Source: a virus
Length of the DNA: 64,000 bases
Direction: 5' to 3' (one strand)
Virus record (IMG/VR): IMGVR_UViG_3300045988_152007
Span: 60,475 to 124,474 of that record
In this document: positions 1 to 64,000 of the stretch, piece after piece
Numbering within the stretch: the first letter of the stretch is position 1
How the letters are laid out: each line of letters begins with the position of its first letter
Notes under the pieces: model-generated
Database searches by the model: none
Seen by the model: the letters and a program-made list of their open reading frames with translations, nothing else
What the model was told of the DNA's origin: nothing
Position numbers and translations under genes: made by a program

Positions 1-13
1 ATATAATAATTCA

Positions 14-451
14 TCATTTTACAGGTTCCACCTTACAATAACAAGCATTATAGAAATCTTCTTTGTTATCGTATTCATCACGATGTTCCGGCCACCATTC
101 TACTGTTAATTCTGTTTTCATCCCATGTTCAAATTGTTTTATACTATCAGACCCATTCGCTACAATCCAGGTATTAGATTCGCCATAAGGTGTATAACCA
201 ATTAGTCTAAAACAATCTTCATCTTTCTTGTCGCGTGCTTCATCTGTAATAAGAGTCCTATTATAATAACATTTACTTAATACATCAGCTACATTACGAT
301 ATTCCATATAATGCTCATGATAACAATCGCAAGCTACTTTCATTAACATGCTGCCAGTGATATCATACCTTCGTGCTTCAGATGGAGTGGCCCGCACTTT
401 CTAATAATCGCCTTCTGGCGACCAAAATTCGTATAAATAATCTTTATCCAT
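14..451 (-). CDS. hypothetical early protein, N-terminally extended relative to ORF-track 14..397, with one in-frame TAG
   Basis: ATG at 451-449 is preceded by AGGAGG (aaaggaggataatATG) and is in frame with the 14..397 ORF. Codon 17 is TAG (+ 401-403). Stop is TGA. Confidence 0.45.
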
Positions 452-642
452 ATTATCCTCCTTTGCCCAAAATGGCTTGACATAATTAAAATTTTTTTGT
501 ATAATATATTTAGAAAATAGTTCTATATAAAATTTAATCTTCTAAATGTAAACGTAAATAAATAGCTACTCCTAATAGGATTAGACCCGGAATGAGAAAC
601 CATAGCGGGTCTAATGTAGAATGAATAATTGTCAACATTAAT

Positions 643-1104
643 TTAATGACCAAAATACAACCACCACTTTGCCGTAGACACTTCTGCAAGGGCAAGTCTG
701 CAATTCTTAATGCTCACTAGATAACTATTGTAAATTTCCAACTGTCGTTTAACTAATTCACTACTGGACAATTCAGGATAAATAGATGCGAAAATAACAG
801 CATTTTCAGGAGTCAATGCAGCATAGGTATCTTTTTCGTGGTCAAGATAATTAGCGACTACATCATTAATTGTCACTTGGATGGTTTGCATTTCAGTTTC
901 ATATACTTCAATTTTCTTATTGTATTCAGGCACTTTACTAATTGATAGAGCACAAACAATAATGCCAACAGCTGCAACAAATGCAAGGATACCGCCGATT
1001 GCTACCCAGCCTACGCCTTTTCCTTCATAAGAGCCATATCTTAAATTAAGCATGACACCAACAATAATAAGAATAATGCCAATAACAAGAGCCACAATAG
1101 TCAT
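643..1104 (-). CDS. small membrane protein (N-terminal TM helix)
   Basis: 153-aa ORF with hydrophobic N-terminus MTIVALVIGIILIIVGV. TAA stop. Confidence 0.5.
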   Translation of the reverse strand: MTIVALVIGIILIIVGVMLNLRYGSYEGKGVGWVAIGGILAFVAAVGIIVCALSISKVPEYNKKIEVYETEMQTIQVTINDVVANYLDHEKDTYAALTPENAVIFASIYPELSSSELVKRQLEIYNSYLVSIKNCRLALAEVSTAKWWLYFGH

Positions 1105-1458
1105 TTATTTATCCTCCATAATACAATCACAGACGAATTGATTTACCCATTCCCAGAAATGATAACCATTGAACATAGTAAAATCAAGGTCATCAAATCT
1201 CTTATTGCCAAGCAATTTCTTTTCCTTGTCCCAGATAGTTAGATACACAACAGCATAATTCCCGCTGCCATCTTCATAACTGCCATGAAAAATATCATCA
1301 CAATGAATTATAAATCTGCCCCTCCACAGAGGGTCATCATGCAGATTCTTATTCATCTTCTTGATACGATTAACAACCTTACGTTTCAGATTCTTCTTAC
1401 TATTGGAGCTGTGAGAACTTTCCCAATACTTATCATTCTTCTTCATTACTTCTTCCAC
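1105..1458 (-). CDS. hypothetical protein
   Basis: 117-aa ORF tightly packed with neighbours. TAA stop. Confidence 0.45.
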   Translation of the reverse strand: MEEVMKKNDKYWESSHSSNSKKNLKRKVVNRIKKMNKNLHDDPLWRGRFIIHCDDIFHGSYEDGSGNYAVVYLTIWDKEKKLLGNKRFDDLDFTMFNGYHFWEWVNQFVCDCIMEDK

Positions 1459-1781
1459 TCCTTAATTCTGTACTGATACATACCTTTAGAATAATCTGTC
1501 GGGTCTTTCACTACAATGAAAATTGCATCATAATAAGGCGGATTATCAATAACAGTATAATCAATATCTTTATGATAACCGCATCTATCAAGTGCAATCT
1601 TAACTGTCTGTACCATGCCTTCACGTACAATCCAAATGCTATGAGTATTAGCCAGATTTGCCTGTACCATCATTGCACTATTAGGAATAGACTTCAATGC
1701 TTTATAAATAACTCTACTCGCACAATCCTTTTCGCCAATTACGCCTTCTGCAATCAGTCTCTCTTCATCAGTCTTTACCAT
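1446..1781 (-). CDS. hypothetical protein
   Basis: 111-aa ORF that overlaps its neighbours by a few nt, suggesting translational coupling. Confidence 0.45.
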   Translation of the reverse strand: MVKTDEERLIAEGVIGEKDCASRVIYKALKSIPNSAMMVQANLANTHSIWIVREGMVQTVKIALDRCGYHKDIDYTVIDNPPYYDAIFIVVKDPTDYSKGMYQYRIKEWKK

Positions 1782-2107
1782 TGTTTTACATCCTCCACAT
1801 AAATAAATTCAAGATATTTGTCTACATAAGACATAAATGCCAGCTTACCTTCACCCAAGAGACAAGAGGTTTCATAGAGGAACCACTGTTCTGTTGCTTC
1901 CAGACTTGTTTCATACATTTGCTTTTGGATGTAATAGATAAGTTCATCTGCTACATCTTCTACAACTGCCCGCCGCACTTCTTCAATTTCGGCAAATGTC
2001 TCTTTCCACGTTAGTTTGCGTTCAAGAGCAATGAAATCATAGGTGTCCATAAAATCATAATTGCCTTCATCAAGCGGCAAATGATTAATAACAATTAAGC
2101 CATTCAT
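1775..2107 (-). CDS. hypothetical acidic protein
   Basis: 110-aa ORF. Confidence 0.45.
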   Translation of the reverse strand: MNGLIVINHLPLDEGNYDFMDTYDFIALERKLTWKETFAEIEEVRRAVVEDVADELIYYIQKQMYETSLEATEQWFLYETSCLLGEGKLAFMSYVDKYLEFIYVEDVKQW

Positions 2108-2460
2108 TAATATGCCCTTTCTGCAATATAATTGCTAAAAATCGGCGGATATTCGCCAAACACTTCATTAAACTTTTTTTCCATTTCATGTTCCTTATTT
2201 ACATCAATTTCAAGATGGTTAAGACGATTATAATTGAATGACGAATCAAGGTCAATACTAAAAAGGCGATAACCAAAGAAGACATGGTCCAGCCAATCAT
2301 AGCCATAGCAATCAGAAATTACAAGGTCATCTTCTTGAAGAATTTCAAATGTTTCATTCGGATCAATTTTTGCTCGTTCACAATATTCTTTAAATGAAGG
2401 AACATTACCTTCACCAAACATAAAACCGCGGCCTACAAATACTTCATATTCAACACTCAT
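2107..2460 (-). CDS. hypothetical protein
   Basis: 117-aa ORF. Confidence 0.45.
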   Translation of the reverse strand: MSVEYEVFVGRGFMFGEGNVPSFKEYCERAKIDPNETFEILQEDDLVISDCYGYDWLDHVFFGYRLFSIDLDSSFNYNRLNHLEIDVNKEHEMEKKFNEVFGEYPPIFSNYIAERAY

Positions 2461-2566
2461 GATATATCCTCCTTGACAATTTTTTTATTTCTCATTTCTT
2501 TATATAAATATTTTATAATATTTTTTTATAAAAATAAATAAGGCCGATTGGGATAGCCAACCGACC

Positions 2567-3064
2567 TTATGTAATAGGTTTACAAACTCCAGGAGGAAGT
2601 GTAATAAATGTCTCACTATTCAAGGCATTCCAGAGACAGAGCCACTGACGATAATCATCATATTTTGTATAATTAATTGTTTTTACATTAGGTACTTCGC
2701 CATCGGCACAAGTCTTAATAAATACTGAACTATTATCAAGTTTATATGTCTGATAATAGCCATTATCCAAAAGAACAATAACAGAATTATTACTGCCCCA
2801 TTGAATATAAGTATCTTCTGACATAAGTTTAAGTTCGTGATAGTTTTCTACTTCAATTACTGAATGTTCTTTGCTGTCAGGAATTCCACAATAAACAACA
2901 GCAAATAGTGAACTGATAACGATGGCGGCCATACAAGTACAAACGGCTGCCCATAGAAATTCGGCCTTAAACCACTTCCAAATTTTTGAAAAGCTATAAT
3001 ATTTAATATACTGCTGAATACTATAAACAATGGTAATGGCAGCGGCGATCAAGAAAAAAATCAT
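2567..3064 (-). CDS. membrane protein (multiple TM segments)
   Basis: 165-aa ORF with hydrophobic stretches MIFFLIAAAITIVYSI and AAVCTCMAAIVISSLFAVVY. Confidence 0.5.
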   Translation of the reverse strand: MIFFLIAAAITIVYSIQQYIKYYSFSKIWKWFKAEFLWAAVCTCMAAIVISSLFAVVYCGIPDSKEHSVIEVENYHELKLMSEDTYIQWGSNNSVIVLLDNGYYQTYKLDNSSVFIKTCADGEVPNVKTINYTKYDDYRQWLCLWNALNSETFITLPPGVCKPIT

Positions 3065-3263
3065 TCTTCTACTTTCCCTCCCATAAATTCAATAAAATCG
3101 CGGTTTTCGAGAGCATTAATAGTAAGTTTATACCTTTTTGATAAAGATTCAACCATTGTTAATTCGTACAAATTTTTTTCAATTTTAATGATATACATAA
3201 TAGGAATAATAGCAGTATTAACATGAATAGGATATGGATATCCTTCAGCTTTAATTTTATAAA

Positions 3264-3479
3264 TCATATATTACTCCCACAATTTTTACAATAAATTTTA
3301 TCATCTACGATAAGAACTTGATTATTTTGAAGGATAGTGCCACACCTGGTACAATGCGGTGGGTTAGAGCAGAAGAATTTACAGCCTGGATCTTCATCAT
3401 CGACACGCAAGCCAGAGACGATGCGGCATTGACCTTGAACACGATAGCCGCATCTGCCGCATCGACGCAAATTTACCAC
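3264..3479 (-). CDS. zinc-ribbon protein (Cys-rich)
   Basis: 71 aa with CGRCG...CTRCG...CKNCG motifs. Confidence 0.45.
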   Translation of the reverse strand: MVNLRRCGRCGYRVQGQCRIVSGLRVDDEDPGCKFFCSNPPHCTRCGTILQNNQVLIVDDKIYCKNCGSNI

Positions 3480-3705
3480 AGCACATTCTCCTGAATTGCA
3501 TCAAGTGCTTCGGCACTTACTTCAAGACAATCATCAGGGGCGAATGCTTCAAGCTCTACCTTATTAATGCTATCAAAATACTGGTAAATCTTTTCCATAG
3601 CATCAGTATATCCTTCATCAACGTCATTATCAGAATATACGAGTCCTGTCTCATCTTTTGACTTGTCATCATAATTCCAATTTACTTTATATCTAAAATA
3701 CATAT

Positions 3706-3981
3706 TTAATCCTCCAAACTTGGAATAGCTCTAATGTAGTAATTAATTCCGCCAAAGAAAAGAGCAATACATTTATTACTACACTGATATTTCTTCCACC
3801 AATCACGTAATGTATCTGTATATTCTTCAAGAGTATCGGCATCATCAAGTTTATTAATGCCATAATTATATTCGATAAATGCTTCTTCTTCGGCGATAGA
3901 TAGAACAAGTTCTTCGGCGGAGGCTCGGCTATCGCAGCAGATTAAATCATCACTGCAACTATCCCAAACAACATATTTCAT
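3706..3981 (-). CDS. small early protein, paralog family member (MKYV..C..AEE motif)
   Basis: 91 aa. N-terminus MKYVVWDSCSDDLICCDSRASAEELVLSIAEEEA resembles that of 4278..4553 and 4554..4886. Confidence 0.45.
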   Translation of the reverse strand: MKYVVWDSCSDDLICCDSRASAEELVLSIAEEEAFIEYNYGINKLDDADTLEEYTDTLRDWWKKYQCSNKCIALFFGGINYYIRAIPSLED

Positions 3982-4275
3982 TTAATTAAGCTCACTTTCA
4001 TAAATTCCATTTAAATTATATCCGCCCTTATAAAGTATATAACCTTCAAGAGTTTTGTTATATTTAGAAGCTAATCTTTTCCATTCTGTTAAAACATTTT
4101 CTTCAGTGTAAATAGATATTAGATGATTATATGTATTTAAACTTTCTTGTTCTACGCATGAAAGAACAAATTCTTGTGCGTCATTAAGATTTCTAAAAGA
4201 ATATACTTCATAGTTATTACCATAATTATTAATTTCACCATAATTATTACTATCTATAACTGTATAAATTTTCAT
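3982..4275 (-). CDS. hypothetical protein
   Basis: 97-aa ORF. Confidence 0.4.
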   Translation of the reverse strand: MKIYTVIDSNNYGEINNYGNNYEVYSFRNLNDAQEFVLSCVEQESLNTYNHLISIYTEENVLTEWKRLASKYNKTLEGYILYKGGYNLNGIYESELN

Positions 4276-4277
4276 AA

Positions 4278-4553
4278 TTAATATTCTCCTAATTCTTCAA
4301 TAATAAATCGACCACTCATAAACCAAAGAGCTGTGCCGTAATGAGTTTTGCATTTCATTTCTGGATGTCTTGATTTTCTAAATTCAAAACTGTTATTGAA
4401 GAAATTATCTACACCTTCATACATTGCTTGATAATATACATCTTCTTCAGTTAATGCCAGAATAGCTTCTTCGGCATCTGCACGAGTGTTGCAAATATAT
4501 CGAGGGATTTCACAACAAGCATCATCATCAATTTCAGAAATTAAATATTTCAT
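4278..4553 (-). CDS. small early protein, paralog family member
   Basis: 91 aa. MKYLISEIDDDACCEIPRYICNTRADAEEAILALTEEDVY. Confidence 0.45.
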   Translation of the reverse strand: MKYLISEIDDDACCEIPRYICNTRADAEEAILALTEEDVYYQAMYEGVDNFFNNSFEFRKSRHPEMKCKTHYGTALWFMSGRFIIEELGEY

Positions 4554-4886
4554 TTAGTACTCCTCTCCAATAGAATAGTTATAATATTCACCAGCCATAA
4601 GAAGAGTCCAACCATAGAAAGAAATATCTTTATCGTCAAATGGAAATCTAAATTTATTATACTCTTTCCAGTCAAGAACTTTATCATTGAGATAAACTTC
4701 CATAGGATTTTCACCAGGTTTTACTGTAATTTCTGTTTCATTATAATAATAATCATCAAGGAATGCCCTATATGCTTCTTCTTCGGCGGCGGCAAGAATC
4801 AGTTCCTGCACATCAGCTTCAGTATTACAGATACCAAGAATACCAGGATAGAAGTTATCAAAATAATCATAAGCAACATACTTCAT
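4554..4886 (-). CDS. small early protein, paralog family member
   Basis: 110 aa. MKYVAYDYFDNFYPGILGICNTEADVQELILAAAEEEAY. Confidence 0.45.
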   Translation of the reverse strand: MKYVAYDYFDNFYPGILGICNTEADVQELILAAAEEEAYRAFLDDYYYNETEITVKPGENPMEVYLNDKVLDWKEYNKFRFPFDDKDISFYGWTLLMAGEYYNYSIGEEY

Positions 4887-4973
4887 AATTTATTTTCTCC
4901 CTCATTTTTATATATATATTTTAACAAATTTTTTTATAAAAATAAAAGAGCCAGATTTACTCTGGCTCTTTGA

Positions 4974-5273
4974 TTATCTATTTACTTCTTCAACGATTAC
5001 AATAGCATTATGAATTACGACACGATTACCATTATAATCAAAGAATGTTTCATTTTCTGATTCACTAATATCAATCATTGCCGGACCATATTCCCGCAAG
5101 AGATTACCATTGTAATCATAGACAGACACAATACGATAAAGACCGCCAGTGTAATTACTTCTCCAACTCTTTAAGGTACGCTGGAAATTCGCACCACTGA
5201 ATGTAAAAATCAACATACCAATTACAAGAGCCACAACAATAATAACAATCAGGACGCTACTTCTACTTCTCAT
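4974..5273 (-). CDS. membrane-anchored protein
   Basis: 99 aa with N-terminal TM VLIVIIVVALVIGMLIFTF. GGAG RBS upstream. Confidence 0.45.
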   Translation of the reverse strand: MRSRSSVLIVIIVVALVIGMLIFTFSGANFQRTLKSWRSNYTGGLYRIVSVYDYNGNLLREYGPAMIDISESENETFFDYNGNRVVIHNAIVIVEEVNR

Positions 5274-5284
5274 ATTATTTCTCC

Positions 5285-5574
5285 TTATAAATCGTTTGTT
5301 TTACAGAATAAATACATTACGAATGCAATGATTACAAAACCAAAAATAAATATTTTAATCATTGTACAAACTGCCAAGAGCATAAAAGGTAAGACAAATA
5401 AAAATGGTTAAGAAAAATAGTTCCATTAATCAGTAGCCCTCGCTAATACAATTCCAATAACTACACCAATTAAGGTACATAATACTATTACAATCATTAT
5501 ATTTCACTCCCTAATGCTGCTCCAACTAAAACGGCAAATATACAGAGGATAAAAACTCCTATAATTAAATCCAT
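5285..5574 (-). other. cluster of four tandem, overlapping micro-ORFs encoding 23-26 aa hydrophobic peptides
   Basis: Minus-strand reading gives MDLIIGVFILCIFAVLVGAALGSEI, MIVIVLCTLIGVVIGIVLARATD, MELFFLTIFICLTFYALGSLYND and MIKIFIFGFVIIAFVMYLFCKTNDL. Each start overlaps the preceding stop as TAATG or ATGATTAA. Confidence 0.3.
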
Positions 5575-6944
5575 TAATTATCCTCCAAAGTCATTTCTTC
5601 TTCAATTTCTTCCATGTCAGGCACTTCTGCATCAACCTTAATCAGGTTCTCAAGCACTTTAAAATTATAAGATTTATCTTTTGCAACATCGAAACGAGTG
5701 CCGTTCATCTTACGAATAACTACGCCCTCAATAACATGAGAAGAATCAATCGTAGAAGGAATATCCTCATATTTAGCAATTCGTGCTAGAAAATCCTCTT
5801 TAGTGGTGTAAATAAAACGTTCAAGTTCAGGCACAGTTTCAAAACCCATCTGTTCAGCACGTTGCTTAACAAGGTCCCAAGGATATTCAATTACTACTCC
5901 TTCTGGAGTGGTATAAGTCATACGATAAACAAAATAGCGATTAAGATGCTTATTGTCACCAGTAGGAGAACAACCATAAGAGAAGGTAGTGGTCTTACCA
6001 TATTGTTTGATAAATGCTTTATCTTTAGTTTTAGTGTTATCACCCGGCGTCATAATAGGTGCGTTAGGAGCATAGAATCCTGCAATTTCACCGAAGCATT
6101 CCTCATTGGGCAGAAGCTTACCCTTGAAACGTTCGCCCCAAGCTCTACGGAAATCATCATTACCATAGAAACCGCCAACACTATTATTGGTAAGAACAGT
6201 GCGGCGAGTGCCAATTAGATAACGCATTTCAGTTTTAGGAGTAAGGTGGGACTGTGCAGACATACGCCATTTCTTCGGTAACCAATTGCTGTGTGCAATA
6301 AGTTTAGTAAGGAAGAAACCGTTTTCACCAATAATTGCAGTTTGATATGCGTTTCGAGAGCTGGTACCATGAACTTTCTCGGTCAGGCAAATGATATCAC
6401 CCGGTTTAAACATATCCATATTAAAACGAAGCTGCGGAGTATCAATATGTTCTGCGAAGAACGGGTACTTAATGCGGCATTTCTTTGCAGACTTACGGTC
6501 GCGTTCGCCGCGTGCAGTAGGTTGTGAAGCTCTGGGCTTATGCATCGGCACGTACTTCTCGGCAATCACATGACCATTAAAGGTAGATACAATATCACCT
6601 TCAGCTAGATTGCTAATGTCGCCAAAAGAAGCAAGACAAGTAAGCGGAAGTACCAGGCCTTCAGACTTATTGCCGCGTAGACGAATTGCACCAATATTAC
6701 GCTTCACAGGGTCAATGAAACCACCAGCCGGATTACCATTTTCATCCTGGCGGCGGAAGAGATCATTTGCCTTACCAAACTCTTCGCTAATCTGACCATC
6801 CGTAGGAAAATAGACGTAAAGGTCATTTTCATTCACGGATTTATCAACAATGGTAGTAATACCAAATACTTCACAGGTATTCAGACGGTCAGCATTTTCC
6901 GCAGGTCTAATGTTTTTTACTTTACAAATATATACATTATACAT
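5574..6944 (-). CDS. ATP-dependent RNA ligase, Rnl2-like nucleotidyltransferase with N-terminal extension
   Basis: 456 aa. Motif I KVHGTS (KxHGxN-type), motif III FGEIAG, motif IV EGVVIRK, motif V AKDK. Confidence 0.55.
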   Translation of the reverse strand: MYNVYICKVKNIRPAENADRLNTCEVFGITTIVDKSVNENDLYVYFPTDGQISEEFGKANDLFRRQDENGNPAGGFIDPVKRNIGAIRLRGNKSEGLVLPLTCLASFGDISNLAEGDIVSTFNGHVIAEKYVPMHKPRASQPTARGERDRKSAKKCRIKYPFFAEHIDTPQLRFNMDMFKPGDIICLTEKVHGTSSRNAYQTAIIGENGFFLTKLIAHSNWLPKKWRMSAQSHLTPKTEMRYLIGTRRTVLTNNSVGGFYGNDDFRRAWGERFKGKLLPNEECFGEIAGFYAPNAPIMTPGDNTKTKDKAFIKQYGKTTTFSYGCSPTGDNKHLNRYFVYRMTYTTPEGVVIEYPWDLVKQRAEQMGFETVPELERFIYTTKEDFLARIAKYEDIPSTIDSSHVIEGVVIRKMNGTRFDVAKDKSYNFKVLENLIKVDAEVPDMEEIEEEMTLEDN

Positions 6945-6976
6945 TTATGTCTTTTCCTTTCTTAATTTTAGTTAGT

Positions 6977-7129
6977 TTTCTACTGGAGTAAAGAAGTTGA
7001 GGCTTTCGGTTAGCCATCTATTTGCTTCGGGATCAAAGTAAAGGACACGGAAATATCCGCTATCGTCTCGGAAAATTTGTGCGATCGTATAAGTCTTACC
7101 GGAGACATTGTTTTTCATTTTCATAATTA
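6977..7129 (-). CDS. small hypothetical protein (50 aa)
   Basis: MKMKNNVSGKTYTIAQIFRDDSGYFRVLYFDPEANRWLTESLNFFTPVEN, overlapping the start of the upstream gene. Confidence 0.3.
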
Positions 7130-7402
7130 AATCCTTTCGTTATAGGGGATGCGGCTATAGCCCATAATCATAGGCCATATCATTTTAATTAAATCTGGAT
7201 AAGAAGTTAGAGTGCTTAAATACTCTATCTTCTTTTCTTCTACTATTGGTGTATATGCGGGACGAGAATGTTCTTTTTTGAGTTCTACCAAGTTTTTTGC
7301 CAATTGAACTCTTTTGTCCAAAAGGCGTACTATCTTCTCATCATAGGCCGCAATCTCATTCCGCATTTCAGTTGCACGGTCAAGATATTCGTCAAGATTC
7401 AT
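7127..7402 (-). CDS. chorismate mutase (AroQ)-like small protein
   Basis: 91 aa. MRNEIAAYDEKIVRLLDKRVQLAKNLVELKKEHSRPAYTPIVEEKKIEYL aligns with the AroQ pattern LRxxIDxLDxxLLxLLxxRxxLxxxVGxxK...P..D..RE. Confidence 0.4.
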   Translation of the reverse strand: MNLDEYLDRATEMRNEIAAYDEKIVRLLDKRVQLAKNLVELKKEHSRPAYTPIVEEKKIEYLSTLTSYPDLIKMIWPMIMGYSRIPYNERI

Positions 7403-7685
7403 TCGGACGCCACCTTACAATCATCGTATTATTGGTAAAACAAGTTGTAAACTTATTAGAATTAAGAATTTCTTGAAGTTTCTTAACGGTATAATTGCTT
7501 GATGACGGAGTATCATCGGGAGAAATGACAATGGTATAGGCATATGCACCATTTGTTGCCGCTTGTAGCATTGCCGGCGTATTATTTGTGATGATTTCTT
7601 CTGCTCTTTCAGTTGCCGCACGTTCCTTGTTGGCTTCCGCTTCAGAGGTAAGAGTAGTAAGTTTAGCAAATAAGTTTTTATCCAT
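7392..7685 (-). CDS. hypothetical protein
   Basis: 97-aa ORF. Confidence 0.4.
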   Translation of the reverse strand: MDKNLFAKLTTLTSEAEANKERAATERAEEIITNNTPAMLQAATNGAYAYTIVISPDDTPSSSNYTVKKLQEILNSNKFTTCFTNNTMIVRWRPNES

Positions 7686-7745
7686 TTTTTATTTTTCCTC
7701 TATTGTTTATATATATATTTTATAATATTTTTATTTATTTTTCAA

Positions 7746-7946
7746 TTAAAATGGATATTGAATGTTTCGGCGAAGTCTCTCATATGCGGCAATATAATAG
7801 ATTTTATCATCACATTTGTATTTAGCTTTTCTACCACTCCAAAAGGTAACATGAATAGTGTTAGTAGTATTGTCGCCTTTTACGAAGCGAATGTCATTTT
7901 TCACTTGATGTTTGCGTTGAAGGCCTGTATAGATAGTAATTACCAT
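7746..7946 (-). CDS. hypothetical protein
   Basis: 66-aa ORF. Confidence 0.35.
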   Translation of the reverse strand: MVITIYTGLQRKHQVKNDIRFVKGDNTTNTIHVTFWSGRKAKYKCDDKIYYIAAYERLRRNIQYPF

Positions 7947-8236
7947 GGGTCAACATCTCCATAGCTACCGTAATATTTCATATTGGTATTATTTACTGCT
8001 TCATTGCGTGCGGCTCGCATAATATCCATCCATTTATCTTGGGCAGCATCCCAATATTTTTTATCTTTGAAGGAATAAACAGCTATCGTCTCTTCTGTGG
8101 TATCTCCTACAGTTTGAATTTGCATTTTATATTTTTCATTTGGGTCGGTATAAAAACTAACGTAGAGGATGGCCGATGTTTTATAGCAGCAAAAATTTTT
8201 ATTATCTGTTGTAAATGTGAAATATGGATTAATCAT
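7940..8236 (-). CDS. hypothetical protein
   Basis: 98-aa ORF. Confidence 0.4.
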   Translation of the reverse strand: MINPYFTFTTDNKNFCCYKTSAILYVSFYTDPNEKYKMQIQTVGDTTEETIAVYSFKDKKYWDAAQDKWMDIMRAARNEAVNNTNMKYYGSYGDVDPW

Positions 8237-8438
8237 AAGTCATTAAATGTATCTATAGCGTCTTGATAATCTCTTATGTTATCGAATGTAAATGTTTCAA
8301 TACCGTTAGATTTAGTTGTAAGTTCCATTGTTAATTCATTATTTAATTCATTTTGAGTATAGAATTTTACGTTTACAATATCATTAACGACATAGAAAAA
8401 TATATTATTATCATCTAGGGCAAACTACATAAACTTTT

Positions 8439-8906
8439 TCATACAAGAGCCTCCAGATATTTATCCACTGTTTTAGTATAGTCAGCATAATTAATTTGTG
8501 TATTCCACTTTTGGATATCGGCCAGAATGCTGTCAATAGTTGTAAGAGTAGGTGCGTTGCCATAATTAGTGGTATCTATTTCAAATGCGGGCTTAGGAGT
8601 AGGCTTAGGGGCGAGTGCGAATTTTTCACATGCTGCAATATTTTTCTTGAAATTCACTTTTCCATAATTGCCCATAGTGCCAAGGCAGTAAAGATTATCT
8701 TTATCATTGGGGTTAATCATATAGGCATACATGCAGTCGGGCAGTAATTTATGATAGGGGTCATAATCTTTAAGGCAGTAGATAGTAGTAGCACTAAGTC
8801 CGCCCTTGGTGAGTAGCCTCTTCTGGAACTCTTCACCATTAAGGACCCAGACTTTAAGATTGTTGTAGCTACCAACTTTGCCATTTTGTTCACGATAATT
8901 TGGCAT
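8439..8906 (-). CDS. hypothetical protein
   Basis: 155 aa. TGA stop overlaps the ATG of a downstream micro-ORF (ATGA). Confidence 0.45.
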   Translation of the reverse strand: MPNYREQNGKVGSYNNLKVWVLNGEEFQKRLLTKGGLSATTIYCLKDYDPYHKLLPDCMYAYMINPNDKDNLYCLGTMGNYGKVNFKKNIAACEKFALAPKPTPKPAFEIDTTNYGNAPTLTTIDSILADIQKWNTQINYADYTKTVDKYLEALV

Positions 8907-9121
8907 TTAAGATTTTCCTTTCTTATCTTTTATCTTATATATATTTTATCAAATTTTTTTATATTTTTCCACTATTTATAAAACCAATAGGTATATTTTT
9001 ATTTCAACTTATATCAATTAAACTTGTTATAAATTACTTAAAATTTTTTGGGCCACCGCGGTTAAGAATATTATTCATATTTTTATATATAGTAGATTAA
9101 TAAAAGAAAAGGAGAATATAT

Positions 9122-9274
9122 ATGCCAAGTAAACGTGAAGGCTATCATAATATTGCAACTCGTGTTAAGGATGAAGAAAAGGCACGTATTGATGAATTCT
9201 GTAAAGAAAATGATATGAGTGTTTCGCAATTAATTAGAAAAGCCATTAAAGAATATATTGATAAGGAGAAGTAA
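9122..9274 (+). CDS. ribbon-helix-helix (CopG/Arc-like) DNA-binding protein
   Basis: 51 aa. MPSKREGYHNIATRVKDEEKARIDEFCKENDMSVSQLIRKAIKEYIDKEK. GGAGAA RBS. Confidence 0.55.
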   Translation: MPSKREGYHNIATRVKDEEKARIDEFCKENDMSVSQLIRKAIKEYIDKEK

Positions 9275-9469
9275 TACAAAGTGAACAAAGAACAAAATAA
9301 AAATATGATTATTTATTCATTAGCTGTTATGGAAAAGCTAGTGGAAAATGGTCATTTCCCTATATAGACTATGCCCAATCCCAAATATCCTGAATATAAT
9401 TGCTGGATATTTAAGGTTGATGATGATTTTATGAGGGATTTTGTTGAAGCTCAAAGGAGGTAATTATTT

Positions 9470-9991
9470 ATGGCAGTTGAAAAGCCGAATAAAGAAAAAT
9501 TTACCTTCTGGGCTAATATGAGAGAAACTATTGAATAGAATGAAGATGTAGAATTAAAATATAAATTATATAGTGCATTAACTAACTATGGATTGTATGG
9601 TATTGAGCCTGATGAGAATGATAAAGATTATGGAGTTATTATGATGCTGTTATAGTCTATGAAACTTACTATTGATAAGTCTAAAGAGGTTAGTAAATAG
9701 AAAGCAGAAGCAGGAGCAGCTGGTGGAGCATAGTAGAGAATTTATAAAGAAGATGTAGAAAAAGCGATAGTAAAAGCTGTTAAAGATAAAAATGGAGTTC
9801 CTACTAAATAGGAAGCAGTTGATGCTTATTTTAAAATTTTTGGTTAGAAGATTAGTACCAGAGCATTAGACAGAGTAGATTATAAAGCTCCGTAGATATT
9901 TGAATTAGCATAGAAGGTATTAAATGGGACCTATAGGACAAATGCGACAAATGAGACAAAAGCAGACATTTGTCTTGAATGGGACAAATGA
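9470..9991 (+). CDS. hypothetical protein, TAG-recoded (about 9 in-frame TAG), C-terminus overlapping iteron array
   Basis: ATG after GGAGG. First in-frame TAG at 9536-9538. Sensible translation continues to TGA at about 9989. Confidence 0.35.
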
Positions 9992-10220
9992 GTTTTGTCC
10001 TATTTTTAAATGAAAGTATTAAAATGTCGATAGGACAAATGCGACATAACTAAATAAAAATCTAAAAAAATTAGCAAAATGACTTAGTTTAGGACAAATG
10101 CGACAAATGCGACAAAAGCTGAAGAAAGAAAATGTCCTGTCCGATTTGTCCTATTCAGGACATCGAACATAACATATTTGTCCTATTGTGTCCCATTCGG
10201 TCCACAATAGGACAAAACAG
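9934..10220. repeat. iteron-like cluster of direct and inverted TAGGACAAA(TGCGACA) repeats
   Basis: Direct copies at about 9934, 9981, 10031 and 10090 (taggacaaatgcgacaaatgcgacaaaagc). Inverted copies tttgtcctat at about 9994, 10144 and 10176, plus aataggacaaaac at 10206. Confidence 0.6.
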
Positions 10221-10261
10221 GGTATTTTCTTGAATGGCGGTGTTGGCCTTGTGGTTGCAAA

Positions 10262-10330
10262 GAAATGAATTGAAAAATGAAATCAAAAATTGAAAGGAAA
10301 AATTGAATTGAAAAATTATGAATTTAATAT
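10262..10330. repeat. AT-rich tract with reiterated GAAAAATTGAA motifs adjacent to iterons
   Basis: gaaaaatgaaatcaaaaattgaaaggaaaaattgaattgaaaaattatgaa. Confidence 0.4.
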
Positions 10331-10940
10331 GAAATTATAGAATCGTGAGAATTTGTTAAATATTTATAGAACATTAGAACCATTATCATCATTTAGTAAA
10401 TATAATGATTGGTTAGATAGAGAATATATAGCTATGATAGTTCCAGATAATTATAAAGAAATATGTGTAGATGATTAGAAAAAATTAACTAAACCTTATT
10501 GGACATATAAATAGAAATATTATAATTGGTTTGGAACCAAAGATGAATTTGATGCTATGGTTGCAAGATAGTAGGAAGAAAGACGAAAATTACTTGAACG
10601 ATAGTCTAAAAAAAATGTATCATAGGTATGTGATGGTGGAGTATATGGTATATATAGGAATGGATAGTTAATTTATATAGGTAGTACTGTTGATTTTAAT
10701 AAAAGATGGAATGAACATAAAAGAAATATTAAAAATCATAATAATAGTTTATATGTATATAAACTATTAAATGAGTAGAGAGATAATATTGAATTTAAAC
10801 CAATTATAAAAGGAGAGGATTTATTATGTGATAGAAATATAACATCTGCTGATTTAAAAACTATAGAGTTTGCGTTAATTTTATTATATAAACCTTGTGG
10901 GAACATAGCAGGTAGATTATAGCCATTTAGATATAAATAA
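10329..10940 (+). CDS. GIY-YIG homing endonuclease, TAG-recoded
   Basis: Motif VYGIYRNG(TAG)LIYIGSTVDFNKRWNEHKRNI. About 9 in-frame TAG. TAA stop at 10938-10940, followed by hairpin gtaggctaattgtatattagcctac. Confidence 0.6.
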
Positions 10941-11304
10941 AGTAGGCTAATTGTATATTAGCCTACAAGAGATATAATTATAAAGAAGGTATTATAAAAA
11001 TTTAATATAAATTTAATTTAAAATTAATATTAGTTAATATAGAATCATTTATGAATTATAATAATTTGAGAAAAGATTGTTATAAAATTGATATAAATTG
11101 TATTAAATTAGGGAGTGGGTGTGCCCCTACTGCACCAGTGGTACCCCTATTCTCCATATATCGACCGACATCAATTATTCATCACCCTAATGCAATTATA
11201 TCTTTTTTTAATATTATATCATATTTTTTTATAAAAATCAAATTTGACTTTCCAAAATTTTCCAGCCAAAATAAAAAAATAAGAAAAGGGCATAAGCCCT
11301 TCTC

Positions 11305-11700
11305 TTACCACCCCATCATATTAAGGAACTTATCAATGACTTCATCAGCAGAGCCATTGACCTTGTATACCTTAGCCTTTACTTTCTCAGCAGGCTTCTC
11401 AACCGTCTTACCAAGGTCTTCAATAGCACGACCAATCTTATCAGCCATATCAAAAACCTTCATCAGGTCTTCCGGCTTGACCTCAATGTCATAACCATAA
11501 TAATCCTTAGCAAACTTCACCAGGCCAGTGCAGATAGCCTGTGCATCCGCGGCCATTGTCTGATCTCTCTTGGACTTTTCAGCCTGAGCCTTCAACTCTT
11601 CTGTTCTCTTGGCCTGTGCCTTATTCAGTTCCTCAGTGATGCTCTTGGCAATATCCTCTGCGGATTCACCCTTCATCAGACGATCATAAAAATCATACAT
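11305..11700 (-). CDS. hypothetical protein (K/E-rich, coiled-coil-like)
   Basis: 131-aa ORF with a terminator hairpin at its 3' end. Confidence 0.5.
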   Translation of the reverse strand: MYDFYDRLMKGESAEDIAKSITEELNKAQAKRTEELKAQAEKSKRDQTMAADAQAICTGLVKFAKDYYGYDIEVKPEDLMKVFDMADKIGRAIEDLGKTVEKPAEKVKAKVYKVNGSADEVIDKFLNMMGW

Positions 11701-11860
11701 ATGTATATTACCTCTTTATAAAGATTTCCAGAACTCTTTATTCTGTATATATATTATAAAATATTTTTTTAAAAATTGCAAGTTTCGGGAAAAACATGCG
11801 GCATATGAGAGGCTGCTAGATTGAACAAAAAATTGCCATATGAGGGTTTAAACGGGAATT

Positions 11861-11887
11861 CCGACCAAGTCTTGCCAGACCGGTCGG
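11861..11887. terminator. GC hairpin ccgacc...ggtcgg, possible bidirectional terminator
   Basis: ccgaccaagtcttgccagaccggtcgg, followed on + by a T-rich tract. Confidence 0.35.
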
Positions 11888-11943
11888 CTCCAATTTATTT
11901 ATTTAATTAATTGAAGTATTTTTAATACTTCATCATACCCATA

Positions 11944-12519
11944 CTAATTTATCAATCGAGTTGTTTCCTTTGTTATTTCTTTCCTATTCATTAACATCCA
12001 AGCAGTATTCTCTTTATTAGTTCCCCATCTTAAATTTGATAACCTATTATTCCCTCTTTTTCCATCAATATGGTCTACTGTCAAATTTTGGAAATCAGGG
12101 CTAGGGTGCCAAGATTGTAATACAATTCTATTCATTCCATATCTATGATAATCTAATTCTACATACTAATATCCATCTATTATAGTTCCCTATAAAATTT
12201 TTTTATCATATTTTTTTCTAACCCTTCCTAAATCTGATACTTCGTACAAGTTAGAACAATAAGTAGTTATCCATTTTTCATTTTTTAATTCTTCTTCAGA
12301 TAAATGAGAATAATTATCAAGTTCTCGTTTTTTAGAAAAAAATTTTTTATCTAATATCTATGGTTCTACTTCTTGAATAGTATAATCAGCCGTTTCACCT
12401 TTACCAATTTTTGTAATTAAATACCCTTTAGCTAAATTTTTAGAGCAGAGCAAGGGAAAATTGGTTTCTACCATTCCAACTGTTGTATTAATATATTTTG
12501 CTAATTCATATTTGTTCAT
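11944..12519 (-). CDS. HNH homing endonuclease, TAG-recoded (3 in-frame TAG)
   Basis: ATG at 12519-12517 after AAAAGGAGG. N-terminal NLYEVSDLGRVR motif. C-terminal HNH VDHIDGKRGNNRLSNLRWGTNKEN. The in-frame TAG at + 12166-12168 was verified codon by codon. Confidence 0.6.
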
Positions 12520-12628
12520 AATTTTTACCTCCTTTTACATAATACTATAAAATTCGGGAAAAATCAATTTTCGTAAAATGTCCGAATTTTTTTTCGGAAA
12601 ATTTACAATTATCAAATTAAATCAAAAT

Positions 12629-12656
12629 TCCGGTCGCGTCAACTGTACGCGACCGG
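12629..12656 (-). terminator. rho-independent terminator (9-bp GC stem)
   Basis: ccggtcgcgtcaactgtacgcgaccgg, with a U-tract on the minus strand. Confidence 0.55.
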
Positions 12657-12720
12657 TTGAAATTACCATCTGTTCCAATATTTTCCTTGGAAAAATTTTC
12701 CAATTATGATTCCAAAAAGG

Positions 12721-12750
12721 ATGGAAGATGTTTCCATCTTCCATCTATTT
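12721..12750 (-). terminator. hairpin terminator at gene end
   Basis: gatggaagatg...catcttccatc, followed by ctttttgg on the minus strand. Confidence 0.4.
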
Positions 12751-13107
12751 CCTTGGGCGCATCAGGGTCAGCCGGTATTTAATTCCATTGTAAGTAAATT
12801 CCATTTCTCGTTCTGGATTTGCAATGGTAATATTACCCAAATCCAAATCGGGGTAGGCATCTTCCAAGGAACTTTCCAAATACTGGATTAGTTCCCTTTT
12901 ATCTCCATCAGGTTTTCGCTCCCGCCTTACATTTTCCACTTTCTTCCGGTCGGCACGTCTTGCCTTTTTTGCTCCTGCTTCAAGCTCCGGCGGCAACTCA
13001 AACAGCTTTTCGCCCCTATCAATTCGCTTGTCCATTTCCAAAACCTGTTTGGCTTCTTCAATGGAAATTTTAAGCGAATTTGCCAACTTTTCAGCGGTCA
13101 TTGACAT
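12745..13107 (-). CDS. small basic protein, paralog of 15024..15422
   Basis: 120 aa. Shared pattern IEEA..VL..DK.IDR..K...L.PE and C-terminal Y.LTL..R. Confidence 0.5.
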   Translation of the reverse strand: MSMTAEKLANSLKISIEEAKQVLEMDKRIDRGEKLFELPPELEAGAKKARRADRKKVENVRRERKPDGDKRELIQYLESSLEDAYPDLDLGNITIANPEREMEFTYNGIKYRLTLMRPRK

Positions 13108-13199
13108 TTTACCGTCCTATTAGAATTTTATTTACTAGGAACTAGCTAGAACTAGCTGGGAGAAGTAAGGGGAGCTTTCTCCCCTTACTTCTTTTTCGC

Positions 13200-13577
13200 T
13201 CATGCCTTGGTGTAGTAGACACGCCGCTTTTCAGTGGTCTTAATCACCCTGCCATCTTCCACAAGAGTTCTGAGCAGATTCGCCATTCTCTGCGTGGACA
13301 TATCGTTCTCATGGTTGGCATTGAAATCTGCCACAACCGGAAGCTCCTTGAGCAGTTCGGCAATGGAGTAAGTCCGGTTGGCTTCCATCTCCTGATAAAT
13401 CCGCTCCACCATCGTGGCGTTCTCGACCTGCTGTGCAGTCTCCTTCTTTTCGCCGGACTTCTTGGAAACAGAAGCAAGCAGGGCTTCCAGCTTCTCACGA
13501 ACATCAGACGCGAGGACGATGTTCTCATTGTTCAGAACGGTGTTCAGAGCCTGAGCATAGGTAATCTTCTTTTCCAT
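13200..13577 (-). CDS. winged-helix-like protein, paralog of 15469..15855
   Basis: Start moved to ATG 13577 (AGAAAGGAATTGATAATTATG). C-terminus SIAELLKELP...VIKTTEKRRVYYTKA is near-identical to the paralog. Confidence 0.5.
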   Translation of the reverse strand: MEKKITYAQALNTVLNNENIVLASDVREKLEALLASVSKKSGEKKETAQQVENATMVERIYQEMEANRTYSIAELLKELPVVADFNANHENDMSTQRMANLLRTLVEDGRVIKTTEKRRVYYTKA

Positions 13578-13648
13578 AATTATCAATTCCTTTCTAGCGG
13601 TAGGTCGCAACCCTTATTTGTTTTGTGTTCCTCTCTTGGAACAATTAT

Positions 13649-13677
13649 ATTGTATCACAAACCTTTTGATTTGTCAA
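13649..13677 (-). promoter_or_regulatory. sigma-A-type promoter TTGACA-17-TGnTACAAT
   Basis: Minus-strand read: TTGACAaatcaaaaggtttgtgaTACAAT. Confidence 0.5.
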
Positions 13678-13802
13678 TACCTTAATTGAATTTTCCACGA
13701 TTTTTTTTCGGCTGACATTTTATCGCGGAACGCTGGAAGTAATTGTCAGAATGGCAATTTCAATACCGTAGCTATGATAATTTTGGGAGAGTTGGGAGCT
13801 TT

Positions 13803-14660
13803 TTACAGCTCCCAATCACTGTCAAATCTTCCCAACTTCTTGTAGGGGAAATATTCAATGCCCATTTCAAACTTGTGCTTGGTCTTTGCTCCAATAAGGG
13901 CGAACAGCATAGACTCAATAATTGCGTCCTCTAATGCAGTATGACTTTCTTCAAAATCTTCCTGCTGGAAACAATAGGCAAATGCCTTTTCTGCGTTAGT
14001 CGGATAATATTTGCCGCTTGCGGTTCTCCACTCATTATCATAGCACATCTGTTTATATTCAGGATTATTCAACAGGTGTTCACAAGACAGACCCCACAAG
14101 TCAAACAGCGGATACGTCTTGCCATGGAAGCGGAAAACATCCGGTTCAAACTCTTTCTGCGAATGGGGCTTGCTTCCGTGGGCGATTGCTTCACATCTAT
14201 CATTCTGATATGCTTCCCACTCAAAGAAATCAGGGGCATAGAGCTTGGAAACATACAGGTCAGTGAATGGAATAGCTTTCTTAAAGTCAAACATACTGTT
14301 ATATGCTCCAACAGCTACAACAGCGTCCAAATCTTCAATCAGTTCATTGACTGCGGTATTCCAATCCGTCAGCTTGATTTCTCCGGCTTTCAGACGCTCC
14401 AAATAAATCGGACGCTTACTTGCATAATATGCAGTATTGAAAACTGCGGGAACACTGAAAATTTCAGAAATAAGGTAGGACGCACGCTTGTAAACATTGC
14501 CCCGAATATCCACAATCTGCCATCCCAAATCATAAATCAGCGGCTTGGCGATTGCGACATCTTTTTTCTGGTTTGCATTAAACTTTGCGGCATAAGGAAG
14601 TGTCGCAGTTTCACAATCCAGAATCAGGTAATACTTTCGACGCTTATCAAGTTTAGTCAT
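13803..14660 (-). CDS. DEDDh (DnaQ-like) 3'-5' exonuclease
   Basis: 285 aa. Exo I YLILDCETATL, Exo II YNSMFDF, Exo III HTALEDA. Confidence 0.65.
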   Translation of the reverse strand: MTKLDKRRKYYLILDCETATLPYAAKFNANQKKDVAIAKPLIYDLGWQIVDIRGNVYKRASYLISEIFSVPAVFNTAYYASKRPIYLERLKAGEIKLTDWNTAVNELIEDLDAVVAVGAYNSMFDFKKAIPFTDLYVSKLYAPDFFEWEAYQNDRCEAIAHGSKPHSQKEFEPDVFRFHGKTYPLFDLWGLSCEHLLNNPEYKQMCYDNEWRTASGKYYPTNAEKAFAYCFQQEDFEESHTALEDAIIESMLFALIGAKTKHKFEMGIEYFPYKKLGRFDSDWEL

Positions 14661-14900
14661 AGGGTTTCCATCCTTTTAATAATGTCAATCAGGGTTTGCC
14701 ATCGCTCCCTCATTGCTCTTATATATTATCACACCTTGCCCAAAATGTCAAGAAGAATATTTATTCATTTTCAATGAATATTTATGCACGCTTTAACACT
14801 TTAATGTAGTAAAGTGCGGCACTTTAAGGATTTAATACTTTAATCAAATGAAGCAGAGTTTTGGTAAAAAAATTGGTAAAACTGGTAAATATTGGAAATT

Positions 14901-14927
14901 CTGCCCGGCTAGGTCGTGGCCGGGCAG
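14901..14927 (-). terminator. rho-independent terminator
   Basis: ctgcccggctaggtcgtggccgggcag, with a T-rich tract on the minus strand. Confidence 0.55.
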
Positions 14928-15023
14928 CCCAAATGTCAATAGATAAAAATGCACAAAAAATCCTTAAAAATTCATTAAATTATACAAAAATGCTGGAAAA
15001 ATTTTCATTTTCCAGCATTTTCT

Positions 15024-15422
15024 TTAAGTTTTTGATGCTCTCTTTTGTATCAGGGTCAATTCGTAGCGGTTGCCGCCACTTGTAAACATGATTGTACGCT
15101 CTTTATTTGTGATTTCTTCATCAATCACTTCAAAATCTGCCGTTTCTGTCAAATATTTTGACAAACCGGCAATAATCGCACCTTTAATTTCATTAGGCTT
15201 ACGCGGGCGATAGACATTGCTTTTCTTAACTGTATGCTCTTTGACATTAGCAAGTTTCATTGCTTGCTTATGTTCTTCTGGACTTAAATCAAAATCAACC
15301 TTCTGATTGCGGTCAATAGCTTTGTCGGCGTCCAGAATGTCAACTGCTTCATCAATCGAACATTCCAGCTTGTCAACAAGATTATCGACTTTTGCCCATT
15401 CCTTTTCAGTCAACTCTCTCAT
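15024..15422 (-). CDS. small basic protein, paralog of 12745..13107
   Basis: 132 aa. IDEAVDILDADKAIDRNQK...GGNRYELTLIQKR. Confidence 0.5.
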   Translation of the reverse strand: MRELTEKEWAKVDNLVDKLECSIDEAVDILDADKAIDRNQKVDFDLSPEEHKQAMKLANVKEHTVKKSNVYRPRKPNEIKGAIIAGLSKYLTETADFEVIDEEITNKERTIMFTSGGNRYELTLIQKRASKT

Positions 15423-15468
15423 AGGCTCTCCTTAAATAGTGGGGCGGATTTCTCCGCCCCTTGGTTTA

Positions 15469-15855
15469 TCACGCCTTAGTGTAGAACACTCTGCGTTTCT
15501 CGGTGGTCTTAATGACCTTGCCACCATCGACCAGCGGCTTCAACAGGCTTGCGAGCTTCTGAACCGACAGTTCAGTTTCGTGGTTGGTGTTCCAGTCATT
15601 GACCATCGGAAGCTCCTTCATCAGCTCTGCAACGCTGTACTTACGCTCGAATGCCATCTGCTCATAGATTGCATCAGAGTAGGCGGCGTTTTCTTCCTGC
15701 TCCTTGGCCTGCTTCTTGTTTTCCTTCTTGTTGTCCAGCAGTTCAATCTGGTGATTGATGAAATCAATCAGGTCAGTGTCTGCATCATGCTGGGCGAGGA
15801 AGTCAGAAACAGTAGTGAACATTTCCTTGCGGGTGGGGGCTTTAATCTTTTCCAT
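15469..15855 (-). CDS. winged-helix-like protein, paralog of 13200..13577
   Basis: 128 aa. ...SVAELMKELP...VIKTTEKRRVFYTKA. RBS GAAAGGATTGATACC-ATG. Confidence 0.5.
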   Translation of the reverse strand: MEKIKAPTRKEMFTTVSDFLAQHDADTDLIDFINHQIELLDNKKENKKQAKEQEENAAYSDAIYEQMAFERKYSVAELMKELPMVNDWNTNHETELSVQKLASLLKPLVDGGKVIKTTEKRRVFYTKA

Positions 15856-15904
15856 GGTATCAATCCTTTCTGGTTTTTAAGTGTTTCCTTCACTTGTTGA
15901 CTCA

Positions 15905-15933
15905 ATTATAACACATCAGGTACTATTTGTCAA
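15905..15933 (-). promoter_or_regulatory. sigma-A-type promoter TTGACA-17-TATAAT
   Basis: TTGACAaatagtacctgatgtgtTATAAT. Confidence 0.5.
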
Positions 15934-16035
15934 GAGGGAATTTTATTTATTTTTGAAATTTTTTCGGATTTCAAACCGTGATGCTAACTTAATAGCAATA
16001 GGTTTTTCTCTAACCGTTCCCTCTTGACATTATAG

Positions 16036-16064
16036 AGTATATCACATTTCAGGATTTTTGTCTA
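16036..16064 (-). promoter_or_regulatory. promoter TAGACA-17-TGnTATACT; part of a 130-bp cassette repeated at about 20770-20900
   Basis: TAGACAaaaatcctgaaatgtgaTATACT. The same element recurs upstream of the 19663..20727 gene. Confidence 0.45.
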
Positions 16065-16123
16065 TTGGCAAGATGCACAAAATTTGCATGAAAAAATTGT
16101 GCAAAATGCTAAAAAATTAAAAT

Positions 16124-16152
16124 GCCGCCCGGTGTGCAGGACATCGGGCGGC
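16124..16152 (-). terminator. rho-independent terminator
   Basis: gccgcccggtgtgcaggacatcgggcggc. Confidence 0.55.
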
Positions 16153-16173
16153 TCAAATGAACCGCCCAATTTT

Positions 16174-16584
16174 TTAGGAATTTTCATCCAAACCGCAGGC
16201 AATTTCCAGAAGATTACAGATATTCAAAATATCATAAATTTCTGGCTGTTCAAAATCATCATCATCTTCCCGCCACTCCCAGCAAATGCAACCGCAGTAT
16301 TCACCATTGGCATTCAATGGATAGTAATACCAGCCATTGTCAATTCTTGATGCTTCTCTCAAATTTTTCGGAAACCAACAATTCTTTGGTTCAGTATTAT
16401 AGCTTGCAACAGGTGTGCCGTCTGCACCATAAATTGCAACCGGCATTTCATTTCTTTTGAACCAAGCAATAATAACCTTAATAAGAAATTCCATTTTACC
16501 CCTCCACCAGATTTTCCTTGATAAATTCATCATCTTCATAGAAGAACTCGCCCCATGAAAATTTACAAATCCAAAGGGCTTCAT
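16174..16584 (-). CDS. hypothetical protein (Cys/Trp-rich)
   Basis: 136-aa ORF. The true start may be the internal MEFLIK. Confidence 0.4.
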   Translation of the reverse strand: MKPFGFVNFHGASSSMKMMNLSRKIWWRGKMEFLIKVIIAWFKRNEMPVAIYGADGTPVASYNTEPKNCWFPKNLREASRIDNGWYYYPLNANGEYCGCICWEWREDDDDFEQPEIYDILNICNLLEIACGLDENS

Positions 16585-16641
16585 AATGGTCCCACTGGAC
16601 CGCTTGGGCGATGTAACCGCCCTTTCTGAACTTCTTCCCTT

Positions 16642-16917
16642 TCATTCGTTAAAATCCTTCTTTCCATCAAGAATTGCCTCAATCTCCGAAGTGGTCAGGC
16701 AGTCAATCTTTTCTTCAATCTCATGGAGAATATCTCCATCATCTCCGCAGATTTCATCGGTGATGTTCAGCCATTCATCATAGATGTGGAGCAGAACAAA
16801 ATCGCCCGACTCGATTATTGCACCACAACAACCGCAGATAATTTCATCTCTGTCCTGATTCCAGATACCCGCCTGAACAGTTCCCTCGTTATCCATGAAA
16901 ATAACCTGATAATTCAT
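16642..16917 (-). CDS. hypothetical Cys-rich protein
   Basis: 91 aa with CGCCG and CGDDG motifs. RBS AAAGGAAATGATACA-ATG. Confidence 0.45.
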   Translation of the reverse strand: MNYQVIFMDNEGTVQAGIWNQDRDEIICGCCGAIIESGDFVLLHIYDEWLNITDEICGDDGDILHEIEEKIDCLTTSEIEAILDGKKDFNE

Positions 16918-16947
16918 TGTATCATTTCCTTTCCTTTTGATAAATCA

Positions 16948-16977
16948 ATTATATCACAGGTCAAGGGGCTTTGTCAA
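16948..16977 (-). promoter_or_regulatory. sigma-A-type promoter TTGACA-18-TATAAT
   Basis: TTGACAaagccccttgacctgtgaTATAAT. Confidence 0.45.
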
Positions 16978-17384
16978 GCCCCTTGATTAAATTTCTTGCC
17001 AATTTCCTGAATATCTTCAAGTACTTCTTCATAAGACCGCCACTCGCCATAGTGGTATTCAGGGTCATAATACCACAGACCATAGTGGTCAATCAATCCC
17101 ATGACAATTTTAATGGGAACTTCATAGCCCATTTCATCAAAATAATCATTGATGAATTGTGCCCAAGCGTAAGAATGAATTTCAACAGCTCCAATTTCAT
17201 CACATTCAGGATAATCAAAACTATTGATTTCTTTACCAAGGACATTGAACATTTTTATTGGTTCGCAATTTTCAGTTTTACACAGATCTTCGTATCTGCA
17301 TTTCCATTCATGATGAATACATTCCGCTTCATCGTCGAACACCTGCCCGCAAAAGTCGCATTCATAGGTCGTAATTTCAGTCAT
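16974..17384 (-). CDS. zinc-finger protein
   Basis: Start at ATG 17384 after GGAATTGATAATC. N-terminal CDFCG...CIHHEWKC. Confidence 0.45.
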   Translation of the reverse strand: MTEITTYECDFCGQVFDDEAECIHHEWKCRYEDLCKTENCEPIKMFNVLGKEINSFDYPECDEIGAVEIHSYAWAQFINDYFDEMGYEVPIKIVMGLIDHYGLWYYDPEYHYGEWRSYEEVLEDIQEIGKKFNQGA

Positions 17385-17415
17385 GATTATCAATTCCTTT
17401 CCTTTTGGTACTATT

Positions 17416-17444
17416 ATTATATCAAATTTTTTTTAATTTGTCAA
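17416..17444 (-). promoter_or_regulatory. sigma-A-type promoter TTGACA-17-TATAAT
   Basis: TTGACAaattaaaaaaaatttgaTATAAT. Confidence 0.5.
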
Positions 17445-17493
17445 GCCGGTTGGGAATTTTTTTTTATAATTTTTTTCCCAGCCGGCTTGTTTT

Positions 17494-17724
17494 TTATTTC
17501 ATGATTGCATGAAATTCTTCTGTATGCCCGCACTTATCACAAGTGTAATAATAGTTTTTTGAACCACGCCAATTTGTAGCACTAGAAAACTGATACTGAC
17601 CATCACATTCGCAGTATCCATTGTTCCAGCGATTATGGTCTCCCTCTGCTTCTTTATACATAAGAGTCGCAACGCCAAAAGCGATAGCAAGTGCAACTAA
17701 AATAGCAACAATTTGCCGCCCCAA
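17494..17724 (-). CDS. small membrane protein with C-terminal zinc ribbon
   Basis: 76 aa. TM IVAILVALAIAFGV. CECDG...CDKCGH. Confidence 0.4.
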   Translation of the reverse strand: MGRQIVAILVALAIAFGVATLMYKEAEGDHNRWNNGYCECDGQYQFSSATNWRGSKNYYYTCDKCGHTEEFHAIMK

Positions 17725-17819
17725 GTTTCAGGGGCAAGAAAAGCAATCATTAGAGGAAATACGGCCATGACAGCCCATGCAATATAAAAACTAGGATTTG
17801 TAAGCATTTGTATCACTCC

Positions 17820-18131
17820 TTAAATATAAATAACTCTATTGCCACCAGCAGGCGGATTTGTATTATCTACTGTAATGTCAGTTTCCCCGTCCTGACCATC
17901 TTCATCTTCATACTCGACATGGAATGTCAAATCTCCAACATTATCCAGATAATCCTGAATAGCCTTAATAATTGCGGCCATGTACTTTGCTTCTTTCTCT
18001 TGGTCTAACTGGTTAATTCTTGTCTGTGCTAATGCAATCAGGGTCTGTAATTCTTCGGGCTTCATGTTGTTTATATAATTGTGCAAGTCCTGCAAATTCA
18101 TTGCTTCAACAATAGCGGATTCAAAATTCAT
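17820..18131 (-). CDS. hypothetical protein with acidic C-terminus
   Basis: 103 aa. RBS GAAAGGAATTGATATC-ATG. Confidence 0.45.
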   Translation of the reverse strand: MNFESAIVEAMNLQDLHNYINNMKPEELQTLIALAQTRINQLDQEKEAKYMAAIIKAIQDYLDNVGDLTFHVEYEDEDGQDGETDITVDNTNPPAGGNRVIYI

Positions 18132-18160
18132 GATATCAATTCCTTTCTTTTGATAAATCT

Positions 18161-18189
18161 ATTGTATCACATTAGGGGTTGTTTGTCAA
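18161..18189 (-). promoter_or_regulatory. sigma-A-type promoter TTGACA-17-TACAAT
   Basis: TTGACAaacaacccctaatgtgaTACAAT. Confidence 0.5.
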
Positions 18190-18372
18190 TCCCTTATTCT
18201 TCTAATTTTCTAATAATTGCATTGATAAGACTTAAAACGCCTTCAATAATAGCACAGATTGCAAGTGCTACGCCAACTTTAACCCCACAGAGATAGAGAA
18301 TACCTAAAATAATAATAACTAAATCCATTGTATTAACTCCTTTCTTTCATGGTAGGCTGTTAAGCCTACCAT

Positions 18373-18786
18373 TTATTTAATCATCGGGCAAGTGTTCATA
18401 CCATTGTCTTTCATCCAGCGGATAAAATCTTCTGCGGACAATTCTTCTGACAATCTCTTGAAACTCATGTCATAATTCAACGGCTGATACAATGTTTCAC
18501 GTGAAACAGGGAAACAAATTTTTTCGGGTTTGTAGTCTTCGCCTTTCCAGTATCTCATATTTTCGATATGGAATTTTTTGATTCTTCTGTCAAAAGTCCT
18601 ACGCTTGATAGAGCCATTGACATAATTGCTACAAATAGCTACCGCAAGGTCTGTTGTGTTTTTAATTGTCATTGTTTCACGGTCAGGTGGTTCGGAGCAG
18701 TAGACAAGCTGTGTTGACCAATTCAGGATAGGTTCTTGGCCGTCATTCATTTTCATGTAAATGCGTTTCCAGTACAGATTTTTCAT
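18373..18786 (-). CDS. hypothetical protein
   Basis: 137-aa ORF. Confidence 0.45.
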   Translation of the reverse strand: MKNLYWKRIYMKMNDGQEPILNWSTQLVYCSEPPDRETMTIKNTTDLAVAICSNYVNGSIKRRTFDRRIKKFHIENMRYWKGEDYKPEKICFPVSRETLYQPLNYDMSFKRLSEELSAEDFIRWMKDNGMNTCPMIK

Positions 18787-18957
18787 TGTTCATTCTCCTT
18801 TAACCAATCAATAATTTTTTCACCACATTCAATGCAGTCAATGCCTTGGATATCTTCATTATCTCGGCATTTGAACATCAGAGGACAACAAGCACAATCA
18901 TCAAATGTCTCGACCCATTGCTCAATGCAGTATTTAAGTTTTTCGTCAGAAGTCATT
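18784..18957 (-). CDS. small Cys-rich protein (57 aa)
   Basis: MTSDEKLKYCIEQWVETFDDCACCPLMFKCRDNEDIQGIDCIECGEKIIDWLKENEQ. Confidence 0.3.
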
Positions 18958-19076
18958 AGGTATTCCCTCCCTTAACCTTGTACCAATAGTATAACAGGTA
19001 TCGGGAGAAAAGTCAACTGTCATTTTGCACAAAATTTGGGGTAAAAAATTGTGCAATGTGCCAAAAATCTAAAAAT

Positions 19077-19159
19077 CCTCGCGGCTGGACCGTAGCCGCG
19101 AGGCTCAAAAAAATAACACAAGGGACTTATTTTGTTAAGCCCCTTGTGTTATTTTTTTT
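19077..19159. terminator. tandem hairpins; the second is bidirectional with T-runs on both strands
   Basis: cctcgcggctggaccgtagccgcgagg and aacacaaggg...cccttgtgtt, followed by attttttttt. Confidence 0.55.
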
Positions 19160-19607
19160 AATTCTCAATTACAGTGCCAAGGTAGCGAGCAATCATCATC
19201 ACTTCACAGCTCATGTCTTGTGAATCGCAAACTACATAGCCTACGCGGTCACCATCTGCGTCAACCGGGTAAACACCGTAAGTGGCATTGTATTCAAATG
19301 GCTCGTCTTCATCTTCCCATGTCTTCGAGACATAGGACGGAAAGTTTTCCATACCTCGCAATTTTTTATCAGTGTCATAAATTGCAATAGGACGCAAACC
19401 GGAATTTGACGCCATTTTAATAGCAATCTGCAAGGATTCTTCTGCAAATGACCCAAGCGTTGAATACTTCTGAAAACAAACACAGTTATTTTCAATAAAG
19501 ATTTCAAGTGGGTCACCCTCATGAATCCTCAAACTACGGCGAATGTCTTTCGGAATAATTACACGTCCAAGGTCATCAATTCTGCGAACAATGCCAGTTG
19601 CTTTCAT
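19158..19607 (-). CDS. AbrB/SpoVT-type (swapped-hairpin) transcriptional regulator with C-terminal extension
   Basis: N-terminus MKATGIVRRIDDLGRVIIPKDIRRSLRIHEGDPLEIFIE matches the AbrB N-domain. ATG at 19607 after AAAGGAATTGATAAAA. Confidence 0.6.
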   Translation of the reverse strand: MKATGIVRRIDDLGRVIIPKDIRRSLRIHEGDPLEIFIENNCVCFQKYSTLGSFAEESLQIAIKMASNSGLRPIAIYDTDKKLRGMENFPSYVSKTWEDEDEPFEYNATYGVYPVDADGDRVGYVVCDSQDMSCEVMMIARYLGTVIEN

Positions 19608-19637
19608 TTTTATCAATTCCTTTCTTTTGATAGCCCT

Positions 19638-19666
19638 ATTATATCACAATAGGGCTATTTTGTCAA
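19638..19666 (-). promoter_or_regulatory. sigma-A-type promoter TTGACA-17-TGnTATAAT
   Basis: TTGACAaaatagccctattgtgaTATAAT. Confidence 0.5.
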
Positions 19667-20727
19667 GCGTTTTTATTAAAATGTTCAGAAAGATAATTAG
19701 CGTATATTGCTTGGAACTGGAAGCCCAATTCATCAGTTTCCCAATCAACACGATTATTGAAACGTGTCAGATACTGGATGATTTTTCCATCATTATTTAC
19801 TTCGCAAGTGATGTAGGGTTTTTCCGGTTCAGCCTTGTGCCGAATAAAAACAATGTGTGTTTCACGCTTCAATACCTTTGGATAATAGGCACGATAAACA
19901 CAGTTTGACTGATAGTCGGCCTCTGCTTCAAATTCTTTTGCTACCGTTGGCACAAGTACAATAAAATTATTATCTTCAAATGCAAGGTTTGCATTTAACT
20001 GATAGTCTCTGCTTCCTGCTTCAAGAGCAAGGCGTTTTTCCATTTCCATCTGACAAATGGCTAAAAACATATCTTTGTATGTTCTTTCTTTGCCCAATTC
20101 GTTGCAGAGTGTGATATATCTTTCAATGTATTTACTCATAGCATAGAAGCCTTCAAGCAGTTCCCAACATTCATGTTCCATTCGGAACAAAATTTTATCT
20201 GCGTCTTTCAGAATAATTTCATGTACTGCGGGCTTCACATTATTCATCATTCTTAAAATCTGCGGATTGACATTTGAATAACGTACTGCCCGAACAGCAA
20301 CTTCAATTTCATTCCGGCACAGATTTTCAAACTGGCGTTCTTCCAGTGATGCAAGACCTAATTTCAGATATTTAACGCCTTGCTTATCAAGAACATAATG
20401 ATTATAGCTACAGAAATAAGCAATTACACCAAGGATACGCAAATTATATTCTTTGCCGAAGATGCTATAAACAGTTTCTACCATTTCAGTAGACCATTTA
20501 TTAGCATCACTAAAATAAGAGTCATAATCTTTATTTCTTACTACAAAATATCTTGCAAGAAAATTATTATCGGCGTATTCTTTGAGAATCCTTTTTGCTT
20601 CTGGACAAAAATCCTTAACCTTTTTGCCGGTCATACCATAGATACAGCCGTCAGAGAAGTTGAAGCAGGTTGTCTTGCCATTTTCAAGAGTGATGATAAA
20701 CAAGTTCTTATTCTTTTCAATAGTCAT
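19663..20727 (-). CDS. hypothetical protein (354 aa, largest early ORF of unknown function)
   Basis: Long uninterrupted ORF. Its own promoter at 20770-20800 is a copy of the 16036-16064 cassette. Confidence 0.5.
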   Translation of the reverse strand: MTIEKNKNLFIITLENGKTTCFNFSDGCIYGMTGKKVKDFCPEAKRILKEYADNNFLARYFVVRNKDYDSYFSDANKWSTEMVETVYSIFGKEYNLRILGVIAYFCSYNHYVLDKQGVKYLKLGLASLEERQFENLCRNEIEVAVRAVRYSNVNPQILRMMNNVKPAVHEIILKDADKILFRMEHECWELLEGFYAMSKYIERYITLCNELGKERTYKDMFLAICQMEMEKRLALEAGSRDYQLNANLAFEDNNFIVLVPTVAKEFEAEADYQSNCVYRAYYPKVLKRETHIVFIRHKAEPEKPYITCEVNNDGKIIQYLTRFNNRVDWETDELGFQFQAIYANYLSEHFNKNA

Positions 20728-20878
20728 TAGGCTTACCTCTTTCTTATTTTATCTAAACATTTAATTATTATTTCCCTTTGACATTATAGAGTATATCATG
20801 TTTTAGGATTTTTGTCTACTGGCAGAATGCACAAATTTTAGGACAAAAAATTGGTGAAAATGCTGAAAATCTAAAATG

Positions 20879-20905
20879 CCTGCCGCGGCGTTGGTTCGCG
20901 GCAGG
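20879..20905 (-). terminator. rho-independent terminator (ccgcggcgttggNtcgcgg family)
   Basis: cctgccgcggcgttggttcgcggcagg. Confidence 0.5.
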
Positions 20906-20987
20906 CTCAAATGAAAATGTAAATTATTTCCAATAGACAATTAAGAAAAGGGGAATCCAAAATCTGGATTCCCAATTTTTTCAATTC

Positions 20988-21221
20988 TTAAAAAATTTCA
21001 TTTCCTGCCGAAGTATGGACTGTCGCAATGTCATAGCCGCTTTCGCCGATTGTTTCCAGTGCTTTGTCAACTTCTTCCTCGAATTCATCAATGTTATCAT
21101 CGTGATAATCATCCAATTCTTCACAAGTAGGTTCATTGGCCCATCTTTCCATCTTTTTCCACTTATCATCAATTTCTACTATGACAGGAACGCACTTCGT
21201 AATATAAGCTACAACTTTCAT
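20988..21221 (-). CDS. hypothetical acidic protein
   Basis: 77-aa ORF. Confidence 0.4.
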   Translation of the reverse strand: MKVVAYITKCVPVIVEIDDKWKKMERWANEPTCEELDDYHDDNIDEFEEEVDKALETIGESGYDIATVHTSAGNEIF

Positions 21222-21300
21222 TTTTTACCAATCCTTTCAGCCCAAGGCAATCAAAATTTTAATATCTGTTGCTTCTTCAAGTAAAATATCAAGCTGTTCG

Positions 21301-21633
21301 TCATTCATTTGTCGTTTCTTCCTTTTTTACCCAATTGATAATTTTTGTATAAGATTGCAGTCCAAACATCAATTTCTTCATATCCAGAATAAAAAGGTCA
21401 GCATCTCGTTCTGTGCGAAACTCTAATGCATTATTATAATATAATCCTCTTTTATCAACACCTGAATACTTAACAATAATATTTTTAGGAATCATCATTT
21501 TTGTTTCTCCCCTCAAATTTCCAATCAATAGTCTTGATAATTCGGTTAACATCCATTCTATTTTTAATTTTGCCAATAAAGCGGTTAGCTTCTTCTTCTG
21601 TGTCAAAAAGCAGTTCCTCAAAATAGGACACAT
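21301..21633 (-). CDS. hypothetical protein
   Basis: 110-aa ORF. Confidence 0.4.
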   Translation of the reverse strand: MCPILRNCFLTQKKKLTALLAKLKIEWMLTELSRLLIGNLRGETKMMIPKNIIVKYSGVDKRGLYYNNALEFRTERDADLFILDMKKLMFGLQSYTKIINWVKKEETTNE

Positions 21634-21668
21634 TCCAACAATTTACACCAGCATAATAAACTATAATT

Positions 21669-21881
21669 TTAGTCTCCATCATCGTCTCCCCAAATAGCAA
21701 CAGCTAAGGTATAACAATCATAACGTAAATCAGATTGTATCTTGAATAACTTATCGCTCAATTCTTCTGCTTGTGTAAAATCATAAGGATTTGAGATATC
21801 CTTTCTGCTAAGGTACACTTTTCCAGACAATTTTTCAATCTTATTTGCCAAGTCTGTAAGTTCTTTAAGAATATCATTCAT
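21669..21881 (-). CDS. hypothetical protein
   Basis: 70-aa ORF. Confidence 0.4.
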   Translation of the reverse strand: MNDILKELTDLANKIEKLSGKVYLSRKDISNPYDFTQAEELSDKLFKIQSDLRYDCYTLAVAIWGDDDGD

Positions 21882-21905
21882 TTCATTTTCCCCCTATGGG
21901 CTGGA

Positions 21906-22379
21906 TTATTCCAGTCCATTCAAAATTTCTTTCAGCACATCAAGGATGTTTGTGGTCGTGGGGTCGATTGCTCCGCCCAAGTCCCAATCTCTGCGGACTC
22001 TTGCATCATCATCAAAAATCAGGGCTTCTTCATCATCAGCAAGTCTTGCGGCTTCAATCTTATGCTTCGGCGTCCCATAGGCTACACATCGCAAACTGTC
22101 AAATGGAAAACCATATTCTTTCAGCCAAGCTCTCTTTGCTTTTCTGACTTCATCATCATACTGCTTGTTCGGCTCTTTTGACAGCCAAGTGATAACCGCA
22201 ACATTGATACCGCAATTCTGCAAGCTACGGAGTAGACAGGCAAGTTCTGCCATATCAACCAGCGGTTCGGCGGTCTGATAAGGTGTAGGGTCATAGGCTC
22301 GAATCTTATCAAGCCAATCTTCAACCCCATAGAGGTCAACCAGAGTTCCATCAAGATCGAAGCACAATTCCTTAATCAT
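21906..22379 (-). CDS. HAD-superfamily hydrolase, 5'(3')-deoxyribonucleotidase-like
   Basis: Motif I FDLDGTLVD and motif IV LIFDDD. RBS GAGAAAGGAAATGATAAA-ATG. Promoter at 22413..22441. Confidence 0.55.
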   Translation of the reverse strand: MIKELCFDLDGTLVDLYGVEDWLDKIRAYDPTPYQTAEPLVDMAELACLLRSLQNCGINVAVITWLSKEPNKQYDDEVRKAKRAWLKEYGFPFDSLRCVAYGTPKHKIEAARLADDEEALIFDDDARVRRDWDLGGAIDPTTTNILDVLKEILNGLE

Positions 22380-22412
22380 TTTATCATTTCCTTTCTCTTT
22401 TGGAGTATCTTT

Positions 22413-22441
22413 ATTATATCAGATACAAGCGGATTTGTCAA
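22413..22441 (-). promoter_or_regulatory. sigma-A-type promoter TTGACA-17-TATAAT
   Basis: TTGACAaatccgcttgtatctgaTATAAT. Confidence 0.5.
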
Positions 22442-22450
22442 GTGTTTTTT

Positions 22451-22843
22451 TCAAACTAATTTGATATTTTTATAGTTTTCAATAGCCCAAGCACTTGCGA
22501 ATGGCATAATTGACATATCTTTTACACCATTATTTACACTGATTTGGATATTTTTCCCATGGGCATAAGCATACCCGATTTCCCAAGCTGTTCCAGAATC
22601 AGAGTATAGACCATCATATACAGCAAATAGAATATCACATTCTTGAATTGCGGCAACATCCATTTTGAAAACTTCCCTTGCCCAATCTTCCTGCGACATA
22701 TCCCAAGCATTCGGGACAGTATGTTCTTGCGGAACAAATACATCATACCCAAGCCGCCGGAAACCTGCCGCATATGAATCAATTCTTGATTTTGTCTCAG
22801 GGCGGAAGAACGCTCCAGCCATGTAAATTTTCATTTTTATCAT
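22451..22843 (-). CDS. nucleoside 2-deoxyribosyltransferase (NDT)-like protein
   Basis: KIYMAGAFFRPE ... DSGTAWEIGYAYAHGK matches the NDT family. Start moved to ATG 22843 (AAAGGAAAGGAA-ATG), 22 nt downstream of the promoter -10. Confidence 0.6.
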   Translation of the reverse strand: MIKMKIYMAGAFFRPETKSRIDSYAAGFRRLGYDVFVPQEHTVPNAWDMSQEDWAREVFKMDVAAIQECDILFAVYDGLYSDSGTAWEIGYAYAHGKNIQISVNNGVKDMSIMPFASAWAIENYKNIKLV

Positions 22844-22864
22844 TTCCTTTCCTTTTGTATCCTT

Positions 22865-22893
22865 ATTATAGCACAGGGCATACCAGAAGTCAA
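22865..22893 (-). promoter_or_regulatory. sigma-A-type promoter TTGACT-17-TATAAT
   Basis: TTGACTtctggtatgccctgtgcTATAAT. Confidence 0.5.
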
Positions 22894-23001
22894 GCATAAA
22901 ATATTCGTCAAATTACACAAACATTTTGGGAAAATTTTCCAAGGGCTGGGCTGGAAGGATTTGGAAAACTTTTTTACGTTAGCACTTTAACTCGCGAAAT
23001 T

Positions 23002-23028
23002 CCAGCCGCGGCGTTGGATCGCGGCTGG
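23002..23028 (-). terminator. rho-independent terminator (same hairpin family)
   Basis: ccagccgcggcgttggatcgcggctgg. Confidence 0.5.
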
Positions 23029-23211
23029 CTCAAATTCCCCTTCCAAATTATGGGATTGCCAAATTTGCCGCATTTGATTTTTTGACTGGAAAATTATAGA
23101 ATTGAAACAGAAATAAAAATTATTTTTTTTATATAAAAATTATATTATTTTTTTTTATAATTTTCAAAATAGAATTTCCTCCCAAGATATGGGAGGAAAT
23201 TCAAATGGAAA

Positions 23212-23424
23212 TTAGAATTTATCATGCGGAATTTCGGGATAGTCAAGAATTTTTGCAACAAATTCATCGTACTTATCCACCAGCATACAATCTTTTCCAC
23301 AGTGTTTTTGAATATAATGTTCAGCTTCCGAACGACACGAAGCTTCTACAAAAAACAATCGCGGCCAGTCTTTTGTAGGGAGGAAGTTAATTACCAGATA
23401 CTTCCAGGTTTTATATCCTTCCAT
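23212..23424 (-). CDS. hypothetical protein
   Basis: 70-aa ORF. Confidence 0.4.
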   Translation of the reverse strand: MEGYKTWKYLVINFLPTKDWPRLFFVEASCRSEAEHYIQKHCGKDCMLVDKYDEFVAKILDYPEIPHDKF

Positions 23425-23430
23425 TTTTTA

Positions 23431-23658
23431 TCACTCCTTAACATATAATGTAGCATCTACGGCGTAGACTTTTGTATCCTCAGCAAAACAATCAAGTTCT
23501 CCAGTAGATAAATCAATCGAATTGATTTCATCACCGTCATTATCTACGCATTCAGTTTTTATATAAACTGTATCATAGGATGGACATTTGAATACAGTTC
23601 CAATATCCAGAGCTGCGAAGTGGATAACCTGTCTGGGCTTTTCATACTCGATTTTCAT
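23431..23658 (-). CDS. hypothetical protein
   Basis: 75-aa ORF. Confidence 0.4.
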   Translation of the reverse strand: MKIEYEKPRQVIHFAALDIGTVFKCPSYDTVYIKTECVDNDGDEINSIDLSTGELDCFAEDTKVYAVDATLYVKE

Positions 23659-23660
23659 TT

Positions 23661-23984
23661 TTATTTTTCCTTTCTATGTTTGATTAGCTTTTTCGCCATG
23701 TTCTTTTGAATTGCGTCATATACTACTTTCGGCATTTTCATCTGCCCGTTTCGTCTGAAAATTGCAGTTGCTTTGTCCATGTTGACATAATACAAAGTGA
23801 TTAGAAATTCCATCCGGCTATCTGTAATCAAAATCACTCCCGTGCTTGTAATAATCTGCCATTTGTCCTCATATTTGAATTTTGCCACAGGTTCGCCAAG
23901 TCCGGTGTTCATTTGAATTTCAACATATCTGTCCAAGCGGTCTTCCTTGAAATGTTTACTGACTTGCAATTTTGTAATATCCAT
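23661..23984 (-). CDS. hypothetical protein
   Basis: 107 aa. RBS AAGGAGGAAATTAAG-ATG, preceded by a GC stem-loop. Confidence 0.4.
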   Translation of the reverse strand: MDITKLQVSKHFKEDRLDRYVEIQMNTGLGEPVAKFKYEDKWQIITSTGVILITDSRMEFLITLYYVNMDKATAIFRRNGQMKMPKVVYDAIQKNMAKKLIKHRKEK

Positions 23985-24005
23985 CTTAATTTCCTCCTTT
24001 TGGAA

Positions 24006-24023
24006 GAGGGCTTTTTAGCCCTC
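24006..24023 (-). repeat. conserved GC stem-loop GAGGGCTTTTtAGCCCTC immediately 5' of an RBS
   Basis: Related copies at 25585..25604 and 26337..26358. Each sits just upstream of CCAATAGAAAGGA / AAGGAGG and an ATG. Confidence 0.4.
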
Positions 24024-24224
24024 GTTCCTATCATCTTCAATCCAACGGTTCAGAAACTGTTCGCAAGATTCATCCGGATTATCATTAACCGCTTTCTCAC
24101 AAGCCTTTTGGAAAGGACAGGCTTCACAAGAAGGAAGGTGTTTAATAAGTTCAATCAGCATATCCTTATCAAGGACGTTATTTACAAATTCAGACATTTT
24201 CATTTTCATTTCCCCCTTAATCAA
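24015..24224 (-). CDS. hypothetical Cys-containing protein
   Basis: 69-aa ORF. Confidence 0.4.
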   Translation of the reverse strand: MIKGEMKMKMSEFVNNVLDKDMLIELIKHLPSCEACPFQKACEKAVNDNPDESCEQFLNRWIEDDRNEG

Positions 24225-24357
24225 TATAAGTAGACATTAGACAAACCCATTCACGGCTGTTATACTTCGGGCTTCTCTCCCTAGCGTCTGCTAGGGAGTA
24301 GCCATATGCAGTTTCAATTTTTTTTGTGTTGACATTGTACATCTCGAACTCATACAT
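24217..24357 (-). CDS. small hypothetical protein (46 aa)
   Basis: ATG after GAGGAGGG. MYEFEMYNVNTKK... Confidence 0.35.
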   Translation of the reverse strand: MYEFEMYNVNTKKIETAYGYSLADARERSPKYNSREWVCLMSTYID

Positions 24358-24361
24358 GATG

Positions 24362-24544
24362 TTAGCCCTCCTCATCCTCGATGCAACCGCAGACTGTGTA
24401 CCACAGACCCATATACTCGTCATAATTGCGGGCATATGTGTTGCAGAAATCGTTCATAGATTCAGCACTAAAATCATGGTCATTATCAATCCATTCGTTC
24501 AGCAGTTCAGCGATTTTTTCAGTAGTCATTTTTTGTATCTCCAT
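24362..24544 (-). CDS. small hypothetical protein (about 60 aa)
   Basis: MEIQKMTTEKIAELLNEW... The ORF-track N-terminus overlaps the promoter -10 and was trimmed. Confidence 0.35.
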   Translation of the reverse strand: MEIQKMTTEKIAELLNEWIDNDHDFSAESMNDFCNTYARNYDEYMGLWYTVCGCIEDEEG

Positions 24545-24918
24545 TTCATTTTTATCTGTTCCCTTGGAACAATTATATATTACCACACCCTATAGCAAAT
24601 GTCAATAGGAAAGTCAAATTTTTTTATTCGTCAATATGCACAAAGATTCTGGAAATATTTGGTATGGAATTATATACCATAAGCTGGTAGGATATGGGAA
24701 ATGGAATGTAATGTCAAATATGGTAGAATTTGGCTGGAAATATTCGGAATTGATATTAAATGGAAAATGCGGGGCGTGGCGAGCTTGCTGTGGATATATC
24801 AATTTCGCCACGCCCCGGCGAGGCAATTTATTTAATTAAAGTGATAATGAATTAAAGAAGATGATTTGAAAAATGGGCTGGAAACTGTTTCCAATTTCCA
24901 GCCCTTGGAATTTCAGGA

Positions 24919-25236
24919 TCAAACTGCCATATGAGCCAGATTCTGCCATTCATAAATCTTATTTACGCCCATTTCATTTGCAATTTCTCTTGCCTGCCGT
25001 CTGGTGTAGGCGTGTTCAGTGGTGCTGACGTAATATTTTCCATTTTTGAATTGAATACTGCAATTTCCAATCATTCGGTTCAGGGTTCTGGCAATTTCCA
25101 TTGCCTTTTCGGGCTGTTCGCATTCATATGTTGCGATATTCACCTGAAAACCGCCCTTGTACTTTTTGATTTTTCCGTTCTTGATGTTCAGGGTATCGCC
25201 ATCCTGCATTTTCCGAATAGTTCTCACGTTAATCAT
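24919..25236 (-). CDS. small protein, paralog pair member
   Basis: MINVRTIRKMQDGDTLNIKNGKIKKYKGGFQV resembles the N-terminus of 25259..25576. Confidence 0.45.
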   Translation of the reverse strand: MINVRTIRKMQDGDTLNIKNGKIKKYKGGFQVNIATYECEQPEKAMEIARTLNRMIGNCSIQFKNGKYYVSTTEHAYTRRQAREIANEMGVNKIYEWQNLAHMAV

Positions 25237-25258
25237 TTTTTATTTCTCCTCTCAAATA

Positions 25259-25576
25259 TTAAATGTAAAGGCAGGCAGGATTTCCACGCCATCTGTAAAT
25301 TGAAAGCTGATTACATTTCCTGCCAATTTCAACTGCCTCGCGTTTTGTGGACACTCGTTTAGAAATGTCAATGTAGTATCTGCCATTTTCAAGCCAAATG
25401 CCGCATGTGCCTTTGAACTCTCGAACCGCCTGTATTGCCATTTCAGGACTGATGACCTCGACGCCATTAGTAGCTACCTGATAGCCACTCTTGTACCTCT
25501 TGATTTTTCCATTTTTAAGTGTTAGGCCATCGCCGTCAGCCAGTTTCTTGATTGTGCGAATGTTAATCATATCAGA
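25259..25576 (-). CDS. small protein, paralog pair member
   Basis: MINIRTIKKLADGDGLTLKNGKIKRYKSGYQV. The ORF-track N-terminal extension was trimmed to the MINIR start, which has an upstream RBS. Confidence 0.45.
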   Translation of the reverse strand, partial: SDMINIRTIKKLADGDGLTLKNGKIKRYKSGYQVATNGVEVISPEMAIQAVREFKGTCGIWLENGRYYIDISKRVSTKREAVEIGRKCNQLSIYRWRGNPACLYI

Positions 25577-25604
25577 TATTTCCTTTCTATTGGTGGAGGG
25601 CTTT

Positions 25605-25790
25605 TCAGCCCTCCGGTTTATTTTCTTCGTACAGCAGCTCGCCGCGGCTGTATCTCTGGTAGTGGATCTCAAGTAAATCCAAATGGTATTCATAGTAGTC
25701 GGCGTCAATAGGGTCATCGAACGCCTCCTCTATAATCTCCTGAGTATGGTCATTGAACATTTTAATGACTTCGCTATGTTGATTTTTCAT
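25605..25790 (-). CDS. hypothetical acidic protein
   Basis: 61-aa ORF. Confidence 0.4.
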   Translation of the reverse strand: MKNQHSEVIKMFNDHTQEIIEEAFDDPIDADYYEYHLDLLEIHYQRYSRGELLYEENKPEG

Positions 25791-26012
25791 TTTAATCCTC
25801 CATCATCACGAAGAAATTCCAACTACTGTATTCAGGTCTGCCGCCAGCAGGATTATTATGGCGGACCACCTGACAAAATGAAACAGAAATCCAGAGCATA
25901 ATAATTATGCCAGATAATGTTAACGCGAGTTTGAGATTTTTCATTTTGAAATTTTCCTTTCGACTTTTGGATTCATGTGCTCGGTTGAATTGTCAGAAAG
26001 CGGTAGAGGGAC

Positions 26013-26312
26013 TCAAATGTCCCTCACCACTAACGTCAGGTGGTCGGCTGTATGCTCGATTGCCTGTATAATCTGATAGCTTGTGAAATGGTAGGTAGTT
26101 AGCAGACCAGAAGTAAATACCGCAGACCGACTGCCAAACCCTACGATTTCCAGTTCCTGCATGATGTAGAGCTTTTCTTCAAGTTCGCGGTAGAAGGCAG
26201 GCTGCCAAGGGCAGTTGAATGTGCTGGATAATTGCCATTTGCAATAATCAGTTTGAACATTGTTCTTATCAAGAAAACGGATCTCGGCATAGGGATTTCG
26301 TGCAGTTGCCAT
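26013..26312 (-). CDS. hypothetical protein
   Basis: 99 aa. Preceded by a GC stem-loop and CCAATAGAAAGGA RBS. Confidence 0.4.
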   Translation of the reverse strand: MATARNPYAEIRFLDKNNVQTDYCKWQLSSTFNCPWQPAFYRELEEKLYIMQELEIVGFGSRSAVFTSGLLTTYHFTSYQIIQAIEHTADHLTLVVRDI

Positions 26313-26346
26313 ATTGTACCATCCTTTCTATTGGAAGCCAAGGGTT

Positions 26347-26568
26347 TTAACCCTTGGCTCTGTAGGTTTCTTTGCCTTTCTCGAATGTGCTCATGACTTC
26401 ACCAGTCTGCATATCAATGACATCTCTGTCATTCTTTGCCCATATGCTGTAAGCGTGAGCCATACAACGTGCTGCGGTCAGGTTATGGTAGATGGTGCTA
26501 TACTGGCCAGTTGTGTGATTATAGATAGAATACATAATGTTATCCCCTTTCTGTGGTTGGTTGGGCAA
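26347..26568 (-). CDS. hypothetical protein
   Basis: 73-aa ORF. Confidence 0.4.
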   Translation of the reverse strand: MPNQPQKGDNIMYSIYNHTTGQYSTIYHNLTAARCMAHAYSIWAKNDRDVIDMQTGEVMSTFEKGKETYRAKG

Positions 26569-26904
26569 TTAGCCCAACCAAATTTGCTTACTTGTTGCGA
26601 TAGACCAGCGACGCCGACTTGCTGCCAGCCGCTCGACTTCCCACTTGACCCATTCAGAGCAACCGCCTTCGTCCATATCAGCGAAAATATGCTCTACTTC
26701 TTTATGGTCGCTCTTCATAGAGTATTCGGTATAGCTTGCTTCGGCGATCTGCTCAGCGATATAGTCTTTCTGGCCCATCAGCTTATGAAAGGTGGCCTTG
26801 CCATTAGGGTCAGAGAAATTGACCTTGCCCATGGCATTGTTAATGCGGATGATGGTGTTCTGCATAGCTTCCTTACGGATAGCTCTTCTATTGGTTCTGG
26901 TCAT
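26569..26904 (-). CDS. hypothetical protein
   Basis: 111-aa ORF. Confidence 0.4.
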   Translation of the reverse strand: MTRTNRRAIRKEAMQNTIIRINNAMGKVNFSDPNGKATFHKLMGQKDYIAEQIAEASYTEYSMKSDHKEVEHIFADMDEGGCSEWVKWEVERLAASRRRWSIATSKQIWLG

Positions 26905-26960
26905 AATAATTATACCTCCATATATTGTCAGTTGGTTGGTTGGTGGATGGGTGAAGAAGC

Positions 26961-27365
26961 TTATGCTTCTTCACCGTATAGTAAGTCGTGCAGTTTGTAG
27001 AAGAAGTCCTCAAGCATATGCTCGAAGATATCCGCCCATTCTTCGGCCTCGTCTTGTAAGTCTGTTAGTTTTTCATACGCGGCCTCATATGCGACACATG
27101 GGTTGCCGGCTTCCATATCCATATTATAGTCGGTATGTTCCAAGTCATACTCAGCACTATGAATAGCCCATGTAAGATTATCCCATTGCTGAATATTCTT
27201 CGCCGCATACTCATGATACTTGTCCAGCATACCATCATAGTCGAAGCTATTGCCTTGCATATGGTACTGTTTGACATACTTCACGATATCGTCAGCTTGT
27301 TCTGCTAATTCCTCTTTGATTGCTTTCTGTTTGTCCTGTTCACTAGTTTTAATTGCATATACCAT
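26961..27365 (-). CDS. highly acidic protein (D/E-rich)
   Basis: 134 aa with long acidic stretches. First gene behind the 27626-27654 promoter and a long leader. Confidence 0.45.
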   Translation of the reverse strand: MVYAIKTSEQDKQKAIKEELAEQADDIVKYVKQYHMQGNSFDYDGMLDKYHEYAAKNIQQWDNLTWAIHSAEYDLEHTDYNMDMEAGNPCVAYEAAYEKLTDLQDEAEEWADIFEHMLEDFFYKLHDLLYGEEA

Positions 27366-27618
27366 GATTTTACCAATCCTTTACATATTATTTGACTGTT
27401 AGTTGTCACCTATCCGTGTTACTATCTGCCGTAGGCGTTGGATTGCCCTACCGCTTGCACCGCACTTTCCATGTTCTACCATCGCGTCCGCTATGCGGTG
27501 CAGACGCTCGGCTTAGATTCACTTTTCAAGGTTCAACGCCGTTCGGTGCTTCGGCCTCTTTCCGGTCATTCTACTACATTTGCAAGGGCTTGCGTTGTTT
27601 GTGTTCCCTTGCTTTCGT
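27366..27618 (-). ncRNA. long GC-rich structured 5' leader or ncRNA candidate
   Basis: No credible ORF on either strand. Nested inverted repeats include gcaccgca/tgcggtgc and gccgtagg/cctaccgc. Lies between promoter TTGACA-17-TACAAT (27654..27626) and the gene start at 27365. Confidence 0.25.
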
Positions 27619-27625
27619 TGTACTC

Positions 27626-27654
27626 ATTGTACCATAGGACTTCCGACTTGTCAA
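27626..27654 (-). promoter_or_regulatory. promoter TTGACA-17-TACAAT driving the structured leader
   Basis: tgtcaa at 27649-54 and attgta at 27626-31 on the + strand. Confidence 0.4.
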
Positions 27655-27817
27655 GGACTTTTTTCAAAATTTCTTGAATTTTTTTCGCTTGGCGTTTTGC
27701 CTTGCTTGCGTTGTCCCGTGGTCAATTTCTGATTATAGAATAGCACCTATGCACGGAATTGTCAAGTATTTTTTTTCAAAAATCGAAATATTTTTTTTGG
27801 GGGTTAGTCGTATCTAA

Positions 27818-27877
27818 CTCACTTCACTCAAGTAAAGTAAGACAATAGACTTTAACACTTTAGTCAAGTGAAGTGGG
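27818..27877. repeat. long imperfect hairpin flanked by G-runs
   Basis: ctcacttcactcaagtaaagt ... actttagtcaagtgaagtg, flanked by ggggg and ggggggg. Confidence 0.4.
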
Positions 27878-27942
27878 GGGGCAGTGTTTCGTGAAAAACT
27901 TTTTCAATTTAATGTAATAAAGTCTTTCCTGGCAAAATAATT

Positions 27943-28040
27943 TCTAAACTCAATTTCAATTTCAAAAAACGGGACAATAATCTAAACTCATTTTCAATTT
28001 CGGAAAACGATAATCATTTCAATTTTGGAAAACAATTTTT
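27943..28040. repeat. three tandem direct repeats of about 30 bp (TCTAAACTCAtTTTCAATTTCggAAAACG)
   Basis: tctaaactcaatttcaatttcaaaaaacg / tctaaactcattttcaatttcggaaaacg / atcatttcaattttggaaaac. Confidence 0.45.
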
Positions 28041-28053
28041 ATAAAAAAAAATA

Positions 28054-28075
28054 AGCGGGAAAATATTTTCCCGCT
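28054..28075 (-). terminator. terminator of the leftward early operon
   Basis: agcgggaaaatattttcccgct, with a T9 run on the minus strand. Confidence 0.5.
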
Positions 28076-28108
28076 TTAATTTTATTCCTTAATTACTCGA
28101 TACCCATT

Positions 28109-28309
28109 CTATTCTAACGTTTCTTTTGCAAGAGCTACGGCATCACTGGCTTCAGGACATTCAATACATAAAAAAGTTTTACCATCTACTTCGTCAATAT
28201 AAAATTCATAATTATGACCATTTACCATATGCAATTCTTCACGAAGTTTAGAGGGAATCATTAAACGTCCAACTGTATCGAGTTTTCTTGTATAAGCTGT
28301 TTTCAGCAT
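28109..28309 (-). CDS. AbrB/MazE-type swapped-hairpin DNA-binding protein
   Basis: 66 aa. RKLDTVGRLMIPSKLREEL. Confidence 0.5.
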   Translation of the reverse strand: MLKTAYTRKLDTVGRLMIPSKLREELHMVNGHNYEFYIDEVDGKTFLCIECPEASDAVALAKETLE

Positions 28310-28427
28310 TCAACTCACTCCTTTCTTTTTAATTGGGAGAGTGCGAGCCATCCCAGAAATTTCATAACTTATTTTATAAAATTTTTTGTGTTTTGTCAAA
28401 ATTTTCTTAACGAAATCTTAACATAAA

Positions 28428-28865
28428 TTAATCAAAAGGAATAATGCCTTCATTAGGGTCAATTACTCCTCGCTCTTGATGGAACCGATAATTAGTATAT
28501 CCATTTTTAAACTTATAAACTTCTACTTCAGGTATAATATATTGGTCTTCCTTATCTACAATTTTAGAACCAAGAGTAATACCGATTGGATCACCTTCTT
28601 CTTCATATTTAGATAAATCAATAGACATTAAATCTTTTTTATTTTTAATGACATGGACTATTCCAGGTCCAATATATTTTTCTTCTAGCCCTTTATTATA
28701 TTCAATATATTTTTTATCGCTTTTAAAATTCATAAAATCTTCAAGGGCTTTAGTATAGTCTTTATAGATTTTTGCTTCAATAATTTTACCATAAATAAAT
28801 CTGGCCGCACATCCTAAACCAAATGCCGCCCCAGTACCTAAAAGAAGCCCATGGACAAACTTCAT
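28428..28865 (-). CDS. putative lipoprotein (signal peptide with lipobox-like LGC)
   Basis: MKFVHGLLLGTGAAFGLGCAARF. 145 aa. Second gene of the leftward early operon. Confidence 0.5.
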   Translation of the reverse strand: MKFVHGLLLGTGAAFGLGCAARFIYGKIIEAKIYKDYTKALEDFMNFKSDKKYIEYNKGLEEKYIGPGIVHVIKNKKDLMSIDLSKYEEEGDPIGITLGSKIVDKEDQYIIPEVEVYKFKNGYTNYRFHQERGVIDPNEGIIPFD

Positions 28866-28905
28866 TAAATCACTTCCTTCAATTTTTAAATATAATATAT
28901 TTACT

Positions 28906-29059
28906 TTTTCTTACGTTCTTTAACAGGATTATAGGCTCCCTGCTGTTTAGGGTTTTCGCCCCACATAAGTTGATAAATAGCTCTAGTCGCACTATTAGTT
29001 GCTCTACGTTTAGCTTTAGAAGCCATACTACCTAAAATCCCACGAGGTTTTCTCATAAA
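28906..29059 (-). CDS. small basic protein (51 aa)
   Basis: MRKPRGILGSMASKAKRRATNSATRAIYQLMWGENPKQQGAYNPVKERKKK. RBS AAGGAGA. First gene after the leftward promoter. Confidence 0.35.
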
Positions 29060-29085
29060 ATTATCTCCTTTAATTTTATATAAAT

Positions 29086-29114
29086 ATTATATAAAAAATT
29101 TTTATAATTGTCAA
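29086..29114 (-). promoter_or_regulatory. leftward (early) consensus promoter TTGACA-17-TATAAT
   Basis: Minus read: TTGACAattataaaaattttttaTATAAT, then AAGGAGA and the ATG of 28906..29059. Confidence 0.55.
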
Positions 29115-29168
29115 TTTTACATTTTACATAATTTTTTTACTAAATACCATAAAAATTTTTGGCCATGG

Positions 29169-29197
29169 TTGACTTTGCAAATTTTTTGTGTTATAAT
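29169..29197 (+). promoter_or_regulatory. rightward late-operon promoter TTGACT-17-TGtTATAAT
   Basis: ttgactttgcaaattttttgtgttataat. Near-identical 29-mer at 45579. Confidence 0.55.
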
Positions 29198-29225
29198 TTT
29201 TTTAGAAGGATTGGAGGTATTAATC

Positions 29226-30290
29226 TTGATAAAATTAGATTATACTCTTGAAACTCCTGAAGAACGAAATGAATTAGTAAAAAAAATTTTAGAGGAAAAT
29301 CCAAATCCTAATGAAAAGTATTTAGAAATCCTCGCAGATTATTTAATTCTATGTATGGAGAAACAAGAAAAAAAAGAAAAGAAAATATTAACTGATAATA
29401 GATTAATGACAGTTAATAAACGTGAAACTTCTTTTGAAGGACTTGTTTCCCAGTTAGAGAATGGTGAAGATGGTATATATAATTTAATTAATAGTGATAA
29501 AAATATGATATTTTAGCCAAAAGTTACAATTACAAAAAAAGATTTAGAAGAAATTCCTAGCTTAAAACAATTAAAAGACGCTATTACAACTTGGGAAGCA
29601 AAAATGAAAGTAGTAAGTGGTAAAGATGCTTTCACTATAAAAAAGGCATTAATAGAAATGCGCAAAGACCAATATATTATTAAAAATGCTTATCGAAAAC
29701 CAATAGTACCAGTAAAGCTTACACGATCTAAGTATAAAATTAAATTAGATGAAGACGTAAAAGTATTTGATGATGATGGATATCCAATTCCAGAAGGAAT
29801 CTCATTGATGAATCCTGAAATTTGCTCTTGTATCTTATGTAATTATTCTCGATTAAAAGAAGATAGTTGGGATCGTTTTGAAGATGATACTTGGTATCTT
29901 ATTTATGATTTTGAAAATATTTGCGATGAAGCCTTGGCTGATTATCCTATGTTAATGCGCATTGTAGAATGTAAAATTGATGGATTACAAAATATAGAGA
30001 TTCAAAAAATTTTACAAGAAGAATTTAATATTACTCACAGCTTAGAATATATATCAAGTTTATTCCGCAATAAAATACCAAAGCTTATTGCTGATAAAGC
30101 TGTTGATAAATATTTAGAATGGTATTATACAACTCAAGAAAAAGGTAAGTATAAAAAATGCAGTAGATGTGGGCAAATTAAATTGGCTCACAATAAATAT
30201 TTTTCCTATAATAAAACAAGTAAAGATGGATTTTATAGTATATGCAAAAAATGCCGAAATAGTTCTCGTAAAGAAAAAATGAAATCCTAA
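29226..30290 (+). CDS. first late-operon protein (354 aa) with C-terminal zinc ribbon; single in-frame TAG at codon 97
   Basis: TTG start 6 nt after GGAGGT. ORF-track pieces 29169..29516 and 29604..30290 are in one frame and joined across the TAG at 29514-29516. C-terminus CSRCG...CKKC. Confidence 0.5.
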
Positions 30291-30308
30291 AGAAAGGAGA
30301 AATATTGA

Positions 30309-31523
30309 TTGTCCAGCGAAGGTAAACAATATTACTGTGAAAAATGTAATAAAACTATGGATGGAACTTAGTTTTATACATCTAATAATTTAGATAAATA
30401 TCCTAATGATGGTAAATTACCAAAATGTAAAAAATGTATAACAATGCATGTAGATAATTGGAATCCGGATACTTATCTATGGATATTGCAAGAATGTGAT
30501 GTTCCTTACATTCCTGATTAGTGGAATTAGTTAATGGGTAAATTTGCGAAGGATAGAGCGAAAGTCACTGGAATGACAATATTAGGTCGCTATCTCTCTG
30601 CAATGAAATTAAATCAATGGAAAGATTATAGATGGAAAGATAGTCAATTCTTGCAAGACTTACAAAATAAAAAAATAGAAGAAACAATGAAGCAATAGGG
30701 ATATGATGTTCAAGATATTACTACGGCTATTCAACGTGCTTCATTTGCTTTGCCATCAGAAGAATTAAAAGAGCCGCCTCCTCCTGCCCCTCCTCCCCTA
30801 GATTTTGGAAATTCTGCAGAAGATTATTTTAAAGATAAATTAGATTTTGAGGTTCCTGATTTGGGCGCGGAGCTAACAGACGAAGATAAACGATACCTTT
30901 ATTTAAAATGGGGAAAAGGTTATAGCCCTGATGAATGGGTACGCTTAGAGCAATTATTTAATGAAATGATGTAGTCTTACGATATTTAGTCAGCAGGCCA
31001 TATTGATACATTAAAACTTGCCTGTAAGACATCATTAAAATCTAATTAGTTATTAGATATAGGTGATGTAGACGGCGCTCAAAAGATGATTAAAATGTAT
31101 GATTCTTTAATGAAATCAGGCAAATTTACTGCCGCATAGAATAAAGAAGAGTCTGGCGATTTCATTGATTCTGTTGGTGAATTAATAGAAATGTGTGAGA
31201 AACAAGGTTATATCGAAAGATATTACATTGATACTCCAAATGATAAAGTAGATTTTACAATTAAAGATATGCAAAAATATACACGCACTTTAATTGAACG
31301 AGAAACTAATCTTGGCAATATGATTGATTAGGCATTAAAACAAAACGCTAAAGAAGATGAATAGGCTAAAGAAAACGTCGAAGATACAATTGTTGATGAT
31401 GTTGATATGTCTATTGAAGACATTGAAAAAACTTTAGAAGATAAAGATATTGAAGACTTTAGTGAATTTTTAGATAATGAAACAGAGTTAGATATAGATG
31501 CTTTCTCTGATAGGGAAGATTAA
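30309..31523 (+). CDS. putative DNA-packaging protein (terminase small subunit candidate), TAG-recoded
   Basis: TTG start after AAAGGAGA. N-terminal zinc ribbon YYCEKCNKTM...CKKCITMH and acidic C-terminus. Frame verified through about 10 TAG to TAA at 31521-31523, which overlaps the ATG of the next gene. Confidence 0.4.
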
Positions 31524-33274
31524 TGGCGTTACAAGATTTACTTGACCTATCTACAAGTAGGAAAAAAATAGGTCTTTCTGAAGAACGTATTAATGCCGTA
31601 ATGCCAGTCATTCGTAAATATACTGCCTTTTGGCGCGAATATCCAGATTTATTTGTTGATTTTTTAGTACGAGGAACACGTACAGAATAGAAAGAAGGAG
31701 AATTTAAATTTTTCTTCTATTAGCGTGTTTTTTTAAGATGTGTAATGCGCTATCAGTACGTTTATGCAGTTTTCCCTCGTGCCTATTCTAAATCATTCTT
31801 ATCAGTTATGGCATTAATGGTTAGATGTATTCTTTATCCTGGTGTTCATTTATTTGTTACTTCGGGTGGTAAGGAACAAGGCGCGAGTATTCTACATGAT
31901 AAAGTTAATGAAATTTGTGATTTAATACCAAGTTTTAAACGCGAAATTGATTGGGGCCGAGGTAAGAGCCAAGAGAGTAAAGATAAAGTACGTTATGTAT
32001 TTAAGAATGGTTCTGTCCTTGATAATTTAGCTGCGAGAGAAAGTACTCGTGGTCAGCGTCGTCATGGTGGTCTAATGGAAGAATGTGTAGGTATTGATGA
32101 TTAGATTTTACGCGAAGTCATTATACCAGTTATGGCTATTCCTCGTAGAGCTAAGGATGGTACAACTCATGAAGAAGAAGCGGTAAATAAATCATAGATT
32201 TATATTACTACTGCTGGCTATAAAAATACTTATCCTTATGATAGATTAATTGGTTTATTAGTTCGTATGATTACATAGCCTGATAGATGTATGGTATTAG
32301 GTGGAACTTGGCGAACTCCTGTTGCTGTTGGATTACAACAGAAAACATTTATTACTGACCAAAAAAATGAAGGAACTTATAATGAAGCTTCTTTCGAACG
32401 TGAATATGAATCAATTTGGTCTGGTACTGTTGAAGACGCTTTCTTTAATGCAGAAATATTTAATAGAAATAGAATACTGAATTAGCCTGAATACGAAGCT
32501 TCTGGCCGTTCAAGTAAATTATCTTATTATATATTAAGTGTTGACGTAGGCCGTAAAGGATGCGATACTGTTGTTTGTGTATTTAAAGTAACGCCGCAAC
32601 CGCATGGTGAGCCAATTAAAAGTTTAGTTAATATTTATACTATGAATGATACACACTTTGAAGATTAGGCTATTAAACTTAAAAAATTATATTATAAATA
32701 TAAAGCTCGCAGAATTGTAATAGATGCTAATGGACTTGGTGTTGGTTTAGTAGATTTTATGGTTAAGCCATAGATTAATCCTGAAACTTCTGAAGTAATT
32801 CCTGATTTTGGAGTTTATGGTGGAACTCAGGATGATGCAGTTCAAGAATATAAAAAATATAAAACTAATAGTACAGAATTAGATGTTTTATATTTAATGA
32901 AAGCTAATGCACCAATTAATACTGAAGCCCATAGTATTACTTAGTCAGTATTAAATTCTGGTAAGATTAAATTTTTAATTGATGAACGAACTGCTAAATA
33001 GAAATTATTAACTACTAAAGTGGGCTAGAATATGACCACAGAAGCGCGATCTGATTATTTAAGACCATTCAGTTTAACTACTTCATTGCGTGAAGAGATT
33101 ATGAATCTGCGTGAAGAAAATGAAGGTTTAAATATAATTTTAAAACAAGCTAATAAAAGTATTAAAAAAGATAAATTCTCTGCATTAGAGTATGGATTAT
33201 ATTATATAAAAAAAGTAGAAGAAGATAAAAAGAAGAAAAAATTCCGGGCTGCTGATTGGATGTTTATGAATTAA
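31523..33274 (+). CDS. terminase large subunit, TAG-recoded
   Basis: ORF-track fragments 31745, 32291 and 33032 are all in frame with ATG 31523. Motifs GGLMEECVGIDD, ITTAGYKNT, and RNaseH-like nuclease ILSVDVGRKGCDTVVCVF. Confidence 0.65.
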
Positions 33275-33362
33275 GCCGGGCAACTCTTATTATTCTTTTA
33301 AATTAATTTTTAAAAGAATAATAAGAGGAATTTATTTGTAGATAAGAAAGGAGACTTAATAT

Positions 33363-33719
33363 ATGGATGCCAGTCGTGCGGAGATTAAGATTAGAGAAAT
33401 CTTAGAGGAAGCCGGCCTGAATTTTAAGATGGAATATATATTTCCAGATTTAAAAACACATAATGGTCGTCCTTTACGTTTTGATTTTGTCATATTTGAT
33501 GATGATAATAATATTGATTTTTTAATTGAATATCAAGGGAAATAGCATTATGAAGCTAGTAATAAATTTGGCGGAAAACGTGGATTATATCAATAGCAAT
33601 ATAATGATAATCAAAAACGTAGATTCTGTGCTTTACATGATTTACATTTAATAGAAATTCCTTATACAGAAGAAAATTTAATTTCTTATGATTATATAAT
33701 GCGAAAAGCTGGATATTAA
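33363..33719 (+). CDS. small PD-(D/E)XK-type (DUF559/Vsr-like) nuclease, TAG-recoded
   Basis: RFDFVIFDDDNNIDFLIEYQGK(TAG)HY resembles the IEYDGxxH motif. Two in-frame TAG. Confidence 0.45.
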
Positions 33720-33736
33720 TTGAAAGAAGGTGAAGT

Positions 33737-35422
33737 ATGGAATTAGAAAAGGAAGAATTAACCAGAAATGAATAGATACATAAAAAAGGTTTTGACATAA
33801 CTGGAGGAGTACGTGAGTATTCTGCCGTTGGCCCAAATGAGTATAAGAAGATTAAAGTCGGGGTTAAGACATTAGATGATGCTGTCTTAAATCTTGGATC
33901 TTTTAGATGGGACACTTACGGTCGCCGTAGTGAAAAATATAGCCGTGAACGTATTTATACAAAACCTATGGTTATGGATGCTTTAATTCGTAATGATATT
34001 CAAGAACTGCGAAGAATATCACGTTTCTTTTTTAGAGTAAGTGGTATTTATCAAAGAGTATGTAATTATTTTGCAAATATGTATCGTTATGATTGGGCTA
34101 TTGCTATTTAGTCTAATAATACTGATGGTTCTGCTGTTAAAGATATTAATGAAACAAAAGCAGTAAAAGATTTCTGGCGAATTTTAAATTATTTAGATAA
34201 TTCTTATATTAAGAAAATTTGTGGCGATATGGCTCTTGAAGTTATCAAATGTGGAGCTTATTATGCCTATATTGTTCCCTCAAGTACTGGCTTAATTTTA
34301 TAGCAACTTCCTATTGAGTATTGCCGTTCAAGATATTCAGTAGGTAATTTACCTGCTATTGAATTTGATATGAGATACTTTGATACTTTTGTGGATACTA
34401 ATTACCGTAATAGAGTATTAAAATTATTCCCTGATGAATTTACAATAGGTTATCGTCTCTATAAAGCTGGTAAACTTTTACCTGATGTAGCTGGTGATAA
34501 TACTGGTAGTTGGTATTTGTTAGATCCACAAAGCACTATTAAGTTTGCTCTAAATGGTACTAATGATATTCCATTATTTGTAAATGCTATTCCTGCGATT
34601 TTAGATTTGGATGCTGCACAAGATTTGGACCGCCGCAAACAAATGCAGAAATTGTTAAAAATTTTAGTTTAGAAATTACCGCTTGATAAAAATGGTGATT
34701 TGATTTTTGATATTGATGAAGCTCGTGATATCCATAATAATGCTGTTGAAATGCTTCGTAGAGCAGTAGGTGTTGATGTATTAACTACTTTTGCTGATGT
34801 AGATGCTATTGATACTTCTGACAAAAATACTTCTGCCACTACAGATGAATTAGAGCGTGTTGAACGAACTGTATATAATGCATTTGGCGTTTCACGCAAT
34901 TTATTTAATACAGATGGTAATATCGCCTTAGAAAAGTCTATCTTAGATGATGAATCTACCATGCGTAATTTAATTTTGCAATTCAACATATTTTTTGATA
35001 GAATATTATCAGTCCTGAATGTTTAGAAAAAATATAATTATAAATTCTATATGTTAGAAACTACATAGTATAATTATAAAGATTTATCTAAAATGTATAA
35101 AGAGCAAACTTAGATTGGTTTCTCTAAAATGTTACCTTAGATTGCTCTTGGACAATCATAGAGTTTTATTCTTAATACAGCTCATTTTGAAAACGAAGTT
35201 TTACATTTAAGCGAAGTTATGATACCTCCTCTTATGAGTTCTACATTAAATGGTGAAGATATTTTGGGTAAAAAAGATTAGAATGGTTCTAACACTTCTC
35301 AAAATAAAACAAGTGGAAATGCCACTGTGAAAACAGAAACTAAAGAGGGTGGCCGACCAGAAAAAGCTAACGATGAAAAGAGCGAAAAAACAATTGCTAA
35401 TCGTCAAGCTGCTGGTAAATAA
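33737..35422 (+). CDS. portal protein, TAG-recoded
   Basis: 561 codons. Fragments 34370 and 34700 in frame. Position immediately after TerL. Confidence 0.6.
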
Positions 35423-35434
35423 GGAGGATTTATA

Positions 35435-37000
35435 GTGAGACATACAAGTGTTAAGTTAGATACTCCTGTTGAGTTTATTAATATCACTAAAATCAATCCT
35501 TTAATTTCTAAGTGTTAGATTAAGGTCTGCTATGTTAGTGATAAACCAAATCGCAATAGAAGTATTATAACAAAAGAAGTTGCTAAAGATTTAGCATAGA
35601 GTTTACCAGGTAGCCCTATTGTTGGTTATTACAATGAAGCTAATGGAGATTATGAAGAACATAACCGTGTAATTGATATTTCCAATGGTAAATTTGATGT
35701 AAAAGATACCACTGTTCCTTATGGTTTTGTAGATTTAGGGGCAAAAGTTTGGTTTTAGAAATTCTTAGATGATGGAAAAAACGAGCATGAATATTTAATG
35801 ACTGAAGGCTATATCTGGACAGATATCTATCCAGAAAGTAAGCGCATTATTGAAAAAGGCAATAATCAATCTATGGAATTAGATGATGAAAAAATTAATG
35901 CGTATTGGTCGAAAGATAAGAATGGAATGCCCGAATTTTTTATTATAAATGAAGCAATAATTAAGAAACTTTGTATTCTTGGAGAAGATTGTGAACCTTG
36001 CTTCGAAGGAGCTAATATTACTGCACCTACGATGCATTTCTCATTTAGTGATAAATTTAATGAGCAATTATTCTCTATGATGAAAGATTTAAAAGAATTA
36101 TTAGAAGGTAAAGGAGGAACAAAAGTGTTCACAAGATATAGTGTGGAGATTGGTGATTCCATTTGGACTTCTCTTTATTCTTACATTAAGGGCTTCGGAG
36201 CAGGTAATGCAATGATTGAAGAAGTTTGCGAAGACAATGGTAATTTATTTGCTATTGTCAAGGAAGATGATAAGTTCGTTCGTTTAGATTTTTCTATGGA
36301 GAATGATACTTTCACTCCTGGCGAAGTTTCTGAATTAACTGATTATTCTGTTTCTGATAATCCTCAATTCGATCCTGAAAAAGTCGCAGAATTTGCGAAG
36401 AAAAAAAAGGACGAAAAAGATAAAGACAATAAAGAGAATAATGATAATAATAAGGAAGATCCTTCTAAAGACCAGCCAAAAGATGGTGAAAAGAAGGACA
36501 CTCCCGAAAATAAACCAACTGATACTTCTGATGAAGAAGAAGAACCAACTGAGGATGACGAAGAGAAAAAAAAGAAAAAGAAAGCTAAGTACTCTTTGGA
36601 AGATGTAGTTGAATATGGTTTATTAAAAGATGAGTATGCTGCACTTGAAACTAAATATAATGAATTAGTTGAAAAGAAAACACAGCTCGAACAAGAACTT
36701 GCTTCTTTAACTCAGTTCAAAACTGAGGCTGAAAGAGAAAAGAAGCAAGAAATGATTAATAGTTTCTATATGTTATCTGATGATGATAAGAAAGATGTTG
36801 TTGCTAATATTGATACATATTCATTAGATGATATTGAAGCAAAGCTTTCTATTATCTGTGTTCGCAATAAGGTCAATTTCGATACCAATGAAAAGAAAGA
36901 AAATGACCCACTTACATATAATATTAATAATGATGTAAATGACGATAGCATTCCTGCTTGGATTAAGGCAGTATAGGATGTTGCGAAAACTATGGAATAA
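35435..37000 (+). CDS. scaffolding/assembly protein candidate, TAG-recoded
   Basis: GTG after AAGGAGG. Acidic/K-rich coiled-coil C-terminus (EEEEPTEDDEEKKKKKK...LEQELASL). Fragment 35798..36976 in frame. Confidence 0.45.
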
Positions 37001-37024
37001 TAAATTTTTAAGGAGGAAAACCTA

Positions 37025-37801
37025 ATGCTTTTAAAAGATATGCTTAAAGACCTAAGCGGCGTATCTGCTGTTAAGGGCGGCTACGTTGAATATGGCTATG
37101 GTCAGGTTGAGCCTAATCATTTAAGTGCTCAGCGCACTGGTCAGATTTACGCTCAATTACCTGCTAACAAAAATATCCAGCTTCTTGAAAATGGCCAGTT
37201 TGTTAAGTATGACTATGCTGCTGGTGACCTTGGTGAAGTTGATTTCACTGGCAAGGGCGAATGGATGTTAGTTTATAATGAAATTAAACTTTATCGTGAG
37301 GAACAAGCTGATTGCGAATTTGCTATGCGCAAAGACGATTATCAGGCTCGTTATTACAGCCCCTATGATGGCAAGCAGGAAATTGGTACACGTCAGGCTC
37401 GCTATTTAAACGGCAAGGATGCCGAAGGTAATACTTCTATGACTATTACAGATAGTCAGGGTGTACAACATACTTATGAGTATGATGATGTTACTGCTGG
37501 TCCTGATATTCGTGAACTCTTCTATGAAGAAGATCCTTTACATTTTGATGGTCCTTATGAGGCTCGTAGAATGCCTGCTGGCACTAATATGGTTCCTCGT
37601 GTTTTCAAGACCAATGTTGGTGATATTTTTACGACTAATACTATTGCCGAAGCTACTCTTGCAGTTGGCGATGTTTTAAGTCCTCGTGCTGCTGATGGTA
37701 TGCTTTCTAAATCTGGTGATGGCTCTATCCAATGGTAGGTTGTCAAGGTTTATGAAATGCCTGATCATCAGAAGGGCGTTAAGATTATGCGAATCGCGTA
37801 A
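37025..37801 (+). CDS. abundant head protein (decoration/minor capsid candidate); TAG-free for 237 codons, then TAG at 37736 and a 20-codon extension
   Basis: Clean ORF 37025..37738. In-frame continuation to TAA at 37799-37801 was verified. Confidence 0.5.
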
Positions 37802-37818
37802 GAAAGGAGAGAAGAAAA

Positions 37819-38955
37819 ATGTTAGATAGAAAAAATCTTGTTCAATTAATGAAGACTGTCGCTAAGGCTGATCCTTCTACTCCTACTGCTTACAGCTTTA
37901 ATGGCGAAAGCCTTTCTTATGATGCTCTTAATGAAACTCTCCGCAGAGAATTAAATGAACTTGCTGGAACTTATTCTTTATATCGTGATAATAAGAACCT
38001 TATTTTCTCAATGATTGAGGAAACTATTGATGAAGTTCTTCCTAAGAAAGTTGAAGAGCAATATAATCAGTTTGCTGAAGTTAAGACGTTTAAACAGGGT
38101 GACAAGCCTATTTTCCGTAGAAAGTTCAGCAACAATACTCGTGCAAAGCAATTTATCACTCGTGTCGGCCTAGCTGGTATCTATGAAGTATTCAAGCTTG
38201 GTAAGACTGAAGAAAGTTTTGAAGTCCGTACAAGCGCTATCGGCGGAGCTACTCAAATTGGATTTGAGGAATTCCTTGATGGCCGTGTCGATTTTGGTGT
38301 TGTCACTCAGATCGTCATGGAAGGTATGGATGAACTTATCTATAAAGAAATTGCCGGTGCTTTAAAGGCTTCTGTTAACCAGTTACCTCCTGCTAACCGT
38401 TTAGTTGCTAATGGTTTTGATGAACCCGGCTTTGATAAGTTACTTATGATTGCTTCTGCTTATGGTACTCCTACTATTTATTGCACTTATGAATTTGCTG
38501 TTCGTATGATTCCGAAGGATGCTTGGCGTTATACTGAAGCTATGAAAAATGAGCTTTGGAATACTGGCCGTCTTGCTTCCTATAAGGGCTATAAAGTAGT
38601 TATTCTTGAACAGGGCTTTGAAGATGCTACTAATGAAAAGAAAGTCATTGACCCAGGTTATGCTTGGATTATTCCTACTGGTGCTGATAGTAAGCCTGTA
38701 AAGGTTGCTATGGAAGGCAATACCATTGTTGATGAATATACCAATTATGATCGTAGCCGTGAAATTCAGGTTTATAAGAAAGTCGGCGTTATTGCTATGT
38801 TAGCTAATAACATCTGCTGCTATTGTGATACTGAACTTCTTGGTGATATGAAGACATGGCATCTTGATGGCGTAACTGGTAAGGTCCGTGACTATGCTGG
38901 TCAGATTACTGGTTCTCATGATACTATTGATGGCGGTAATGAAGATAAGCCGTAA
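37819..38955 (+). CDS. major capsid protein candidate; contains no TAG codon
   Basis: 378-aa uninterrupted ORF with higher GC than surrounding genes. Followed by a strong terminator. Confidence 0.5.
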   Translation: MLDRKNLVQLMKTVAKADPSTPTAYSFNGESLSYDALNETLRRELNELAGTYSLYRDNKNLIFSMIEETIDEVLPKKVEEQYNQFAEVKTFKQGDKPIFRRKFSNNTRAKQFITRVGLAGIYEVFKLGKTEESFEVRTSAIGGATQIGFEEFLDGRVDFGVVTQIVMEGMDELIYKEIAGALKASVNQLPPANRLVANGFDEPGFDKLLMIASAYGTPTIYCTYEFAVRMIPKDAWRYTEAMKNELWNTGRLASYKGYKVVILEQGFEDATNEKKVIDPGYAWIIPTGADSKPVKVAMEGNTIVDEYTNYDRSREIQVYKKVGVIAMLANNICCYCDTELLGDMKTWHLDGVTGKVRDYAGQITGSHDTIDGGNEDKP

Positions 38956-38991
38956 TTGATATTAACTAAAAATTAATATATAATATTTTTA

Positions 38992-39032
38992 GGGGAGAAT
39001 GGGGAAATCCCCTTCTCCCCTATTTTGTTTTA
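38992..39032 (+). terminator. terminator after the major capsid gene
   Basis: ggggagaatggggaaatccccttctcccc, followed by tattttgtttta. Confidence 0.55.
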
Positions 39033-39055
39033 TGAGTAAAAGGAGAATAAAAAAA

Positions 39056-39622
39056 ATGAGTAAAAAAATTTTAATAGTTACTAATAGAAGTGCTGGAATG
39101 GTTGTTTATACCATTCCTGAAGAAGGTATCCGCAGAGAATTTACACCTGGAGAAACTAAGAAAATTCCTTTTGAGGAATTAGAGAAACTTGCCTATCTTA
39201 GCGGAGGCCGCACTTTGATGGAAAACTTCTTAAAGATTGTGGATACTGAAACTACAGAAGAATTAGGTATTCATACAGAACCTGAATATTATTTAGACGA
39301 CGCTGGAGTTATTAAGCTTCTTACCGAAGGGACTCTTGATGAATTCCTTGACTGTCTTGATTTTGCTCCTATTGGAGTTATTGATATGATTAAGAGTTAT
39401 GCTGTATCTCTTCCTATGAGTGATTACAATAAACGTAAAGCTCTTAAGGATAAAACTGGATTTGACCTTGATCGAGCCTTAGCTAATAAGGAAGCTGAAG
39501 CTGCAGATGATGAACAAATTACTCCAAAAGCTCCTGAACGTAGAGTAAAGACCGAAACTAAGCTCACAACGCCTCCTGGTCGTAGAACTGCTCCTCGGTA
39601 TAACGTTGTAAAAGAAGGTTAA
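39056..39622 (+). CDS. structural protein; contains no TAG codon
   Basis: ATG after AAAAGGAGA. 188 aa. Confidence 0.45.
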   Translation: MSKKILIVTNRSAGMVVYTIPEEGIRREFTPGETKKIPFEELEKLAYLSGGRTLMENFLKIVDTETTEELGIHTEPEYYLDDAGVIKLLTEGTLDEFLDCLDFAPIGVIDMIKSYAVSLPMSDYNKRKALKDKTGFDLDRALANKEAEAADDEQITPKAPERRVKTETKLTTPPGRRTAPRYNVVKEG

Positions 39623-39644
39623 TTATAAATAAGGAGGGTTTTAT

Positions 39645-40256
39645 ATGACATATTTTTATAAGATTTATGAACGCTTTTTAGGTAAAGTAACAGATGATAT
39701 GTATTTAGAACTTACTCCTCATGATACATTTTTAGATTTACGTCAATTACTTGTTGATAGTATTCCTGGATTTGAATTTCCGCGTAAACGATTAGATTAT
39801 GTTTTAGTTGATGAAGATGCTCCTGATTTTATAAAAGGGGAAATTGATGGCGGAAATATTGATATACCATTAGGCGGAGATTTATCTGAAGAAGTAGCTG
39901 GCAGTAACATTGATATAGATAATGCTTTTTAGGAGATATTTTCTGAAGAAAATACCTCCTATTTTAATGCCGATTTGGATGATGAAGAAATTAATATCTT
40001 GGCTTTGATTATGGTTGAAGCTTGGGTAGAACGTCAATTGGCATCTATTGAAGTAACAAGAATGAAATATTCTGGCACAGATTTTAAATTTACTTCATAG
40101 GCAAATCATATGTAGAAATTGTTATCATTGAGAACAGAAGTAAGACGTTAGGCCTTTCATATGCAGAGATTATATAAGCGTCGTAAAACTGATGATAATG
40201 GATATATTAAATCTAACTGGTCTGTTCTAAGGGAGGTAAGTGCCCTTGATGACTAA
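39645..40256 (+). CDS. head-tail connector/adaptor candidate; TAG-free N-terminal 95 codons then recoded
   Basis: INILALIMVEAWVERQLASIEV looks gp6-like. TAA at 40254-40256 verified in frame. Confidence 0.4.
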
Positions 40257-40542
40257 ATATAATTTTAATATAGATAATGATTTAATTAATACTAATATTA
40301 ATAGATTAACTAATTAGATATGGAAATTAATTCCTATGCGCGAAAATGAAGAAGATTGGTTATCTTAGTTAAATACTGTAATTATTGAATTAACTGGTCT
40401 TGGGGAAATTTTTAACGATAGTTAGTATTTAATTCTTTTAAGTAAATTAGAAGGATTAAAAAATATTGAAATTGAATTTCCTATTTATAGAAAGACAGTG
40501 TTTGAAGCTATTACTTTATTAAGGGGGCTTCACATTGAATAA
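40249..40542 (+). CDS. small structural protein, TAG-recoded
   Basis: 97 codons ending in TAA at 40540-40542. Confidence 0.35.
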
Positions 40543-41530
40543 AAATGAATATTTAGATGCAATGTATAACCGTATTCCAAAAGCCAATATGCTTACAAGA
40601 TATTTATATGGCGATGGAGTAACAGGACAACAAGAACGAATGATAAGAGATAAACGTAAAACATTAAGTAGAGCTTTACTTTATTCTTATCAAGCTGCTT
40701 TGGTAAAAAAATTATATGATGATAAAGATACTATTGAACGTCGTGCATTAATTAATCCCGATAAAATAAAATAGGATTATGATGAAAAAATTATTTCAAT
40801 TGGTTTTGAAAGTAATTTTAAAACTGGGGATATTTTTTAGTGGTTAGGTACAAATACTTATTGGTTAATTTATTTACAGGATTTAACTGAATTAGCTTAT
40901 TTTCGTGGTAATATAAGACGTTGTTCTTATGAAATTGCCTGGGAAGATGAAAATAAAAATTATCATAAAACTTATGTTGCTTTGCGTGGTCCTGTTGAAA
41001 CTAAAATTAATTATATTCAAAAGCATGAAATTAGTATAGATACCCCTAATCATTCTTTAAATATATTATTACCTTATAATGATGATAATGTAAAATTATG
41101 TTAGCGTTATAATAAATTTTATTTATAGAATGACCCTAATAAAACATGTTGGCGTATTGAAGCTACTGATTTGTATTCTACCCCTGGAATAATTGAAATT
41201 AACGCTGTCGAGTATTATTCTAATGAAACCGCTGATGATATTGATAATGGTATTGTCAATGGTTTAATATAGTCGGTTCAAGATCCTAATTCAGGTAAAG
41301 AGAATGGCATTATAGGTGATACTTTTATTAAGCCTAAAGTAGTATATGAATATAAATATGATGGAATTAACTCTGGCGAATGGACTTGGGATAAAAAATT
41401 ACCATTAACAGTTAAAGTAAATGAAGAAACAAAGACTTTAAAATTACGATGGGAAACTACATATTGTGGTTAGTTTGATTTATTCTATGGGCCAGAATGT
41501 AAAACCATTGTAGTTGAATCTTTATTTTAA
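40535..41530 (+). CDS. structural (neck/tail) protein, TAG-recoded
   Basis: 331 codons. TAA at 41528-41530 verified. Confidence 0.4.
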
Positions 41531-41551
41531 AGATGAAGGAGAAATCGGAGA

Positions 41552-42142
41552 ATGAAAATTGATAATGTAAAAAATCCAGAGTCAGCATTTTTGGCCCAAG
41601 AGAAAGATATGAGAATTATAGTTGATCGTATGGCCGCGAATCAACGTTTGCGTAAATTACTTTATTATACTACTCCTGATGCGTTAAAAAAACCAGAAGT
41701 AAGTGATTAGAATTTCGCAAAAATGTTTGGCAAGAATATAAGGAATTTACCAAAATTATATATAGATAAAGATGTTTTAAATTATATCGTTATTAGTTTT
41801 GATAATTTTGCTCCTAATGGAGATAATCCTGAATTCAGAGATAATACTATTGAATTTGATATTATTTGTCATTATGATTAGTGGCAGTTAGCTGATTCAT
41901 TTTAGTTAAGACCTTATAGAATTGCTGCTGAACTTGATAGTATGTTAGATAAAAAACATTTAACTGGAATTGGGCAACTTAATTTCGTCGGAGCATAGCA
42001 AATTATATTAACTGATGAATTTGCTGGACTTTGTTTATTATATGATACAATACACGGAGGAGAAGATAAAAAATATATGCCAAATCCTGCTGATGAACAA
42101 ATGTTTATCGAGGATTATTTTAAAATGCCTAAAATGAACTAA
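41552..42142 (+). CDS. structural protein, TAG-recoded
   Basis: 196 codons. TAATG overlap with the next gene. Confidence 0.4.
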
Positions 42143-42876
42143 TGGATTATAAACTTAGTTTAATGTGCGGAACAGATTTACCTGTTCCAGAAATTCCATT
42201 GACTTTTCATTAGCCTAAGATAAAGGAAATAGCATTGATTGGCGAAAAAGAATTTTTTACTGGTGCTCAGTGTCTTTGTATTAATAAAAATAGTATAACA
42301 AATCAGGACAAGAATGATTTGGATACTACTACCAATTTTTAGATATTTATGATGGTAATGCTATAGAAAGATAATGTTAAACGGCGTAAAGCCGCGCAAT
42401 AGGTTCTATCATTACTATTCCCAAATTCAAAGTCTACATTTACTCCTAGATCTATTGTTATTTAGTATAATGAGAGTGACATTTAGATTAATCTTGATGA
42501 TGATAACTTTGAATTATTTTAGTCGGTAGCAAGACAAATTTTTTGTTTTGATACTAATAAAAATGGGCAAGATAACTATAATCCTGCTAATAAGAAAGCT
42601 CAAGAAATAGCTAATAAATTAATGAAAGGGCGTCAAAGAGTCGCTGAACTTAAAGGGGTTACCGATTCAAGCATTTTGAGCCAATACGTTTCTACATTGA
42701 CTATTGGATTAGATTCAATGTCATTAGAAGATTGTATGAATTTAACATTGTATTAGTTATACGATTTAATAGAAAGATTTTCTCTTTACACTAATTGGGA
42801 TATTGATGTAAAGAGTAGATTAGCAGGAGCTAAGTCAGATAAAAAACCTGACAATTGGATGAAAAACATTCATTAA
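42142..42876 (+). CDS. structural protein, TAG-recoded
   Basis: 244 codons. TAA at 42874-42876. Confidence 0.4.
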
Positions 42877-42955
42877 TTTTGTATAAATCGCTTTACTAAT
42901 TTTTGTAGCGAGTTATATAAATAAAATTTAAATTTTATTAAGGAGGAAATAACCT

Positions 42956-44041
42956 ATGAAATTTGGTGTTCGTGAGATATGCGATGTCGTATTAAAAGCT
43001 CGTGCTCCTATGAAGGTTGGTAATAAAGTTTTCTATGCGAACGAACCAGTTCTTTATTTTGATACATTAAAAACTTCTAGCCTTGAAGGTGCTTCTACGA
43101 CCGTATATGCACAAGGCGGACGCGGCAATGCTCGTTTAGTAGCTTGGGATGGCGACCGTACTTTAACATTCACTATGGAAGATGCTCTTATTTCTGCTGA
43201 AGGTTTCATGATTCTTGCTGGAGCAGGTCTTATTGATGCTTCGAAGCAGAATACGATTAAACAGCATGTAACTGAAAAAACAACTGCTGTCGCTCTCTCT
43301 GAAGATAAAAAGAGTGTACAAATTTTTGTTAAGAACTTACCATATGAACAAGTTGATACTACTACTGGTGCGCATAAGGGTGAATTCTATATTTATGCTA
43401 TGCGAGTTGACAATGATGAGCCAGTAACTGAACCTTATCTTCCTACAGTTATTCGTTAGACAGAGGCACCAACAAAACCTCAAAAGTTCTATTTTGATGA
43501 AACTGAAATGAAGTATAAGACCTGCACTGATGAAGAAGCTGATACTAAAGCCAAAGCTGGTACTTAGATTTATTATGGTCTTCAAATTAAGGAAATCACT
43601 TCTACTTACAAAATCGTCGATGAAACTGAAGCCGGGGCAGAACATAAGTTAGAACTCTTTGAAGGCTCTGTTGTTCTTCTTGATTATTATATTGAGAAAG
43701 CCAGCAAGACTCGTCAAATTGAAATTACTGCTGAATCTTTTGGTGGCAACTTCTATCTTGAAGCTTCTACTCTATTCCGTACTCAAGACGGCGTTGATCT
43801 TCCAGCAGAATTTATAATCCCTAACTGCAAGATTCAGTCTAACTTTACTTTCAGCATGGCCGCGACTGGCGATCCTGCGACTTTCACTTTCACGCTTGAT
43901 GCTTTCCCAGGAACTACTCGTTTCAATCCTACTAAGAAAGTACTTGCTGCAATTCAGATCATTGAAGATATTGACAATGATAGTGTCTATCGTACTCAAA
44001 CTATCCATGATCCGATGCACGACAGCTATTTTGATATTTAA
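42956..44041 (+). CDS. major tail (tube) protein candidate; TAG-free for 167 codons, then recoded
   Basis: AGGAGG RBS. The clean 42956..43459 ORF continues in frame through the TAG to TAA at 44039-44041. Confidence 0.5.
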
Positions 44042-44043
44042 TT

Positions 44044-44208
44044 ATGATTATTAGCTCTAATGCTCCACGGCCTATTAAAGCGTTTGAAGTAGAAAAAGTC
44101 GTAATTAAAAAGTCGAAAAAAGAAAATAAAATTTCTCAACAAAAAGAAAATAAAGCTCCTCTCACAGAGGATGAACTTATTGAAAAGATTATTAAAGGAG
44201 AGGGTTAA
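44044..44208 (+). CDS. small protein (54 aa)
   Basis: Followed directly by a terminator. Confidence 0.35.
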   Translation: MIISSNAPRPIKAFEVEKVVIKKSKKENKISQQKENKAPLTEDELIEKIIKGEG

Positions 44209-44230
44209 TCCCTCTCCTTTTTTTATTTTG
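44197..44230 (+). terminator. terminator after the major tail gene block
   Basis: ggagagggttaatccctctcc, followed by tttttttatttt. Confidence 0.55.
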
Positions 44231-44251
44231 TGAAAAAGGAGAGAAAAAGAT

Positions 44252-45571
44252 ATGGCAAAATTAACAAATGCCTAGAAAAATTAGTTAGTTTATTATAAAC
44301 AAAAGGGAGTTTCATATAAAAATGAAGTAAATACTCCTACTTATTTAAATAGTCTTTTGGAAACATATAGAGCAGCAGCTCGACCAAATGATATGATTAC
44401 TAATAAAGAAGTTCAGGACGCTAAATTATTAGAAGAAGTTTTAAATGGAATTAAATAGATACAAAATAATTATAGTAAAAAAATGTCTTTCACTACCGAG
44501 TCTTTAGTAAAAATAGTTTAGGATTAGGCTTTAGCCGAATTATTTAATTAGTTATATATGGTAAATCCTAATTTATTTACTAATGGAGGATTGGTGAAAA
44601 AAGGAGCTAATAGTTCTGAACGTGGTGCTTTATTAGAAAATTTTATGAATGAATTTATTACTACTATTGACTATGCTTTTTAGAATATAGAAATGCCTTA
44701 TGGTCCTTTACCTCAAACACATCGTTCTGGTCAGTTAGTTGATAGTATTAATATGAAAAATTTAATTATTAATGCTGGTGATGGAGCCATAGATAGTGCA
44801 ACAAAAACTGCCATAAATTATTTCTCTAGGCTAGCTTATAAAATTGGGCAGGAAAAAAAAGATTCAGGTAATACTACAACAGAACGTCAAAAAAATAATT
44901 TAAAAGCTGTTACTATTTATACTCAAATTAAAGAAAATGGTAAAGTCGGTGCTATTTAGAGTAAATAGATAAAAGCTGATAATACAGGATTAAATTATAA
45001 TATTTCAATAACAGCTACCGCAACAATGTTAGAACGAGTAGTTAATGCTTTATCATTAGCTACTTTTAGTGATAAAAACTATTTATCAAATAGTTTTATA
45101 GGTTTAGGCCATACTAATCCTTATCGTGTTTTTTTAACCGTAGCCGATGGAGATACAAGTTATAAGTTATATAGATATGCTCGTATGTTAAATTGTATGG
45201 CAAGGCATTCTAAAATGGCCGAGCATAATGATGTACCTAAAATGTTTTTTAGAATTAGAGCTATTTATGAATTAACAGGGGCTAAGCAAAGAGTTGGAGA
45301 TACTAAGTATGCTTATTAGAATGTAATGGCAAATTTTATTAATGATATTGGTCGTACTAAATTTTTAGTTATTAATAATCCTAAAAAAGAAGGATTCTTA
45401 AAAGTTTTATCAACAGCTAAATTGGCAAAAGATATAGAAATGAATTTATATTTTAATAAAAAATAGGGATCTAAAAGTATTTTAGAAAATGATAAAAGAA
45501 GAATGTCCATGGAACAAGCTTTATATAGTCCTATTAGTATGAATTTTGAAAAAATTTTTGAGGATTAGTAA
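44252..45571 (+). CDS. tail-associated protein, TAG-recoded
   Basis: 439 codons with about 15 TAG. Ends in TAG-TAA. Confidence 0.4.
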
Positions 45572-45578
45572 AATTTTT

Positions 45579-45607
45579 TTGACTTTGAAAAATTTTTTTG
45601 TTATAAT
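45579..45607 (+). promoter_or_regulatory. internal late promoter TTGACT-17-TATAAT upstream of the chaperone and TMP genes
   Basis: ttgactttgaaaaatttttttgttataat. Confidence 0.55.
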
Positions 45608-45684
45608 ATATTTGTAAGATAATGAAAATTAAAAAATTTACCTAGATAATTTTTTTAAAATATAATAAAGAAGGAGGCGAGGTA

Positions 45685-46212
45685 ATGGCAAAATTGGCAT
45701 TTTCCAAGCTTACACTTCAAAAAAACTCTTAGGTAAAAGAATGGAGTTTTAATGAGCAATCTATTGAAGTAAAGCAGTATTTGTCTATTAAGGAAAGAAT
45801 GGATATTGCTTAGTTGGTCATTCAACAAGTCATTGATTTTAATAATGAATTTTTGAATGAATTTGCTTTCCATATGTATATGGATTTAGCAATAGTATTT
45901 AATTATACAAATTTATCTTTTACTGATAAGCAAAAAGAAGATTTGTATAAACTTTATGATTTACTTGTTGGATCAGGGTTTATGAAAGAATTGAAGAAGC
46001 AAGTAGATTGTAATCAAACTGATGATTTAGAAGTCTATACTTATGAAACACTTAATGGATATTATAAATATCATAATAGTATTTATGGAATTATGGATGC
46101 TATGAATCAGAATTATTCTAATTTAAACTTAGATGTTAATGAACTGCAAGATAAGATTTCTAATCCTGAGAGTCTATCTTTAGTAAAAGATATTTTAACC
46201 AAGATGGGTTAA
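45685..46212 (+). CDS. tail assembly chaperone candidate, TAG-recoded
   Basis: 175 aa immediately upstream of the tape measure gene. Behind the late promoter at 45579. Confidence 0.4.
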
Positions 46213-46252
46213 AATATTATAATTAATTTCTAATTTAAATAGGAATATTAAA

Positions 46253-46287
46253 AGGCGAGAGGCTTTGTTCCTCTCGCCTTTTCTTTA
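46253..46287 (+). terminator. terminator/attenuator between chaperone and tape measure genes
   Basis: aggcgagaggctttgttcctctcgcct, followed by tttcttt. Confidence 0.45.
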
Positions 46288-46326
46288 TATATATAGAAAT
46301 TTATAATGAGAGAAAGGAGCTATTTT

Positions 46327-49300
46327 ATGGCTAATAACAGTGCTAATTATAATGTTAATATGCGATTTACAGCTGATACAGGTCAAGCTAAATAGCAATT
46401 ACGAGATTTACAAAGTTCATTAGATACTTTAATGAATTAGATAGCAACAAAAAATATTAAATTTTTTGATGTTAATGCCACTAAAAAAGAAATAGATGAA
46501 GCCTCGGCAGCAGTTTAGGAGTTAAAAATTGCTTTAGATTAGGCGACTAATGTTAATACTGGGCGTTTAGATTTATCAAAATTTTCAAAGAGTTTAAGCT
46601 AGAGTGGTTATACTCTTTAGGATTTTGCTACACACTTAGAGAATCTAGGCCCAACAGGTGATAAAGCATTTGTTGCATTAGCATAGTCTGTTATTAATGC
46701 TGAAGTTCCTTTAAAAAGAACTAACGCTATATTAGATAATTTTAAAAAGACATTAGCTAATACAGCCAAATGGCAAATTTCATCTAACTTAATGCATGGA
46801 GTATAGGGTTCTTTATAGAAAGCTTACTATTATGCAGAAGATTTAAATAGATCATTAAATGATATTCGTATAGTTACTGGATAGAGTAATGATTAGATGG
46901 CTGAGTTTGCTGAAAAAGCTAATAAGGCTGCTCAAGCATTAAGTACAACTACTACTAATTATACTAATGCTTCTTTAATTTATTATCAATAGGGTTTAAG
47001 TGATAAAGAAGTTGCTGATCGTACTGAAGTTACTATTAAAATGGCTAACGCCGCAGGCGAAAGTGCTTCTAAAGTATCTGATTAGTTAACTGCTGTTTGG
47101 AATAACTTCTATGATGGTAGCAAATCTCTTGAATATTATGCAGATGTAATGACTAAACTTGGTGCATATACTGCTTCTAGTACTGATGAAATTTCAGAAG
47201 GTATATAGAAATTCGCTTCTGTTGCTAATACTATTGGTCTTAGTTATGAATATGCTACATCTGCATTAGCTACATTAACTGCCAAAACACGTGAAAGTGC
47301 GAATACAGTAGGTAATAGCCTTAAAACCTTATTTGCACGTATTTAGGGTCTGACTCTTGGAGAAACTCTTGAAGATGGTACTGATTTAAATAAATATTCT
47401 AAAGCCCTTGAAAAAGTTGGTATTAGTATTAAAGATCAATAGGGTGAGTTAAAAGATATGAATACTATCCTTGATGAAATGATGAATAAGTGGGATAGTT
47501 TAAGTCGTGCTGAACAAGTGGCTCTTGCATAGACTGTTGGTGGTGTTCGTCAATACACTCAATTAGTTAATCTTATGGAGAATAAAGATTATTTTAAAGA
47601 GCTAGTTGGAGTGGCTAAAAATTCTGAAGGTACTTTACAAGAACAAGCTGATATTTATGCTGAAAGTTGGGAAGCTTCTAAAAAGCGAGTACAAGCTTCT
47701 CTTGAAGAAATTTATAAGCAATTAGTTAGTGATAAATTTTTTATCGGATTAAATGATACATTAAGTGATACATTAAATATTACAAGCAAATTGATTGATT
47801 CATTAGGCGGATTGCCTGGTGTATTAAGTGTTATTTCTACTTTAATGCTAAAAAGCTTCGGTCCTGATATTGTAAATAATATGCAGCGTATGGCTTCCAA
47901 TTTGTTTATTGACAGCGGAGCTGCTGAAAATTAGGCTGCGGTTATGAAGCAGTAGATGATAAATGTTTTAAAGACCTTTACAACTTATGAAGAAAAACCT
48001 GATTTAACAAAATAGGGTTCAGTTGAATTAGAAACAACTACAATGGTTAAAGCTGCAGAGGCTTCTTATGATTTATAGCTAGCAAATAATTAGTTAAATG
48101 AAACAGATAAATTAAGATTATAGACATTATTAAAAATTTCTTAGGCTTATGGACAAATAGCTATAGAATCTAAAAAAAGCATAGAAGCTCAACAAACTTA
48201 GAGTAATAACAATTTACGTAATGCTCGCAATACAATTTTTGAAGATAATAATAAAAAATTTGGTGGAGATAAGGGCGTAATTTATTTTGACAATAACTTA
48301 AAAAAAGGCCAAAAGATTGTTGATAATTTTTATAATGATAAAACAATGCAAGATTTAGAGTCTTTAAAAATTAATTCAAATGGTTCTTTTAAAGATTTTA
48401 TTTCTCAATTTGGTCAATTAGATTTAAATAATCAAAGATATAGTAAATTAAATTAGTTAATTCAATAGGGTAACAATTCTAATCTAAGTAATGGTGCTAA
48501 AGGTACTCTTAGAAAAGATATATTAGCTGAAGTTAATAATTTAAGAGACGTTAATCTTGAAATTGATAATTATGTTAATTAGAAAATTAAAGCAGAAAAA
48601 TTAACAAAAGCTTAGTCTAATGCTTTAAGATAGTGTCTTACAGATTACGTAAATGAGAAAGAGGCTCTTTTGTAGAACAAAGGAGCGGTTGAAAAATATG
48701 AGAGTGCTATTGAAGCTTTTAACGCAGAATTAAAAGCTAGTCAAGGATCTATATATAGTTTTTCTCAAGGATTAGTTTCTAGTTTTTAGGGTATTTCTCA
48801 ATTAGCTATTGGAATCAATAGTTTAAAAGGAATGTTTAATACTTTAAATAATAGCGAATTAGATTTTGGAGAAAAATTAACTTAGAGCATTACTTCGGCA
48901 AGTTTTGCTATTCCTTCTTTAATCAATGGAGTAAATTAGTTAGCTAGTGGATTAAAAGAAATTGGAACTAATTGGAAGGGACTAGGTACTAATATTTTAT
49001 CAATAATGACTGGTTTAGGAGGGTCTTTATAGGGTTCTGACTTATAGGCAGCTTTAAAGACAAAGATAGAGAATAGCTCTGGATTTAGAGCTAAAATTAT
49101 GCAAACTGGTCTTGATGCTTATACCGCCAAGCTTAAAGAATTGGGAGTAGCTGCTGGTTCTGCGGGAACTGCTGAATAGCAATTGGCAGCTAGTGGTGCA
49201 GCGACTCATGCAATGTTTACTAAATCTTTACTTGTTTTGGGTAAATATGCTTTAATAATTGGAGCAGTAGTTGCTGCCATTGCTGTATTGGTTAAAGTAT

Positions 49301-52300
49301 ATAATACAGCTTAGTCTTTTACTATAGAAGAACAAATTAAACGTTCTGAATAGGCTGTTGAGAGTTTTAAAAGTTAGTTAGAAGAAACAAAAAATAAAGC
49401 TGAATAGTTAAAATCAGTATTTGATAGTTATAGCTCTGTTAAATCTGCTTTAGATGAATGTACTGTTGGTACTAAAGAATGGCGTGCATAGTTAACTAAA
49501 GCTAATGAAGAAGCTCTTAATATTTTAAATACTTATCCTGAGCTAAAGAATATGGAAGGTGCTTGGGGCAAGAAAGATACTGGTGAAATTTGGATAGACC
49601 AAAGTGCTGTTGATAAATTATAGTCTATTTATGATAAATAGATTCTTCAATAGCAATATGCTTTAGCTAATGAACAAAGCAATTTAGAAGACTTAAATAT
49701 TGAAAAAGCTAAATAGGACTTAATAAGTAATCTTTAGGGTGTTCTTAATATTTAGAGTGGCAGTACAACTGGAGGATTAACAAAAAATGGACAATATACT
49801 TCAGTAATGCCAGGTATAGCAGATTTAATTTTAAATAATTAGGAAAATTTATAGAATAAAAGTTAGGAAGAACAAGTTAGTATTATTGAATAGGCATTAA
49901 AGAATAATGGATTTGAAACTCTCAATAACAGTACGACTTTAAATGATTATGCCTAGAAAATTGCAGATAAATTTAATACTGATGATGTTCAAGCTGCTAT
50001 ATCTAATGTCTCAAAAGTAATACAAGCAAATACTGATGCTACATTATAGGTTACGAAAGAAGCTTCAGTCCAATAGGCTCTTGGATTAGATACTATGTCT
50101 ACTGAAGATGCTAAAATAACTACTGCTTTGGTAGATGCTAATATTGAAGCTATAAAAAATAGTTTTTATAATGAGAATGGAACTATTAGTTGGGATGACG
50201 GAACTGGTAAGGACCGAGAAATAGGAACTCACGATGAAAATGCTGGTGGAGTTGGTAAAGGAGATCAAGCTTTACGTAATTTATGGGATGCTTATTTAGC
50301 AGCGATTAAAATAGATAAAAATGATAGTGAATATAAATTAGATTAGAAAAATTCTGTAATTGGTGAAGGTTAGAATAGATCATTCCAATTAGAAAATGGA
50401 AAAACTAAATCATTTTCAGAAGTTGCTACTGCGATAGCTACTATGTAGGCTATGGGAAAAGAACTTCAAACTACTTATGCTATGGCTCAAAAATTCTAGA
50501 CTGGTATGAGCAATCAAGGAACTGTAGGCCAAGGTATTTTAGAATTTTTTGGCAATGATGGTGATTTAAGTAATTTTACTCAAGATTAGCTTAAATAGTT
50601 AAAAAAAGATATAGAAAAAGGTTTTGAAGATGAAGATTTACAGAACTTAATTGGATAGAGTTTATTTGGCGAAGATTTTAATTTATTAAAACCTGAATAG
50701 CAAGAAACCGTAAAATCATATATGTCTAATATGATGAAAGAATTAGGCGTAACCAGCGGTAAAGAATTAGGTGAAGCCATAGTAGAAGAAGCATCTCACT
50801 AGATTACTAACATTGAGGATATAAATAATAATAAAGCATTTAAATATATATTAGGGCTTGAAGATGAAGATGATATATCAGAAGCAATTGATGAATTTGA
50901 AGGATATAGTGTTTCATTAAAATCTCGTATTTCTTAGATTGCAGAAGATATATTTAAAGTGGCAGGTAAAAATGGAGTCGCCGCGTTTACTGAAGCGATT
51001 AATACCATAGGAAAAGATTTAACTTTTGATTAGTTAAATAAAATAGCTGATTTTGATTGGTCTTCTGGAACTTGGGAAGAATTTATTGATACCCTAGAAG
51101 ATTTAGGTATTGTTGTGTCAGATGATGAAGGAGCTTGGAAAGGCTTCTATGATATGATGCAAGAAACTGCTAATAAATTGCCTATAGAAGATTTTACTAC
51201 TTTTAGAGATTTGTTAATTGAAATTTTTAACTTGATGGGCCAAGAAGTCGGTAGTTCTATCACTCAAGAAAAATATGATAAGATCACTGAAGGTTTTAAA
51301 GCTGCTGGATTAAATCCTGAAGATTATTATGTTTAGACTGGTCTGGATACCTATGTAAAAGTTAAAGATTTTGATACTGCTGCTAAGAATGCATTAATTC
51401 AGGCTGGAGTAGATAGAGCTGAAGAATAGCATAACGTTGCAGAGGCTCATCAAGAAGCTTGGGGATCCGGTATAAAACAAGGTGGATATATTTTTAATGG
51501 ACAAGAATATACTCAATTAGAGGCAATGCAAAAAGGTTTAACTGATGATTCTGGGGGATCCTTATTACAATAGGCTTTAGATATTTTTGGCAGTCCTGAA
51601 GAAATAGCAAAATTAGTTGGCACCGATGAAAGTGGTAATTATGATTTAGACTTCTATAAACGTTAGGATTCAGCTACTTAGGCTGCTATTATGCAAGGAA
51701 TAATAGATGCTTATATGGCTAATATTGATGGATCATATAATGCTGATTTATTAAGAACTAATGCTTATACTGATGCTAATTCAGTAAAAGAAATGAATCA
51801 AATGACAGGTTTTAATTTAGGTGATGAGGCTAGCTAGCAAGGTTTAGTAAGTTGGGCTGCTAAAAATCAAGATATTGAAGGTAATACTGAAGCTTTAAAT
51901 TAGTATAATTATGAAATGGAGTAGGCTGGAGATAATGCTAATGCCGCCCAAAAAGCTATTAATAATTTATATAATGCTTTACGTAATAATGAAATAAAAG
52001 AAGCTACCAAAGAAATTAGTGAATTAAAAACAAAATATAAAGAGCTGCGTGATGAAGGTGAAGATACTGCTGAAGTAGAAGCTGATTTAAAACAAAAAGT
52101 AAAAGATTTATTTAATTTTTCTGAATCAGATTATTAGATGAATCAACCATTAATAGAAAAATTTTTATGGGGTAATGATGATGAAGCAGCTTTAGCTGGT
52201 CAAGTCTTAGATATGTTTTCTCAAGTAGATAGTGCTTTAATCGAAAAAATAAATGAATCTGCGGGAAAATTAGATTTTTCAACATTATATACTGAAGCTC

Positions 52301-55300
52301 AATCTAAATTAACTGAAATAACTAATCTTTTATCTTAGAACGATGGATTTGTAGTTAATGGTAAAATTACAGCAGATGCTTCTTAGGCTTTAGCTGCCAT
52401 AACTCCTATCAGTGGTTCTTTAGAAGAAATGTGCGGATGGATTAATGCTATGGGCCAAGTAGGCATTCATTTCACTACTGATTAGCTATAGCAATTATTA
52501 GAATGTTTTGCTCAAATGGCTGATATTATGGGCGGTAAAGACATTAGTGATCTTACATCTGATGACGCTGCCAAGTTAAGAGATTTAAAAAGTCAAATAG
52601 GTGATATAGTTTCTGTTGCTTCTGAAGGTTCTGTTGTTACTCAAGGTGATGGCAGCAAATATTTAACCACTGAAAACGGGAATAAAGGTGGTGGCGGAGG
52701 CGGTGGAGGTAAATCTACTAAATCTGCTAATGATATTGGTAAAGAAATTCAAGATGAAGTATTAAAAACAAAAGAAAAGAAACGTGATCGTCTTGAAGCT
52801 TTACGTGAGGGAGCTAATCCAGAAGATTCTGCTAAATATATCCAAGAAGAAATAAAATTATTAAAAGAAGAGCAAGATATTCTTGAAGATTAGATTAAAT
52901 CTTGGAAAAAGTTATTAAAACTTAAAGTAGAAGAATTTAACAAAGAAAATCCAGAATTTGAAATAAAGCTTACTGATGATGGTGAAATTGCTAATGCTTC
53001 TGAGCTATGGGGTAAAGTTTGGGCTTAGTATCAAAAAAATCTTGAAGATGGCATGAGTGAAGAAGACCTGAATGAATGGTTTACTAAAATCAAAGATAGT
53101 CTTGATGGTCCTATGGGTATCCAATAGAACATTGATGAAAATGTCGCTCTTATCGCTCAGAAAGAAAAAGAAGCTGCTGAACTTGAACTCGAAGCCATTA
53201 CAAAAGCTATTGATTGGAAAGTTAAATAGATTGATTATTAGATTAAACGTCTTAATTATTATCAAGAAAAACTTCTTAAATAGGCCCATGGTAATAAACA
53301 AACTATTGAAGCAATGCTTGAAGGATTTGCTTACCAAGAGCAAGAAATGTTATAGCTCTTTGATAAAGGTGCTACATTACGTTAGGGTATTGATTAGTTG
53401 AACGCCGCGAAAGCTAAGTATCCAGGTTATGAACAAATGTTTGATGAATAGATACTTGAATATCAAAGTGATTTAATTGATGTTAATGAAGCTATTCTAG
53501 ATTTACGTAATGATATTGAAGATTTGGTTTAGAATGTTCTAGACTTGGCACTTGATGAAATTGATAAGTAGATAGAACGTCTTGATACTTATACATCGAT
53601 GCTTGACCATCTTAATAATATTATTGATTTATCTGGTCGCTCAATGCTTGATATGGGATTAAAAACTTAGATTGGTGCTACTAAGGTAGAAACAATGTTA
53701 GGTAAAATGAAATCCTTAAAAGCACAAATGGATGGTTTGGCTAAAGCAACTAAAGAGGCTTAGGCCGCTCTCGCTGATCGTCAGGCTGATGGTGATACAT
53801 CTTCTGTTAAATTCTGGGAGAATCAAGTTGAAGTATTAAAACAAGAAACTGAAAAAGCTTCTGATGAATTTTTAGCTTCTTGGGAAGAAACACTTGAAGC
53901 TGCTCAAGATTTATTTGAAATGCGTGTTGAAATGGCCGTTAATGTATTAAGTAATGCATTATCACCATTTGAAACTCTTGAAGATTTCCAAGACAAATAC
54001 GAAAAAGCAAAAACTATCAATGAAGAATATCTTGATGATGCCGAACGCTTATATGAATTAAATAAATTAAATCGTTAGCTAAATTTATAGCTGGCTGATA
54101 CTAATGACCTTTTAGCTAAACAAAAACTTAGAGACATTTAGCAAGAGATTCACGATCTTCAGGCCGATGGCGTCTAGATGAGCCAATATGATCTTGAGTA
54201 TTTGTAGAAGAAATATGACTTACAACTTGCTGAAATAGCTCTTATGGAGCAACAAAATTCCAAAACTTCAATGCGTTTAGTGCGTGATGCCGCTGGTAAC
54301 TGGACTTATGCTTATGATGCAGATGAAGAAAAAATTGAAGACGCCACATAGAAATATGAAGATGCGGTTCATGAATTAGGTAAGTTAAGTAAGGATTATA
54401 TTAATGACGTAAGTGAATAGTTAATTTAGAATCAAATTGATTTTAAAGAAGCCCTACAAGATCTTGATAAAAACTCTGCGGATTATTCAAATTAGCTATT
54501 ATCATTGCAAGAGTATTATGTTGAAAGACAAAGATATTTACTTGATGAATTAAATAAAGGTGTTGTAAATAGTGGATTAACATTCCATGATACTCTCTAC
54601 GGCCAAATGACTGATTTGTATGATTATAATGATGCTTATATGTTATTTGTTAATAATTCTAATACTACAATTAGTGAATTACAAACCAATTATAAAGATT
54701 GGCAAAAAGTTGTTGAAGCAGCAATGAACGTTGCTGGTACATCTTGGGAAAACTTTGGTTCTGATATGGGCGGTACTCTTGATAGTCTTGAAGAACATAT
54801 TCAAAAATTGTGTGATGAAATTGAAGAGCTTGTTAATGTATTAATGGGTTATATTTCTTAGTCTATTGGAATGGTTCTTGATTGGGAATAGAAATATTCT
54901 AAGCGGACTGATGAAGAGTTAGCTAAGAATGAATAGTATATTGATGGTAACTTTGGCAGTAGCGGCGGCGGAAGTGGTGCTAGAAATTTAGTTGGTGTTG
55001 ATTTAAGTGCTATTGCTATTCGTATGAAGAATGGGGAAAGTACTGTTGTTGATAAAAATGGTAACGTTTGGACGAGTATTGATGATGTAGTTACAGCCCG
55101 TAATGAAAAATTAGATAATATGCGTAATGAGGGTCAAGAATTAAAGAATGATTCTAGCACTGATTATTGGACTAAAGACGAAATGAAATAGATTACTAGC
55201 GAAAAAGATGAAAAATGGTTAGATGATATTTTAAACGGAAATGGTGCTGCTTCTGGTGCTTATACTGGTAATTGGGCTAAAGGACAAGGCTTTGGACTTG

Positions 55301-55629
55301 ATAATGGTAAAATTATTAAAGTCCATCCTAAAGAATTAATTCTTAACCAAAAAGATACTTCTAATATACTTCGTGCAGTTGATATTGTTCGTAATATGAA
55401 TGATTGGGTTGATAAACAAGTGCAATCAATGATTAATTTTGGATAGATAAAGTTGGGTAATTTAATTGATAAAACTACTCCACCTGTTTATGAAACTTAG
55501 CCAATTAAGCAAGAAGTTACTATCCAAGCAGACTTCCCAGGAGTTACTGATCATTATGAAATTGAAGAAGCATTGTCTAATCTTAGTAATAATGCGGCTC
55601 AATATATAAGTGCAAATAAATCTAAATGA
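46327..55629 (+). CDS. tail tape measure protein (about 3100 aa), TAG-recoded
   Basis: The N-terminal region matches the TP901-type TMP domain (MTKLGAYTASSTDEISEGI.KFASVANTIGLSYEYATSALATLTAKTRESANTVGNSLKTLFARI). Six ORF-track fragments are in the same frame. I verified 46327-50100 codon by codon: dozens of TAG and no TAA/TGA. TGA at 55627-55629. Confidence 0.6.
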
Positions 55630-55656
55630 GGAGGATTAATTTCCTCCTCATTTTTG
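55628..55656 (+). terminator. terminator after the tape measure gene
   Basis: gaggaggattaatttcctcctc, followed by attttt. Confidence 0.45.
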
Positions 55657-55675
55657 AGGAGAGAAAGGAGTTAAT

Positions 55676-58600
55676 ATGGCTTATAATAGAAAAGAAGAAT
55701 ATTTAGCTACTATAAAAAAGCCAAAAGAAATAACAGATACCTTATTAGAGACTATAGATTATATAGCACGGGCACGTGATGCTGAATTATCATTTGATAA
55801 AACTATAATTGCTGAAGTTATAAGTCTAAACGACGCCAGTACTGGAGAGTATTTTGTTGAATATCAAAAAGGCAAATTCCGTGCTTATGCCCCAGCTACA
55901 TTAACTTATGTATATTCTAAAGGAACTAATGTATATGTAAAAGTACCAGGCGGTGATTTTACTTAGAAAAAAACTATTGAAGGCAAAGCATCTGCTACTT
56001 CTTATACAGAAGAAGAATATAGCGATTTATCTTAGCAAGTAGTTGAAATAAGTGAAATATATAGCAATGGTAATGAATATGGTATCTTAGCTTATGCCCC
56101 AGAACCTAAAAAGGAAGAAGAAGAAACTCCAAAAGATGATAAAGATAATTCATCAAATGATACAAAAGAAGGTACTGCAACTGATACTTAGGCTGAAGAT
56201 AGTAAAGAACCGATAGAAGAGGAAGAAGATAAAAGTAAATATTATGAATAGGTAATTTATGAAAATGATAATCTCACTGAAGATGTAATTTTTACCAGTT
56301 TATTAACTACTTATCCTCGTATTATGATTTAGGCCGATTTTAGAACATAGTTTTATGGAACAATGATGGCTGGTAATTATGGATTAAAAATTGATTTTGT
56401 AGAAAAAGATACAGGTATTGTTTTTAGTCGTAGATTAGATATTATAAATTTCTCTGGTAGTATTTACGATTATGAAGTATTTTCACCATAGTATGTAATT
56501 TATGATTTAACTGGAATTAATTTAATTGGCATAAAAAAAATTACATTTTTTCAAGAAAGATTTTTAAGATATGATACTGTTTTTAACGGTAAAGGTGAGA
56601 TAACTGCGGTTTATAATAAAGAACCTAATCTTTTTGTCAAAAATATAAAACTTAGTTTTGTTGATGTCCAAGATTCTACTAAAGATTTATATTATGTAGG
56701 TATTAGCGCGCCATAGGGTTTATCATTAATTCAAGATACCGATAAAATAAAATTAATAGGCGTTTTTTATTATGCTAATAAAAATATATTAGAAGAAAAA
56801 ACTTGCAAATGTTATTGGTATAAATAGAATCCGGCAGTTCTATCTGGTAGTGAAAAATATGATTAGATAGGCGGCCCTGGGTGGGAATGTATTAATGATA
56901 GTTCTAATGTAAGATTTAATGAACTAACTATTTCGGGCAAAGATGTATATCAATAGATGCGATATAAATTAGTGGTAGTATATAATTCTAATGTTACTTT
57001 ATATAAAGATGTTAGAGTAGTTAAATATTATAATGAACGATTTACTATAATTCCGCAATTTATTAGTGAAAATGAAGTTAAATTATCTATTGTAGATTCA
57101 TTAGAAACTATTAATGAAGCTGATTGGTATGTTGATTTGATGGATGGATCATATTTACCTTTATCTACTGGAGTTAGTTAGATTGATGTAAGTTAGTTTT
57201 TAGAATATGGTAATGTAATATTTTATAGTGTTAGTAAATTAGATACTGGTGATTATGTACCTTGCGAATATAAATTAATTACTTATAAACAAGAATCGCC
57301 CGTGCGAGTAGTATTTAGTGGAACAGATACTTTTTAGTATGATGTTAATGGTAGTATTTCTTTAGATTAGGCTAATAAAGAAATAATTATTACTCCAACT
57401 ATTAGCGTAGATAAGGAAAATATAGGAGTTAAAAGTGTTACTTGGTATTCACCTGATGGAGGAGAACTTTTAGAATATCCTACTACTAAAATTACTAATT
57501 CAATGCTTTCAAAGCTTTGGATAGATAAAACTAATAATGCTTTACATTATTATATTAAACCTAAATATGTAGATACTTATACTAATAATACCTTATCATT
57601 AAAAGTAATAACATTAGCTGATAAAGAATTTAAGTTTAATAAAAGTATTGTTTTTATTAAACCAGGTGACTCAACAGTTAGTGGTTTAGATTATCAATTA
57701 ATTATTAAAGATTGTAATGTTGATGGCAGTGAACTCGATACTAAACCTATTAATAAAAAAAGTGGGTCTGGTTATGAACCGATTTATCTTATGCCAGAAG
57801 TAAGATATAATGGTAATAAAATAATAAATGGTTCTGCTTATTAGGATGCTGTTGGTAATGTCACAGATAAATATAAAATAACTGTTGAAGCAGATCCTAT
57901 CAATTTAGATTGTGAAAAAGTAAATAAAGAAAAAAATGTATTTAAAATTTCAAATCCAGTTGAAGATTGTAAGGGTTAGTATTTTATAAAATTTAAAGTA
58001 ACTATAGGGTTAGAGAATAAAGCTATTACAAATTAGACTTTATATTATTACAAGCCTATAATGGTTAGTACTAATTTTGTAGTTAATAGCATTGGTAATA
58101 TTAATATACCTTCTAAAATTACTTATAATGAAAAGGGAACTCCTTCTTTAATAAATAAATAGATTTCTTTTATGTATAAATATGATGGTAAAAAATTTAT
58201 TGATTTATTATAGGTTACTAATCCAGTGTCTCTTACTGATTATATAATTATAGTTAATTCTACTAATTCTGATAATGTAAAATAGCAATACCTTAGACCA
58301 CAAGAAAATTATCCAGGTGCTTATTTTGCTAAATCCACTGACCAAGTAAAAACAGTTCCTATGGGTGCATTATAGATTTTTTTGCCAGATAATAAAGGTA
58401 GTTTATTTTATCCAATAGTAATGCTTAATAATAAAGATATTACTATTATAACAGATGAAGATAATGATGGTACTAATATACCCGTACTTGATGAAGATAA
58501 TGTAGAATCTGAAAAGCCTCTTGATCCAGGGTTTTCTCATGGTAGGCCTTGGGCGCGAGATGAAGGTAAAACTTATGTAGGTTCTTTGTGGGAAAATAAA

Positions 58601-58972
58601 CGTAGAAAATATACCTTGCCTATCGAAGATCCAGGAAAAGATTTAGAAATTTAGACATTAAGTTTAGAAGCTGAAGAAGAACCAGCGGAAGAATTAGATA
58701 GTTCAGGGTTTGTTTCAGGATTATATCAATATGATATAGATGGTATTCCTACCAATATTTTGCGTTCTGATGGAGTTGTAAAATTAGCAGGAGATGCTTT
58801 ATGTTTTAATGTTGATGGTTCTATTTAGTTAAAAGAAGAAAGTGTGACTAATATTTTAACAGTAGCTAAATTGCTAAATGAGATAGCTACAAATGCTGAT
58901 TTAAAACAATAGTTATCTGATTATATTGCTCCTAAAAATATAAAATTACGTGATTGGTATATTGAAGAATGA
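55676..58972 (+). CDS. large tail protein (distal tail / tail-associated), TAG-recoded
   Basis: Four fragments in frame. 1098 codons. TGA at 58970-58972. Followed by a terminator. Confidence 0.45.
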
Positions 58973-59003
58973 TGGATTTTTATCCATCATTCTTTTTTTT
59001 TAT
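58967..59003 (+). terminator. terminator after the 55676..58972 tail gene
   Basis: gaatgatggatttttatccatcattc, followed by ttttttttt. Confidence 0.55.
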
Positions 59004-59078
59004 TTGGACCAAAATAGTATGTTTACAATATATAATTTTTAAAAATAAATAGAAATAAGAGTTAAAGGAGGTCAATAA

Positions 59079-62000
59079 ATGGCAGCGTCCACAATAAATA
59101 TAAATAGAGTATATCCGCCTATTGTAGATAGTTCAATACCAGCATTTTTAGCAACTGCGGCCTCTATTAATATAAATTTTTCTTTACCTAAATCATTAAA
59201 TTATGAGGATGTAAAGAATATCTCAATTAAATTTGTATAGCAATCCAATAATAAAAGTATAATTAATACTGATAAATATTGGGATGGTATTATTTATATG
59301 GAAAAGCCAACTACCTCTACTGATAATGAAATATATACAGTTACTGTAAATAGTTCAGATATTAAATTAGGAGATACAATAGGTTGGGTTTCTAATACTT
59401 ATTATAAAATTTAGATACGTTTTGGCTATGGGAAAATAGATTATACAGATAAAATTTCATTTTTTAAATGGAAAAAATCTTAGACTGTAGCTGAAGCTTT
59501 TTCAGAATGGTCCAATATTATAATTACTAAAGCAATTGATGATCCAATTGTAGAAATATTAAATAATAAAGATACTTCTTCATTAGATGTAGGATTTATT
59601 TTAATATCAAGTAATAATATAGAAGTTAGCCGTTTCCCTAAATTTGAGGGAGGATATCAAAGCGATACTGAACCATTGGATAAATATCGTTTTAGATTAT
59701 ATGAAGGCAGTTTTAATTCAAAGAATCCTCCAAGTTCTGAGCCATATTTATAGAGTGATTGGCTATAGTATAATGGTGGAGGGAAAGATAAATATAGTGC
59801 TTTAGTCTCTTATAGTTTTAATAGACAATTAGATTAGACTGGAATAAAAATGTATTCATTGATTTTTGATGTTATTACAATGAATAATTATCAAAAATCT
59901 TCTGAATATTATAATTTTACTATTACTGAAAATTATTTAAAATAGTTATAGACTTTAGTATTTACAGTAAAAGATAATACTGAATCTACCATATTATTAA
60001 ATAAAATAGCCGGAGCAAATCAAGTTGCTTTTTAGATGTATAAGGAATATTTTGGATTAAAAGGATAGGCTCCTAAATTTATTAAAGGTTATTATGATGA
60101 TGCAGATGGGTATAATGCGGGAGATATAATTTATCAAACTGGTAATATTAATGAAGATAATATAGAAACTCATGTATTAAGTAAAATTACTAGAATAAAA
60201 GCAATTGAAGATTTTAGTCATAATTTGCGAGCTGATGAAAATGGCAGCTTAGAAATTTATATTAAAAATAATCCTTATGAAGTAAAAGAAAAAATAACTA
60301 TTACTACTATTACTGGTGAAAAAGTAGAACGTGAAATAGATGTAGAAAAATATCAATCTCTTGATGGTACTTTTATTTTATCAAGAGCTTGTGAAACTGA
60401 TAATTATACTCAATGGAAAGATATAGCTCAATTTGATTGGTATAATGAAACTAATTATGATGATAAGTTAACTTTATTATATGAAGATTTTACTGTTGAA
60501 AGTGGAGTTAAATATAAATATGCTTTATAGAAATAGAATGCTGTAGGATTAAGAAGTGCCCCTAAATATGAAAGTGATGATATTGATTCATCACCAGCGC
60601 ATTGGTCTAATTTTTAGTATAGTTATATTTATAATAATGGTATTCAAGTTCGTTTAGATTTTGATTGCAAAATGAATAGTTATAAGCATACTACTTTATT
60701 CCAAAAGCAAGATAGCTTGAATTCTAAATATCCGATTATTTTGCGTAATGGATTGGCACATTATGCAGAATTTTAGTTAGGTGCAAAAATTTCTTTATTA
60801 AGTGATATTGATTCTTCTTTTTTAATGCGTAATGATGCTAAAGGTGGTTATTATCATAGTTGGTATGGAGATATAGTTATTTCAAAAGATAAATATATTA
60901 AAACTTTTGAACGTGATTTATAGAATCCATATAACAATGATTATAATATAAGACAATATAATATTCAAAATGCTTCTACATTTAATACTAATCCAACTAA
61001 TGATAATATATATATGGAACGTATATATAGACATTGGGTAGAAGAATTTTTAAATGATGGTGGTTATAAATTATTTAAGTCACCAACTGAAGGAAATCAT
61101 ATAGTTACTTTAACTAATGTTACTTGGACTCCTCAAGCTTCTTTATATCGTATGATTTATGATTTTAATTCAACAGCTTATGAAGTAGCTGATTGTACCC
61201 CAGAAAATATTATCTTATATTAGATAAATCCATTAACTACTTTGTCTAATAATTCTAAATTAGCAATTTAGAATGCTAGTACAAAAACTAAAACAGTTAT
61301 TGGGCAAGTAGCTCGAACATTTAATGGAAAATATGCACAGGAAATTACTAATAATAAATTATCTATAGTTGATAATAATAAATTTAATCTTACTTATGAT
61401 AACATTTGTAACGCAATAAAACTTCAAGAAGAACAAGAAATAAGTGAAGATAGAAAATATCGAGTAAGAAGAATAAAAGCGATTTGGGTAGAATAGTATC
61501 CTAAACTAAATCTTAAAAATAAAATAGAATATTTAAAAAATAAAACTAGTTCAACTATGATAGGTCAGTTAACTAATGCAGTTGAATTATTAAGATGTGA
61601 ATAGCTTTTATAGGAATATGAAAAAAATTAGACTAATATTATTACTATGATAATAAATGGTAAAGAAATTTCTATGATGCCCAGTCGTATTTATCATTTG
61701 GATGATGCCATTATTGATAGTATGTATTTAAAATTTACTCGCCCTATTTTAATTAATTATATAGTTGATTTAGAGGAAGAAGATTTCTTAGAAATGGTGA
61801 CTGTTATTAAGCGTGAATTTGCACAATGGGGATAGCTTGGTGGAGTATTTACTGATACTCAAGATATTCTTGATAATTATTAGTTCTTTAGAAATGATGA
61901 TACTTAGATAGTTAATGAAAAATATAATTATGGATTATATTCTACATTAAATTTAATGGATATAATAAAAGAAAAAGTACATACTTCTATTTTAAATAAT

Positions 62001-62507
62001 TATAGTGATGAAAAACTTGAATCTACTTTTGATTTATTGTATAATGATATAAATGAATTTTTAAATAGAGTTAAAGATGATACAGAGTCTATTGAAGAAT
62101 TATTAATAACTGGTACATAGTTATTAGAAAATTATAGACCTTTGTCTGGATTAACTTTAAATAAATAGACTGATGCTTGGATGAATGGTTCAGATCAATT
62201 AATTATATATAATTTTACTGGTATTGATAGTATCGAAATTGAAGCAGATGCTAATACAGATTTAGTTTTTTATAGAGAGTATGATCTTGATGCAACTACT
62301 GGTAATTATCATATTAGTTCTCCTGGCACTCATGTACGTATTGGACCTACTAATAAATTAATTTTAAATCCTTTGAAAGATGAGATTGTTAAAGTAGAAT
62401 TTGTTAGACCTACTTATGCAATAGTTAATTATAAATCTGTTTTATCTTTGGAAGTTAAAAAAGGTAAGCAGAAAGAAAAAGATGAATCATAGGAGAAAAC
62501 GGAATGA
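59079..62507 (+). CDS. large tail fibre/baseplate protein, TAG-recoded
   Basis: Four fragments in frame. 1142 codons. TGA stop overlaps the next ATG (ATGA). Confidence 0.45.
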
Positions 62508-64000
62508 GAGAATATCTAAAAGATAGTGAGTTTTTAACTGCATTAGATGAAATGCGTATAAAAAAACATTATATCAAACTTACCATTTTATCTTTTATTG
62601 ATGAAAAACCCATACGAGAAGTATAGGGTATAGCAACGGCAGGCTCTATTACAGTTAATGGGTCTGCCGCCTTGCGCCGCACGATTAGTCTAACAATTAG
62701 CGGTGTAGAAAATGAGAATGACATTAATAATATTGAAAATATTATTTCAATTAATAAAAAAGTAAAAGTAGAGGTAGGACTTGAGAATCCATTTGAAGAT
62801 TATAAAACCTATGGAGATATTATTTGGTTTCCTCTTGGAACATTTGTAATTAATCAAGCTACTTCTTCTACTACAGCTTCTGCTGCAAATATTTCTATTT
62901 CAGGTAAGGATAAAATGTGTATGCTTGATGGTACTTGTGGAGGTACATTACCTTCAGCAGTTACCTTTCATGAGACACAATATGAAGATGAAAATGGAGA
63001 TATTACAATTGAGCAAGTGCCTATATTTACGGTTATTAAAGAATGTGTAACACATTTTGGCAAAGAACCAGAGTAGAATGTTATAATTAATGATGTAGAT
63101 ATGACAGCTAAACTTAGTACAAAATATATGGGCCAAAATCCTATATGGTTTTCTAAAGATTATAAAAGTTTTGTAATTAGTGAAAATGCTCCTGAAGATG
63201 AAAATTTTTTATAGCATAAATTTATTTATGGACAAGACGTAGGATATCAAGAAACAGATTTTACTTATCCAGGAGAATTAGTATTTTCTGCGGGAGATAC
63301 AGTAACTTCTGTCCTTGATAAAATTATTGAATCTTTAGGAAATTATGAATATTTTTATGATTTAGATGGTCATTTTGTATTTTAGTAGAAAAAGAATTAT
63401 TTAAATTATTATTATACTCCTATTACAGAAATAAATGATACTTATTATATAAAAGCTTTTTCAGATAGTAAATATTATTATACTTTTGCAAATGCTAAAG
63501 ATGCATTATCTTATTATAATAGTCCTAAATATGAAAATATAAAAAATGATTTTATTGTATGGGGCGATAAAACTAATAGTAATGGAGTTACTAAAACTAT
63601 ATAGTATCATTTAGCTATAGATGAAAAACCTCAAATTGATTTAGCTAATCAATATATGTGGGATGTAGTTCGAGGTAATGGTGACCATGCTTTTTATTTA
63701 TTTGAGTATAAAAAAAGCAATTATAATTAGACACCTGATAAAAAAGCTTTAGAAATTATTTATTCTGTTAATCATGAAGAAATGGCGGATGAAGTAATTG
63801 AATCTAACATTAAAGAAGATATAATTGAAAATATTTTAAAGAATTATTCTTTTTACACTGGCGATTAGTTTATTTTATATTATAAAATAATATTTTTAAA
63901 TTAGATAAGATATTATAAAATTACTTTATTAGATGGAGAAATTATAGGATTTCAATATCTTGAAGATTTAACTGATATTATTGACTTTACTCATTTAGCT
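62504..64000 (+). CDS. tail protein, TAG-recoded (3' partial; runs off the window)
   Basis: ATG 62504. Fragment 62672..63076 is in frame. Confidence 0.4.

What the first reader, a model, noticed from the sequence alone, without database searches (positions are those of the whole stretch)
14..29059. TAG is nearly purged from early genes but still present: TAG seems to be sense genome-wide, with strongly stratified usage
About 60 minus-strand early ORFs are intact under the standard code, so they contain no TAG. A few exceptions carry TAG in frame with good translation signals. Gene 14..451 has AGGAGG-ATG and a TAG at codon 17, in frame with the rest of the ORF. The micro-ORF at about 8236..8442 overlaps the TGA of the upstream gene as ATGA and has TAG at codon 6. 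The HNH gene has three. So the code change probably applies to the whole genome, while early genes avoid TAG. That pattern is consistent with early genes having to be translated before enough suppressor tRNA has accumulated.
Basis: partly seen in the sequence, partly recalled or inferred. Interest (0 to 1): 0.6.

Follow-up and report, generated by a model that had tools for sequence, protein, structure and literature searches.

The report
Amber-to-glutamine phage with graded TAG use
This is about a third of a ~188-kb gut phage that reads the stop codon TAG as glutamine: its host-promoter-driven early genes almost completely avoid TAG, while late and selfish genes use it heavily, which is a pattern already described for recoded phages.

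Summary
In 61 minus-strand early genes (7,088 codons), at most 7 TAGs lie in frame. Three are genuine sense codons, one is a stop, and three lie upstream of the real starts. The 22 late plus-strand genes (11,379 codons) hold 250 TAGs, 45% of all Gln codons (Fisher p = 3e-31).

TAG means Gln. In 22 standard-code relatives, Q is the majority residue opposite 37 of 69 window TAGs.

- In the gene 14..451 family, codon 3 is TAG in some alleles and CAA (Gln) in one.
- Just left of the window, on the identical source contig, MetK has TAG at its invariant Gln.

- The HNH gene has 4 TAGs, not 3, and is a mobile insertion.
- An AbrB-like early gene (28082..28309) also carries a sense TAG.
- A plus-strand island at 9122..10940 inside the "early" span holds 20 TAGs.
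- Early gene 12745..13107 ends at TAG where relatives have TAA, followed directly by a terminator hairpin.

The timing explanation matches the published model (Borges et al.) but remains inferred. No suppressor tRNA was found for this genome; more distant relatives carry a Gln-type tRNA(CUA). This is a new member of a known kind. One modest new point is that early-arm TAGs are single and mostly near the 5' end.

The parts
14..451 (-). Early-arm gene (145 aa, no known family) with a single sense TAG at codon 17 (401..403).
   Evidence: SD AGGAGG plus ATG. The N-terminus is conserved in 17 contigs: TAG at codon 3 in 11, TAG at codon 17 in 5, neither in 1 (L007, where codon 3 is CAA), and never both.
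8233..8442 (-). 69-aa early-arm gene, translationally coupled to the upstream gene (ATGA), with a sense TAG at codon 6 (8425..8427).
   Evidence: The TAG is kept in 8 loci. Orthologues in L003/L008 (ACA) and L005 (GTT) are open from the same start.
28082..28309 (-). AbrB/MraZ-like, promoter-proximal early gene with TAG at codon 67 of 75 (28109..28111), followed by a terminator.
   Evidence: Pfam MraZ, 2.4e-5. The TAG is conserved in L010/L011/L012/L051. Standard-code relatives have Glu there and continue. Of 5 changes after the TAG, 4 are synonymous. Promoter TTGACA-17-TATAAA at about 28399.
12745..13107 (-). 120-aa early gene whose stop codon is TAG (12745..12747). Reading TAG as sense would add 40 non-conserved residues, down to 12622.
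   Evidence: Orthologues in L007/L008/L009 end with TAA at the same codon. The terminator-like hairpin 12745..12720 plus a T-run starts at the G of TAG.
11899..12519 (-). Free-standing HNH homing endonuclease (HNH_3 + NUMOD4) with 4 sense TAGs, which are 4 of its 8 Gln codons.
   Evidence: PHROG 59, 1.9e-24. Pfam. Absent from L007/L008/L009, which have about 38 nt where the window has about 807 nt. TAG positions.
9122..10940 (+). Variable plus-strand island inside the early arm. It holds an RHH gene (9122..9274, 0 TAG), 9281..9463 (1 TAG), DUF6291 (9470..9991, 9 of 9 Gln codons are TAG) and a GIY-YIG endonuclease (10290..10940, 10 of 10 Gln codons are TAG).
   Evidence: The content differs among relatives (38-62% aa identity or replaced).
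13200..29056 (-). Immediate-early block of small ORFs driven by host-type promoters. It is essentially TAG-free and prefers CAG over CAA.
   Evidence: 12 sigma-70 consensus sites scoring at least 11 of 12 on the minus strand between 13.6 and 29.1 kb. Gene map and codon counts.
29169..64000 (+). Late arm (terminase, portal, capsid, tail, 3107-aa tape-measure-like protein). It can be read only with TAG as sense; 250 TAGs make up 45% of Gln codons.
   Evidence: Abundant virion proteins (37025..39622 and 42956..44041) use TAG for only 3 of 41 Gln codons.

Best explanation
The window is about one third of a ~188-kb tailed phage from the human gut. It is 100% identical, over the 11.1 kb compared, to ENA ERZ28573108 scaffold_57. 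The closest described phage is phAss-1, and the host is probably a Bacillota species.

The phage uses genetic code 15, in which UAG is decoded as glutamine by suppression in a host whose own code is standard.

TAG use follows the expression programme.
- The roughly 50-kb early module is transcribed from host sigma-70-type promoters and must be translated while host RF1 still terminates at UAG. Selection keeps it almost TAG-free.
- Once the phage's suppression machinery is active, UAG is read as Gln. That machinery is presumably a Gln-type tRNA(CUA), as found in the tRNA arrays of relatives.
- Late structural genes use TAG for about half of their Gln codons. The most abundant virion proteins use it less.
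- Homing endonucleases and an accessory island use TAG for 50-100% of their Gln codons.

The few TAGs in early-arm genes are genuine Gln codons, so the reassignment is genome-wide. Each such gene has one TAG. It is usually the first Gln codon near the 5' end, which would delay that gene's translation until suppression is on. In one case it lies near the 3' end, which would give short and long isoforms.

Shown here: the recoding, the Gln identity, the stratification and the coding status of the early TAGs. Inferred: the timing, the RF1 competition and the suppressor of this particular genome.
For: Recoding. ORFs of at least 150 aa cover 17.8k aa with TAG as sense against 6.4k aa under the standard code. 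Terminase, portal and capsid are recovered only when TAG is read through.

Gln identity.
- Opposite 69 window TAGs, 22 standard-code relatives have Q as the majority residue at 37 sites; next are E at 6 and K at 6.
- MetK TAG21 aligns with the Q of GHPDKIADQISDA in PDB MetK chains.
- Codon 3 of the gene 14..451 family is TAG in some alleles and CAA in another.

Stratification.
- Early genes: at most 7 TAGs among 192 Gln codons. Late genes: 250 of 555. Fisher p = 2.8e-31.
- Abundant virion proteins 3 of 41 against the rest 247 of 514, p = 9e-8.
- DUF6291 9 of 9, GIY-YIG 10 of 10, HNH 4 of 8.

Early status. 13 consensus promoters lie on the early strand.

Gradient. In close relatives TAG stays at 0-1 per gene for about 21 kb beyond the window's left end. 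It then rises 3-5 kb before a tRNA array on the same strand, and CAG preference flips to CAA at the same place.

Suppressor. A Gln-like tRNA(CUA), with U1 and a G discriminator in all six sequences read, sits in the arrays of 7 recoded clade members and in phAss-1.

Published model.
Against: No tRNA(CUA), release factor or aminoacyl-tRNA synthetase was found in any of the following:
- the window;
- 39 related loci;
- about 45 kb of flanking sequence from the closest relatives, including their apparently complete tRNA arrays.
About 80 kb of the genome was not seen.

One early gene ends in TAG. This fits time-dependent decoding but shows that TAG is not purely 'sense'.

MetK and gene 14..451 sit in the early arm, yet without suppression they would be cut off after 20 and 16 residues. 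Either they are not truly early or suppression starts very early.

The 'early' and 'late' labels rest on promoters, gene content and orientation, not on expression data.
Confidence: 0.8

Rival explanations
1. Two clean code blocks. The early arm uses the standard code, with TAG as stop, and only the late arm uses code 15. On this view the early 'in-frame TAGs' are annotation artefacts: the true starts lie downstream, the ORFs end at the TAG, or the genes are decaying.
For: 54 of 61 early genes are TAG-free. Gene 12745..13107 does stop at TAG. Three apparent N-terminal TAGs are indeed upstream of the real starts. Block-wise dual coding has been described for crAss-like phages (Mgcod preprint 10.1101/2022.06.29.495998).
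Against: The protein sequence upstream of the TAG in gene 14..451 is conserved at 75-95% identity from the same SD-ATG, and codon 3 alternates between TAG and CAA. After the micro-ORF's TAG there is no canonical start for 37 codons, and its orthologues are open. The tail after the AbrB TAG evolves synonymously. MetK would lose its whole catalytic body.
Confidence: 0.06
2. The stratification is not about timing. It reflects translation efficiency or expression level, because UAG suppression is slow and leaky and any gene needing high output avoids TAG. Alternatively it reflects module ancestry: an early module of different composition, possibly exchanged with standard-code phages, has not accumulated TAG.
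For: Within the late arm the most abundant virion proteins also avoid TAG (3 of 41 against 247 of 514). The early module has higher G+C (0.38-0.43 against 0.27-0.33) and the opposite CAG/CAA preference. The clade mixes standard-code and recoded members.
Against: The depletion in early genes is about 30-fold or more when only the three genuine sense TAGs are counted. It spans about 60 small genes that are unlikely all to be highly expressed. The only early-arm gene shared with standard-code relatives in the fetched loci (AbrB-like) is highly divergent from them, so it was not recently exchanged. TAG-rich homing endonucleases sit inside the same module. The two ideas are not exclusive with timing.
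Confidence: 0.14

Closest known systems
Alternatively coded (code 15, TAG to Gln) gut phages described by Borges et al. (bioRxiv 10.1101/2021.08.26.457843; crAss-like, Garnet, Amethyst, Topaz and others). The same recoding is described by Yutin et al. 2021 (PMC7886860) and validated by Peters et al. 2022 (PMC9523058).
   Same: TAG is read as Gln in a standard-code host. Structural and late genes are recoded while early genes stay compatible with the standard code. TAG is rare as a stop. Close standard-code relatives exist. A homing endonuclease inside an early region is heavily recoded, as reported for a TGA-recoded Agate phage.
   Different: This is a different lineage: a ~188-kb phage whose capsid resembles those of phAss-1 and Enterococcus phages. 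The suppressor tRNA of this genome was not located. Here a handful of early-arm genes carry exactly one TAG, mostly as their first Gln codon, and one early gene still stops at TAG. I did not find these details in the sections read.
Phage phAss-1 (OQ749652) and the proposed Phassvirus group (Babkin et al. 2023, PMC10607447).
   Same: It is the closest annotated record: capsid protein 49% identical over 89% of its length. It comes from the human gut and has a large genome. TAG is read as Gln in 28% of its ORFs. A tRNA array carrying tRNA-Sup(CTA) lies on the strand opposite the structural genes.
   Different: The relationship is distant, with no nucleotide-level match. The genomes are 136 kb and about 188 kb. 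The paper does not analyse early versus late stratification; the word 'early' does not occur in it.
Block-wise multiple-code genomes as modelled by Mgcod (bioRxiv 10.1101/2022.06.29.495998).
   Same: A long contiguous block is compatible with the standard code and lies next to blocks that require TAG as sense.
   Different: The 'standard' block contains conserved sense TAGs and TAG-saturated inserted genes. One code with graded usage therefore describes it better than two codes do.
Programmed stop-codon readthrough that produces C-terminally extended isoforms, for example the Q-beta A1 protein (from my own knowledge, not tested here).
   Same: The AbrB-like gene (66 aa short form, 75 aa long form) and gene 12745..13107 (120 and 160 aa) would each give a short and a long product, depending on how efficiently UAG is decoded.
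   Different: Here readthrough would result from a genome-wide reassignment that switches on during infection, not from a local readthrough signal. The 40-aa extension of 12745..13107 is not conserved.

Membership tests
Code 15 (TAG to Gln) alternatively coded phage | Conserved essential genes are interrupted by in-frame TAG and become full-length when TAG is read through. | tested here: met
   Terminase (11 TAGs), portal (10) and a 3107-aa tail protein (108) are recovered only with TAG as sense.
Code 15 (TAG to Gln) alternatively coded phage | TAG positions align with Gln in homologues that use the standard code. | tested here: met
   Q is the majority residue at 37 of 69 sites in 22 standard-code relatives. 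MetK TAG21 aligns with an invariant Gln.
Code 15 (TAG to Gln) alternatively coded phage | The phage encodes a suppressor tRNA(CUA). This feature is common but not universal; Borges et al. report suppressor tRNAs in 35-40% of alternatively coded phages. | tested here: inconclusive
   None found in the window, in 39 loci, or in the closest relatives' arrays and flanks. It is present in 7 more distant recoded clade members. About 80 kb of this genome was not seen.
Code 15 (TAG to Gln) alternatively coded phage | Recoded codons are concentrated in late, structural and lysis genes, while early genes remain compatible with the standard code. | tested here: met
   22 TAGs per 1000 codons in late genes against 1 or fewer in early genes, p = 3e-31; host-type promoters on the early arm. 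No lysis genes lie in the window.
Code 15 (TAG to Gln) alternatively coded phage | TAG is rarely or never used as a genuine stop codon. | tested here: met
   One gene of 82 (12745..13107) ends in TAG. Standard-code relatives use TAG for 23 of 326 stops.
Code 15 (TAG to Gln) alternatively coded phage | Gln is actually inserted at UAG, as shown by proteomics. | not testable with these tools
   This needs LC-MS/MS of infected cells or virions, as Peters et al. 2022 did for crAss-like phages.
Phassvirus genus (phAss-1 group) | Nucleotide identity and synteny at genus level. Members of the proposed genus share 80-86% nucleotide identity. | tested here: not met
   No megablast match to any phage record. 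The capsid protein is only 49% identical. This is a distant relative at most.
Free-standing homing endonuclease (HNH, 11899..12519) | An HNH nuclease domain with a NUMOD DNA-binding motif. | tested here: met
   Pfam HNH_3 2.6e-9 and NUMOD4 2.4e-5. PHROG 59, 1.9e-24.
Free-standing homing endonuclease (HNH, 11899..12519) | Presence/absence polymorphism at an otherwise collinear site in close relatives. | tested here: met
   L007/L008/L009 have about 38 nt between blocks that are about 807 nt apart in the window.
Block-wise dual-code genome (Mgcod type) | Each block is internally consistent with a single code. | tested here: not met
   Conserved sense TAGs (14..451, 8233..8442, 28082..28309) and TAG-saturated genes (9470..10940, 11899..12519) lie inside the TAG-poor block.

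The most novel reading that the evidence does not exclude
The rare TAGs in early-arm genes may not be leftovers. They may be selected translational gates.

A single UAG, placed as the first Gln codon within the first ~20 codons (gene 14..451, micro-ORF 8233..8442, MetK), would keep an early-transcribed gene silent until suppression switches on. This would define a 'delayed-early' class set by the code rather than by promoters. A UAG near the 3' end (AbrB-like regulator) would switch the protein from a short to a long isoform as infection proceeds.

Support:
- In 17 contigs the gene 14..451 family has TAG at codon 3 (11 contigs) or at codon 17 (5 contigs), never both, and only one allele has none.
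- At codon 17 the other alleles have Arg or Lys rather than Gln, which suggests that the gate was re-created after it was lost at codon 3.
- In all four TAG-bearing early-arm genes of this genome the TAG is the first Gln codon (joint chance about 1/96).
- TAG positions in late genes are uniform.
Probability: 0.3. Interest if true: 0.6.

Novelty: new member of a known kind. Interest (0 to 1): 0.35.

Why it matters
It adds a well-resolved example of code-15 recoding from a large, little-studied clade of gut phages. At least 80 related contigs were found, and recoded and standard-code members have capsid proteins 71-99% identical to the window's.

The example shows three things:
- The reassignment is one genome-wide code with graded usage, not two block codes. 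This matters for annotation: the early arm should also be called with table 15, with care at TAG-terminated genes.
- Selfish endonucleases embedded in early regions are the most TAG-dependent genes.
- A few early-arm genes, including a SAM synthetase, carry a single TAG near the 5' end.

If that last feature is a deliberate timer, stop-codon reassignment would work as a gene-by-gene post-transcriptional clock. This could be tested with reporters and time-resolved proteomics.

Tried and rejected
- Megablast of 16 kb of the late arm and 25 kb of the early arm against 50,697 phage records gave no match.
- ORF 21485..21721 (TAG at codon 6) was rejected as an overlapping wrong-frame ORF. Genes 21301..21633 and 21669..21881 have the orthologues.
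- The TAGs at the 5' ends of ORFs 17820..18170, 24362..24598 and 25259..25753 were rejected as coding. They lie in promoters or leaders upstream of starts with better SD sequences.
- I tested whether TAG stops are specifically depleted in early genes. The window has 1 of 61 and standard-code relatives 23 of 326, which is not discriminating.
- Suppressor tRNA hunt. ARAGORN was run on the window and on more than 60 loci, Rfam tRNA was run on 4 loci, and a custom CUA-anticodon scan was run with a positive control. I walked about 45 kb leftwards through relatives. A suppressor appeared only in more distant clade members.
That result is void. The RHH assignment rests, and the true sequence is.
- Odd intron-like tRNAs in relatives were considered as hidden suppressors. 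No splice choice for the 146-nt tRNA yields a CUA anticodon.

Full report
**What the window is.** It contains no tRNA genes and has two divergent arms that meet at about 29.1 kb. The left arm has negative GC skew and the right arm positive.

Under the standard code, ORFs of at least 150 aa sum to 6.4k aa. With TAG as sense they sum to 17.8k aa, and the plus strand from 29.2 to 64 kb becomes a gap-free series of large genes. PHROG profiles identify these as terminase, portal, capsid and tail proteins.

The first 11.1 kb of the window is 100% identical to ENA ERZ28573108 scaffold_57, which is 188,411 nt long. The gene calls stored for that contig already treat TAG as sense.

No phage record matches at nucleotide level. 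By capsid protein, the closest annotated phage is phAss-1, a published code-15 phage, at 49% identity. Enterococcus phages follow at 41% (PMC10607447).

**Meaning of TAG.** A capsid-based scan returned 80 related loci. Most need TAG as sense, but 22 use the standard code.

Opposite 69 TAGs in window late genes, these standard-code relatives have Gln as the majority residue at 37 sites. Glu and Lys follow with 6 sites each. So TAG means Gln, as in other code-15 phages.

**Checking the observation.** I delimited ORFs by TAA and TGA only, so that absence of TAG is not built in. This gives 61 minus-strand genes (7,088 codons) between 14 and 29056, with at most 7 in-frame TAGs. The 22 late genes (11,379 codons) hold 250 TAGs, 45% of their Gln codons (Fisher p = 2.8e-31). 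Positional base composition predicts about 101 TAGs in the early set.

The seven early TAGs break down as follows:
- Three lie in promoters or leaders upstream of better starts.
- One is a stop codon.
- Three are genuine sense codons.

**Gene 14..451.** In 17 distinct contigs the ORF opens at the same SD-ATG, and the peptide DYLYEFWSPEGDY is conserved.
- Eleven alleles have TAG at codon 3.
- Five alleles, including the window, have TAG at codon 17, where the others have AGG, AGA or AAG.
- One allele (L007) has CAA at codon 3 and no TAG.
- One allele (L111) has a Gln codon at codon 3 and TAG at codon 17.
- No allele has both TAGs.

The TAG/CAA alternation at codon 3 directly marks that TAG as a Gln codon within the family.

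**Micro-ORF 8233..8442.** The ATGA overlap, the GGAGG and the TAG at codon 6 are confirmed. Eight loci keep the TAG. Orthologues at 36-54% identity have ACA or GTT there and are open from the same start. No canonical start follows the TAG for 37 codons.

The AbrB/MraZ-like gene 28082..28309 lies directly behind a consensus promoter. It has TAG at codon 67 of 75 and a terminator follows. The TAG is conserved in four relatives, and standard-code relatives have Glu there and continue. In the eight codons after the TAG, four of five substitutions are synonymous, so the tail is translated.

**Just outside the window.** On the identical contig, 0.5 kb to the left, the SAM synthetase gene has one TAG, at codon 21. 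It aligns with the Gln of GHPDKIADQISDA in solved MetK structures and is kept in all related contigs examined.

**Complications.**
- Gene 12745..13107 ends in TAG exactly where three orthologues have TAA. A hairpin plus T-run starts at the G of that TAG. The 40-codon readthrough frame is closed in the relatives. Here TAG serves as a terminator, which fits an early period when UAG still stops translation.
- The HNH gene has four TAGs, not three. It is an insertion absent from three close relatives, which marks it as a homing endonuclease.
- The 'early' span holds a variable plus-strand island at 9122..10940 with 20 TAGs. In its DUF6291 gene and its GIY-YIG endonuclease, every Gln codon is TAG (9 of 9 and 10 of 10).
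- Further endonuclease-like genes in the flank and inside relatives' tRNA arrays are also TAG-rich.

Borges et al. already reported a preferentially recoded homing endonuclease inside an early gene. They proposed that its recoding delays expression.

**Why 'early' is a fair label.** Thirteen sigma-70 consensus promoters scoring at least 11 of 12 lie on the minus strand between 2.2 and 29.1 kb, and twelve of them lie between 13.6 and 29.1 kb. Only one other lies on the minus strand elsewhere, and four lie on the plus strand.

Walking leftwards through close relatives, TAG stays at 0-1 per gene for about 21 kb. It then rises to 30-40% of Gln codons 3-5 kb before a tRNA array on the same strand and stays high afterwards. 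Preference flips from CAG to CAA at the same point.

Within the late arm, the most abundant virion proteins avoid TAG (3 of 41 against 247 of 514 Gln codons, p = 9e-8).

**Mechanism.** The best reading is the published one. Early genes are translated under the host's standard code. The phage then supplies suppression, and TAG-containing genes become translatable.

I could not find the suppressor of this genome. There is no tRNA(CUA) in the window, in about 45 kb of flanks, or in the arrays of the closest relatives. Seven more distant recoded clade members carry a tRNA(CUA) in the equivalent array; all six sequences read have U1 and a G discriminator, as in tRNA-Gln. phAss-1 carries one too. 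About 80 kb of the genome remains unseen.

**What may be new.** The early-arm TAGs occur once per gene. In all four TAG-bearing genes of this genome the TAG is the first Gln codon, and in three it falls within the first 21 codons. Late-gene TAGs are uniformly placed (12.4% in the first 12% of the gene, KS p = 0.37).

The mutually exclusive TAG3 and TAG17 alleles suggest that a 5'-proximal TAG is maintained in gene 14..451. This would make it a translational gate. The sample is small and the thresholds were chosen after seeing the data, so I give this a probability of about 0.3.

**Verdict.** The phenomenon belongs to a known kind.

Noticed in passing
window 27390..27900 (-): A G+C-rich stretch (0.43) without convincing ORFs lies downstream of two near-consensus promoters. 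The 341-nt segment 27390..27730 folds better than all 100 shuffles (z = -3.05), and no Rfam family matches. It may be an early non-coding RNA.
   Followed up: partly
window 37025..39622 and 42956..44041 (+): The capsid gene and neighbouring abundant virion genes use TAG for only 3 of 41 Gln codons and prefer CAG. Other late genes use TAG for 48% of Gln codons (p = 9e-8). TAG usage is therefore also graded within the late arm.
   Followed up: yes
window 1..29056 compared with 29169..64000: Gln codon preference flips between modules. Early genes have CAG 109 and CAA 76. Late genes have CAG 50, CAA 255 and TAG 250. This would be consistent with late TAGs having arisen from CAG by C-to-T change. 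Gln content including TAG is 4.9% in late genes and 2.7% in early genes.
   Followed up: partly
L102 12454..12599, L104 16165..16310, L101 16175..16320, L103 16734..16879 (relatives, start of the tRNA array): A conserved 146-nt tRNA gene carries a 76-nt insertion in the anticodon loop, and the insertion contains a T-arm-like hairpin. It is too short for a group I intron. The mature anticodon could be UAU (Ile) or CCA, depending on the splice site.
   Followed up: partly
L103 19739..19868 and L104 17556..17644: A tRNA-Gln(UUG)-like gene is interrupted just after the anticodon by an insertion of about 59 nt. The insertion carries its own T-arm, a 3' acceptor strand and a CCA.
   Followed up: no
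L104 19905..19990, L102 18158..18245, L113 9062..9147: An 86-88-nt tRNA has anticodon CCA (Trp) but a long variable arm, like class II tRNAs (Ser, Leu). It sits 6 nt after tRNA-Ser(GCU). Other oddities are a tRNA-like gene with anticodon AAA, conserved in five relatives, and one with a UUUAA loop (possibly anticodon UUA) at L104 18980..19050.
   Followed up: no
L090 11560..13040 (0.5-1.9 kb left of the window, same genome): The early arm continues with a SAM synthetase (MetK), a T7 Gp5.9-like gene (Pfam PF25708) and an AAA_33 kinase. These may be early host-takeover or anti-defence functions.
   Followed up: partly
L101 and L105, about 18671..19501: An HNH endonuclease with 6 TAGs lies between tRNA genes in two relatives. 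In L090, 18090..18998 encodes a zinc-finger protein with an endonuclease-like C-terminus (DUF2726-like, similar to window 33363..33719) and 5 TAGs. In this clade, selfish nucleases are consistently TAG-rich wherever they sit.
   Followed up: partly
window 7127..7402 (-): The stored Pfam annotation gives a chorismate mutase (CM_2) hit for this 91-aa early gene.
   Followed up: no
L016-L032, L078-L080, L082, L083: Clade members with capsid proteins 74-82% identical to the window's use the standard code. Recoding has therefore been gained or lost within a narrow phylogenetic range, which makes this a good system for studying the transition.
   Followed up: partly

What the first reader, a model, noticed from the sequence alone, without database searches (positions are those of the whole stretch)
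9122..10330. Iteron array of TAGGACAAA(TGCGACA) direct and inverted repeats next to an RHH regulator: candidate origin or operator region
Between the RHH gene and the GIY-YIG gene there are at least four direct copies of taggacaaatgcgaca(a/t) and four inverted copies (tttgtcctat / aataggacaaaac) within about 290 bp. They are followed by an AT-rich tract built from GAAAAATTGAA units (10262-10330). The repeats overlap the 3' end of a recoded ORF (9470..9991). In several Firmicutes phages the origin lies inside the replisome-organiser gene. RHH proteins typically bind repeated half-sites of this kind. This island is the only plus-strand island inside the leftward early region.
Basis: seen in the sequence. 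Interest (0 to 1): 0.55.

Follow-up and report, generated by a model that had tools for sequence, protein, structure and literature searches.

The report
Candidate phage replication origin cassette
A 290-bp cluster of about twenty short "GACA" repeats sits at the end of a small DNA-binding protein gene in an uncultivated gut phage that reads the TAG stop codon as an amino acid; it is most likely that phage's replication origin together with its own origin-binding protein, a familiar design built from a protein family nobody has characterised.

Summary
In the window, 7 of 8 TAGGACAAA copies lie in 9934-10216 (0.84 expected), and about 20 GACA-core boxes lie in 296 bp (1.2 expected).

The array does not track the RHH protein. 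It tracks the C-terminal helix-turn-helix domain of the overlapping TAG-recoded gene orf3 (9470-9991; DUF6291 + HTH). In sister genomes with 97-99% identical flanks, and with RHH, orf2 and the orf3 N-domain unchanged, the orf3 C-domain (31% identity) and all the boxes (GGACAAAT to GGGACAT) are swapped together.

The layout is conserved in relatives down to 30-40% protein identity:
- two box blocks around a 43-bp, 16%-GC spacer;
- three direct boxes, a purine spacer (AAGCTGAAGAAAGAA), then inverted boxes;
- a terminal 14-bp hairpin.

Remote DUF6291 proteins are fused to a DnaD domain or to a lambda-O-like C-domain. The lambda-O-like ones sit directly upstream of a DnaC/IstB-like loader.

Best reading (about 0.6): an iteron origin with its cognate origin-binding protein, on the lambda O/ori, SPP1 gp38/oriL and SaPI Rep/ori pattern. 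The RHH would regulate the operon.

The GAAAAATTGAA tract belongs to the optional GIY-YIG gene. There are no binding or replication data. I class it as a new variant of a known kind, of moderate interest.

The parts
9048..9065 (.). Conserved GC-rich near-palindrome TTGGGCCACCGCGGTTAA in the 18%-GC leader of the RHH gene. Candidate operator or promoter element of the cassette.
   Evidence: Conserved in 8 related loci. Unique in the window, 0.02 expected. Its function is inferred.
9122..9274 (+). RHH gene (50 aa), first gene of the cassette. Probable transcriptional regulator of the operon, not the binder of the boxes.
   Evidence: PF01402 RHH_1 at 1.8e-7 and 31.3 bits, above the 20.5-bit cut-off. 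It is 49/50 identical in L002, whose boxes differ. It is replaced by a small HTH protein in L046.
9281..9463 (+). orf2 (60 aa, 1 in-frame TAG). Unknown small protein that always accompanies orf3.
   Evidence: No family hit. Identical in L002. Homolog in the distant locus L031, pairwise E 1e-7. Also present in L042, L043, L044 and L046.
9470..9991 (+). orf3 (173 aa, 9 in-frame TAG read as Gln). It has an N-terminal DUF6291 domain (aa 11-88), a C-terminal TetR-like HTH domain (aa 93-151) and a disordered tail encoded by the boxes themselves. Proposed origin-binding protein.
9925..10046 (.). Left block of boxes. Boxes at 9934-9990 lie inside orf3 (three phased direct 9-mers, then inverted pairs). 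Further boxes lie at 9992-10004 and 10022-10046.
   Evidence: The block is positionally conserved in 13 related loci.
10047..10089 (.). AT-rich spacer (43 bp, 16% GC) between the two blocks of boxes. Candidate DNA-unwinding element.
   Evidence: the window averages 33% GC and the box blocks 35-40%. Present at the same place in type A, type B and L031. The unwinding role is inferred.
10090..10116 (.). Three phased direct boxes: TAGGACAAA TGCGACAAA TGCGACAAA.
   Evidence: The triplet is conserved in all 11 aligned loci.
10117..10132 (.). Purine-rich central spacer AGCTGAAGAAAGAAAA between the direct and inverted triplets. AAGC plus a purine run is conserved even in cassettes at 30-40% protein identity.
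   Evidence: Alignment A7 of 11 loci; the AAGC columns are invariant. Function unknown.
10133..10155 (.). Three inverted boxes: TGTCC TGTCC GATT TGTCCTA.
10177..10216 (.). Terminal perfect 14-bp inverted repeat TTTGTCCTATTGTG / CACAATAGGACAAA with a 12-nt loop, made of two boxes plus their flanks. It marks the right end of the array.
   Evidence: repeat I16. The RNA fold of 10120-10260 is -50.4 kcal/mol, z -5.1. A 12-14-bp hairpin occurs at this place in all 11 loci.
10217..10328 (+). Leader of the GIY-YIG gene, including the GAAAAATTGAA-type tract and the ribosome-binding site. Not part of the array.
   Evidence: 80-84% identical between type A and type B genomes. Absent from L019-L026, which carry a different GIY-YIG leader or no GIY-YIG gene.
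10329..10940 (+). GIY-YIG endonuclease gene (203 aa, 10 in-frame TAG). An optional mobile insertion beside the array.
   Evidence: PF01541 at 1.9e-6. Absent in L026, where the array is followed directly by the 108-aa ORF that follows GIY-YIG in other loci.

Best explanation
Window 9048-10216 is a self-contained cassette in the order regulator, small partner, origin-binding protein, iteron origin. It belongs to a roughly 188-kb gut phage that reads TAG as a sense codon.

Shown:
- About 20 GACA-core boxes form two blocks around a 43-bp, 16%-GC spacer.
- The array starts inside the last 60 nt of orf3.
- Its sequence specificity changes together with the HTH domain of orf3, and only with that domain.

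Inferred mechanism:
1. The RHH protein controls the cassette promoter through the conserved GGCCACCGCGG element.
2. orf2 and orf3 can be translated only once TAG is being read as Gln.
3. The orf3 HTH domain binds each 8-9-bp box as a unit.
4. The highly conserved DUF6291 N-domain oligomerises or contacts the replication machinery. The result is a wrapped nucleoprotein complex like the lambda O-some or the SPP1 gp38-oriL complex.
5. That complex strains and opens the AT-rich or purine-rich spacer, and a helicase is loaded there.

The helicase-recruitment step is speculative. It may go through orf2 or through the DUF6291 domain, because orf3 lacks the lambda-O-type C-domain that its remote relatives carry.
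For: 1. Clustering far beyond chance.
2. Modular swap. Window against L029 is 97-99% identical over 8650-9600, about 50% over 9680-10200 (orf3 C-domain plus array), then 80-84%, then 95-100% from 11281. RHH is 49/50 identical, orf2 60/60, and orf3 aa 1-75 differs at 1 residue. The orf3 C-half is 31% identical. Boxes change from T(n)GGACAAAT to TGGGACAT(T/A) in all 16-20 copies.
3. The same architecture occurs in 13 close loci and in distant cassettes L031, L042, L043, L044 and L046 at 30-40% protein identity. These include standard-code phages.
5. Links between DUF6291 and replication:
   - P0044 and P0050 are DUF6291 plus a DnaD domain (PF07261 at 3.3e-8; TIGR01446 at 34 bits against a 24.95-bit cut-off).
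   - The L032-L039 proteins are DUF6291 plus HTH plus a C-domain that matches the C-terminal part of lambda-type O proteins and a Bacillus phage 'replisome organizer'. They lie directly upstream of an IstB/DnaC-like AAA+ gene.
   - The N-domains are homologous: hhalign probability 97.8%, E 1e-12.
6. The layout matches documented origins.
   - SaPI ori has iterons immediately downstream of rep, an AT-rich centre, opposite orientations on either side, and recognition by a C-terminal DNA-binding domain (PMC9371898).
   - SPP1 oriL lies inside gene 38 and has repeats plus an AT-rich unwinding element (PMC6316719).
Against: - There are no binding, replication or coverage data. Everything functional is inferred.
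- No helicase, loader, primase or polymerase gene lies within about 10 kb to the left or 19 kb to the right of the cassette.
- orf3 itself lacks a DnaD-like or O-like recruitment domain.
- The homology to O-like initiators covers only the DUF6291 N-domain, whose own role is unknown.
- orf3 carries 9 TAG codons, so it cannot be among the first proteins made. Recoded replication genes are, however, reported as variable among recoded phages (bioRxiv 10.1101/2021.08.26.457843).
- GC skew shows no genome-scale switch at the array, only the local coding-strand effect.
- Dense arrays of direct and inverted boxes also occur at centromeres and complex operators.
Confidence: 0.6

Rival explanations
1. 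The array is a large operator. orf3 is a transcription factor that autoregulates the cassette or controls the downstream genes (GIY-YIG, or the 108-aa ORF in relatives). It does not initiate replication.
For: The orf3 C-domain resembles TetR-type repressor HTH domains. The array lies just upstream of the next plus-strand gene. No replication enzyme genes are nearby.
Against: Sixteen to 28 boxes over about 300 bp, with an internal AT-rich spacer, is far more than known operators need. The downstream gene varies or is absent while the array stays the same. DUF6291 is fused to DnaD or O-like domains and, in the O-like relatives, sits next to DnaC-like loaders. It is not found in regulator contexts.
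Confidence: 0.15
2. The array is a centromere-like, packaging or genome-organisation site. orf3 coats it to segregate, condense or package the genome.
For: Type II and III plasmid centromeres are arrays of short direct and inverted repeats bound by small RHH or HTH proteins (general knowledge). The cassette includes an RHH protein and a small HTH protein.
Against: No ParA, ParM or TubZ-type NTPase is recorded within about +/-10 kb in the sister contigs L029 and L060. In the window itself only the island's neighbours and the larger ORFs were scanned. Terminase lies 21 kb away. The family's links are to DnaD, lambda O and DnaC-like proteins.
Confidence: 0.08
3. One reading: the 50-aa RHH protein binds the repeats as its operator half-sites.
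For: RHH proteins bind tandem or inverted short repeats (general knowledge). The RHH gene heads the cassette.
Against: The RHH protein is 49/50 identical, with an identical beta-strand region, in genomes whose boxes differ in every copy. L046 has GACA boxes but no RHH. A separate conserved palindrome sits in the RHH gene's own leader.
Confidence: 0.03
4. The region acts mainly as structured RNA or DNA: a transcription terminator or attenuator for the RHH-orf2-orf3 operon, or the 5' UTR of the GIY-YIG gene.
For: The fold of 10120-10260 is -50.4 kcal/mol with z -5.1. A 12-14-bp terminal hairpin is present in all 11 loci. A terminator-like hairpin lies at 9967-9990.
Against: The stems are made of the inverted boxes, so their conservation follows from the boxes. 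No U-tract follows the terminal hairpin. There is no Rfam match. Direct repeats and the protein covariation are not explained by an RNA element.
Confidence: 0.05

Closest known systems
Bacteriophage lambda O protein and ori-lambda (lambdoid initiator with iterons inside its own gene)
   Same: - Iterons are embedded in the initiator gene, next to the segment that encodes the DNA-binding domain.
- The DNA-binding domain and the iterons change together between related phages, while the other domain stays constant (lambdoid hybrids; general knowledge).
- Remote DUF6291 relatives carry a C-domain similar to the C-terminal part of lambda O and precede a loader gene, as O precedes P.
   Different: - orf3 has no match to the lambda O N-domain family and no O-like C-domain.
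- The domain order is reversed: here the variable DNA-binding domain is C-terminal.
- There are about 20 boxes of 8-9 bp in both orientations, against four 19-bp iterons in lambda.
- The array runs past the stop codon.
- No loader gene is adjacent.
SaPI (staphylococcal pathogenicity island) Rep and ori
   Same: The ori lies immediately downstream of the rep ORF. Six to twelve short iterons are split by an AT-rich centre, with opposite orientations on the two sides, and are recognised by a C-terminal DNA-binding domain that sets specificity (PMC9371898). The array here has the same plan.
   Different: SaPI Rep is a self-loading hexameric helicase with a winged-helix C-domain. orf3 is a 173-aa protein with no ATPase domain and a TetR-like HTH domain.
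SPP1 gp38 (replisome organizer) and oriL; lactococcal P335-type rep/ori
   Same: A small origin-binding 'organizer' protein whose gene contains the origin, with direct repeats plus an AT-rich unwinding element (PMC6316719).
   Different: There is no sequence or family relation to gp38 or Phage_rep_org_N. SPP1 has the loader (gp39) and helicase (gp40) genes adjacent, and none is adjacent here.
Pfam DUF6291 (PF19808)
   Same: The orf3 N-domain scores above the curated cut-off, as do 20 of 33 relatives.
   Different: The family has no described function, and no paper in the searched library mentions it. This work links it to origin-proximal initiator-type proteins.
CopG-type RHH copy-control genes upstream of plasmid rep genes (pMV158 copG-repB)
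   Same: A small RHH gene is the first gene of an operon that ends with the initiator (general knowledge). There is weak similarity to the ORF56 plasmid copy-control family, 29.8 bits against a 50-bit cut-off.
   Different: The score is below the curated cut-off. pMV158 replicates by rolling circle using a nicking Rep protein, and nothing here suggests that.

Membership tests
Iteron-type replication origin with adjacent cognate initiator | Cluster of short repeated binding sites far above chance | tested here: met
   7 of 8 TAGGACAAA copies fall in 283 bp, and 20 GACA boxes against 1.2 expected.
Iteron-type replication origin with adjacent cognate initiator | AT-rich, easily melted segment within or beside the iterons | tested here: met
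   10047-10089 is 43 bp at 16% GC, against 33% for the window. A spacer occupies the same place in relatives.
Iteron-type replication origin with adjacent cognate initiator | Iteron sequence co-varies with the DNA-binding domain of the adjacent protein | tested here: met
   The orf3 C-domain and all the boxes are swapped together between otherwise 97-99% identical genomes.
Iteron-type replication origin with adjacent cognate initiator | The protein binds the repeats specifically | not testable with these tools
   Needs EMSA or footprinting.
Iteron-type replication origin with adjacent cognate initiator | The fragment supports initiator-dependent DNA replication | not testable with these tools
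   Needs a replication assay or marker-frequency data.
Iteron-type replication origin with adjacent cognate initiator | Helicase or helicase-loader partner encoded alongside | tested here: not met
   None was found in the window's early region or 10 kb beyond it. This is met only in the remote relatives L032-L039. It is a common feature of such origins, not a universal one.
Lambda O family | Similarity to the lambda O N-terminal or C-terminal domains | tested here: not met
   orf3 has no Pfam, NCBIfam or tblastn match. Only the remote DUF6291 proteins match the O C-domain.
Pfam DUF6291 | Score above the curated gathering threshold | tested here: met
   34.6 bits against a 27.2-bit cut-off.
RHH repressor with this array as its operator | Operator sequence tracks the RHH protein | tested here: not met
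   The RHH protein is unchanged while the boxes change. The boxes are present without an RHH protein in L046.
Plasmid or phage partition centromere | Partner NTPase gene (ParA, ParM or TubZ) in the same module | tested here: not met
   No such family is recorded within about +/-10 kb in the sister contigs L029 and L060 (precomputed Pfam hits), nor among the window proteins that were scanned. Small window ORFs more than about 2 kb from the island were not scanned.
Known RNA families (Rfam 15) | Match at or near the gathering score | tested here: not met
   The only hit is a chance match (E 0.53) to a microRNA model.
GIY-YIG homing endonuclease (the neighbouring gene) | GIY-YIG catalytic domain, and presence or absence varying between relatives | tested here: met
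   PF01541 at 28.5 bits against a 22.6-bit cut-off. The gene is absent in L026.

The most novel reading that the evidence does not exclude
DUF6291-HTH proteins with orf2 form a previously unrecognised split initiator system. In it a minimal origin-binding module works without any DnaD-like or O-like recruitment domain. In this TAG-recoded phage, origin firing would be gated by the switch of genetic code: with 9 TAG codons in orf3, the origin-binding protein cannot exist until TAG suppression is on. That would make this a second-stage (late) origin, or a checkpoint tying replication to the code switch.
Probability: 0.2. Interest if true: 0.7.

Novelty: new variant of a known kind. Interest (0 to 1): 0.5.

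Why it matters
- It gives a testable function (origin binding) to an uncharacterised domain family, DUF6291.
- It gives a concrete candidate origin for a clade of uncultivated, roughly 188-kb, TAG-recoded gut phages, for which skew-based origin calls are unreliable.
- It provides natural specificity variants: type A and type B cassettes sit in otherwise near-identical genomes. These are a ready-made experiment for protein-DNA recognition and for incompatibility-like behaviour between co-infecting phages.
- If the origin reading holds, the heavy TAG recoding of the origin-binding protein would link replication timing to the change of genetic code.

Tried and rejected
Searches that gave nothing useful:
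- An exact 16-mer search of IMG/VR returned 16 single, unrelated hits.
- blastn of 8000-12000 and tblastn of orf3 against 50,697 phage records found no match.
- Rfam found nothing.
- A PDB sequence search with the family profile found nothing below E 0.1.
- No paper mentions DUF6291.
- NCBIfam has no family for orf2 or orf3.
- The genome-contig scan found only one remote hit, in a Treponema MAG.
- The candidate -10-like motif TATAGTAGA and the GC-rich leader element are unique in the window, so they are not a shared late-promoter signature.
- The sigma-70 promoter scan was not above shuffles.

Analyses that were uninformative or limited:
- GC skew follows the coding strand and gives no information about an origin.
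- RNAalifold on the terminal hairpin was weak. My segments aligned poorly and the stems are made of boxes, so I do not claim RNA covariation.
- The first AlphaFold2 run, with only close homologs, was poor (pLDDT 67). A deeper alignment fixed this.
- The afdb50 fold library was unavailable.
- hhalign tied orf3-type and O-like proteins together only through the N-domain, so I do not claim that the two HTH domains are homologous.

Ideas rejected:
- The GIY-YIG protein as the box binder. The array is intact where that gene is absent.
- orf2 or the RHH protein as the specificity determinant. Both are unchanged across specificity classes.

Full report
**1. The observation**

The repeat cluster is real and far beyond chance.
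- TAGGACAAA occurs 8 times in the 64-kb window. Seven copies lie in 9934-10216, four on the + strand and three on the - strand. Shuffles give 0.84 copies.
- The underlying unit is a 9-bp phased box, T(A/G)(G/C)GACAAAT.
- With GACA as the core there are 20 boxes in 9925-10220, against 1.2 expected from the rest of the window. GGACA occurs 12 times against 0.22 expected. No other 300-bp window comes close.
- The first boxes lie inside the last 60 nt of ORF 9470-9991.

The 16-mer occurs three times, not four or more. There are three exact inverted 9-mers, not four.

**2. Context**

The window is part of a phage that reads TAG as a sense codon.
- Rightward genes from 29.1 kb carry many in-frame TAG codons. 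They include a sigma-like factor, TerL and a 3107-aa protein.
- The leftward genes in 1-28.9 kb carry none.
- Contigs that carry identical proteins are 188-191 kb long and come from human and pig gut metagenomes.

The plus-strand island contains, in order:
- an RHH gene (9122-9274; PF01402);
- orf2 (9281-9463; no family);
- orf3 (9470-9991; 9 TAG codons; DUF6291 above the Pfam cut-off);
- the array;
- a GIY-YIG endonuclease gene (10329-10940; 10 TAG codons).

No tRNA gene and no known RNA family lies here.

**3. Which protein goes with the repeats**

Fourteen closely related loci were recovered. All have RHH, orf2, orf3 and the array. They fall into two specificity classes.
- Type A (the window and ten relatives) has boxes T(n)GGACAAAT.
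- Type B (L002, L029, L030) has TGGGACAT(T/A), in all 16 copies.

Window against L029 gives this identity profile:

| Window segment | Content | DNA identity |
|---|---|---|
| 8650-9600 | leader, RHH, orf2, orf3 N-domain | 97-99% |
| 9680-10200 | orf3 C-domain and array | about 50% |
| 10200-10300 | region after the array | 80-84% |
| from 11281 | downstream genes | 95-100% |

At the protein level, comparing the window with L002, another type B locus:
- RHH is 49/50 identical.
- orf2 is 60/60 identical.
- orf3 residues 1-75 differ at one position.
- The orf3 C-halves are 31% identical.

So the boxes change together with the orf3 C-domain and with nothing else. The GIY-YIG gene is missing in L026 while the array there is intact. 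That excludes the GIY-YIG protein as the binder and marks it as a mobile insertion.

The GAAAAATTGAA tract accompanies only one GIY-YIG variant. It contains that gene's ribosome-binding site and start codon, so it is not part of the array.

**4. The protein**

With a deep alignment, AlphaFold2 gives a confident two-domain model (pLDDT 87.2).
- Helices 15-84 form the DUF6291 domain.
- Helices 93-151 form a compact helical domain.
- The tail, residues 157-173, is disordered.

**5. Conservation of the architecture**

Cassettes at only 30-40% protein identity share the same plan. These are L031/L041, L042, L043, L044 and L046, and at least some of them use the standard code. The array features below were read in L031, L042 and L044; L043's contig ends inside its array and L046 is held only to its first inverted box. 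The plan is:
- boxes inside the 3' end of the gene;
- a second block of boxes;
- an AT-rich spacer;
- three phased direct boxes;
- a purine spacer, AAGC(T/G)(A/G)AAGA(A/G)AGAAGA;
- two or three inverted boxes;
- a 12-14-bp terminal hairpin.

In the window the AT-rich spacer is 10047-10089 (16% GC). orf2 always accompanies orf3. The upstream regulator is an RHH protein in L031, L042 and L043 but a small HTH protein in L046. That is the behaviour of a replaceable operon regulator. A GC-rich near-palindrome conserved in the RHH leader (9048-9065) is its likely site.

**6. Why replication**

DUF6291 has no described function. Its relatives point one way.
- Two relatives (P0044, P0050) are fused to a DnaD domain, above the curated cut-off.
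- A group of temperate-phage proteins (L032-L039) is DUF6291 plus HTH plus a C-domain. That C-domain matches the C-terminal, P-binding part of lambda-type O proteins and a Bacillus phage 'replisome organizer'.
- Each of those genes is followed directly by an IstB/DnaC-like AAA+ gene.
- The N-domains of the two groups are homologous (hhalign probability 97.8%). I do not claim homology of the HTH domains.

The array's plan matches documented origins.
- SaPI ori has iterons immediately downstream of rep, an AT-rich centre, opposite orientations on the two sides, and specificity set by a C-terminal DNA-binding domain (PMC9371898).
- SPP1 oriL lies inside gene 38 and has repeats plus an AT-rich unwinding element (PMC6316719).
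- In lambda, ori lies inside the O gene (general knowledge).

**7. Proposed mechanism and its weak points**

Shown: the clustering, the architecture, the covariation with the orf3 HTH domain, and the family's links to initiator-type proteins.

Inferred:
- orf3 binds each box through its HTH domain.
- The DUF6291 domains assemble the bound protein into a wrapped complex.
- The AT-rich or purine-rich spacer opens, and a helicase is recruited.
- The RHH protein regulates the operon.

Weak points:
- There are no experimental data.
- orf3 has no recruitment domain.
- No helicase, loader or polymerase gene lies within 10-19 kb.
- GC skew is uninformative.
- orf3 cannot be made before TAG suppression is active. 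Use of the alternative code in replication genes is, however, reported as variable among recoded phages (bioRxiv 10.1101/2021.08.26.457843).

Confidence in the origin reading is about 0.6. The rivals are a large operator for orf3 (0.15), a centromere or organisation site (0.08), a structured RNA or terminator (0.05), and an RHH operator (0.03).

**8. Verdict**

The RHH-binding idea and the AT-tract idea are not supported. This is a known kind of system, an iteron origin overlapping the gene of its binding protein. It is built from an uncharacterised protein family and has a distinctive, widely conserved box layout, so I class it as a new variant of a known kind. Interest is moderate (0.5). Its value lies in assigning a function to DUF6291, in pinpointing a candidate origin for an uncultivated recoded phage clade, and in the natural type A and type B specificity swap, which makes the hypothesis directly testable.

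Noticed in passing
window 9048-9065: GC-rich near-palindrome TTGGGCCACCGCGGTTAA in an 18%-GC leader. It is conserved upstream of the RHH gene in 8 loci and unique in the window. L026 has a second copy right before the ribosome-binding site. It is a likely operator or promoter element of the cassette.
   Followed up: partly
window 11899-12519 (-): An HNH/NUMOD4 endonuclease gene with 4 in-frame TAG codons sits in the otherwise TAG-free leftward region. Both homing-type endonuclease genes near the cassette (this HNH gene and the GIY-YIG gene) use the recoded TAG.
   Followed up: partly
window 10329-10940; L026 1650-1700: The GIY-YIG gene is absent in L026, where the array is followed directly by the 108-aa ORF that follows GIY-YIG in L022 and L024. 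This is a presence/absence polymorphism typical of a mobile endonuclease gene inserted beside a conserved site.
   Followed up: yes
window 29169-30290 and 31523-33274: A sigma-factor-like gene (phrog_5767, 3e-52, 1 in-frame TAG) opens the TAG-rich rightward region. The terminase large subunit follows. The cumulative GC-skew minimum at about 28-29 kb coincides with this divergent-transcription point.
   Followed up: partly
window 46306-55629 (+): A single 3107-aa ORF with 108 in-frame TAG codons, readable only under code 15.
   Followed up: no
window 1-64000: No tRNA gene, and so no suppressor tRNA, lies in the 64-kb window. The leftward ORFs of 80 aa or more end in TAA (28), TGA (15) and TAG (2).
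   Followed up: partly
P0019-P0036; L032-L039 proteins; P0041: Many distant orf3 homologs end in a conserved F(N/D)F. The O-like DUF6291 relatives end in EEMPF or EDMPF, and one (P0041) ends in DDDDIPF, which resembles the SSB C-terminal tail. These may be protein-recruitment tails. The type A protein of the window lacks such an ending.
   Followed up: no
L033 5368-5430: The O-like DUF6291 genes carry ACCACAAACC twice and (GATGTA)n repeats in the linker between the HTH domain and the O-like C-domain (encoding …NLDVDVDVDV…). This may be an in-gene origin at the position where lambda has ori.
   Followed up: no
window 13803-14660 (-); L031 9862-10617 (-): A 285-aa protein with a DEDD-exonuclease-like N-terminus (…ILDCETA…; only an unknown-function PHROG matched) has what looks by eye like a counterpart (…VVDCETA…) in the distant standard-code phage L031. 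That phage also shares the cassette, which suggests a wider lineage relationship. The two proteins were not aligned.
   Followed up: no
L060 11560-13040 (left of the window start): Beyond the window's left end, the 188-kb contig encodes a SAM synthetase (MetK-like), a T7 Gp5.9-like protein and an AAA_33 kinase. No replication enzymes lie within 10 kb.
   Followed up: partly

What the first reader, a model, noticed from the sequence alone, without database searches (positions are those of the whole stretch)
10329..12519. Both homing endonucleases (GIY-YIG and HNH) are heavily TAG-recoded although they sit inside the TAG-poor early region
The plus-strand GIY-YIG gene (10329..10940, about 9 TAG) and the minus-strand HNH gene (11944..12519, 3 TAG) have TAG density typical of late genes. 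Their early-region neighbours have none. The HNH gene has its own promoter-like element (TTGATT-17-TATTAT), AAAAGGAGG RBS and terminators. Two readings are possible. These free-standing mobile genes may be deliberately held back until the code switch. Alternatively they may have spread among genomes that share the recoded code and simply keep the late-gene codon usage.
Basis: partly seen in the sequence, partly recalled or inferred. Interest (0 to 1): 0.6.

Follow-up and report, generated by a model that had tools for sequence, protein, structure and literature searches.

The report
Amber-recoded nuclease genes in early arm
Two nuclease genes of a gut phage that reads the stop codon TAG as glutamine lie among genes that avoid TAG, so the full enzymes can be made only after the phage switches the code; this is a real feature, but a similar case in another group of recoded phages has already been described.

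Summary
The core observation holds, with corrections. The window is a TAG=Gln (code 15) siphovirus. Its minus-strand early arm has 0 in-frame TAG in 5,737 codons. Its plus-strand late arm has 237 TAG against 283 CAA/CAG. The GIY-YIG ORF (best model 10308..10940) has 10 TAG and no CAA/CAG. Both genes are intact and under purifying selection (dN/dS about 0.12).

They are not isolated exceptions. They sit in a low-GC, hypervariable island (about 9.1-12.7 kb). Its DUF6291 gene (9 TAG) and a small ORF (1 TAG) also use TAG; the ribbon-helix-helix (RHH) gene has none here but 2 in relative L070.

HNH is a mobile cassette. It is present at the same intergenic site in some relatives and cleanly absent in six others. 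Its TAG share of Gln codons (50%) matches late genes and drifts.

GIY-YIG keeps the same position in every relative that has this module. It encodes Gln almost only by TAG (82/89 across alleles, against about 46% in late genes).

Full-length nuclease therefore requires amber suppression. Whether that delay is selected is plausible for GIY-YIG and unsupported for HNH. Borges et al. proposed the same idea for a TGA-recoded intron endonuclease. No suppressor tRNA was found.

The parts
10308..10940 (+). GIY-YIG nuclease gene. It has 10 in-frame TAG, at 10338, 10476, 10512, 10569, 10572, 10602, 10623, 10665, 10776 and 10920, and no CAA/CAG. GC is 0.235. The N-terminal ~100 aa form a domain of unknown type; the GIY-YIG domain is C-terminal.
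   Evidence: dN/dS is 0.115 against L166.
11899..12519 (-). HNH (NUMOD4 + HNH_3) endonuclease gene of 206 aa. In-frame TAG at codons 54, 110, 118 and 192 (12360-12358, 12192-12190, 12168-12166, 11946-11944); 4 CAA. GC is 0.267. The model of 93%-identical homolog P0001 shows a winged-helix domain at residues 1-50, a linker at 51-80, the NUMOD4/HNH domain at 83-178, and C-terminal helices.
   Evidence: dN/dS is 0.134 against L083.
11851..12664 (-). Extent of the HNH cassette relative to empty sites in relatives: an indel of about 765-775 bp. The boundaries are ambiguous by about 40 bp, because a hairpin+AATT motif occurs at both ends.
   Evidence: Alignment A1. Empty sites in L002, L003, L005, L084, L085 and L166.
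12528..12567 (-). HNH translation and transcription signals. SD AAAAGGAGG at 12536->12528. A -10-like TATTAT at 12544->12539. A weak -35-like TTGATT at 12567->12562. A conserved motif TCCCGAATTTTATA at 12559->12546.
12630..12745 (-). Two terminator-like hairpins between the upstream early gene and HNH (12745->12720 and 12656->12630). They would insulate HNH from early read-through transcription.
   Evidence: The hairpin varies by compensatory changes among cassettes.
11861..11887 (-). GC-rich hairpin just downstream of the HNH stop codon, with no U-run. It is shared by HNH-positive genomes.
9122..9274 (+). Ribbon-helix-helix (Arc/CopG-like) gene, the first gene of the plus-strand island. It has 0 TAG here and 2 TAG in relative L070.
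9281..9463 (+). Small ORF with 1 in-frame TAG. It resembles small helix-turn-helix-like phage proteins but has no family hit.
9470..9991 (+). DUF6291-domain gene of 173 aa, with 9 in-frame TAG and no CAA/CAG.
   Evidence: (Pfam 2.2e-8).
9925..10220 (.). Iteron-like array: about 10 or more copies of the core AGGACAAAT / GCGACAAAT in both orientations, lying between the DUF6291 and GIY-YIG genes.
   Evidence: A different repeat core accompanies a different DUF6291 type in L085.
11305..11700 (-). TAG-free early gene (GC 0.44) between GIY-YIG and HNH. It belongs to the conserved backbone.
12745..13107 (-). TAG-free early gene upstream of HNH. In this window it ends in TAG, whereas relatives end in TAA.
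8439..8906 (-). TAG-free early gene forming the left border of the island.

Best explanation
The window comes from a large siphovirus of a probable Firmicutes host that reads TAG as glutamine in part of its genes.

The two nuclease genes are intact code-15 genes. They lie in a low-GC, hypervariable accessory island (about 9.1-12.7 kb) wedged between conserved, TAG-free early operons.

HNH is an I-HmuI-like free-standing endonuclease cassette with its own SD, a -10-like element and a 3' hairpin. It sits behind the terminators of the upstream early gene. It comes and goes at one fixed intergenic site, as a homing element would.

GIY-YIG has an I-TevI-like catalytic core at its C-terminus. It is the last gene of a conserved RHH - small ORF - DUF6291 - iteron module.

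Both ORFs carry in-frame TAG: codon 11 of 210 in GIY-YIG and codon 54 of 206 in HNH. Ribosomes would therefore stop before the catalytic domain until amber suppression is active. Full-length nuclease is thus gated to the post-switch phase, whichever promoter drives the mRNA.

- For HNH the TAGs look like passive late-type codon usage.
- For GIY-YIG (and DUF6291) the near-exclusive, maintained use of TAG suggests that the block itself, or the TAG codon, is selected.

Shown: the ORFs, domains, TAG=Gln, synteny, presence/absence, codon statistics and purifying selection.
Inferred: timing, the suppression mechanism, homing activity, and any adaptive value.
For: - Two-regime genome. Early genes have 0 TAG in 5,737 codons. 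Late genes have 237 TAG against 283 CAA/CAG. TerL, portal and MCP-like genes were identified in the TAG-using arm.
- TAG = Gln. TAG and CAA/CAG interchange at conserved Gln positions in HNH and GIY-YIG homologs and in late genes.
- Intact genes. There is no TAA/TGA in frame. dN/dS is 0.115 and 0.134 at dS about 0.28. The catalytic residues are invariant in the family alignments: D149/H150/N171 in HNH, and Y123/R133/H137/E187/N199 in GIY-YIG.
- HNH mobility. There is a clean ~770-bp indel against six relatives. The cassette sits at the same site in the window, L004, L070-75 and L083.
- Island-wide pattern. In the relatives examined (L070, L076, L083-85, also L002-L006), backbone genes are almost all TAG-free and most island genes carry TAG and have low GC.
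- Codon usage with Gln excluded. The late-versus-early score is +0.53 for GIY-YIG and +0.34 for HNH. The late mean is +0.25 and the early mean is -0.28. Immediate neighbours score -0.42 to -0.85.
- GIY-YIG TAG preference. Counts are 10/10 in the window (binomial P=4e-4) and 82/89 over nine alleles, against a late-gene share of 0.46. Where Gln is kept at 42-60% aa identity, 24/25 sites stay TAG, against roughly 30-65% in late genes of recoded relatives.
- Precedents. Borges et al. describe a preferentially TGA-recoded intron endonuclease in an early gene of Agate phages. T4 endonucleases embedded in early units are made only from late transcripts.
Against: - There are no expression data. 'Early' and 'late' rest on strand, gene content and TAG use itself.
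- No suppressor tRNA was found in the 64-kb window, in 10 kb beyond its left edge in relatives, or in any of the loci scanned. The switch is therefore assumed by analogy.
- HNH TAG usage (4/8) equals the late background, and its TAGs flip to CAA/CAG at about the synonymous rate. Nothing indicates selection for gating in HNH.
- The GIY-YIG statistics count related alleles (about 3-4 independent types). In the one same-genome comparison, window against L004, TAG retention was about 3 of 4-5 sites, similar to the late genes of that genome (60%).
- The HNH promoter could not be assigned to a temporal class.
- GIY-YIG keeps the same position in every relative that carries the module, which is not what a sporadic homing element shows.
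Confidence: 0.6

Rival explanations
1. Purely passive codon usage. The island genes are AT-rich, weakly expressed, horizontally exchanged cassettes that circulate only among recoded phages. TAG accumulates by drift wherever it is tolerated. Timing is set by transcription, and the TAGs have no regulatory role.
For: TAG occurs in most island genes, not only the nucleases. The overall codon usage of both nuclease genes is late-type. HNH TAGs drift to and from CAA/CAG. TAG density across late genes tracks AT-richness, and presumably highly expressed capsid genes avoid TAG.
Against: GIY-YIG and DUF6291 use TAG for 19 of 19 Gln codons in the window. GIY-YIG alleles gain lineage-specific Gln almost only as TAG. 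In AT-rich genes, mutation from AAA or GAA should instead yield CAA (inference from the code table).
Confidence: 0.25
2. The 'early region' label is wrong for this stretch. The island is an ordinary middle/late, possibly replication-origin, transcription unit that happens to lie inside the early arm. Its genes use TAG like any post-switch gene, and nothing about the nucleases is special.
For: The RHH-DUF6291-iteron-GIY-YIG unit is on the plus strand, like the late genes. It has its own upstream region, and hairpins lie on both sides. The DUF6291 protein type and the repeat core co-vary, as an initiator and its iterons would.
Against: HNH, and the L006 gene at the same site, are on the early strand and still carry TAG. 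No promoter motif is shared with late operons. This view overlaps with the best explanation rather than excluding it.
Confidence: 0.1
3. The ORFs are decaying pseudogenes of a standard-code ancestor, and the in-frame TAGs are real stops.
For: Under table 11 both ORFs are fragmented.
Against: There is no TAA/TGA in 203-206 codons (P about 1e-8). dN/dS is about 0.12. Catalytic residues are invariant. TAG aligns with Gln in homologs. TerL, portal and tail genes need the same reading.
Confidence: 0.02

Closest known systems
Preferentially recoded group I intron endonuclease in an early gene of TGA-recoded 'Agate' phages (Borges et al., bioRxiv 10.1101/2021.08.26.457843; later in Nat Microbiol 2022, from my own knowledge)
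   Same: An endonuclease gene inside the early part of a stop-codon-recoded phage carries in-frame recoded stops. The authors proposed that this prevents endonuclease production until late infection. GIY-YIG here is likewise preferentially recoded.
   Different: Here the codon is TAG=Gln, not TGA=Trp. The genes are free-standing, with no intron: Rfam found none and the empty-site alignment is intergenic. The phage lineage is different. The recoding covers a whole accessory island. HNH is not preferentially recoded.
I-HmuI, the intron-encoded HNH nicking endonuclease of Bacillus phage SPO1 (PDB 1u3e)
   Same: It is the best and only significant sequence match (E=3e-4) and fold match (E=1.2e-5). 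It shares the NUMOD4-like strands and the HNH motif, with the catalytic Asp-His and Asn conserved.
   Different: The window protein is free-standing. It has an extra N-terminal winged-helix domain and a short helical tail in place of the I-HmuI C-terminal DNA-binding domains. It contains 4 TAG codons.
I-TevI and the seg-type GIY-YIG endonucleases of T4, and their delayed expression
   Same: The catalytic motif is shared: GIY...YIG, Arg, His, Glu and Asn. In T4, endonucleases embedded in early or middle units are translated only from late transcripts, because the RBS is sequestered (PMC2988022). The logic is the same: a nuclease made late although located early.
   Different: The catalytic domain is C-terminal here, whereas it is N-terminal in I-TevI. 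The proposed gate is the genetic code, not RNA structure or promoter choice. The gene keeps the same position in every relative that carries the module. The top fold hits are UvrC and T4 EndoII rather than I-TevI.
phAss-1 / proposed Phassvirus group of TAG-recoded human-gut siphoviruses (PMC10607447)
   Same: These are large siphoviruses with a tape-measure protein of about 3,100 aa, TAG=Gln in TerL, portal and tail genes, and a human-gut origin. TerL is 42% identical.
   Different: The relationship is only distant, with no nucleotide-level match. phAss-1 carries three tRNA-Sup(CTA) genes, and none was found in this window. That paper does not discuss recoded endonucleases.

Membership tests
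HNH homing endonuclease (I-HmuI-like, NUMOD4 + HNH_3) | HNH beta-beta-alpha-metal motif with catalytic His and Asn | tested here: met
   Pfam HNH_3 2.6e-9 and NUMOD4 2.4e-5. D149, H150, N158, N162 and N171 are invariant in 25 sequences. Fold match to 1u3e with E=1.2e-5.
HNH homing endonuclease (I-HmuI-like, NUMOD4 + HNH_3) | Sporadic presence or absence at a fixed site among otherwise co-linear genomes | tested here: met
   Present at the same intergenic site in the window, L004, L070-75 and L083. Cleanly absent in L002, L003, L005, L084, L085 and L166.
HNH homing endonuclease (I-HmuI-like, NUMOD4 + HNH_3) | Site-specific nicking or cleavage of the empty allele, followed by gene conversion | not testable with these tools
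   Needs cleavage assays on the L002-type empty site and mixed infections.
GIY-YIG homing endonuclease (I-TevI / seg-like) | GIY-YIG catalytic core with conserved Tyr, Arg, His, Glu and Asn | tested here: met
   Pfam 1.9e-6. I-TevI 1mk0 E=0.01. Y123, R133, H137, E187 and N199 are invariant. The GIY-YIG fold matches with probability 0.97-1.0.
GIY-YIG homing endonuclease (I-TevI / seg-like) | N-terminal catalytic domain joined to a C-terminal DNA-binding domain | tested here: not met
   The catalytic domain occupies about residues 104-200 of 203. The N-terminal ~100 aa form a separate domain with no family match. P0060 and P0061 carry other N-terminal domains.
GIY-YIG homing endonuclease (I-TevI / seg-like) | Sporadic distribution or demonstrated mobility | tested here: inconclusive
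   The gene lies at the same position in every relative that has the RHH-DUF6291 module (L002-4, L070-75, L083-85, L166). Alleles are only 42-93% identical in near-identical backbones, and the module is replaced in L006 and L076.
Stop-codon-recoded (code 15) phage with recoding biased to late genes | In-frame TAG in conserved structural genes, aligned with Gln in homologs | tested here: met
   TerL has 11 TAG, portal 10 and the tape-measure-like ORF 108. TAG and CAA/CAG exchange in relatives.
Stop-codon-recoded (code 15) phage with recoding biased to late genes | Early genes compatible with the standard code | tested here: met
   0 TAG in 5,737 codons of 44 minus-strand genes. The same holds, with rare exceptions, in the relatives examined.
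Stop-codon-recoded (code 15) phage with recoding biased to late genes | Phage-encoded suppressor tRNA(CUA) | tested here: not met
   None in the window or in any of the loci scanned. Only about 40% of a genome of roughly 150 kb was visible, so absence from the genome is not shown.
Preferentially recoded endonuclease in the early region (Borges et al.) | The recoded stop is used more often than the standard codon, relative to the genome's recoded genes | tested here: met
   Met for GIY-YIG: 10/10 in the window and 82/89 across alleles, against 0.46 in late genes. Not met for HNH: 4/8, P=0.55.
Preferentially recoded endonuclease in the early region (Borges et al.) | Encoded inside a self-splicing group I intron | tested here: not met
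   No Rfam intron hit in the window. HNH lies in an intergenic indel. GIY-YIG lies between a repeat array and a conserved non-coding block.

The most novel reading that the evidence does not exclude
The code switch acts as a selected 'code lock' on a whole accessory island rather than only on late structural and lysis genes. On this reading, GIY-YIG and the DUF6291/iteron (origin-like) module are under selection to spell Gln as TAG, so that they act only after suppression starts. That would place the switch at or before the onset of island-driven replication or recombination, not merely 'late'.

A further possibility concerns HNH. Its conserved TAG at codon 54 falls exactly at the end of the winged-helix domain of the homolog model. 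Before the switch it would yield a 53-aa DNA-binding fragment, and afterwards the full nuclease: two products from one gene through a change of code.
Probability: 0.15. Interest if true: 0.65.

Novelty: new member of a known kind. Interest (0 to 1): 0.4.

Why it matters
This adds a second, independent example of selfish or accessory nuclease genes in the early part of a recoded phage that are written in the recoded dialect. The lineage is different, the codon is TAG rather than TGA, and the genes are free-standing rather than intron-encoded.

It also extends the picture from single genes to a whole hypervariable island that includes a probable DNA-binding protein/iteron module.

The contrast between the two genes gives a concrete comparative handle on an open question: are recoded stops in phages regulatory devices or neutral by-products? 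HNH uses TAG at the background level and drifts. GIY-YIG uses TAG almost exclusively and keeps it.

For annotation, nuclease and accessory genes in such islands will be missed or fragmented unless code 15 is applied locally, even inside blocks that look standard-code.

Tried and rejected
- Group I intron or other RNA family. Rfam at gathering threshold on the whole window found nothing. An E-value search of 10900-11320 gave only a chance hit.
- Suppressor tRNA. ARAGORN found none in the window, in selected loci, or in a local run on all 165 loci held at that point.
- Walking beyond the right edge with an exact 29-mer found no match.
- Close annotated relatives. Megablast of 24 kb of the late arm against INPHARED gave no match. 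blastn of the island matched only a 72-nt HNH motif in a crAss-like phage.
- Structured RNA in the conserved non-coding block 11105-11300. The fold z-score was -0.12, so this was rejected.
- A promoter motif shared between the HNH cassette and late or early operons. The conserved TCCCGAATTTTATA motif is unique in the window. TTCCCGAA occurs only at the two sites flanking HNH. No temporal class could be assigned.
- Pseudogene reading. Rejected on dN/dS and the absence of TAA/TGA.
The 93%-identical homologs P0001 and P0034 were modelled instead.
- The L076 208-aa island ORF was first taken for a GIY-YIG homolog. It is an unrelated HTH_36-like protein.
Full report
**What the window is**

An ORF scan that treats only TAA and TGA as stops splits the 64 kb into two arms.
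- A minus-strand arm (14..28865) holds small genes, an RNA ligase (5574..6944) and an exonuclease-like gene.
- A plus-strand arm starts at 29355. It opens with a sigma-factor-like gene, followed by TerL, portal, an MCP-like gene, a 3,107-aa tape-measure-like ORF and tail genes.

The 44 minus-strand genes contain no in-frame TAG in 5,737 codons. The 19 plus-strand structural genes contain 237 TAG beside 283 CAA/CAG. In relatives, TAG and CAA/CAG replace each other at conserved glutamine positions. TAG is therefore read as Gln (code 15).

TerL is 42-47% identical to phAss-1, Enterococcus phage EF1 and Geobacillus virus E3. phAss-1 is a published TAG-recoded gut siphovirus with a tape-measure protein of about 3,150 aa and three tRNA-Sup(CTA) genes (PMC10607447). 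Strong AGGAGG ribosome-binding sites and these relatives point to a Firmicutes host; that is an inference. No tRNA and no Rfam family is present in the window.

**Checking the observation**

GIY-YIG:
- The plus-strand ORF has 10 in-frame TAG, no TAA/TGA, and no CAA or CAG at all.
- It matches Pfam GIY-YIG (1.9e-6) and the I-TevI catalytic domain.
- A model built from its family folds as a GIY-YIG domain (UvrC and T4 EndoII hits, probability 0.97-1.0).
- The catalytic Tyr, Arg, His, Glu and Asn are invariant in 18 family members.
- The start is probably TTG 10308. The 93%-identical homolog P0034 begins MKNYEFNMKLQ.

HNH:
- The minus-strand ORF from 12519 matches HNH_3 plus NUMOD4 and PHROG 59 (1.9e-24).
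- Its only significant solved relative, by sequence and by fold, is I-HmuI.
That codon is an in-frame TAG. The following 14 codons (YGYDEVLKILQLIK) are conserved in all 24 homologs. The gene is therefore 11899..12519 with four TAG.

Chance and function:
- Neither ORF could stay free of TAA/TGA by chance (P about 1e-8).
- Both are under purifying selection. dN/dS is 0.115 and 0.134 at dS about 0.28.
- Against the early genes, the TAG excess is highly significant. Fisher P is 2e-15 and 1e-6.

Signals around HNH:
- The sigma-70-like promoter is only a 9/12 match in an AT-rich region where such hits are near the shuffled expectation.
- Among six divergent HNH cassettes, the -10-like element, the SD and a TCCCGA(A/T)TTTATA motif are conserved. 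The -35 is not.

**What the surroundings add**

The nucleases are not lone TAG users. Upstream of GIY-YIG, on the same strand, lie:
- a ribbon-helix-helix gene (9122..9274, no TAG);
- a small ORF (9281..9463, one TAG);
- a DUF6291 gene (9470..9991; nine TAG, no CAA/CAG);
- an array of about 10 or more copies of AGGACAAAT/GCGACAAAT in both orientations (9925..10220).

I retrieved related loci from IMG/VR and ENA/Logan assemblies through three neighbouring or resident proteins.

In the relatives examined the pattern is the same. Backbone early genes are almost all TAG-free and have 36-50% GC. The genes between the homologs of 8439..8906 and 12745..13107 have 24-34% GC, and most contain TAG.

The island is hypervariable. 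Backbone genes are 90-98% identical where GIY-YIG alleles are only 42-57% identical. DUF6291 occurs in two types, and the type B genome inspected (L085) has a different repeat core. L006 and L076 carry different island genes, HTH_36-like and others, which also contain TAG.

Synonymous codon usage scored without Gln codons puts GIY-YIG (+0.53) and HNH (+0.34) with the late genes (mean +0.25). Their immediate neighbours score -0.42 to -0.85. The whole coding dialect is late-type, not only TAG.

**HNH behaves as a mobile cassette**

Alignment of the window with L002 and L005 shows a clean indel of about 770 bp between the terminator of the upstream 120-aa gene and the promoter region of the downstream 131-aa gene.

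| State at this site | Loci |
|---|---|
| Cassette present | window, L004, six ENA contigs (L070-75), L083 |
| Cassette absent | L002, L003, L005, L084, L085, L166 |
| Replaced by another TAG-containing gene | L006 |

Every homolog for which DNA was inspected contains TAG, from 1 to 5 codons. However, TAG and CAA/CAG flip at homologous sites even between 93%-identical copies. The TAG share of Gln codons in the window copy (4/8) equals the late-gene share of 0.46.

**GIY-YIG behaves differently**

It lies at the same place, downstream of the DUF6291 gene and its repeat array (checked in the window and L085), in every relative that has the module. Its family was found only in this phage group.

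Its Gln codons are TAG in:

| Allele | TAG / total Gln codons |
|---|---|
| window | 10/10 |
| L002 | 9/10 |
| L003 | 11/12 |
| L004 | 7/10 |
| L070 | 5/5 |
| L083 | 10/11 |
| L084 | 11/12 |
| L085 | 8/8 |
| L166 | 11/11 |

. Many of these TAGs are at lineage-specific positions.

At window-TAG sites where Gln is retained, homologs at 42-60% identity keep TAG in 24 of 25 cases. Late genes of recoded relatives at about 55% identity keep it in roughly 30-65% of cases.

There are caveats. The alleles are related, so there are only about three or four independent types. In the single same-genome comparison (L004/L088), retention in GIY-YIG was about 3 of 4-5 sites, not clearly above the 60% seen in that genome's late genes.

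**Mechanism**

If TAG terminates translation until a suppressor is expressed, ribosomes stop early in both genes. In GIY-YIG they stop at codon 11 of 210. In HNH they stop at codon 54 of 206, which falls exactly at the end of the modelled N-terminal winged-helix domain. This assumption is the general model for recoded phages (Borges et al.) and was not tested here.

Neither catalytic domain could then be made before the switch, whatever drives transcription. HNH is additionally insulated from the upstream early operon by two terminator-like hairpins.

This is the same logic as in T4. There, endonucleases embedded in early units are translated only from late transcripts (PMC2988022). Borges et al. 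explicitly proposed it for a preferentially TGA-recoded intron endonuclease in an early gene of Agate phages.

I therefore regard the delay as a mechanical consequence of the code. It is plausibly selected for GIY-YIG and DUF6291, and probably passive for HNH.

The main rival is drift of TAG in AT-rich, weakly expressed, horizontally exchanged genes. This rival explains HNH and the island-wide pattern. It does not explain the near-exclusive TAG use in GIY-YIG.

**Limits**

- There are no expression data.
- The suppressor tRNA was not located.
- Homing activity and target sites are untested.
- Calling GIY-YIG a homing enzyme is doubtful. Its catalytic domain is C-terminal, its position is conserved, and its best fold hits are UvrC and T4 EndoII.

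**Verdict**

It is a new member of a known kind rather than a new phenomenon. The HNH/GIY-YIG contrast and the recoded origin-like island are the parts worth following up.

Noticed in passing
window 9925-10220 (and L085 about 6430-6830): An iteron-like array of about 10 or more copies of AGGACAAAT/GCGACAAAT in both orientations. It begins inside the 3' end of the DUF6291 ORF. In L085, which has a different DUF6291 type, the array at the same place uses a different core (CTTGTAAAA/TTTTACAAG). This suggests a cognate DNA-binding protein and site module, origin- or operator-like. If it is a replication origin, its initiator-like gene needs amber suppression (9 TAG).
   Followed up: partly
window 11105-11300: A non-coding block of about 190 bp between GIY-YIG and the 131-aa early gene. 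It is nearly identical in relatives whose GIY-YIG alleles are only 42-57% identical. On the minus strand it contains a 10/12 sigma-70-like promoter with an extended -10 (11241->11213). It has no RNA-family hit and no fold signal (z = -0.12). It might be a regulatory region or a nuclease target.
   Followed up: partly
window 12745-13107 (-): This TAG-free early gene ends in TAG in the window but in TAA in relatives. After the code switch it would be read through for 41 more codons, into the region upstream of HNH.
   Followed up: partly
window 35798-39622 and 42956-44041: Inside the TAG-rich late arm, the MCP-like gene and its neighbours have 0-2 TAG, higher GC (0.32-0.42) and intermediate codon usage. 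This suggests TAG is avoided in the most highly expressed structural genes.
   Followed up: partly
loci L092, L093, L154 (late regions of relatives): Members of the same phage family, with late proteins about 54-57% identical, use essentially no TAG for Gln (0-1%). Recoding was therefore gained or lost within this family, which makes it a useful comparison set.
   Followed up: partly
window 29169-30290: The late arm opens with a sigma-factor-like gene (PHROG 5767, 1.9e-46; probable TTG start near 29226). It lies behind a near-consensus TTGACT-17-TATAAT promoter with a TG extension (29169-29197). The gene carries a single TAG, at codon 54 of the ATG-29355 ORF. A near-identical promoter lies at 45579-45607.
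   Followed up: no
window, early versus late gene sets: Early proteins contain about half as much glutamine (2.5% of codons) as late proteins (5.0%, counting TAG).
   Followed up: no
L076 6886-7248: A second type of GIY-YIG-related gene (T5orf172 domain, 120 aa, 1 TAG) sits in the early arm of a more distant relative that also carries an HNH homolog with a single TAG.
   Followed up: no

What the first reader, a model, noticed from the sequence alone, without database searches (positions are those of the whole stretch)
11700..24620. Highly modular early region: one consensus promoter, one stereotyped RBS and one GC hairpin terminator per gene, including a duplicated 130-bp intergenic cassette
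At least ten minus-strand genes are each preceded by TTGACA-17-TGnTA(T/C)AAT about 20-40 nt upstream of a conserved GAAAGGAA(T/A)TGATA-N2-4-ATG translation start. Each is followed by a 8-10 bp GC stem terminator. Several terminators share the core ccgcggcgttggNtcgcgg and the trailing ggctcaaa. The segment about 16010-16160 (TAGACA/TATACT promoter, TTTGTCTAnTGGCA, GCACAAA box, terminator) is repeated at about 20760-20910, and partially at about 19000-19100 and about 22900-23030. This looks like a cassette architecture in which genes are shuffled as promoter-gene-terminator units.
Basis: seen in the sequence. Interest (0 to 1): 0.5.

Follow-up and report, generated by a model that had tools for sequence, protein, structure and literature searches.

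The report
Shuffling promoter-terminator cassettes, phage early region
The early genes of this stop-codon-recoded gut phage are organised as short units, each with a near-perfect host-type promoter, a stereotyped ribosome-binding site and hairpin terminators, and comparison with relatives shows that these repeated control sequences are the points where genes are cut, pasted and swapped.

Summary
Between 11.7 and 24.6 kb the minus strand carries 13 sigma-A-type promoters with an extended -10. Seven exact copies of GAAAGGAAWTGATA lie 29-33 nt after the -10. There are 16 stable intergenic hairpins and three copies of a ~145-nt terminator-box-promoter cassette. These serve about 29 genes in units of 1-6 genes, not one set per gene.

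The window is a TAG-recoded (code 15) siphovirus distantly related to phAss-1 and Enterococcus EF1-like phages. The region is its TAG-free, higher-GC block, which I infer to be early.

The same strand-specific promoter array occurs in 65 related metagenomic loci (549 versus 62 hits), in phAss-1 and in cultured Enterococcus phage H1.

Close relatives (81-99% identity) differ by transposition, loss or insertion of whole units. Their breakpoints are enriched in the regulatory repeats. One relative carries chimeric cassettes: the B 5' half joined to the C 3' half.

So the shuffling interpretation is supported. The closest known system is the PeSL cassettes of T4-like phages, and this is an analogous variant in a new lineage.

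The cassette's TTTGTGCA box with a TAGACA -35 is a distinct, widespread and unexplained promoter class.

The parts
24577..24605 (-). Promoter P24605 (TTGACA-17-TGgTAATAT) for a 6-gene operon (24529-23212). A TTTGTGCA box lies at 24637-24644.
22865..22893 (-). Promoter P22893 (TTGACT-17-TGcTATAAT). It drives the nucleoside 2-deoxyribosyltransferase gene 22834-22451.
22413..22441 (-). Promoter P22441 (12/12 consensus, TG-extended). It drives the operon 22379-20988. A 6-bp stem overlaps the -10.
20771..20915 (-). Cassette B. It holds a terminator hairpin (20881-20907), an inverted TTTGTGCA box pair and the TAGACA-17-TGaTATACT promoter (20790-20818). It drives the PcfJ-like gene 20727-19663.
19638..19666 (-). 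Promoter P19666 (12/12 consensus). Its -35 contains the TGA stop of the PcfJ-like gene, and a 13-bp stem-loop overlaps the -10 (z -5.1). It drives the SpoVT/AbrB-like gene 19607-19158.
18988..19114 (-). Cassette C. It holds a terminator hairpin (19077-19103), the box pair and the TTGACT-17-TGtTATACT promoter (18988-19016). It drives genes 18956-18194.
18161..18189 (-). Promoter P18189 (TTGACA-17-TGaTACAAT). It drives genes 18131-17494.
17416..17486 (-). Hairpin (17452-17486) abutting promoter P17444 (12/12 consensus). It drives gene 17384-16974.
16948..16997 (-). Composite terminator/promoter P16977. An 11-bp GC stem encloses part of the TTGACA -35 in its loop (z -6.8). The -35 contains the TGA stop of gene 17384-16974. 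It drives genes 16917-16174.
16017..16161 (-). Cassette A. It holds a terminator hairpin (16125-16153), the inverted TTTGTGCA box pair and the TAGACA-17-TGaTATACT promoter (16036-16064). No ORF follows it.
15928..16029 (-). 102-nt ORF-free promoter-to-promoter unit. It is closed by a 13-bp stem (UGUCAAGAGGGAA/UUCCCUCUUGACA) whose 3' arm contains the -35 of P15933.
15905..15933 (-). Promoter P15933 (12/12 consensus). A 49-nt leader with an AAGTG-AAGGAAA-CACTT hairpin follows. It drives the two-gene module 15855-15024.
14723..14751 (-). Promoter P14751 (TTGACA-17-TGaTAATAT). It drives the exonuclease-like gene 14660-13803. The leader holds a conserved hairpin at 14691-14710.
13649..13677 (-). 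Promoter P13677 (TTGACA-17-TGaTACAAT). It drives the paralogous two-gene module 13577-12745.
22997..23035 (-). Cassette-type terminator, 90% identical to 20874-20912. It stands alone about 140 nt after terminator 23172-23202.
13581..22851 (-). Seven exact copies of the RBS motif GAAAGGAAWTGATA, at 13581, 16920, 17388, 18134, 19611, 22382 and 22838 (each 14 nt). The ATG follows 2-4 nt later.
12630..12656 (-). Last GC hairpin terminator of the block (10 bp, 8 GC, followed by AATTTTGATTT). It is preceded by terminator 12720-12745.
11899..12519 (-). HNH/NUMOD4 endonuclease gene with 4 in-frame TAG codons and 27% GC. It is absent from L003, L004 and L006, so it is a mobile insertion and not part of the cassette system.

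Best explanation
This is the host-RNA-polymerase-dependent block, presumably early or host-takeover, of a TAG-recoded siphovirus that probably infects Clostridia. Its roughly 29 small, mostly unknown genes sit in about 13 short transcription units.

Each unit starts with a near-consensus sigma-A promoter with an extended -10 (TTGACA-17-TGnTATAAT). A 22-26-nt leader with a strong, stereotyped Shine-Dalgarno region follows. Most units end in one or two intrinsic-terminator-like hairpins, some of which overlap the next promoter.

Because every unit brings its own signals, gene order is free. The repeated regulatory DNA consists of a promoter plus RBS of about 60 nt and a terminator-box-promoter cassette of about 145 nt. 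These repeats serve as portable homology for recombination that deletes, inserts, transposes and re-promotes genes.

A second promoter class (the TTTGTGCA box abutting a weak TAGACA or TTGACT -35, with a TATACT -10) is probably factor-dependent.

Shown here: the motifs, their strand bias and positions; their conservation across the phage family; the unit rearrangements and chimeric cassettes; and the absence of in-frame TAG codons from the block.

Inferred: transcription by host sigma-A RNA polymerase, early timing, terminator function, recombination as the mechanism rather than independent gain and loss, and factor dependence of the box promoters.
For: MOTIFS AND STATISTICS.

CODE AND COMPOSITION. 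Late plus-strand ORFs carry 243 in-frame TAG codons in about 10,700 codons. Real genes of the 12.6-28.9 kb minus-strand block carry none. GC is 38-43% there against 27-32% in the late genes.

PHAGE IDENTITY. Terminase and portal families match. The major capsid protein is 49% identical to phAss-1 and 41% to Enterococcus EF1-like phages. phAss-1 is a published code-15 phage (PMC10607447).

FAMILY-WIDE ARRAY. 65 related loci carry 549 same-strand against 62 opposite-strand promoter matches, where shuffles give 0-3. Median spacing is 887 nt. The array is also present in cultured Enterococcus phage H1 (12 promoters in 7.3 kb) and in phAss-1 (21 in 17 kb). In several promoters of both, a GGGG-TTGACAA-CCCC hairpin holds the -35 in its loop.

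SHUFFLING. Gene-order maps, breakpoint enrichment (40 of 88 ends in 15.6% of the region), small ORFs inserted between a promoter and its gene with the RBS motif or an SD-like sequence on both sides, and chimeric cassettes.

BOX PROMOTER CLASS. The -35 is TAGACA in 8 of 18 box promoters against 1 of 816 without a box. Box-to-promoter spacings of 9-10, 20, 30-31 and 41-42 nt show helical phasing.

NOT AN ASSEMBLY ARTEFACT. The early/late junction is colinear in 4 relatives at 84-92% identity.
Against: There are no expression data, so promoter, terminator and timing assignments rest on sequence alone.

Several cassette hairpins have an interrupted U-tract (AUUUUAGAUUUU) and were missed by the terminator scan.

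Breakpoint counts are not independent, because L003 and L004 are near-duplicates and ancestry is shared. Intergenic DNA also diverges faster, which inflates block ends there.

34 of the 88 ends lie at plain gene boundaries without a promoter, so ordinary gene-boundary mosaicism contributes too.

The exact RBS motif is confined to the closest relatives L002-L007. That fits recent homogenisation but also adaptation to one host.

The host is unknown.
Confidence: 0.75

Rival explanations
1. Convergence only. The promoters, RBSs and hairpins look alike because each is independently selected to match the host's optimal signals. They are not related by descent and play no role in recombination.
For: The most conserved columns are the functional ones: the -35, TG, -10 and AGGA (alignment A2). 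Promoter spacers are mostly dissimilar. Distant relatives use other leader sequences.
Against: Cassettes A, B and C are 70-78% identical over 97-145 nt, including stretches with no known signal. P18189 and P19666 share 86% identity over 56 nt, spacer included (D2). Chimeric cassettes in L003 have a crossover in the shared AATTTTTT. The RBS motif flanks the ORF inserted at L003 6541-6717 on both sides.
Confidence: 0.1
2. The ~145-nt cassette is primarily a regulatory switch. It would be an operator for a host or phage DNA-binding protein plus a weak promoter. Its repetition reflects co-regulation of a delayed-early gene set, and recombination at it is incidental.
For: The inverted TTTGTGCA box pair abuts the -35. 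TAGACA and TATACT are almost exclusive to box promoters. Spacing shows helical phasing. The same 22-nt composite occurs in more than 118 IMG/VR stretches, including unrelated ~13-kb phages, and in more than 120 genome stretches, mostly Clostridia. A reversed control pattern gives 0 hits. The phage encodes two AbrB/SpoVT-type proteins.
Against: This reading is compatible with the main explanation rather than exclusive of it. No binding factor has been identified. No window protein is shared with the 13-kb phages. The cassette's terminator half is not needed for an operator.
Confidence: 0.45
3. The cassettes are selfish, MITE-like or homing repeats that spread by their own transposition machinery. 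They would be neither promoters nor recombination substrates.
For: The copies are dispersed. The ~100-nt units are bounded by inverted repeats. A mobile HNH gene lies nearby.
Against: All copies lie on one strand, in intergenic positions at a fixed distance upstream of start codons. No target-site duplications were seen. No transposase is present in the block. The HNH gene is absent from relatives that keep the cassettes.
Confidence: 0.04
4. The 12.6-28.9 kb block is foreign DNA (a satellite, plasmid fragment or assembly chimera). This would explain its higher GC and standard genetic code.
For: GC is 38-43% against 27-32% in the rest of the window. The block has no in-frame TAG codons.
Against: Both junctions are colinear in several relatives: 23-32 kb in L067, L069, L070 and L074 at 84-92% identity, and 12.6-9 kb in L003, L004 and L005. 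The same block sits next to the same genes in 100-190-kb contigs. Per PMC10607447, suppressed stop codons in recoded phages are characteristic mainly of late genes.
Confidence: 0.02

Closest known systems
PeSLs (promoter-early stem-loops) of T4-like myoviruses RB49/phi1, PST/T4 and nt-1/KVP40 (Arbiol et al. 2010, PMC2839356; Comeau et al. 2014, PMC4122927)
   Same: Both are ~100-nt composite repeats made of a near-consensus sigma-70-type early promoter, a stem-loop acting as terminator or attenuator, and the SD and start codon of a small gene. In both, the stem-loop may lie upstream of the promoter or overlap the -35 or the -10. Both are concentrated in plastic regions full of ORFans. In both, indels between close relatives coincide with the repeats, and recombination between copies deletes or moves the flanked genes. 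The consensus is lineage-specific in both.
   Different: There is no sequence homology to PeSLs. The hosts are Firmicutes and the phages are ~135-kb siphoviruses with TAG recoding. The promoters have an extended -10. The stereotyped RBS is itself a recombination joint. A larger 145-nt cassette carries a palindromic box and a second promoter class. Mini-circles, which were demonstrated for PeSLs, were not tested here.
Host-takeover module of Bacillus phage SPO1 (24-26 small genes in about 12 operons with strong sigma-A early promoters and strong RBSs; from my own knowledge of Stewart et al. 1998; module mentioned in PMC6873191, PMC10531801)
   Same: Both are dense clusters of small, mostly unknown genes in a Firmicutes phage. 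Each short operon has a strong sigma-A promoter and an unusually strong, stereotyped RBS. Both are transcribed by host polymerase before phage-directed transcription takes over.
   Different: The SPO1 module lies in the terminal redundancy of a myovirus. Repeat-mediated shuffling has not been described for it. No homologous proteins were detected here.
Morons of lambdoid phages (a gene with its own promoter and terminator inserted between conserved genes; from my own knowledge of Juhala/Hendrix 2000)
   Same: Both are autonomous promoter-gene-terminator units whose presence or absence differs between related genomes.
   Different: Morons are isolated insertions, typically expressed from prophages. 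Here the whole block is built of such units, they share homologous control DNA, and the phage shows no lysogeny module in the window.
phAss-1 and other code-15 gut phages (Babkin et al. 2023, PMC10607447)
   Same: TAG is read as sense in structural genes. The major capsid protein is 49% identical. The same promoter array is present in the phAss-1 genome.
   Different: The paper does not mention promoters or terminators (0 occurrences). No suppressor tRNA lies in this 64-kb window. Nucleotide similarity is too low for megablast.

Membership tests
PeSL-type mobile regulatory cassettes | A repeated motif containing a near-consensus sigma-70/sigma-A -35 and -10 at 17-nt spacing | tested here: met
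   13 sites in 11.7-24.6 kb. Five match 12 of 12 hexamer positions and all have TG at -15/-14.
PeSL-type mobile regulatory cassettes | A stable stem-loop upstream of, or overlapping, the promoter that can terminate upstream transcription | tested here: met
   16 hairpins fold at -15 to -27 kcal/mol. Stems overlap the -35 at P16977 and the -10 at P19666 and P22441. Terminator activity itself was not tested.
PeSL-type mobile regulatory cassettes | An SD sequence and the start codon of a downstream (ORFan) gene at the 3' end | tested here: met
   The ATG lies 29-33 nt after the -10 in 7 units, with GAAAGGAAWTGATA in between. Most products have no family match.
PeSL-type mobile regulatory cassettes | Indels and rearrangements between close relatives coincide with the motifs, and recombinant (chimeric) motifs exist | tested here: met
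PeSL-type mobile regulatory cassettes | Excision as encapsidated mini-circles | not testable with these tools
   This needs outward-facing PCR or read-level analysis of phage DNA.
PeSL-type mobile regulatory cassettes | Membership of the T4-like myovirus lineage, or sequence homology to described PeSLs | tested here: not met
   The phage is related to phAss-1, EF1 and SPbeta-like siphoviruses. The motif flanks are unrelated. It is therefore an analogue, not a member.
Code-15 (TAG to Gln) recoded phages | Many in-frame TAG codons in conserved late genes, with ORFs restored when TAG is read as sense | tested here: met
   ORFs of at least 200 codons rise from 10 to 29 when TAG is read as sense. 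One late ORF of 3107 aa holds 108 TAG codons. Terminase and portal match their families after recoding.
Code-15 (TAG to Gln) recoded phages | A phage-encoded suppressor tRNA(CUA) | tested here: not met
   ARAGORN finds no tRNA in the 64-kb window. The rest of the genome is not available, so this does not exclude one.
SPO1-like host-takeover module | A cluster of small genes in short operons with strong sigma-A promoters and strong RBSs | tested here: met
SPO1-like host-takeover module | Location in the terminal redundancy, and demonstrated host shut-off functions | not testable with these tools
   The genome ends are unknown and no functional data exist.

The most novel reading that the evidence does not exclude
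The cassette core is TTTGTGCA-N3-TGnCA-N-T(A/T)GAC, usually paired with an inverted copy 16-24 nt upstream and followed by TGnTATACT. It would be an undescribed promoter/operator class read by a conserved factor of Clostridia or by a still unknown phage regulator. It would be shared by very different gut phages: this ~135-kb recoded family, ~13-kb phages that carry it in both terminal inverted repeats, and prophage-like loci. It would mark a factor-dependent (delayed-early) regulon inside the shuffling early region.
Probability: 0.35. Interest if true: 0.7.

Novelty: new variant of a known kind. Interest (0 to 1): 0.5.

Why it matters
It extends the PeSL principle from T4-like phages of Gram-negative bacteria to a large, mostly uncultured family of Firmicutes gut phages that recode TAG. 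In that principle, repeated promoter-terminator cassettes both express and shuffle accessory genes.

It shows how such phages can exchange early or host-takeover genes without breaking regulation.

It gives concrete promoter, RBS and terminator parts for Clostridia and Enterococcus hosts.

It also defines the standard-code, host-transcribed gene set that must act before TAG suppression starts.

The architecture is also present in cultured Enterococcus phage H1, so the predictions can be tested directly.

Tried and rejected
- First promoter pattern: the gap was mis-set and it found nothing. It was corrected.
- Rfam at E<=1: no credible family anywhere in the window.
- ARAGORN: no tRNA in the window. 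The inverted-repeat-bounded units are not tRNAs. Distant relatives carry tRNA-Lys in the same block.
- Megablast of the region against GenBank phages: no match.
- SD presented in a TATCAA/TTGATA hairpin loop: a complement to the TGATA is visible in only 3 of 7 short leaders (P18189 and P19666 fully, P16977 over 5 bp), so I rejected it as a general feature.
- A small ORF inside the inverted-repeat-bounded units: not conserved between copies.
- Paralog 13577-13200: no significant PDB sequence match. The AlphaFold model had pLDDT 57, so I ran no fold search. A winged-helix guess remains untested.
- Literature search for the TTTGTGCA box: only primer sequences.
- TTTGTGCA count in the window alone: not significant (5 against 3.1 expected). 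Its significance comes from position, strand and the collection scans.
- Known operator consensuses recalled from memory (Spo0A, Rex, CRP/FNR, LexA, CtsR, DnaA box): none fits the box.
- Single-sequence folding of the 260-nt leader: not significant (z -1.5). The case for it rests on conservation.

Full report
WHAT THE WINDOW IS

Under the standard code only 10 ORFs reach 200 codons. Reading TAG as sense gives 29, including plus-strand ORFs of 3107, 1142 and 1098 aa between 29 and 64 kb. After recoding, these ORFs match the terminase large subunit and portal families. The major capsid protein is 49% identical to phage phAss-1, 58% to an unannotated fecal phage fragment and 41% to Enterococcus EF1-like phages.

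phAss-1 is a published 136-kb code-15 gut phage whose host is predicted to belong to the Clostridia (PMC10607447). That paper does not mention promoters or terminators.

The finding's region belongs to a minus-strand block (12.6-28.9 kb) with 38-43% GC, against 27-32% for the late genes. Its real genes contain no in-frame TAG, whereas the late ORFs contain 243 in about 10,700 codons. Both junctions of the block are colinear in several relatives, so it is not an assembly artefact or a foreign island.

CHECK OF THE OBSERVATION

Promoters. Within 11.7-24.6 kb, nine sites match TTGAC[AT]-N13-15-TGnTAnA[AC]T. Two more have TAGACA/TATACT and two have TTGACA/TAATAT, giving 13, all on the minus strand. 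A tenth strict site lies at 27654. In the whole 64-kb window the strict pattern occurs only twice on the plus strand, and on the minus strand nowhere outside 13.6-27.7 kb. A pattern of this stringency is expected about 0.01 times by chance.

RBS. GAAAGGAAWTGATA occurs seven times exactly, all on the minus strand. In seven units the ATG lies 29-33 nt after the -10, so the leaders would be only about 22-26 nt long.

Hairpins. Sixteen intergenic hairpins fold at -15 to -27 kcal/mol. Terminator-like sites number 38 against 12.9 expected.

Cassette. The 145-nt cassette at 16017-16161 is repeated at 20771-20915 (77% identity) and at 18988-19084 (70-78%). Its terminator part recurs at 22997-23035 with 90% identity.

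What is overstated. About 29 genes share the 13 promoters. Units hold 1-6 genes. Three units have no terminator. In two cases the TGA stop of a gene lies inside the TTGACA of the next promoter.

ANATOMY OF THE CASSETTE

Alignment A1 shows the following order:
- TTTGAGCC;
- a GC hairpin whose stem sequence varies;
- ATTTTAGATTTT;
- (A)GCAnnnTGCACAA;
- a 16-nt spacer;
- TTTGTGCA-N3-TGnCA-N-T(A/T)GACA;
- 17 nt containing TG;
- TATACT.

It is therefore a terminator, a palindromic box pair abutting the -35, and a weak-core promoter. Cassette B drives a PcfJ-like gene and cassette C drives a three-gene operon. Cassette A drives no ORF, only a 102-nt unit that ends at the next promoter.

Several consensus promoters are themselves composite. 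At P16977 an 11-bp stem holds part of the -35 in its loop (z -6.8). At P19666 a 13-bp stem overlaps the -10 (z -5.1).

RELATIVES

The exonuclease-like protein (14660-13803) retrieved 65 IMG/VR loci at 38-99% identity, from contigs of up to 190 kb. Together they hold 549 strict promoter matches on the gene strand against 62 on the other, where shuffles give 0-3. Median spacing is 887 nt.

The exact RBS motif is confined to the six closest loci. Other lineages have their own stereotyped flanks:
- L012 carries 20 copies of the palindrome TAGACGT-N2-4-ACGTCTA, placed 9-10, 19-20, 29-31 or 40 nt before the -35.
- L036, L043 and L054 carry an AT-rich inverted repeat plus CTTAAC before TTGACA, and a covarying leader hairpin with an AAGGAAAA loop.

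Published genomes show the same array. Enterococcus phage H1 has 12 promoters in 7.3 kb and phAss-1 has 21 in 17 kb. In several promoters of both, a GGGG-TTGACAA-CCCC hairpin places the -35 in the loop.

EVIDENCE FOR SHUFFLING

Unit transposition and loss. In L002-L007 (81-99% protein identity, 70-95% DNA identity in shared blocks) gene order differs by whole units. The PcfJ-like unit follows cassette B in the window and cassette A in L002, and is absent from L003-L007. The SpoVT/AbrB-like unit precedes gene 18956 in the window but follows gene 18786 in L002, L003 and L004. The 18131 unit is missing in L002. Gene 18956 changes neighbours in L005.

Chimeric cassettes. L003 3915-4090 is identical in pattern to cassette B up to AATTTTTT and to cassette C after it. 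This is the product expected if recombination between B and C deleted the PcfJ-like and AbrB-like units. L003 5630-5800 joins the cassette C 5' half to an A/B-type 3' half and now drives gene 18131, which in the window has the consensus promoter P18189.

Insertions at the RBS. Relatives carry extra ORFs of 53-66 aa inserted exactly between a promoter and its gene. At L003 6541-6717 GAAAGGAATTGATA flanks the insert on both sides; the other inserts have SD-like sequences on both sides.

Breakpoint statistics. Of 88 synteny-block ends, 45% fall in promoter/cassette-to-ATG intervals (15.6% of the region) and 16% fall deep inside coding sequence (70% of the region). The binomial p is about 4e-11. 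The counts are not independent, and intergenic DNA diverges faster. Another 34 ends lie at plain gene boundaries, so ordinary gene-boundary mosaicism also operates.

MOST LIKELY MECHANISM

After injection the host sigma-A holoenzyme would start at all consensus promoters at once. Short leaders with a strong SD would give high translation in the standard code, before any TAG suppression. Hairpins would insulate units, although some units are read through.

Because each unit is autonomous, order is not constrained. The repeated 60-145-nt control sequences then provide homology for deletion, insertion, transposition and promoter swapping. The motifs, their positions, their conservation and the recombinant products are shown here. 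Transcription, timing, terminator activity and the recombination pathway are inferred.

COMPARISON WITH KNOWN SYSTEMS

The closest system is the PeSLs of T4-like phages. These are ~100-bp repeats with a sigma-70 early promoter, a stem-loop in one of five positions relative to the promoter, and an SD and start codon. They are enriched next to ORFans in hyperplastic regions, and recombination between them deletes or moves genes and yields mini-circles (PMC2839356). PeSL consensus differs between lineages (PMC4122927).

All sequence-level features of that definition are met here. Mini-circles could not be tested. Lineage and sequence homology are not met, so this is an analogue. It also has features of its own: an extended -10, the RBS acting as a recombination joint, and a larger terminator-box-promoter cassette.

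From my own knowledge, the SPO1 host-takeover module and lambdoid morons are further analogues.

THE BOX

The TTTGTGCA box is almost exclusive to promoters with a weak core. The -35 is TAGACA in 8 of 18 box promoters against 1 of 816 without a box. The -10 is TATACT in 13 of 18 against 210 of 816. The box lies 9-10, 20, 30-31 or 41-42 nt before the -35.

These include relatives of this phage and many unrelated ~13-kb contigs that carry it about 50 nt from both ends in inverted orientation. It was also found in more than 120 genome stretches, mostly MAGs of Oscillospiraceae, Ruminococcus, Acutalibacteraceae and Lachnospiraceae. Half of those have a -10 at the right spacing. A reversed control pattern gave 0 hits.

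No window protein is shared with the 13-kb phages, and no paper mentions the sequence. I read the box as an operator or upstream element for an unidentified, probably host-encoded factor, marking a second, factor-dependent promoter class. This is inference.

OTHER THINGS SEEN

- The cassette A promoter leads into a 102-nt unit closed by a 13-bp stem whose 3' arm includes the next -35 (z -6.85). Units of the same design but with different interiors occur in at least 10 relatives, and the stem shows compensatory changes.
- A 260-nt ORF-free leader after P27654 is more conserved than the gene it precedes and has no Rfam match.
- A two-gene module is duplicated on both sides of the exonuclease gene.
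- A TAG-recoded HNH endonuclease gene is a mobile insertion.
- Gene 17807-17494 is frameshifted relative to L003 and L005.

VERDICT

The finding is real. Its interpretation is right in substance but overstated in the 'one per gene' form. It is a new variant of a known kind of system.

Noticed in passing
window 29300-64000 (+), 9470-10940 (+), 11899-12519 (-): TAG is read as a sense codon here: 243 in-frame TAG codons in about 10,700 late codons, including 108 in one 3107-aa ORF. The minus-strand blocks at 14-8906 and 12622-28865 are TAG-free and richer in GC. No suppressor tRNA lies in the window.
   Followed up: yes
window 27366-27626 (-): A 260-nt ORF-free leader follows consensus promoter P27654. 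Its 3' ~215 nt are 90-100% identical in L067, L069, L070 and L074, although the downstream protein is only 71-93% identical. It has a long-range GCACCG/CGGUGC helix, two conserved hairpins and 3 compensatory pairs, and no Rfam hit. It is a candidate new structured leader or ncRNA.
   Followed up: partly
window 15928-16029 (-); L002 4059-4157 and 5311-5411; L009, L012, L018, L020, L045: These are ORF-free promoter-to-promoter units of about 75-140 nt. Each is closed by a 9-13-bp stem (GUCAAGAGGG.../...CCCUCUUGAC) whose 3' arm contains the -35 of the next promoter. The interiors are unrelated between copies, the stems covary, and z-scores run from -3 to -7. They are not tRNAs. Their function is unknown.
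   Followed up: partly
window 14950-14957, 16074-16081, 19026-19033, 20828-20835, 24637-24644 (-); L076-L155; L194-L313: The composite of TTTGTGCA box plus -35 is widespread in gut phage contigs. It sits in both terminal inverted repeats of many ~13-kb contigs and in Clostridia MAGs. The binding factor is unknown.
   Followed up: partly
window 11899-12519 (-): An HNH_3/NUMOD4 endonuclease gene with 27% GC and 4 in-frame TAG codons sits inside the otherwise standard-code block. It is absent from L003, L004 and L006 and present at 66% identity in L005. It is probably a homing endonuclease insertion.
   Followed up: partly
window 12745-13577 and 15024-15855 (-): A two-gene module (a 125/128-aa protein ending in KRRV(Y/F)YTKA, then a 120/132-aa protein) is duplicated on both sides of the exonuclease-like gene. 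The first genes are 47% identical. The arrangement is conserved in L002-L007. The structure model was too poor to assign a fold.
   Followed up: partly
window 13597-13613 and 14691-14710 (-): Two leader motifs are conserved: GGGTTGCGACCTACCGC before gene 13577, and the hairpin AGGG-AGCGATGGCAAA-CCCT before the exonuclease gene. Both recur in distant relatives (L009, L012) with compensatory stem changes.
   Followed up: no
window 17494-17807 (-): This membrane/zinc-ribbon-like gene is split by a frameshift near 17722 (GGGGCGGC). The gene is intact (105 aa) in L003 and L005. The cause may be a sequencing error, a pseudogene or programmed frameshifting.
   Followed up: partly
window 27820-28036: The long intergenic region after terminator 28053-28076 holds three iteron-like direct repeats (TCTAAACTCAwTTTCAATTTC..., spacing 38 and 25 nt) and a 19-nt inverted repeat (27820-27838 / 27857-27875).
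   Followed up: no
window 14793, 14832, 22979, 24836, 27852: The motif TTAAAGTGYTAA recurs in the long intergenic regions upstream of P14751, P22893, P24605 and P27765. There are 6 matches against 2.6 expected, which is borderline.
   Followed up: no
window 29086-29197 and 45579-45607: Divergent AT-rich promoters (P29114 on the minus strand, P29169 on the plus strand) mark the early/late boundary. P29169 and P45579 are almost identical (TTGACTTTGmAAAwTTTTTTGTGTTATAAT), which suggests a separate promoter type for the recoded genes.
   Followed up: no
L012 (16.5 kb): This relative has 20 copies of the palindrome TAGACGT-N2-4-ACGTCTA upstream of its early promoters, at 9-10, 19-20, 29-31 or 40 nt from the -35. 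This helical phasing is the same as for the TTTGTGCA box in the window's clade.
   Followed up: partly
L009, L010, L018, L036, L054: Distant relatives carry a tRNA-Lys(UUU) gene with its own consensus promoter inside the early block. The window has none.
   Followed up: no
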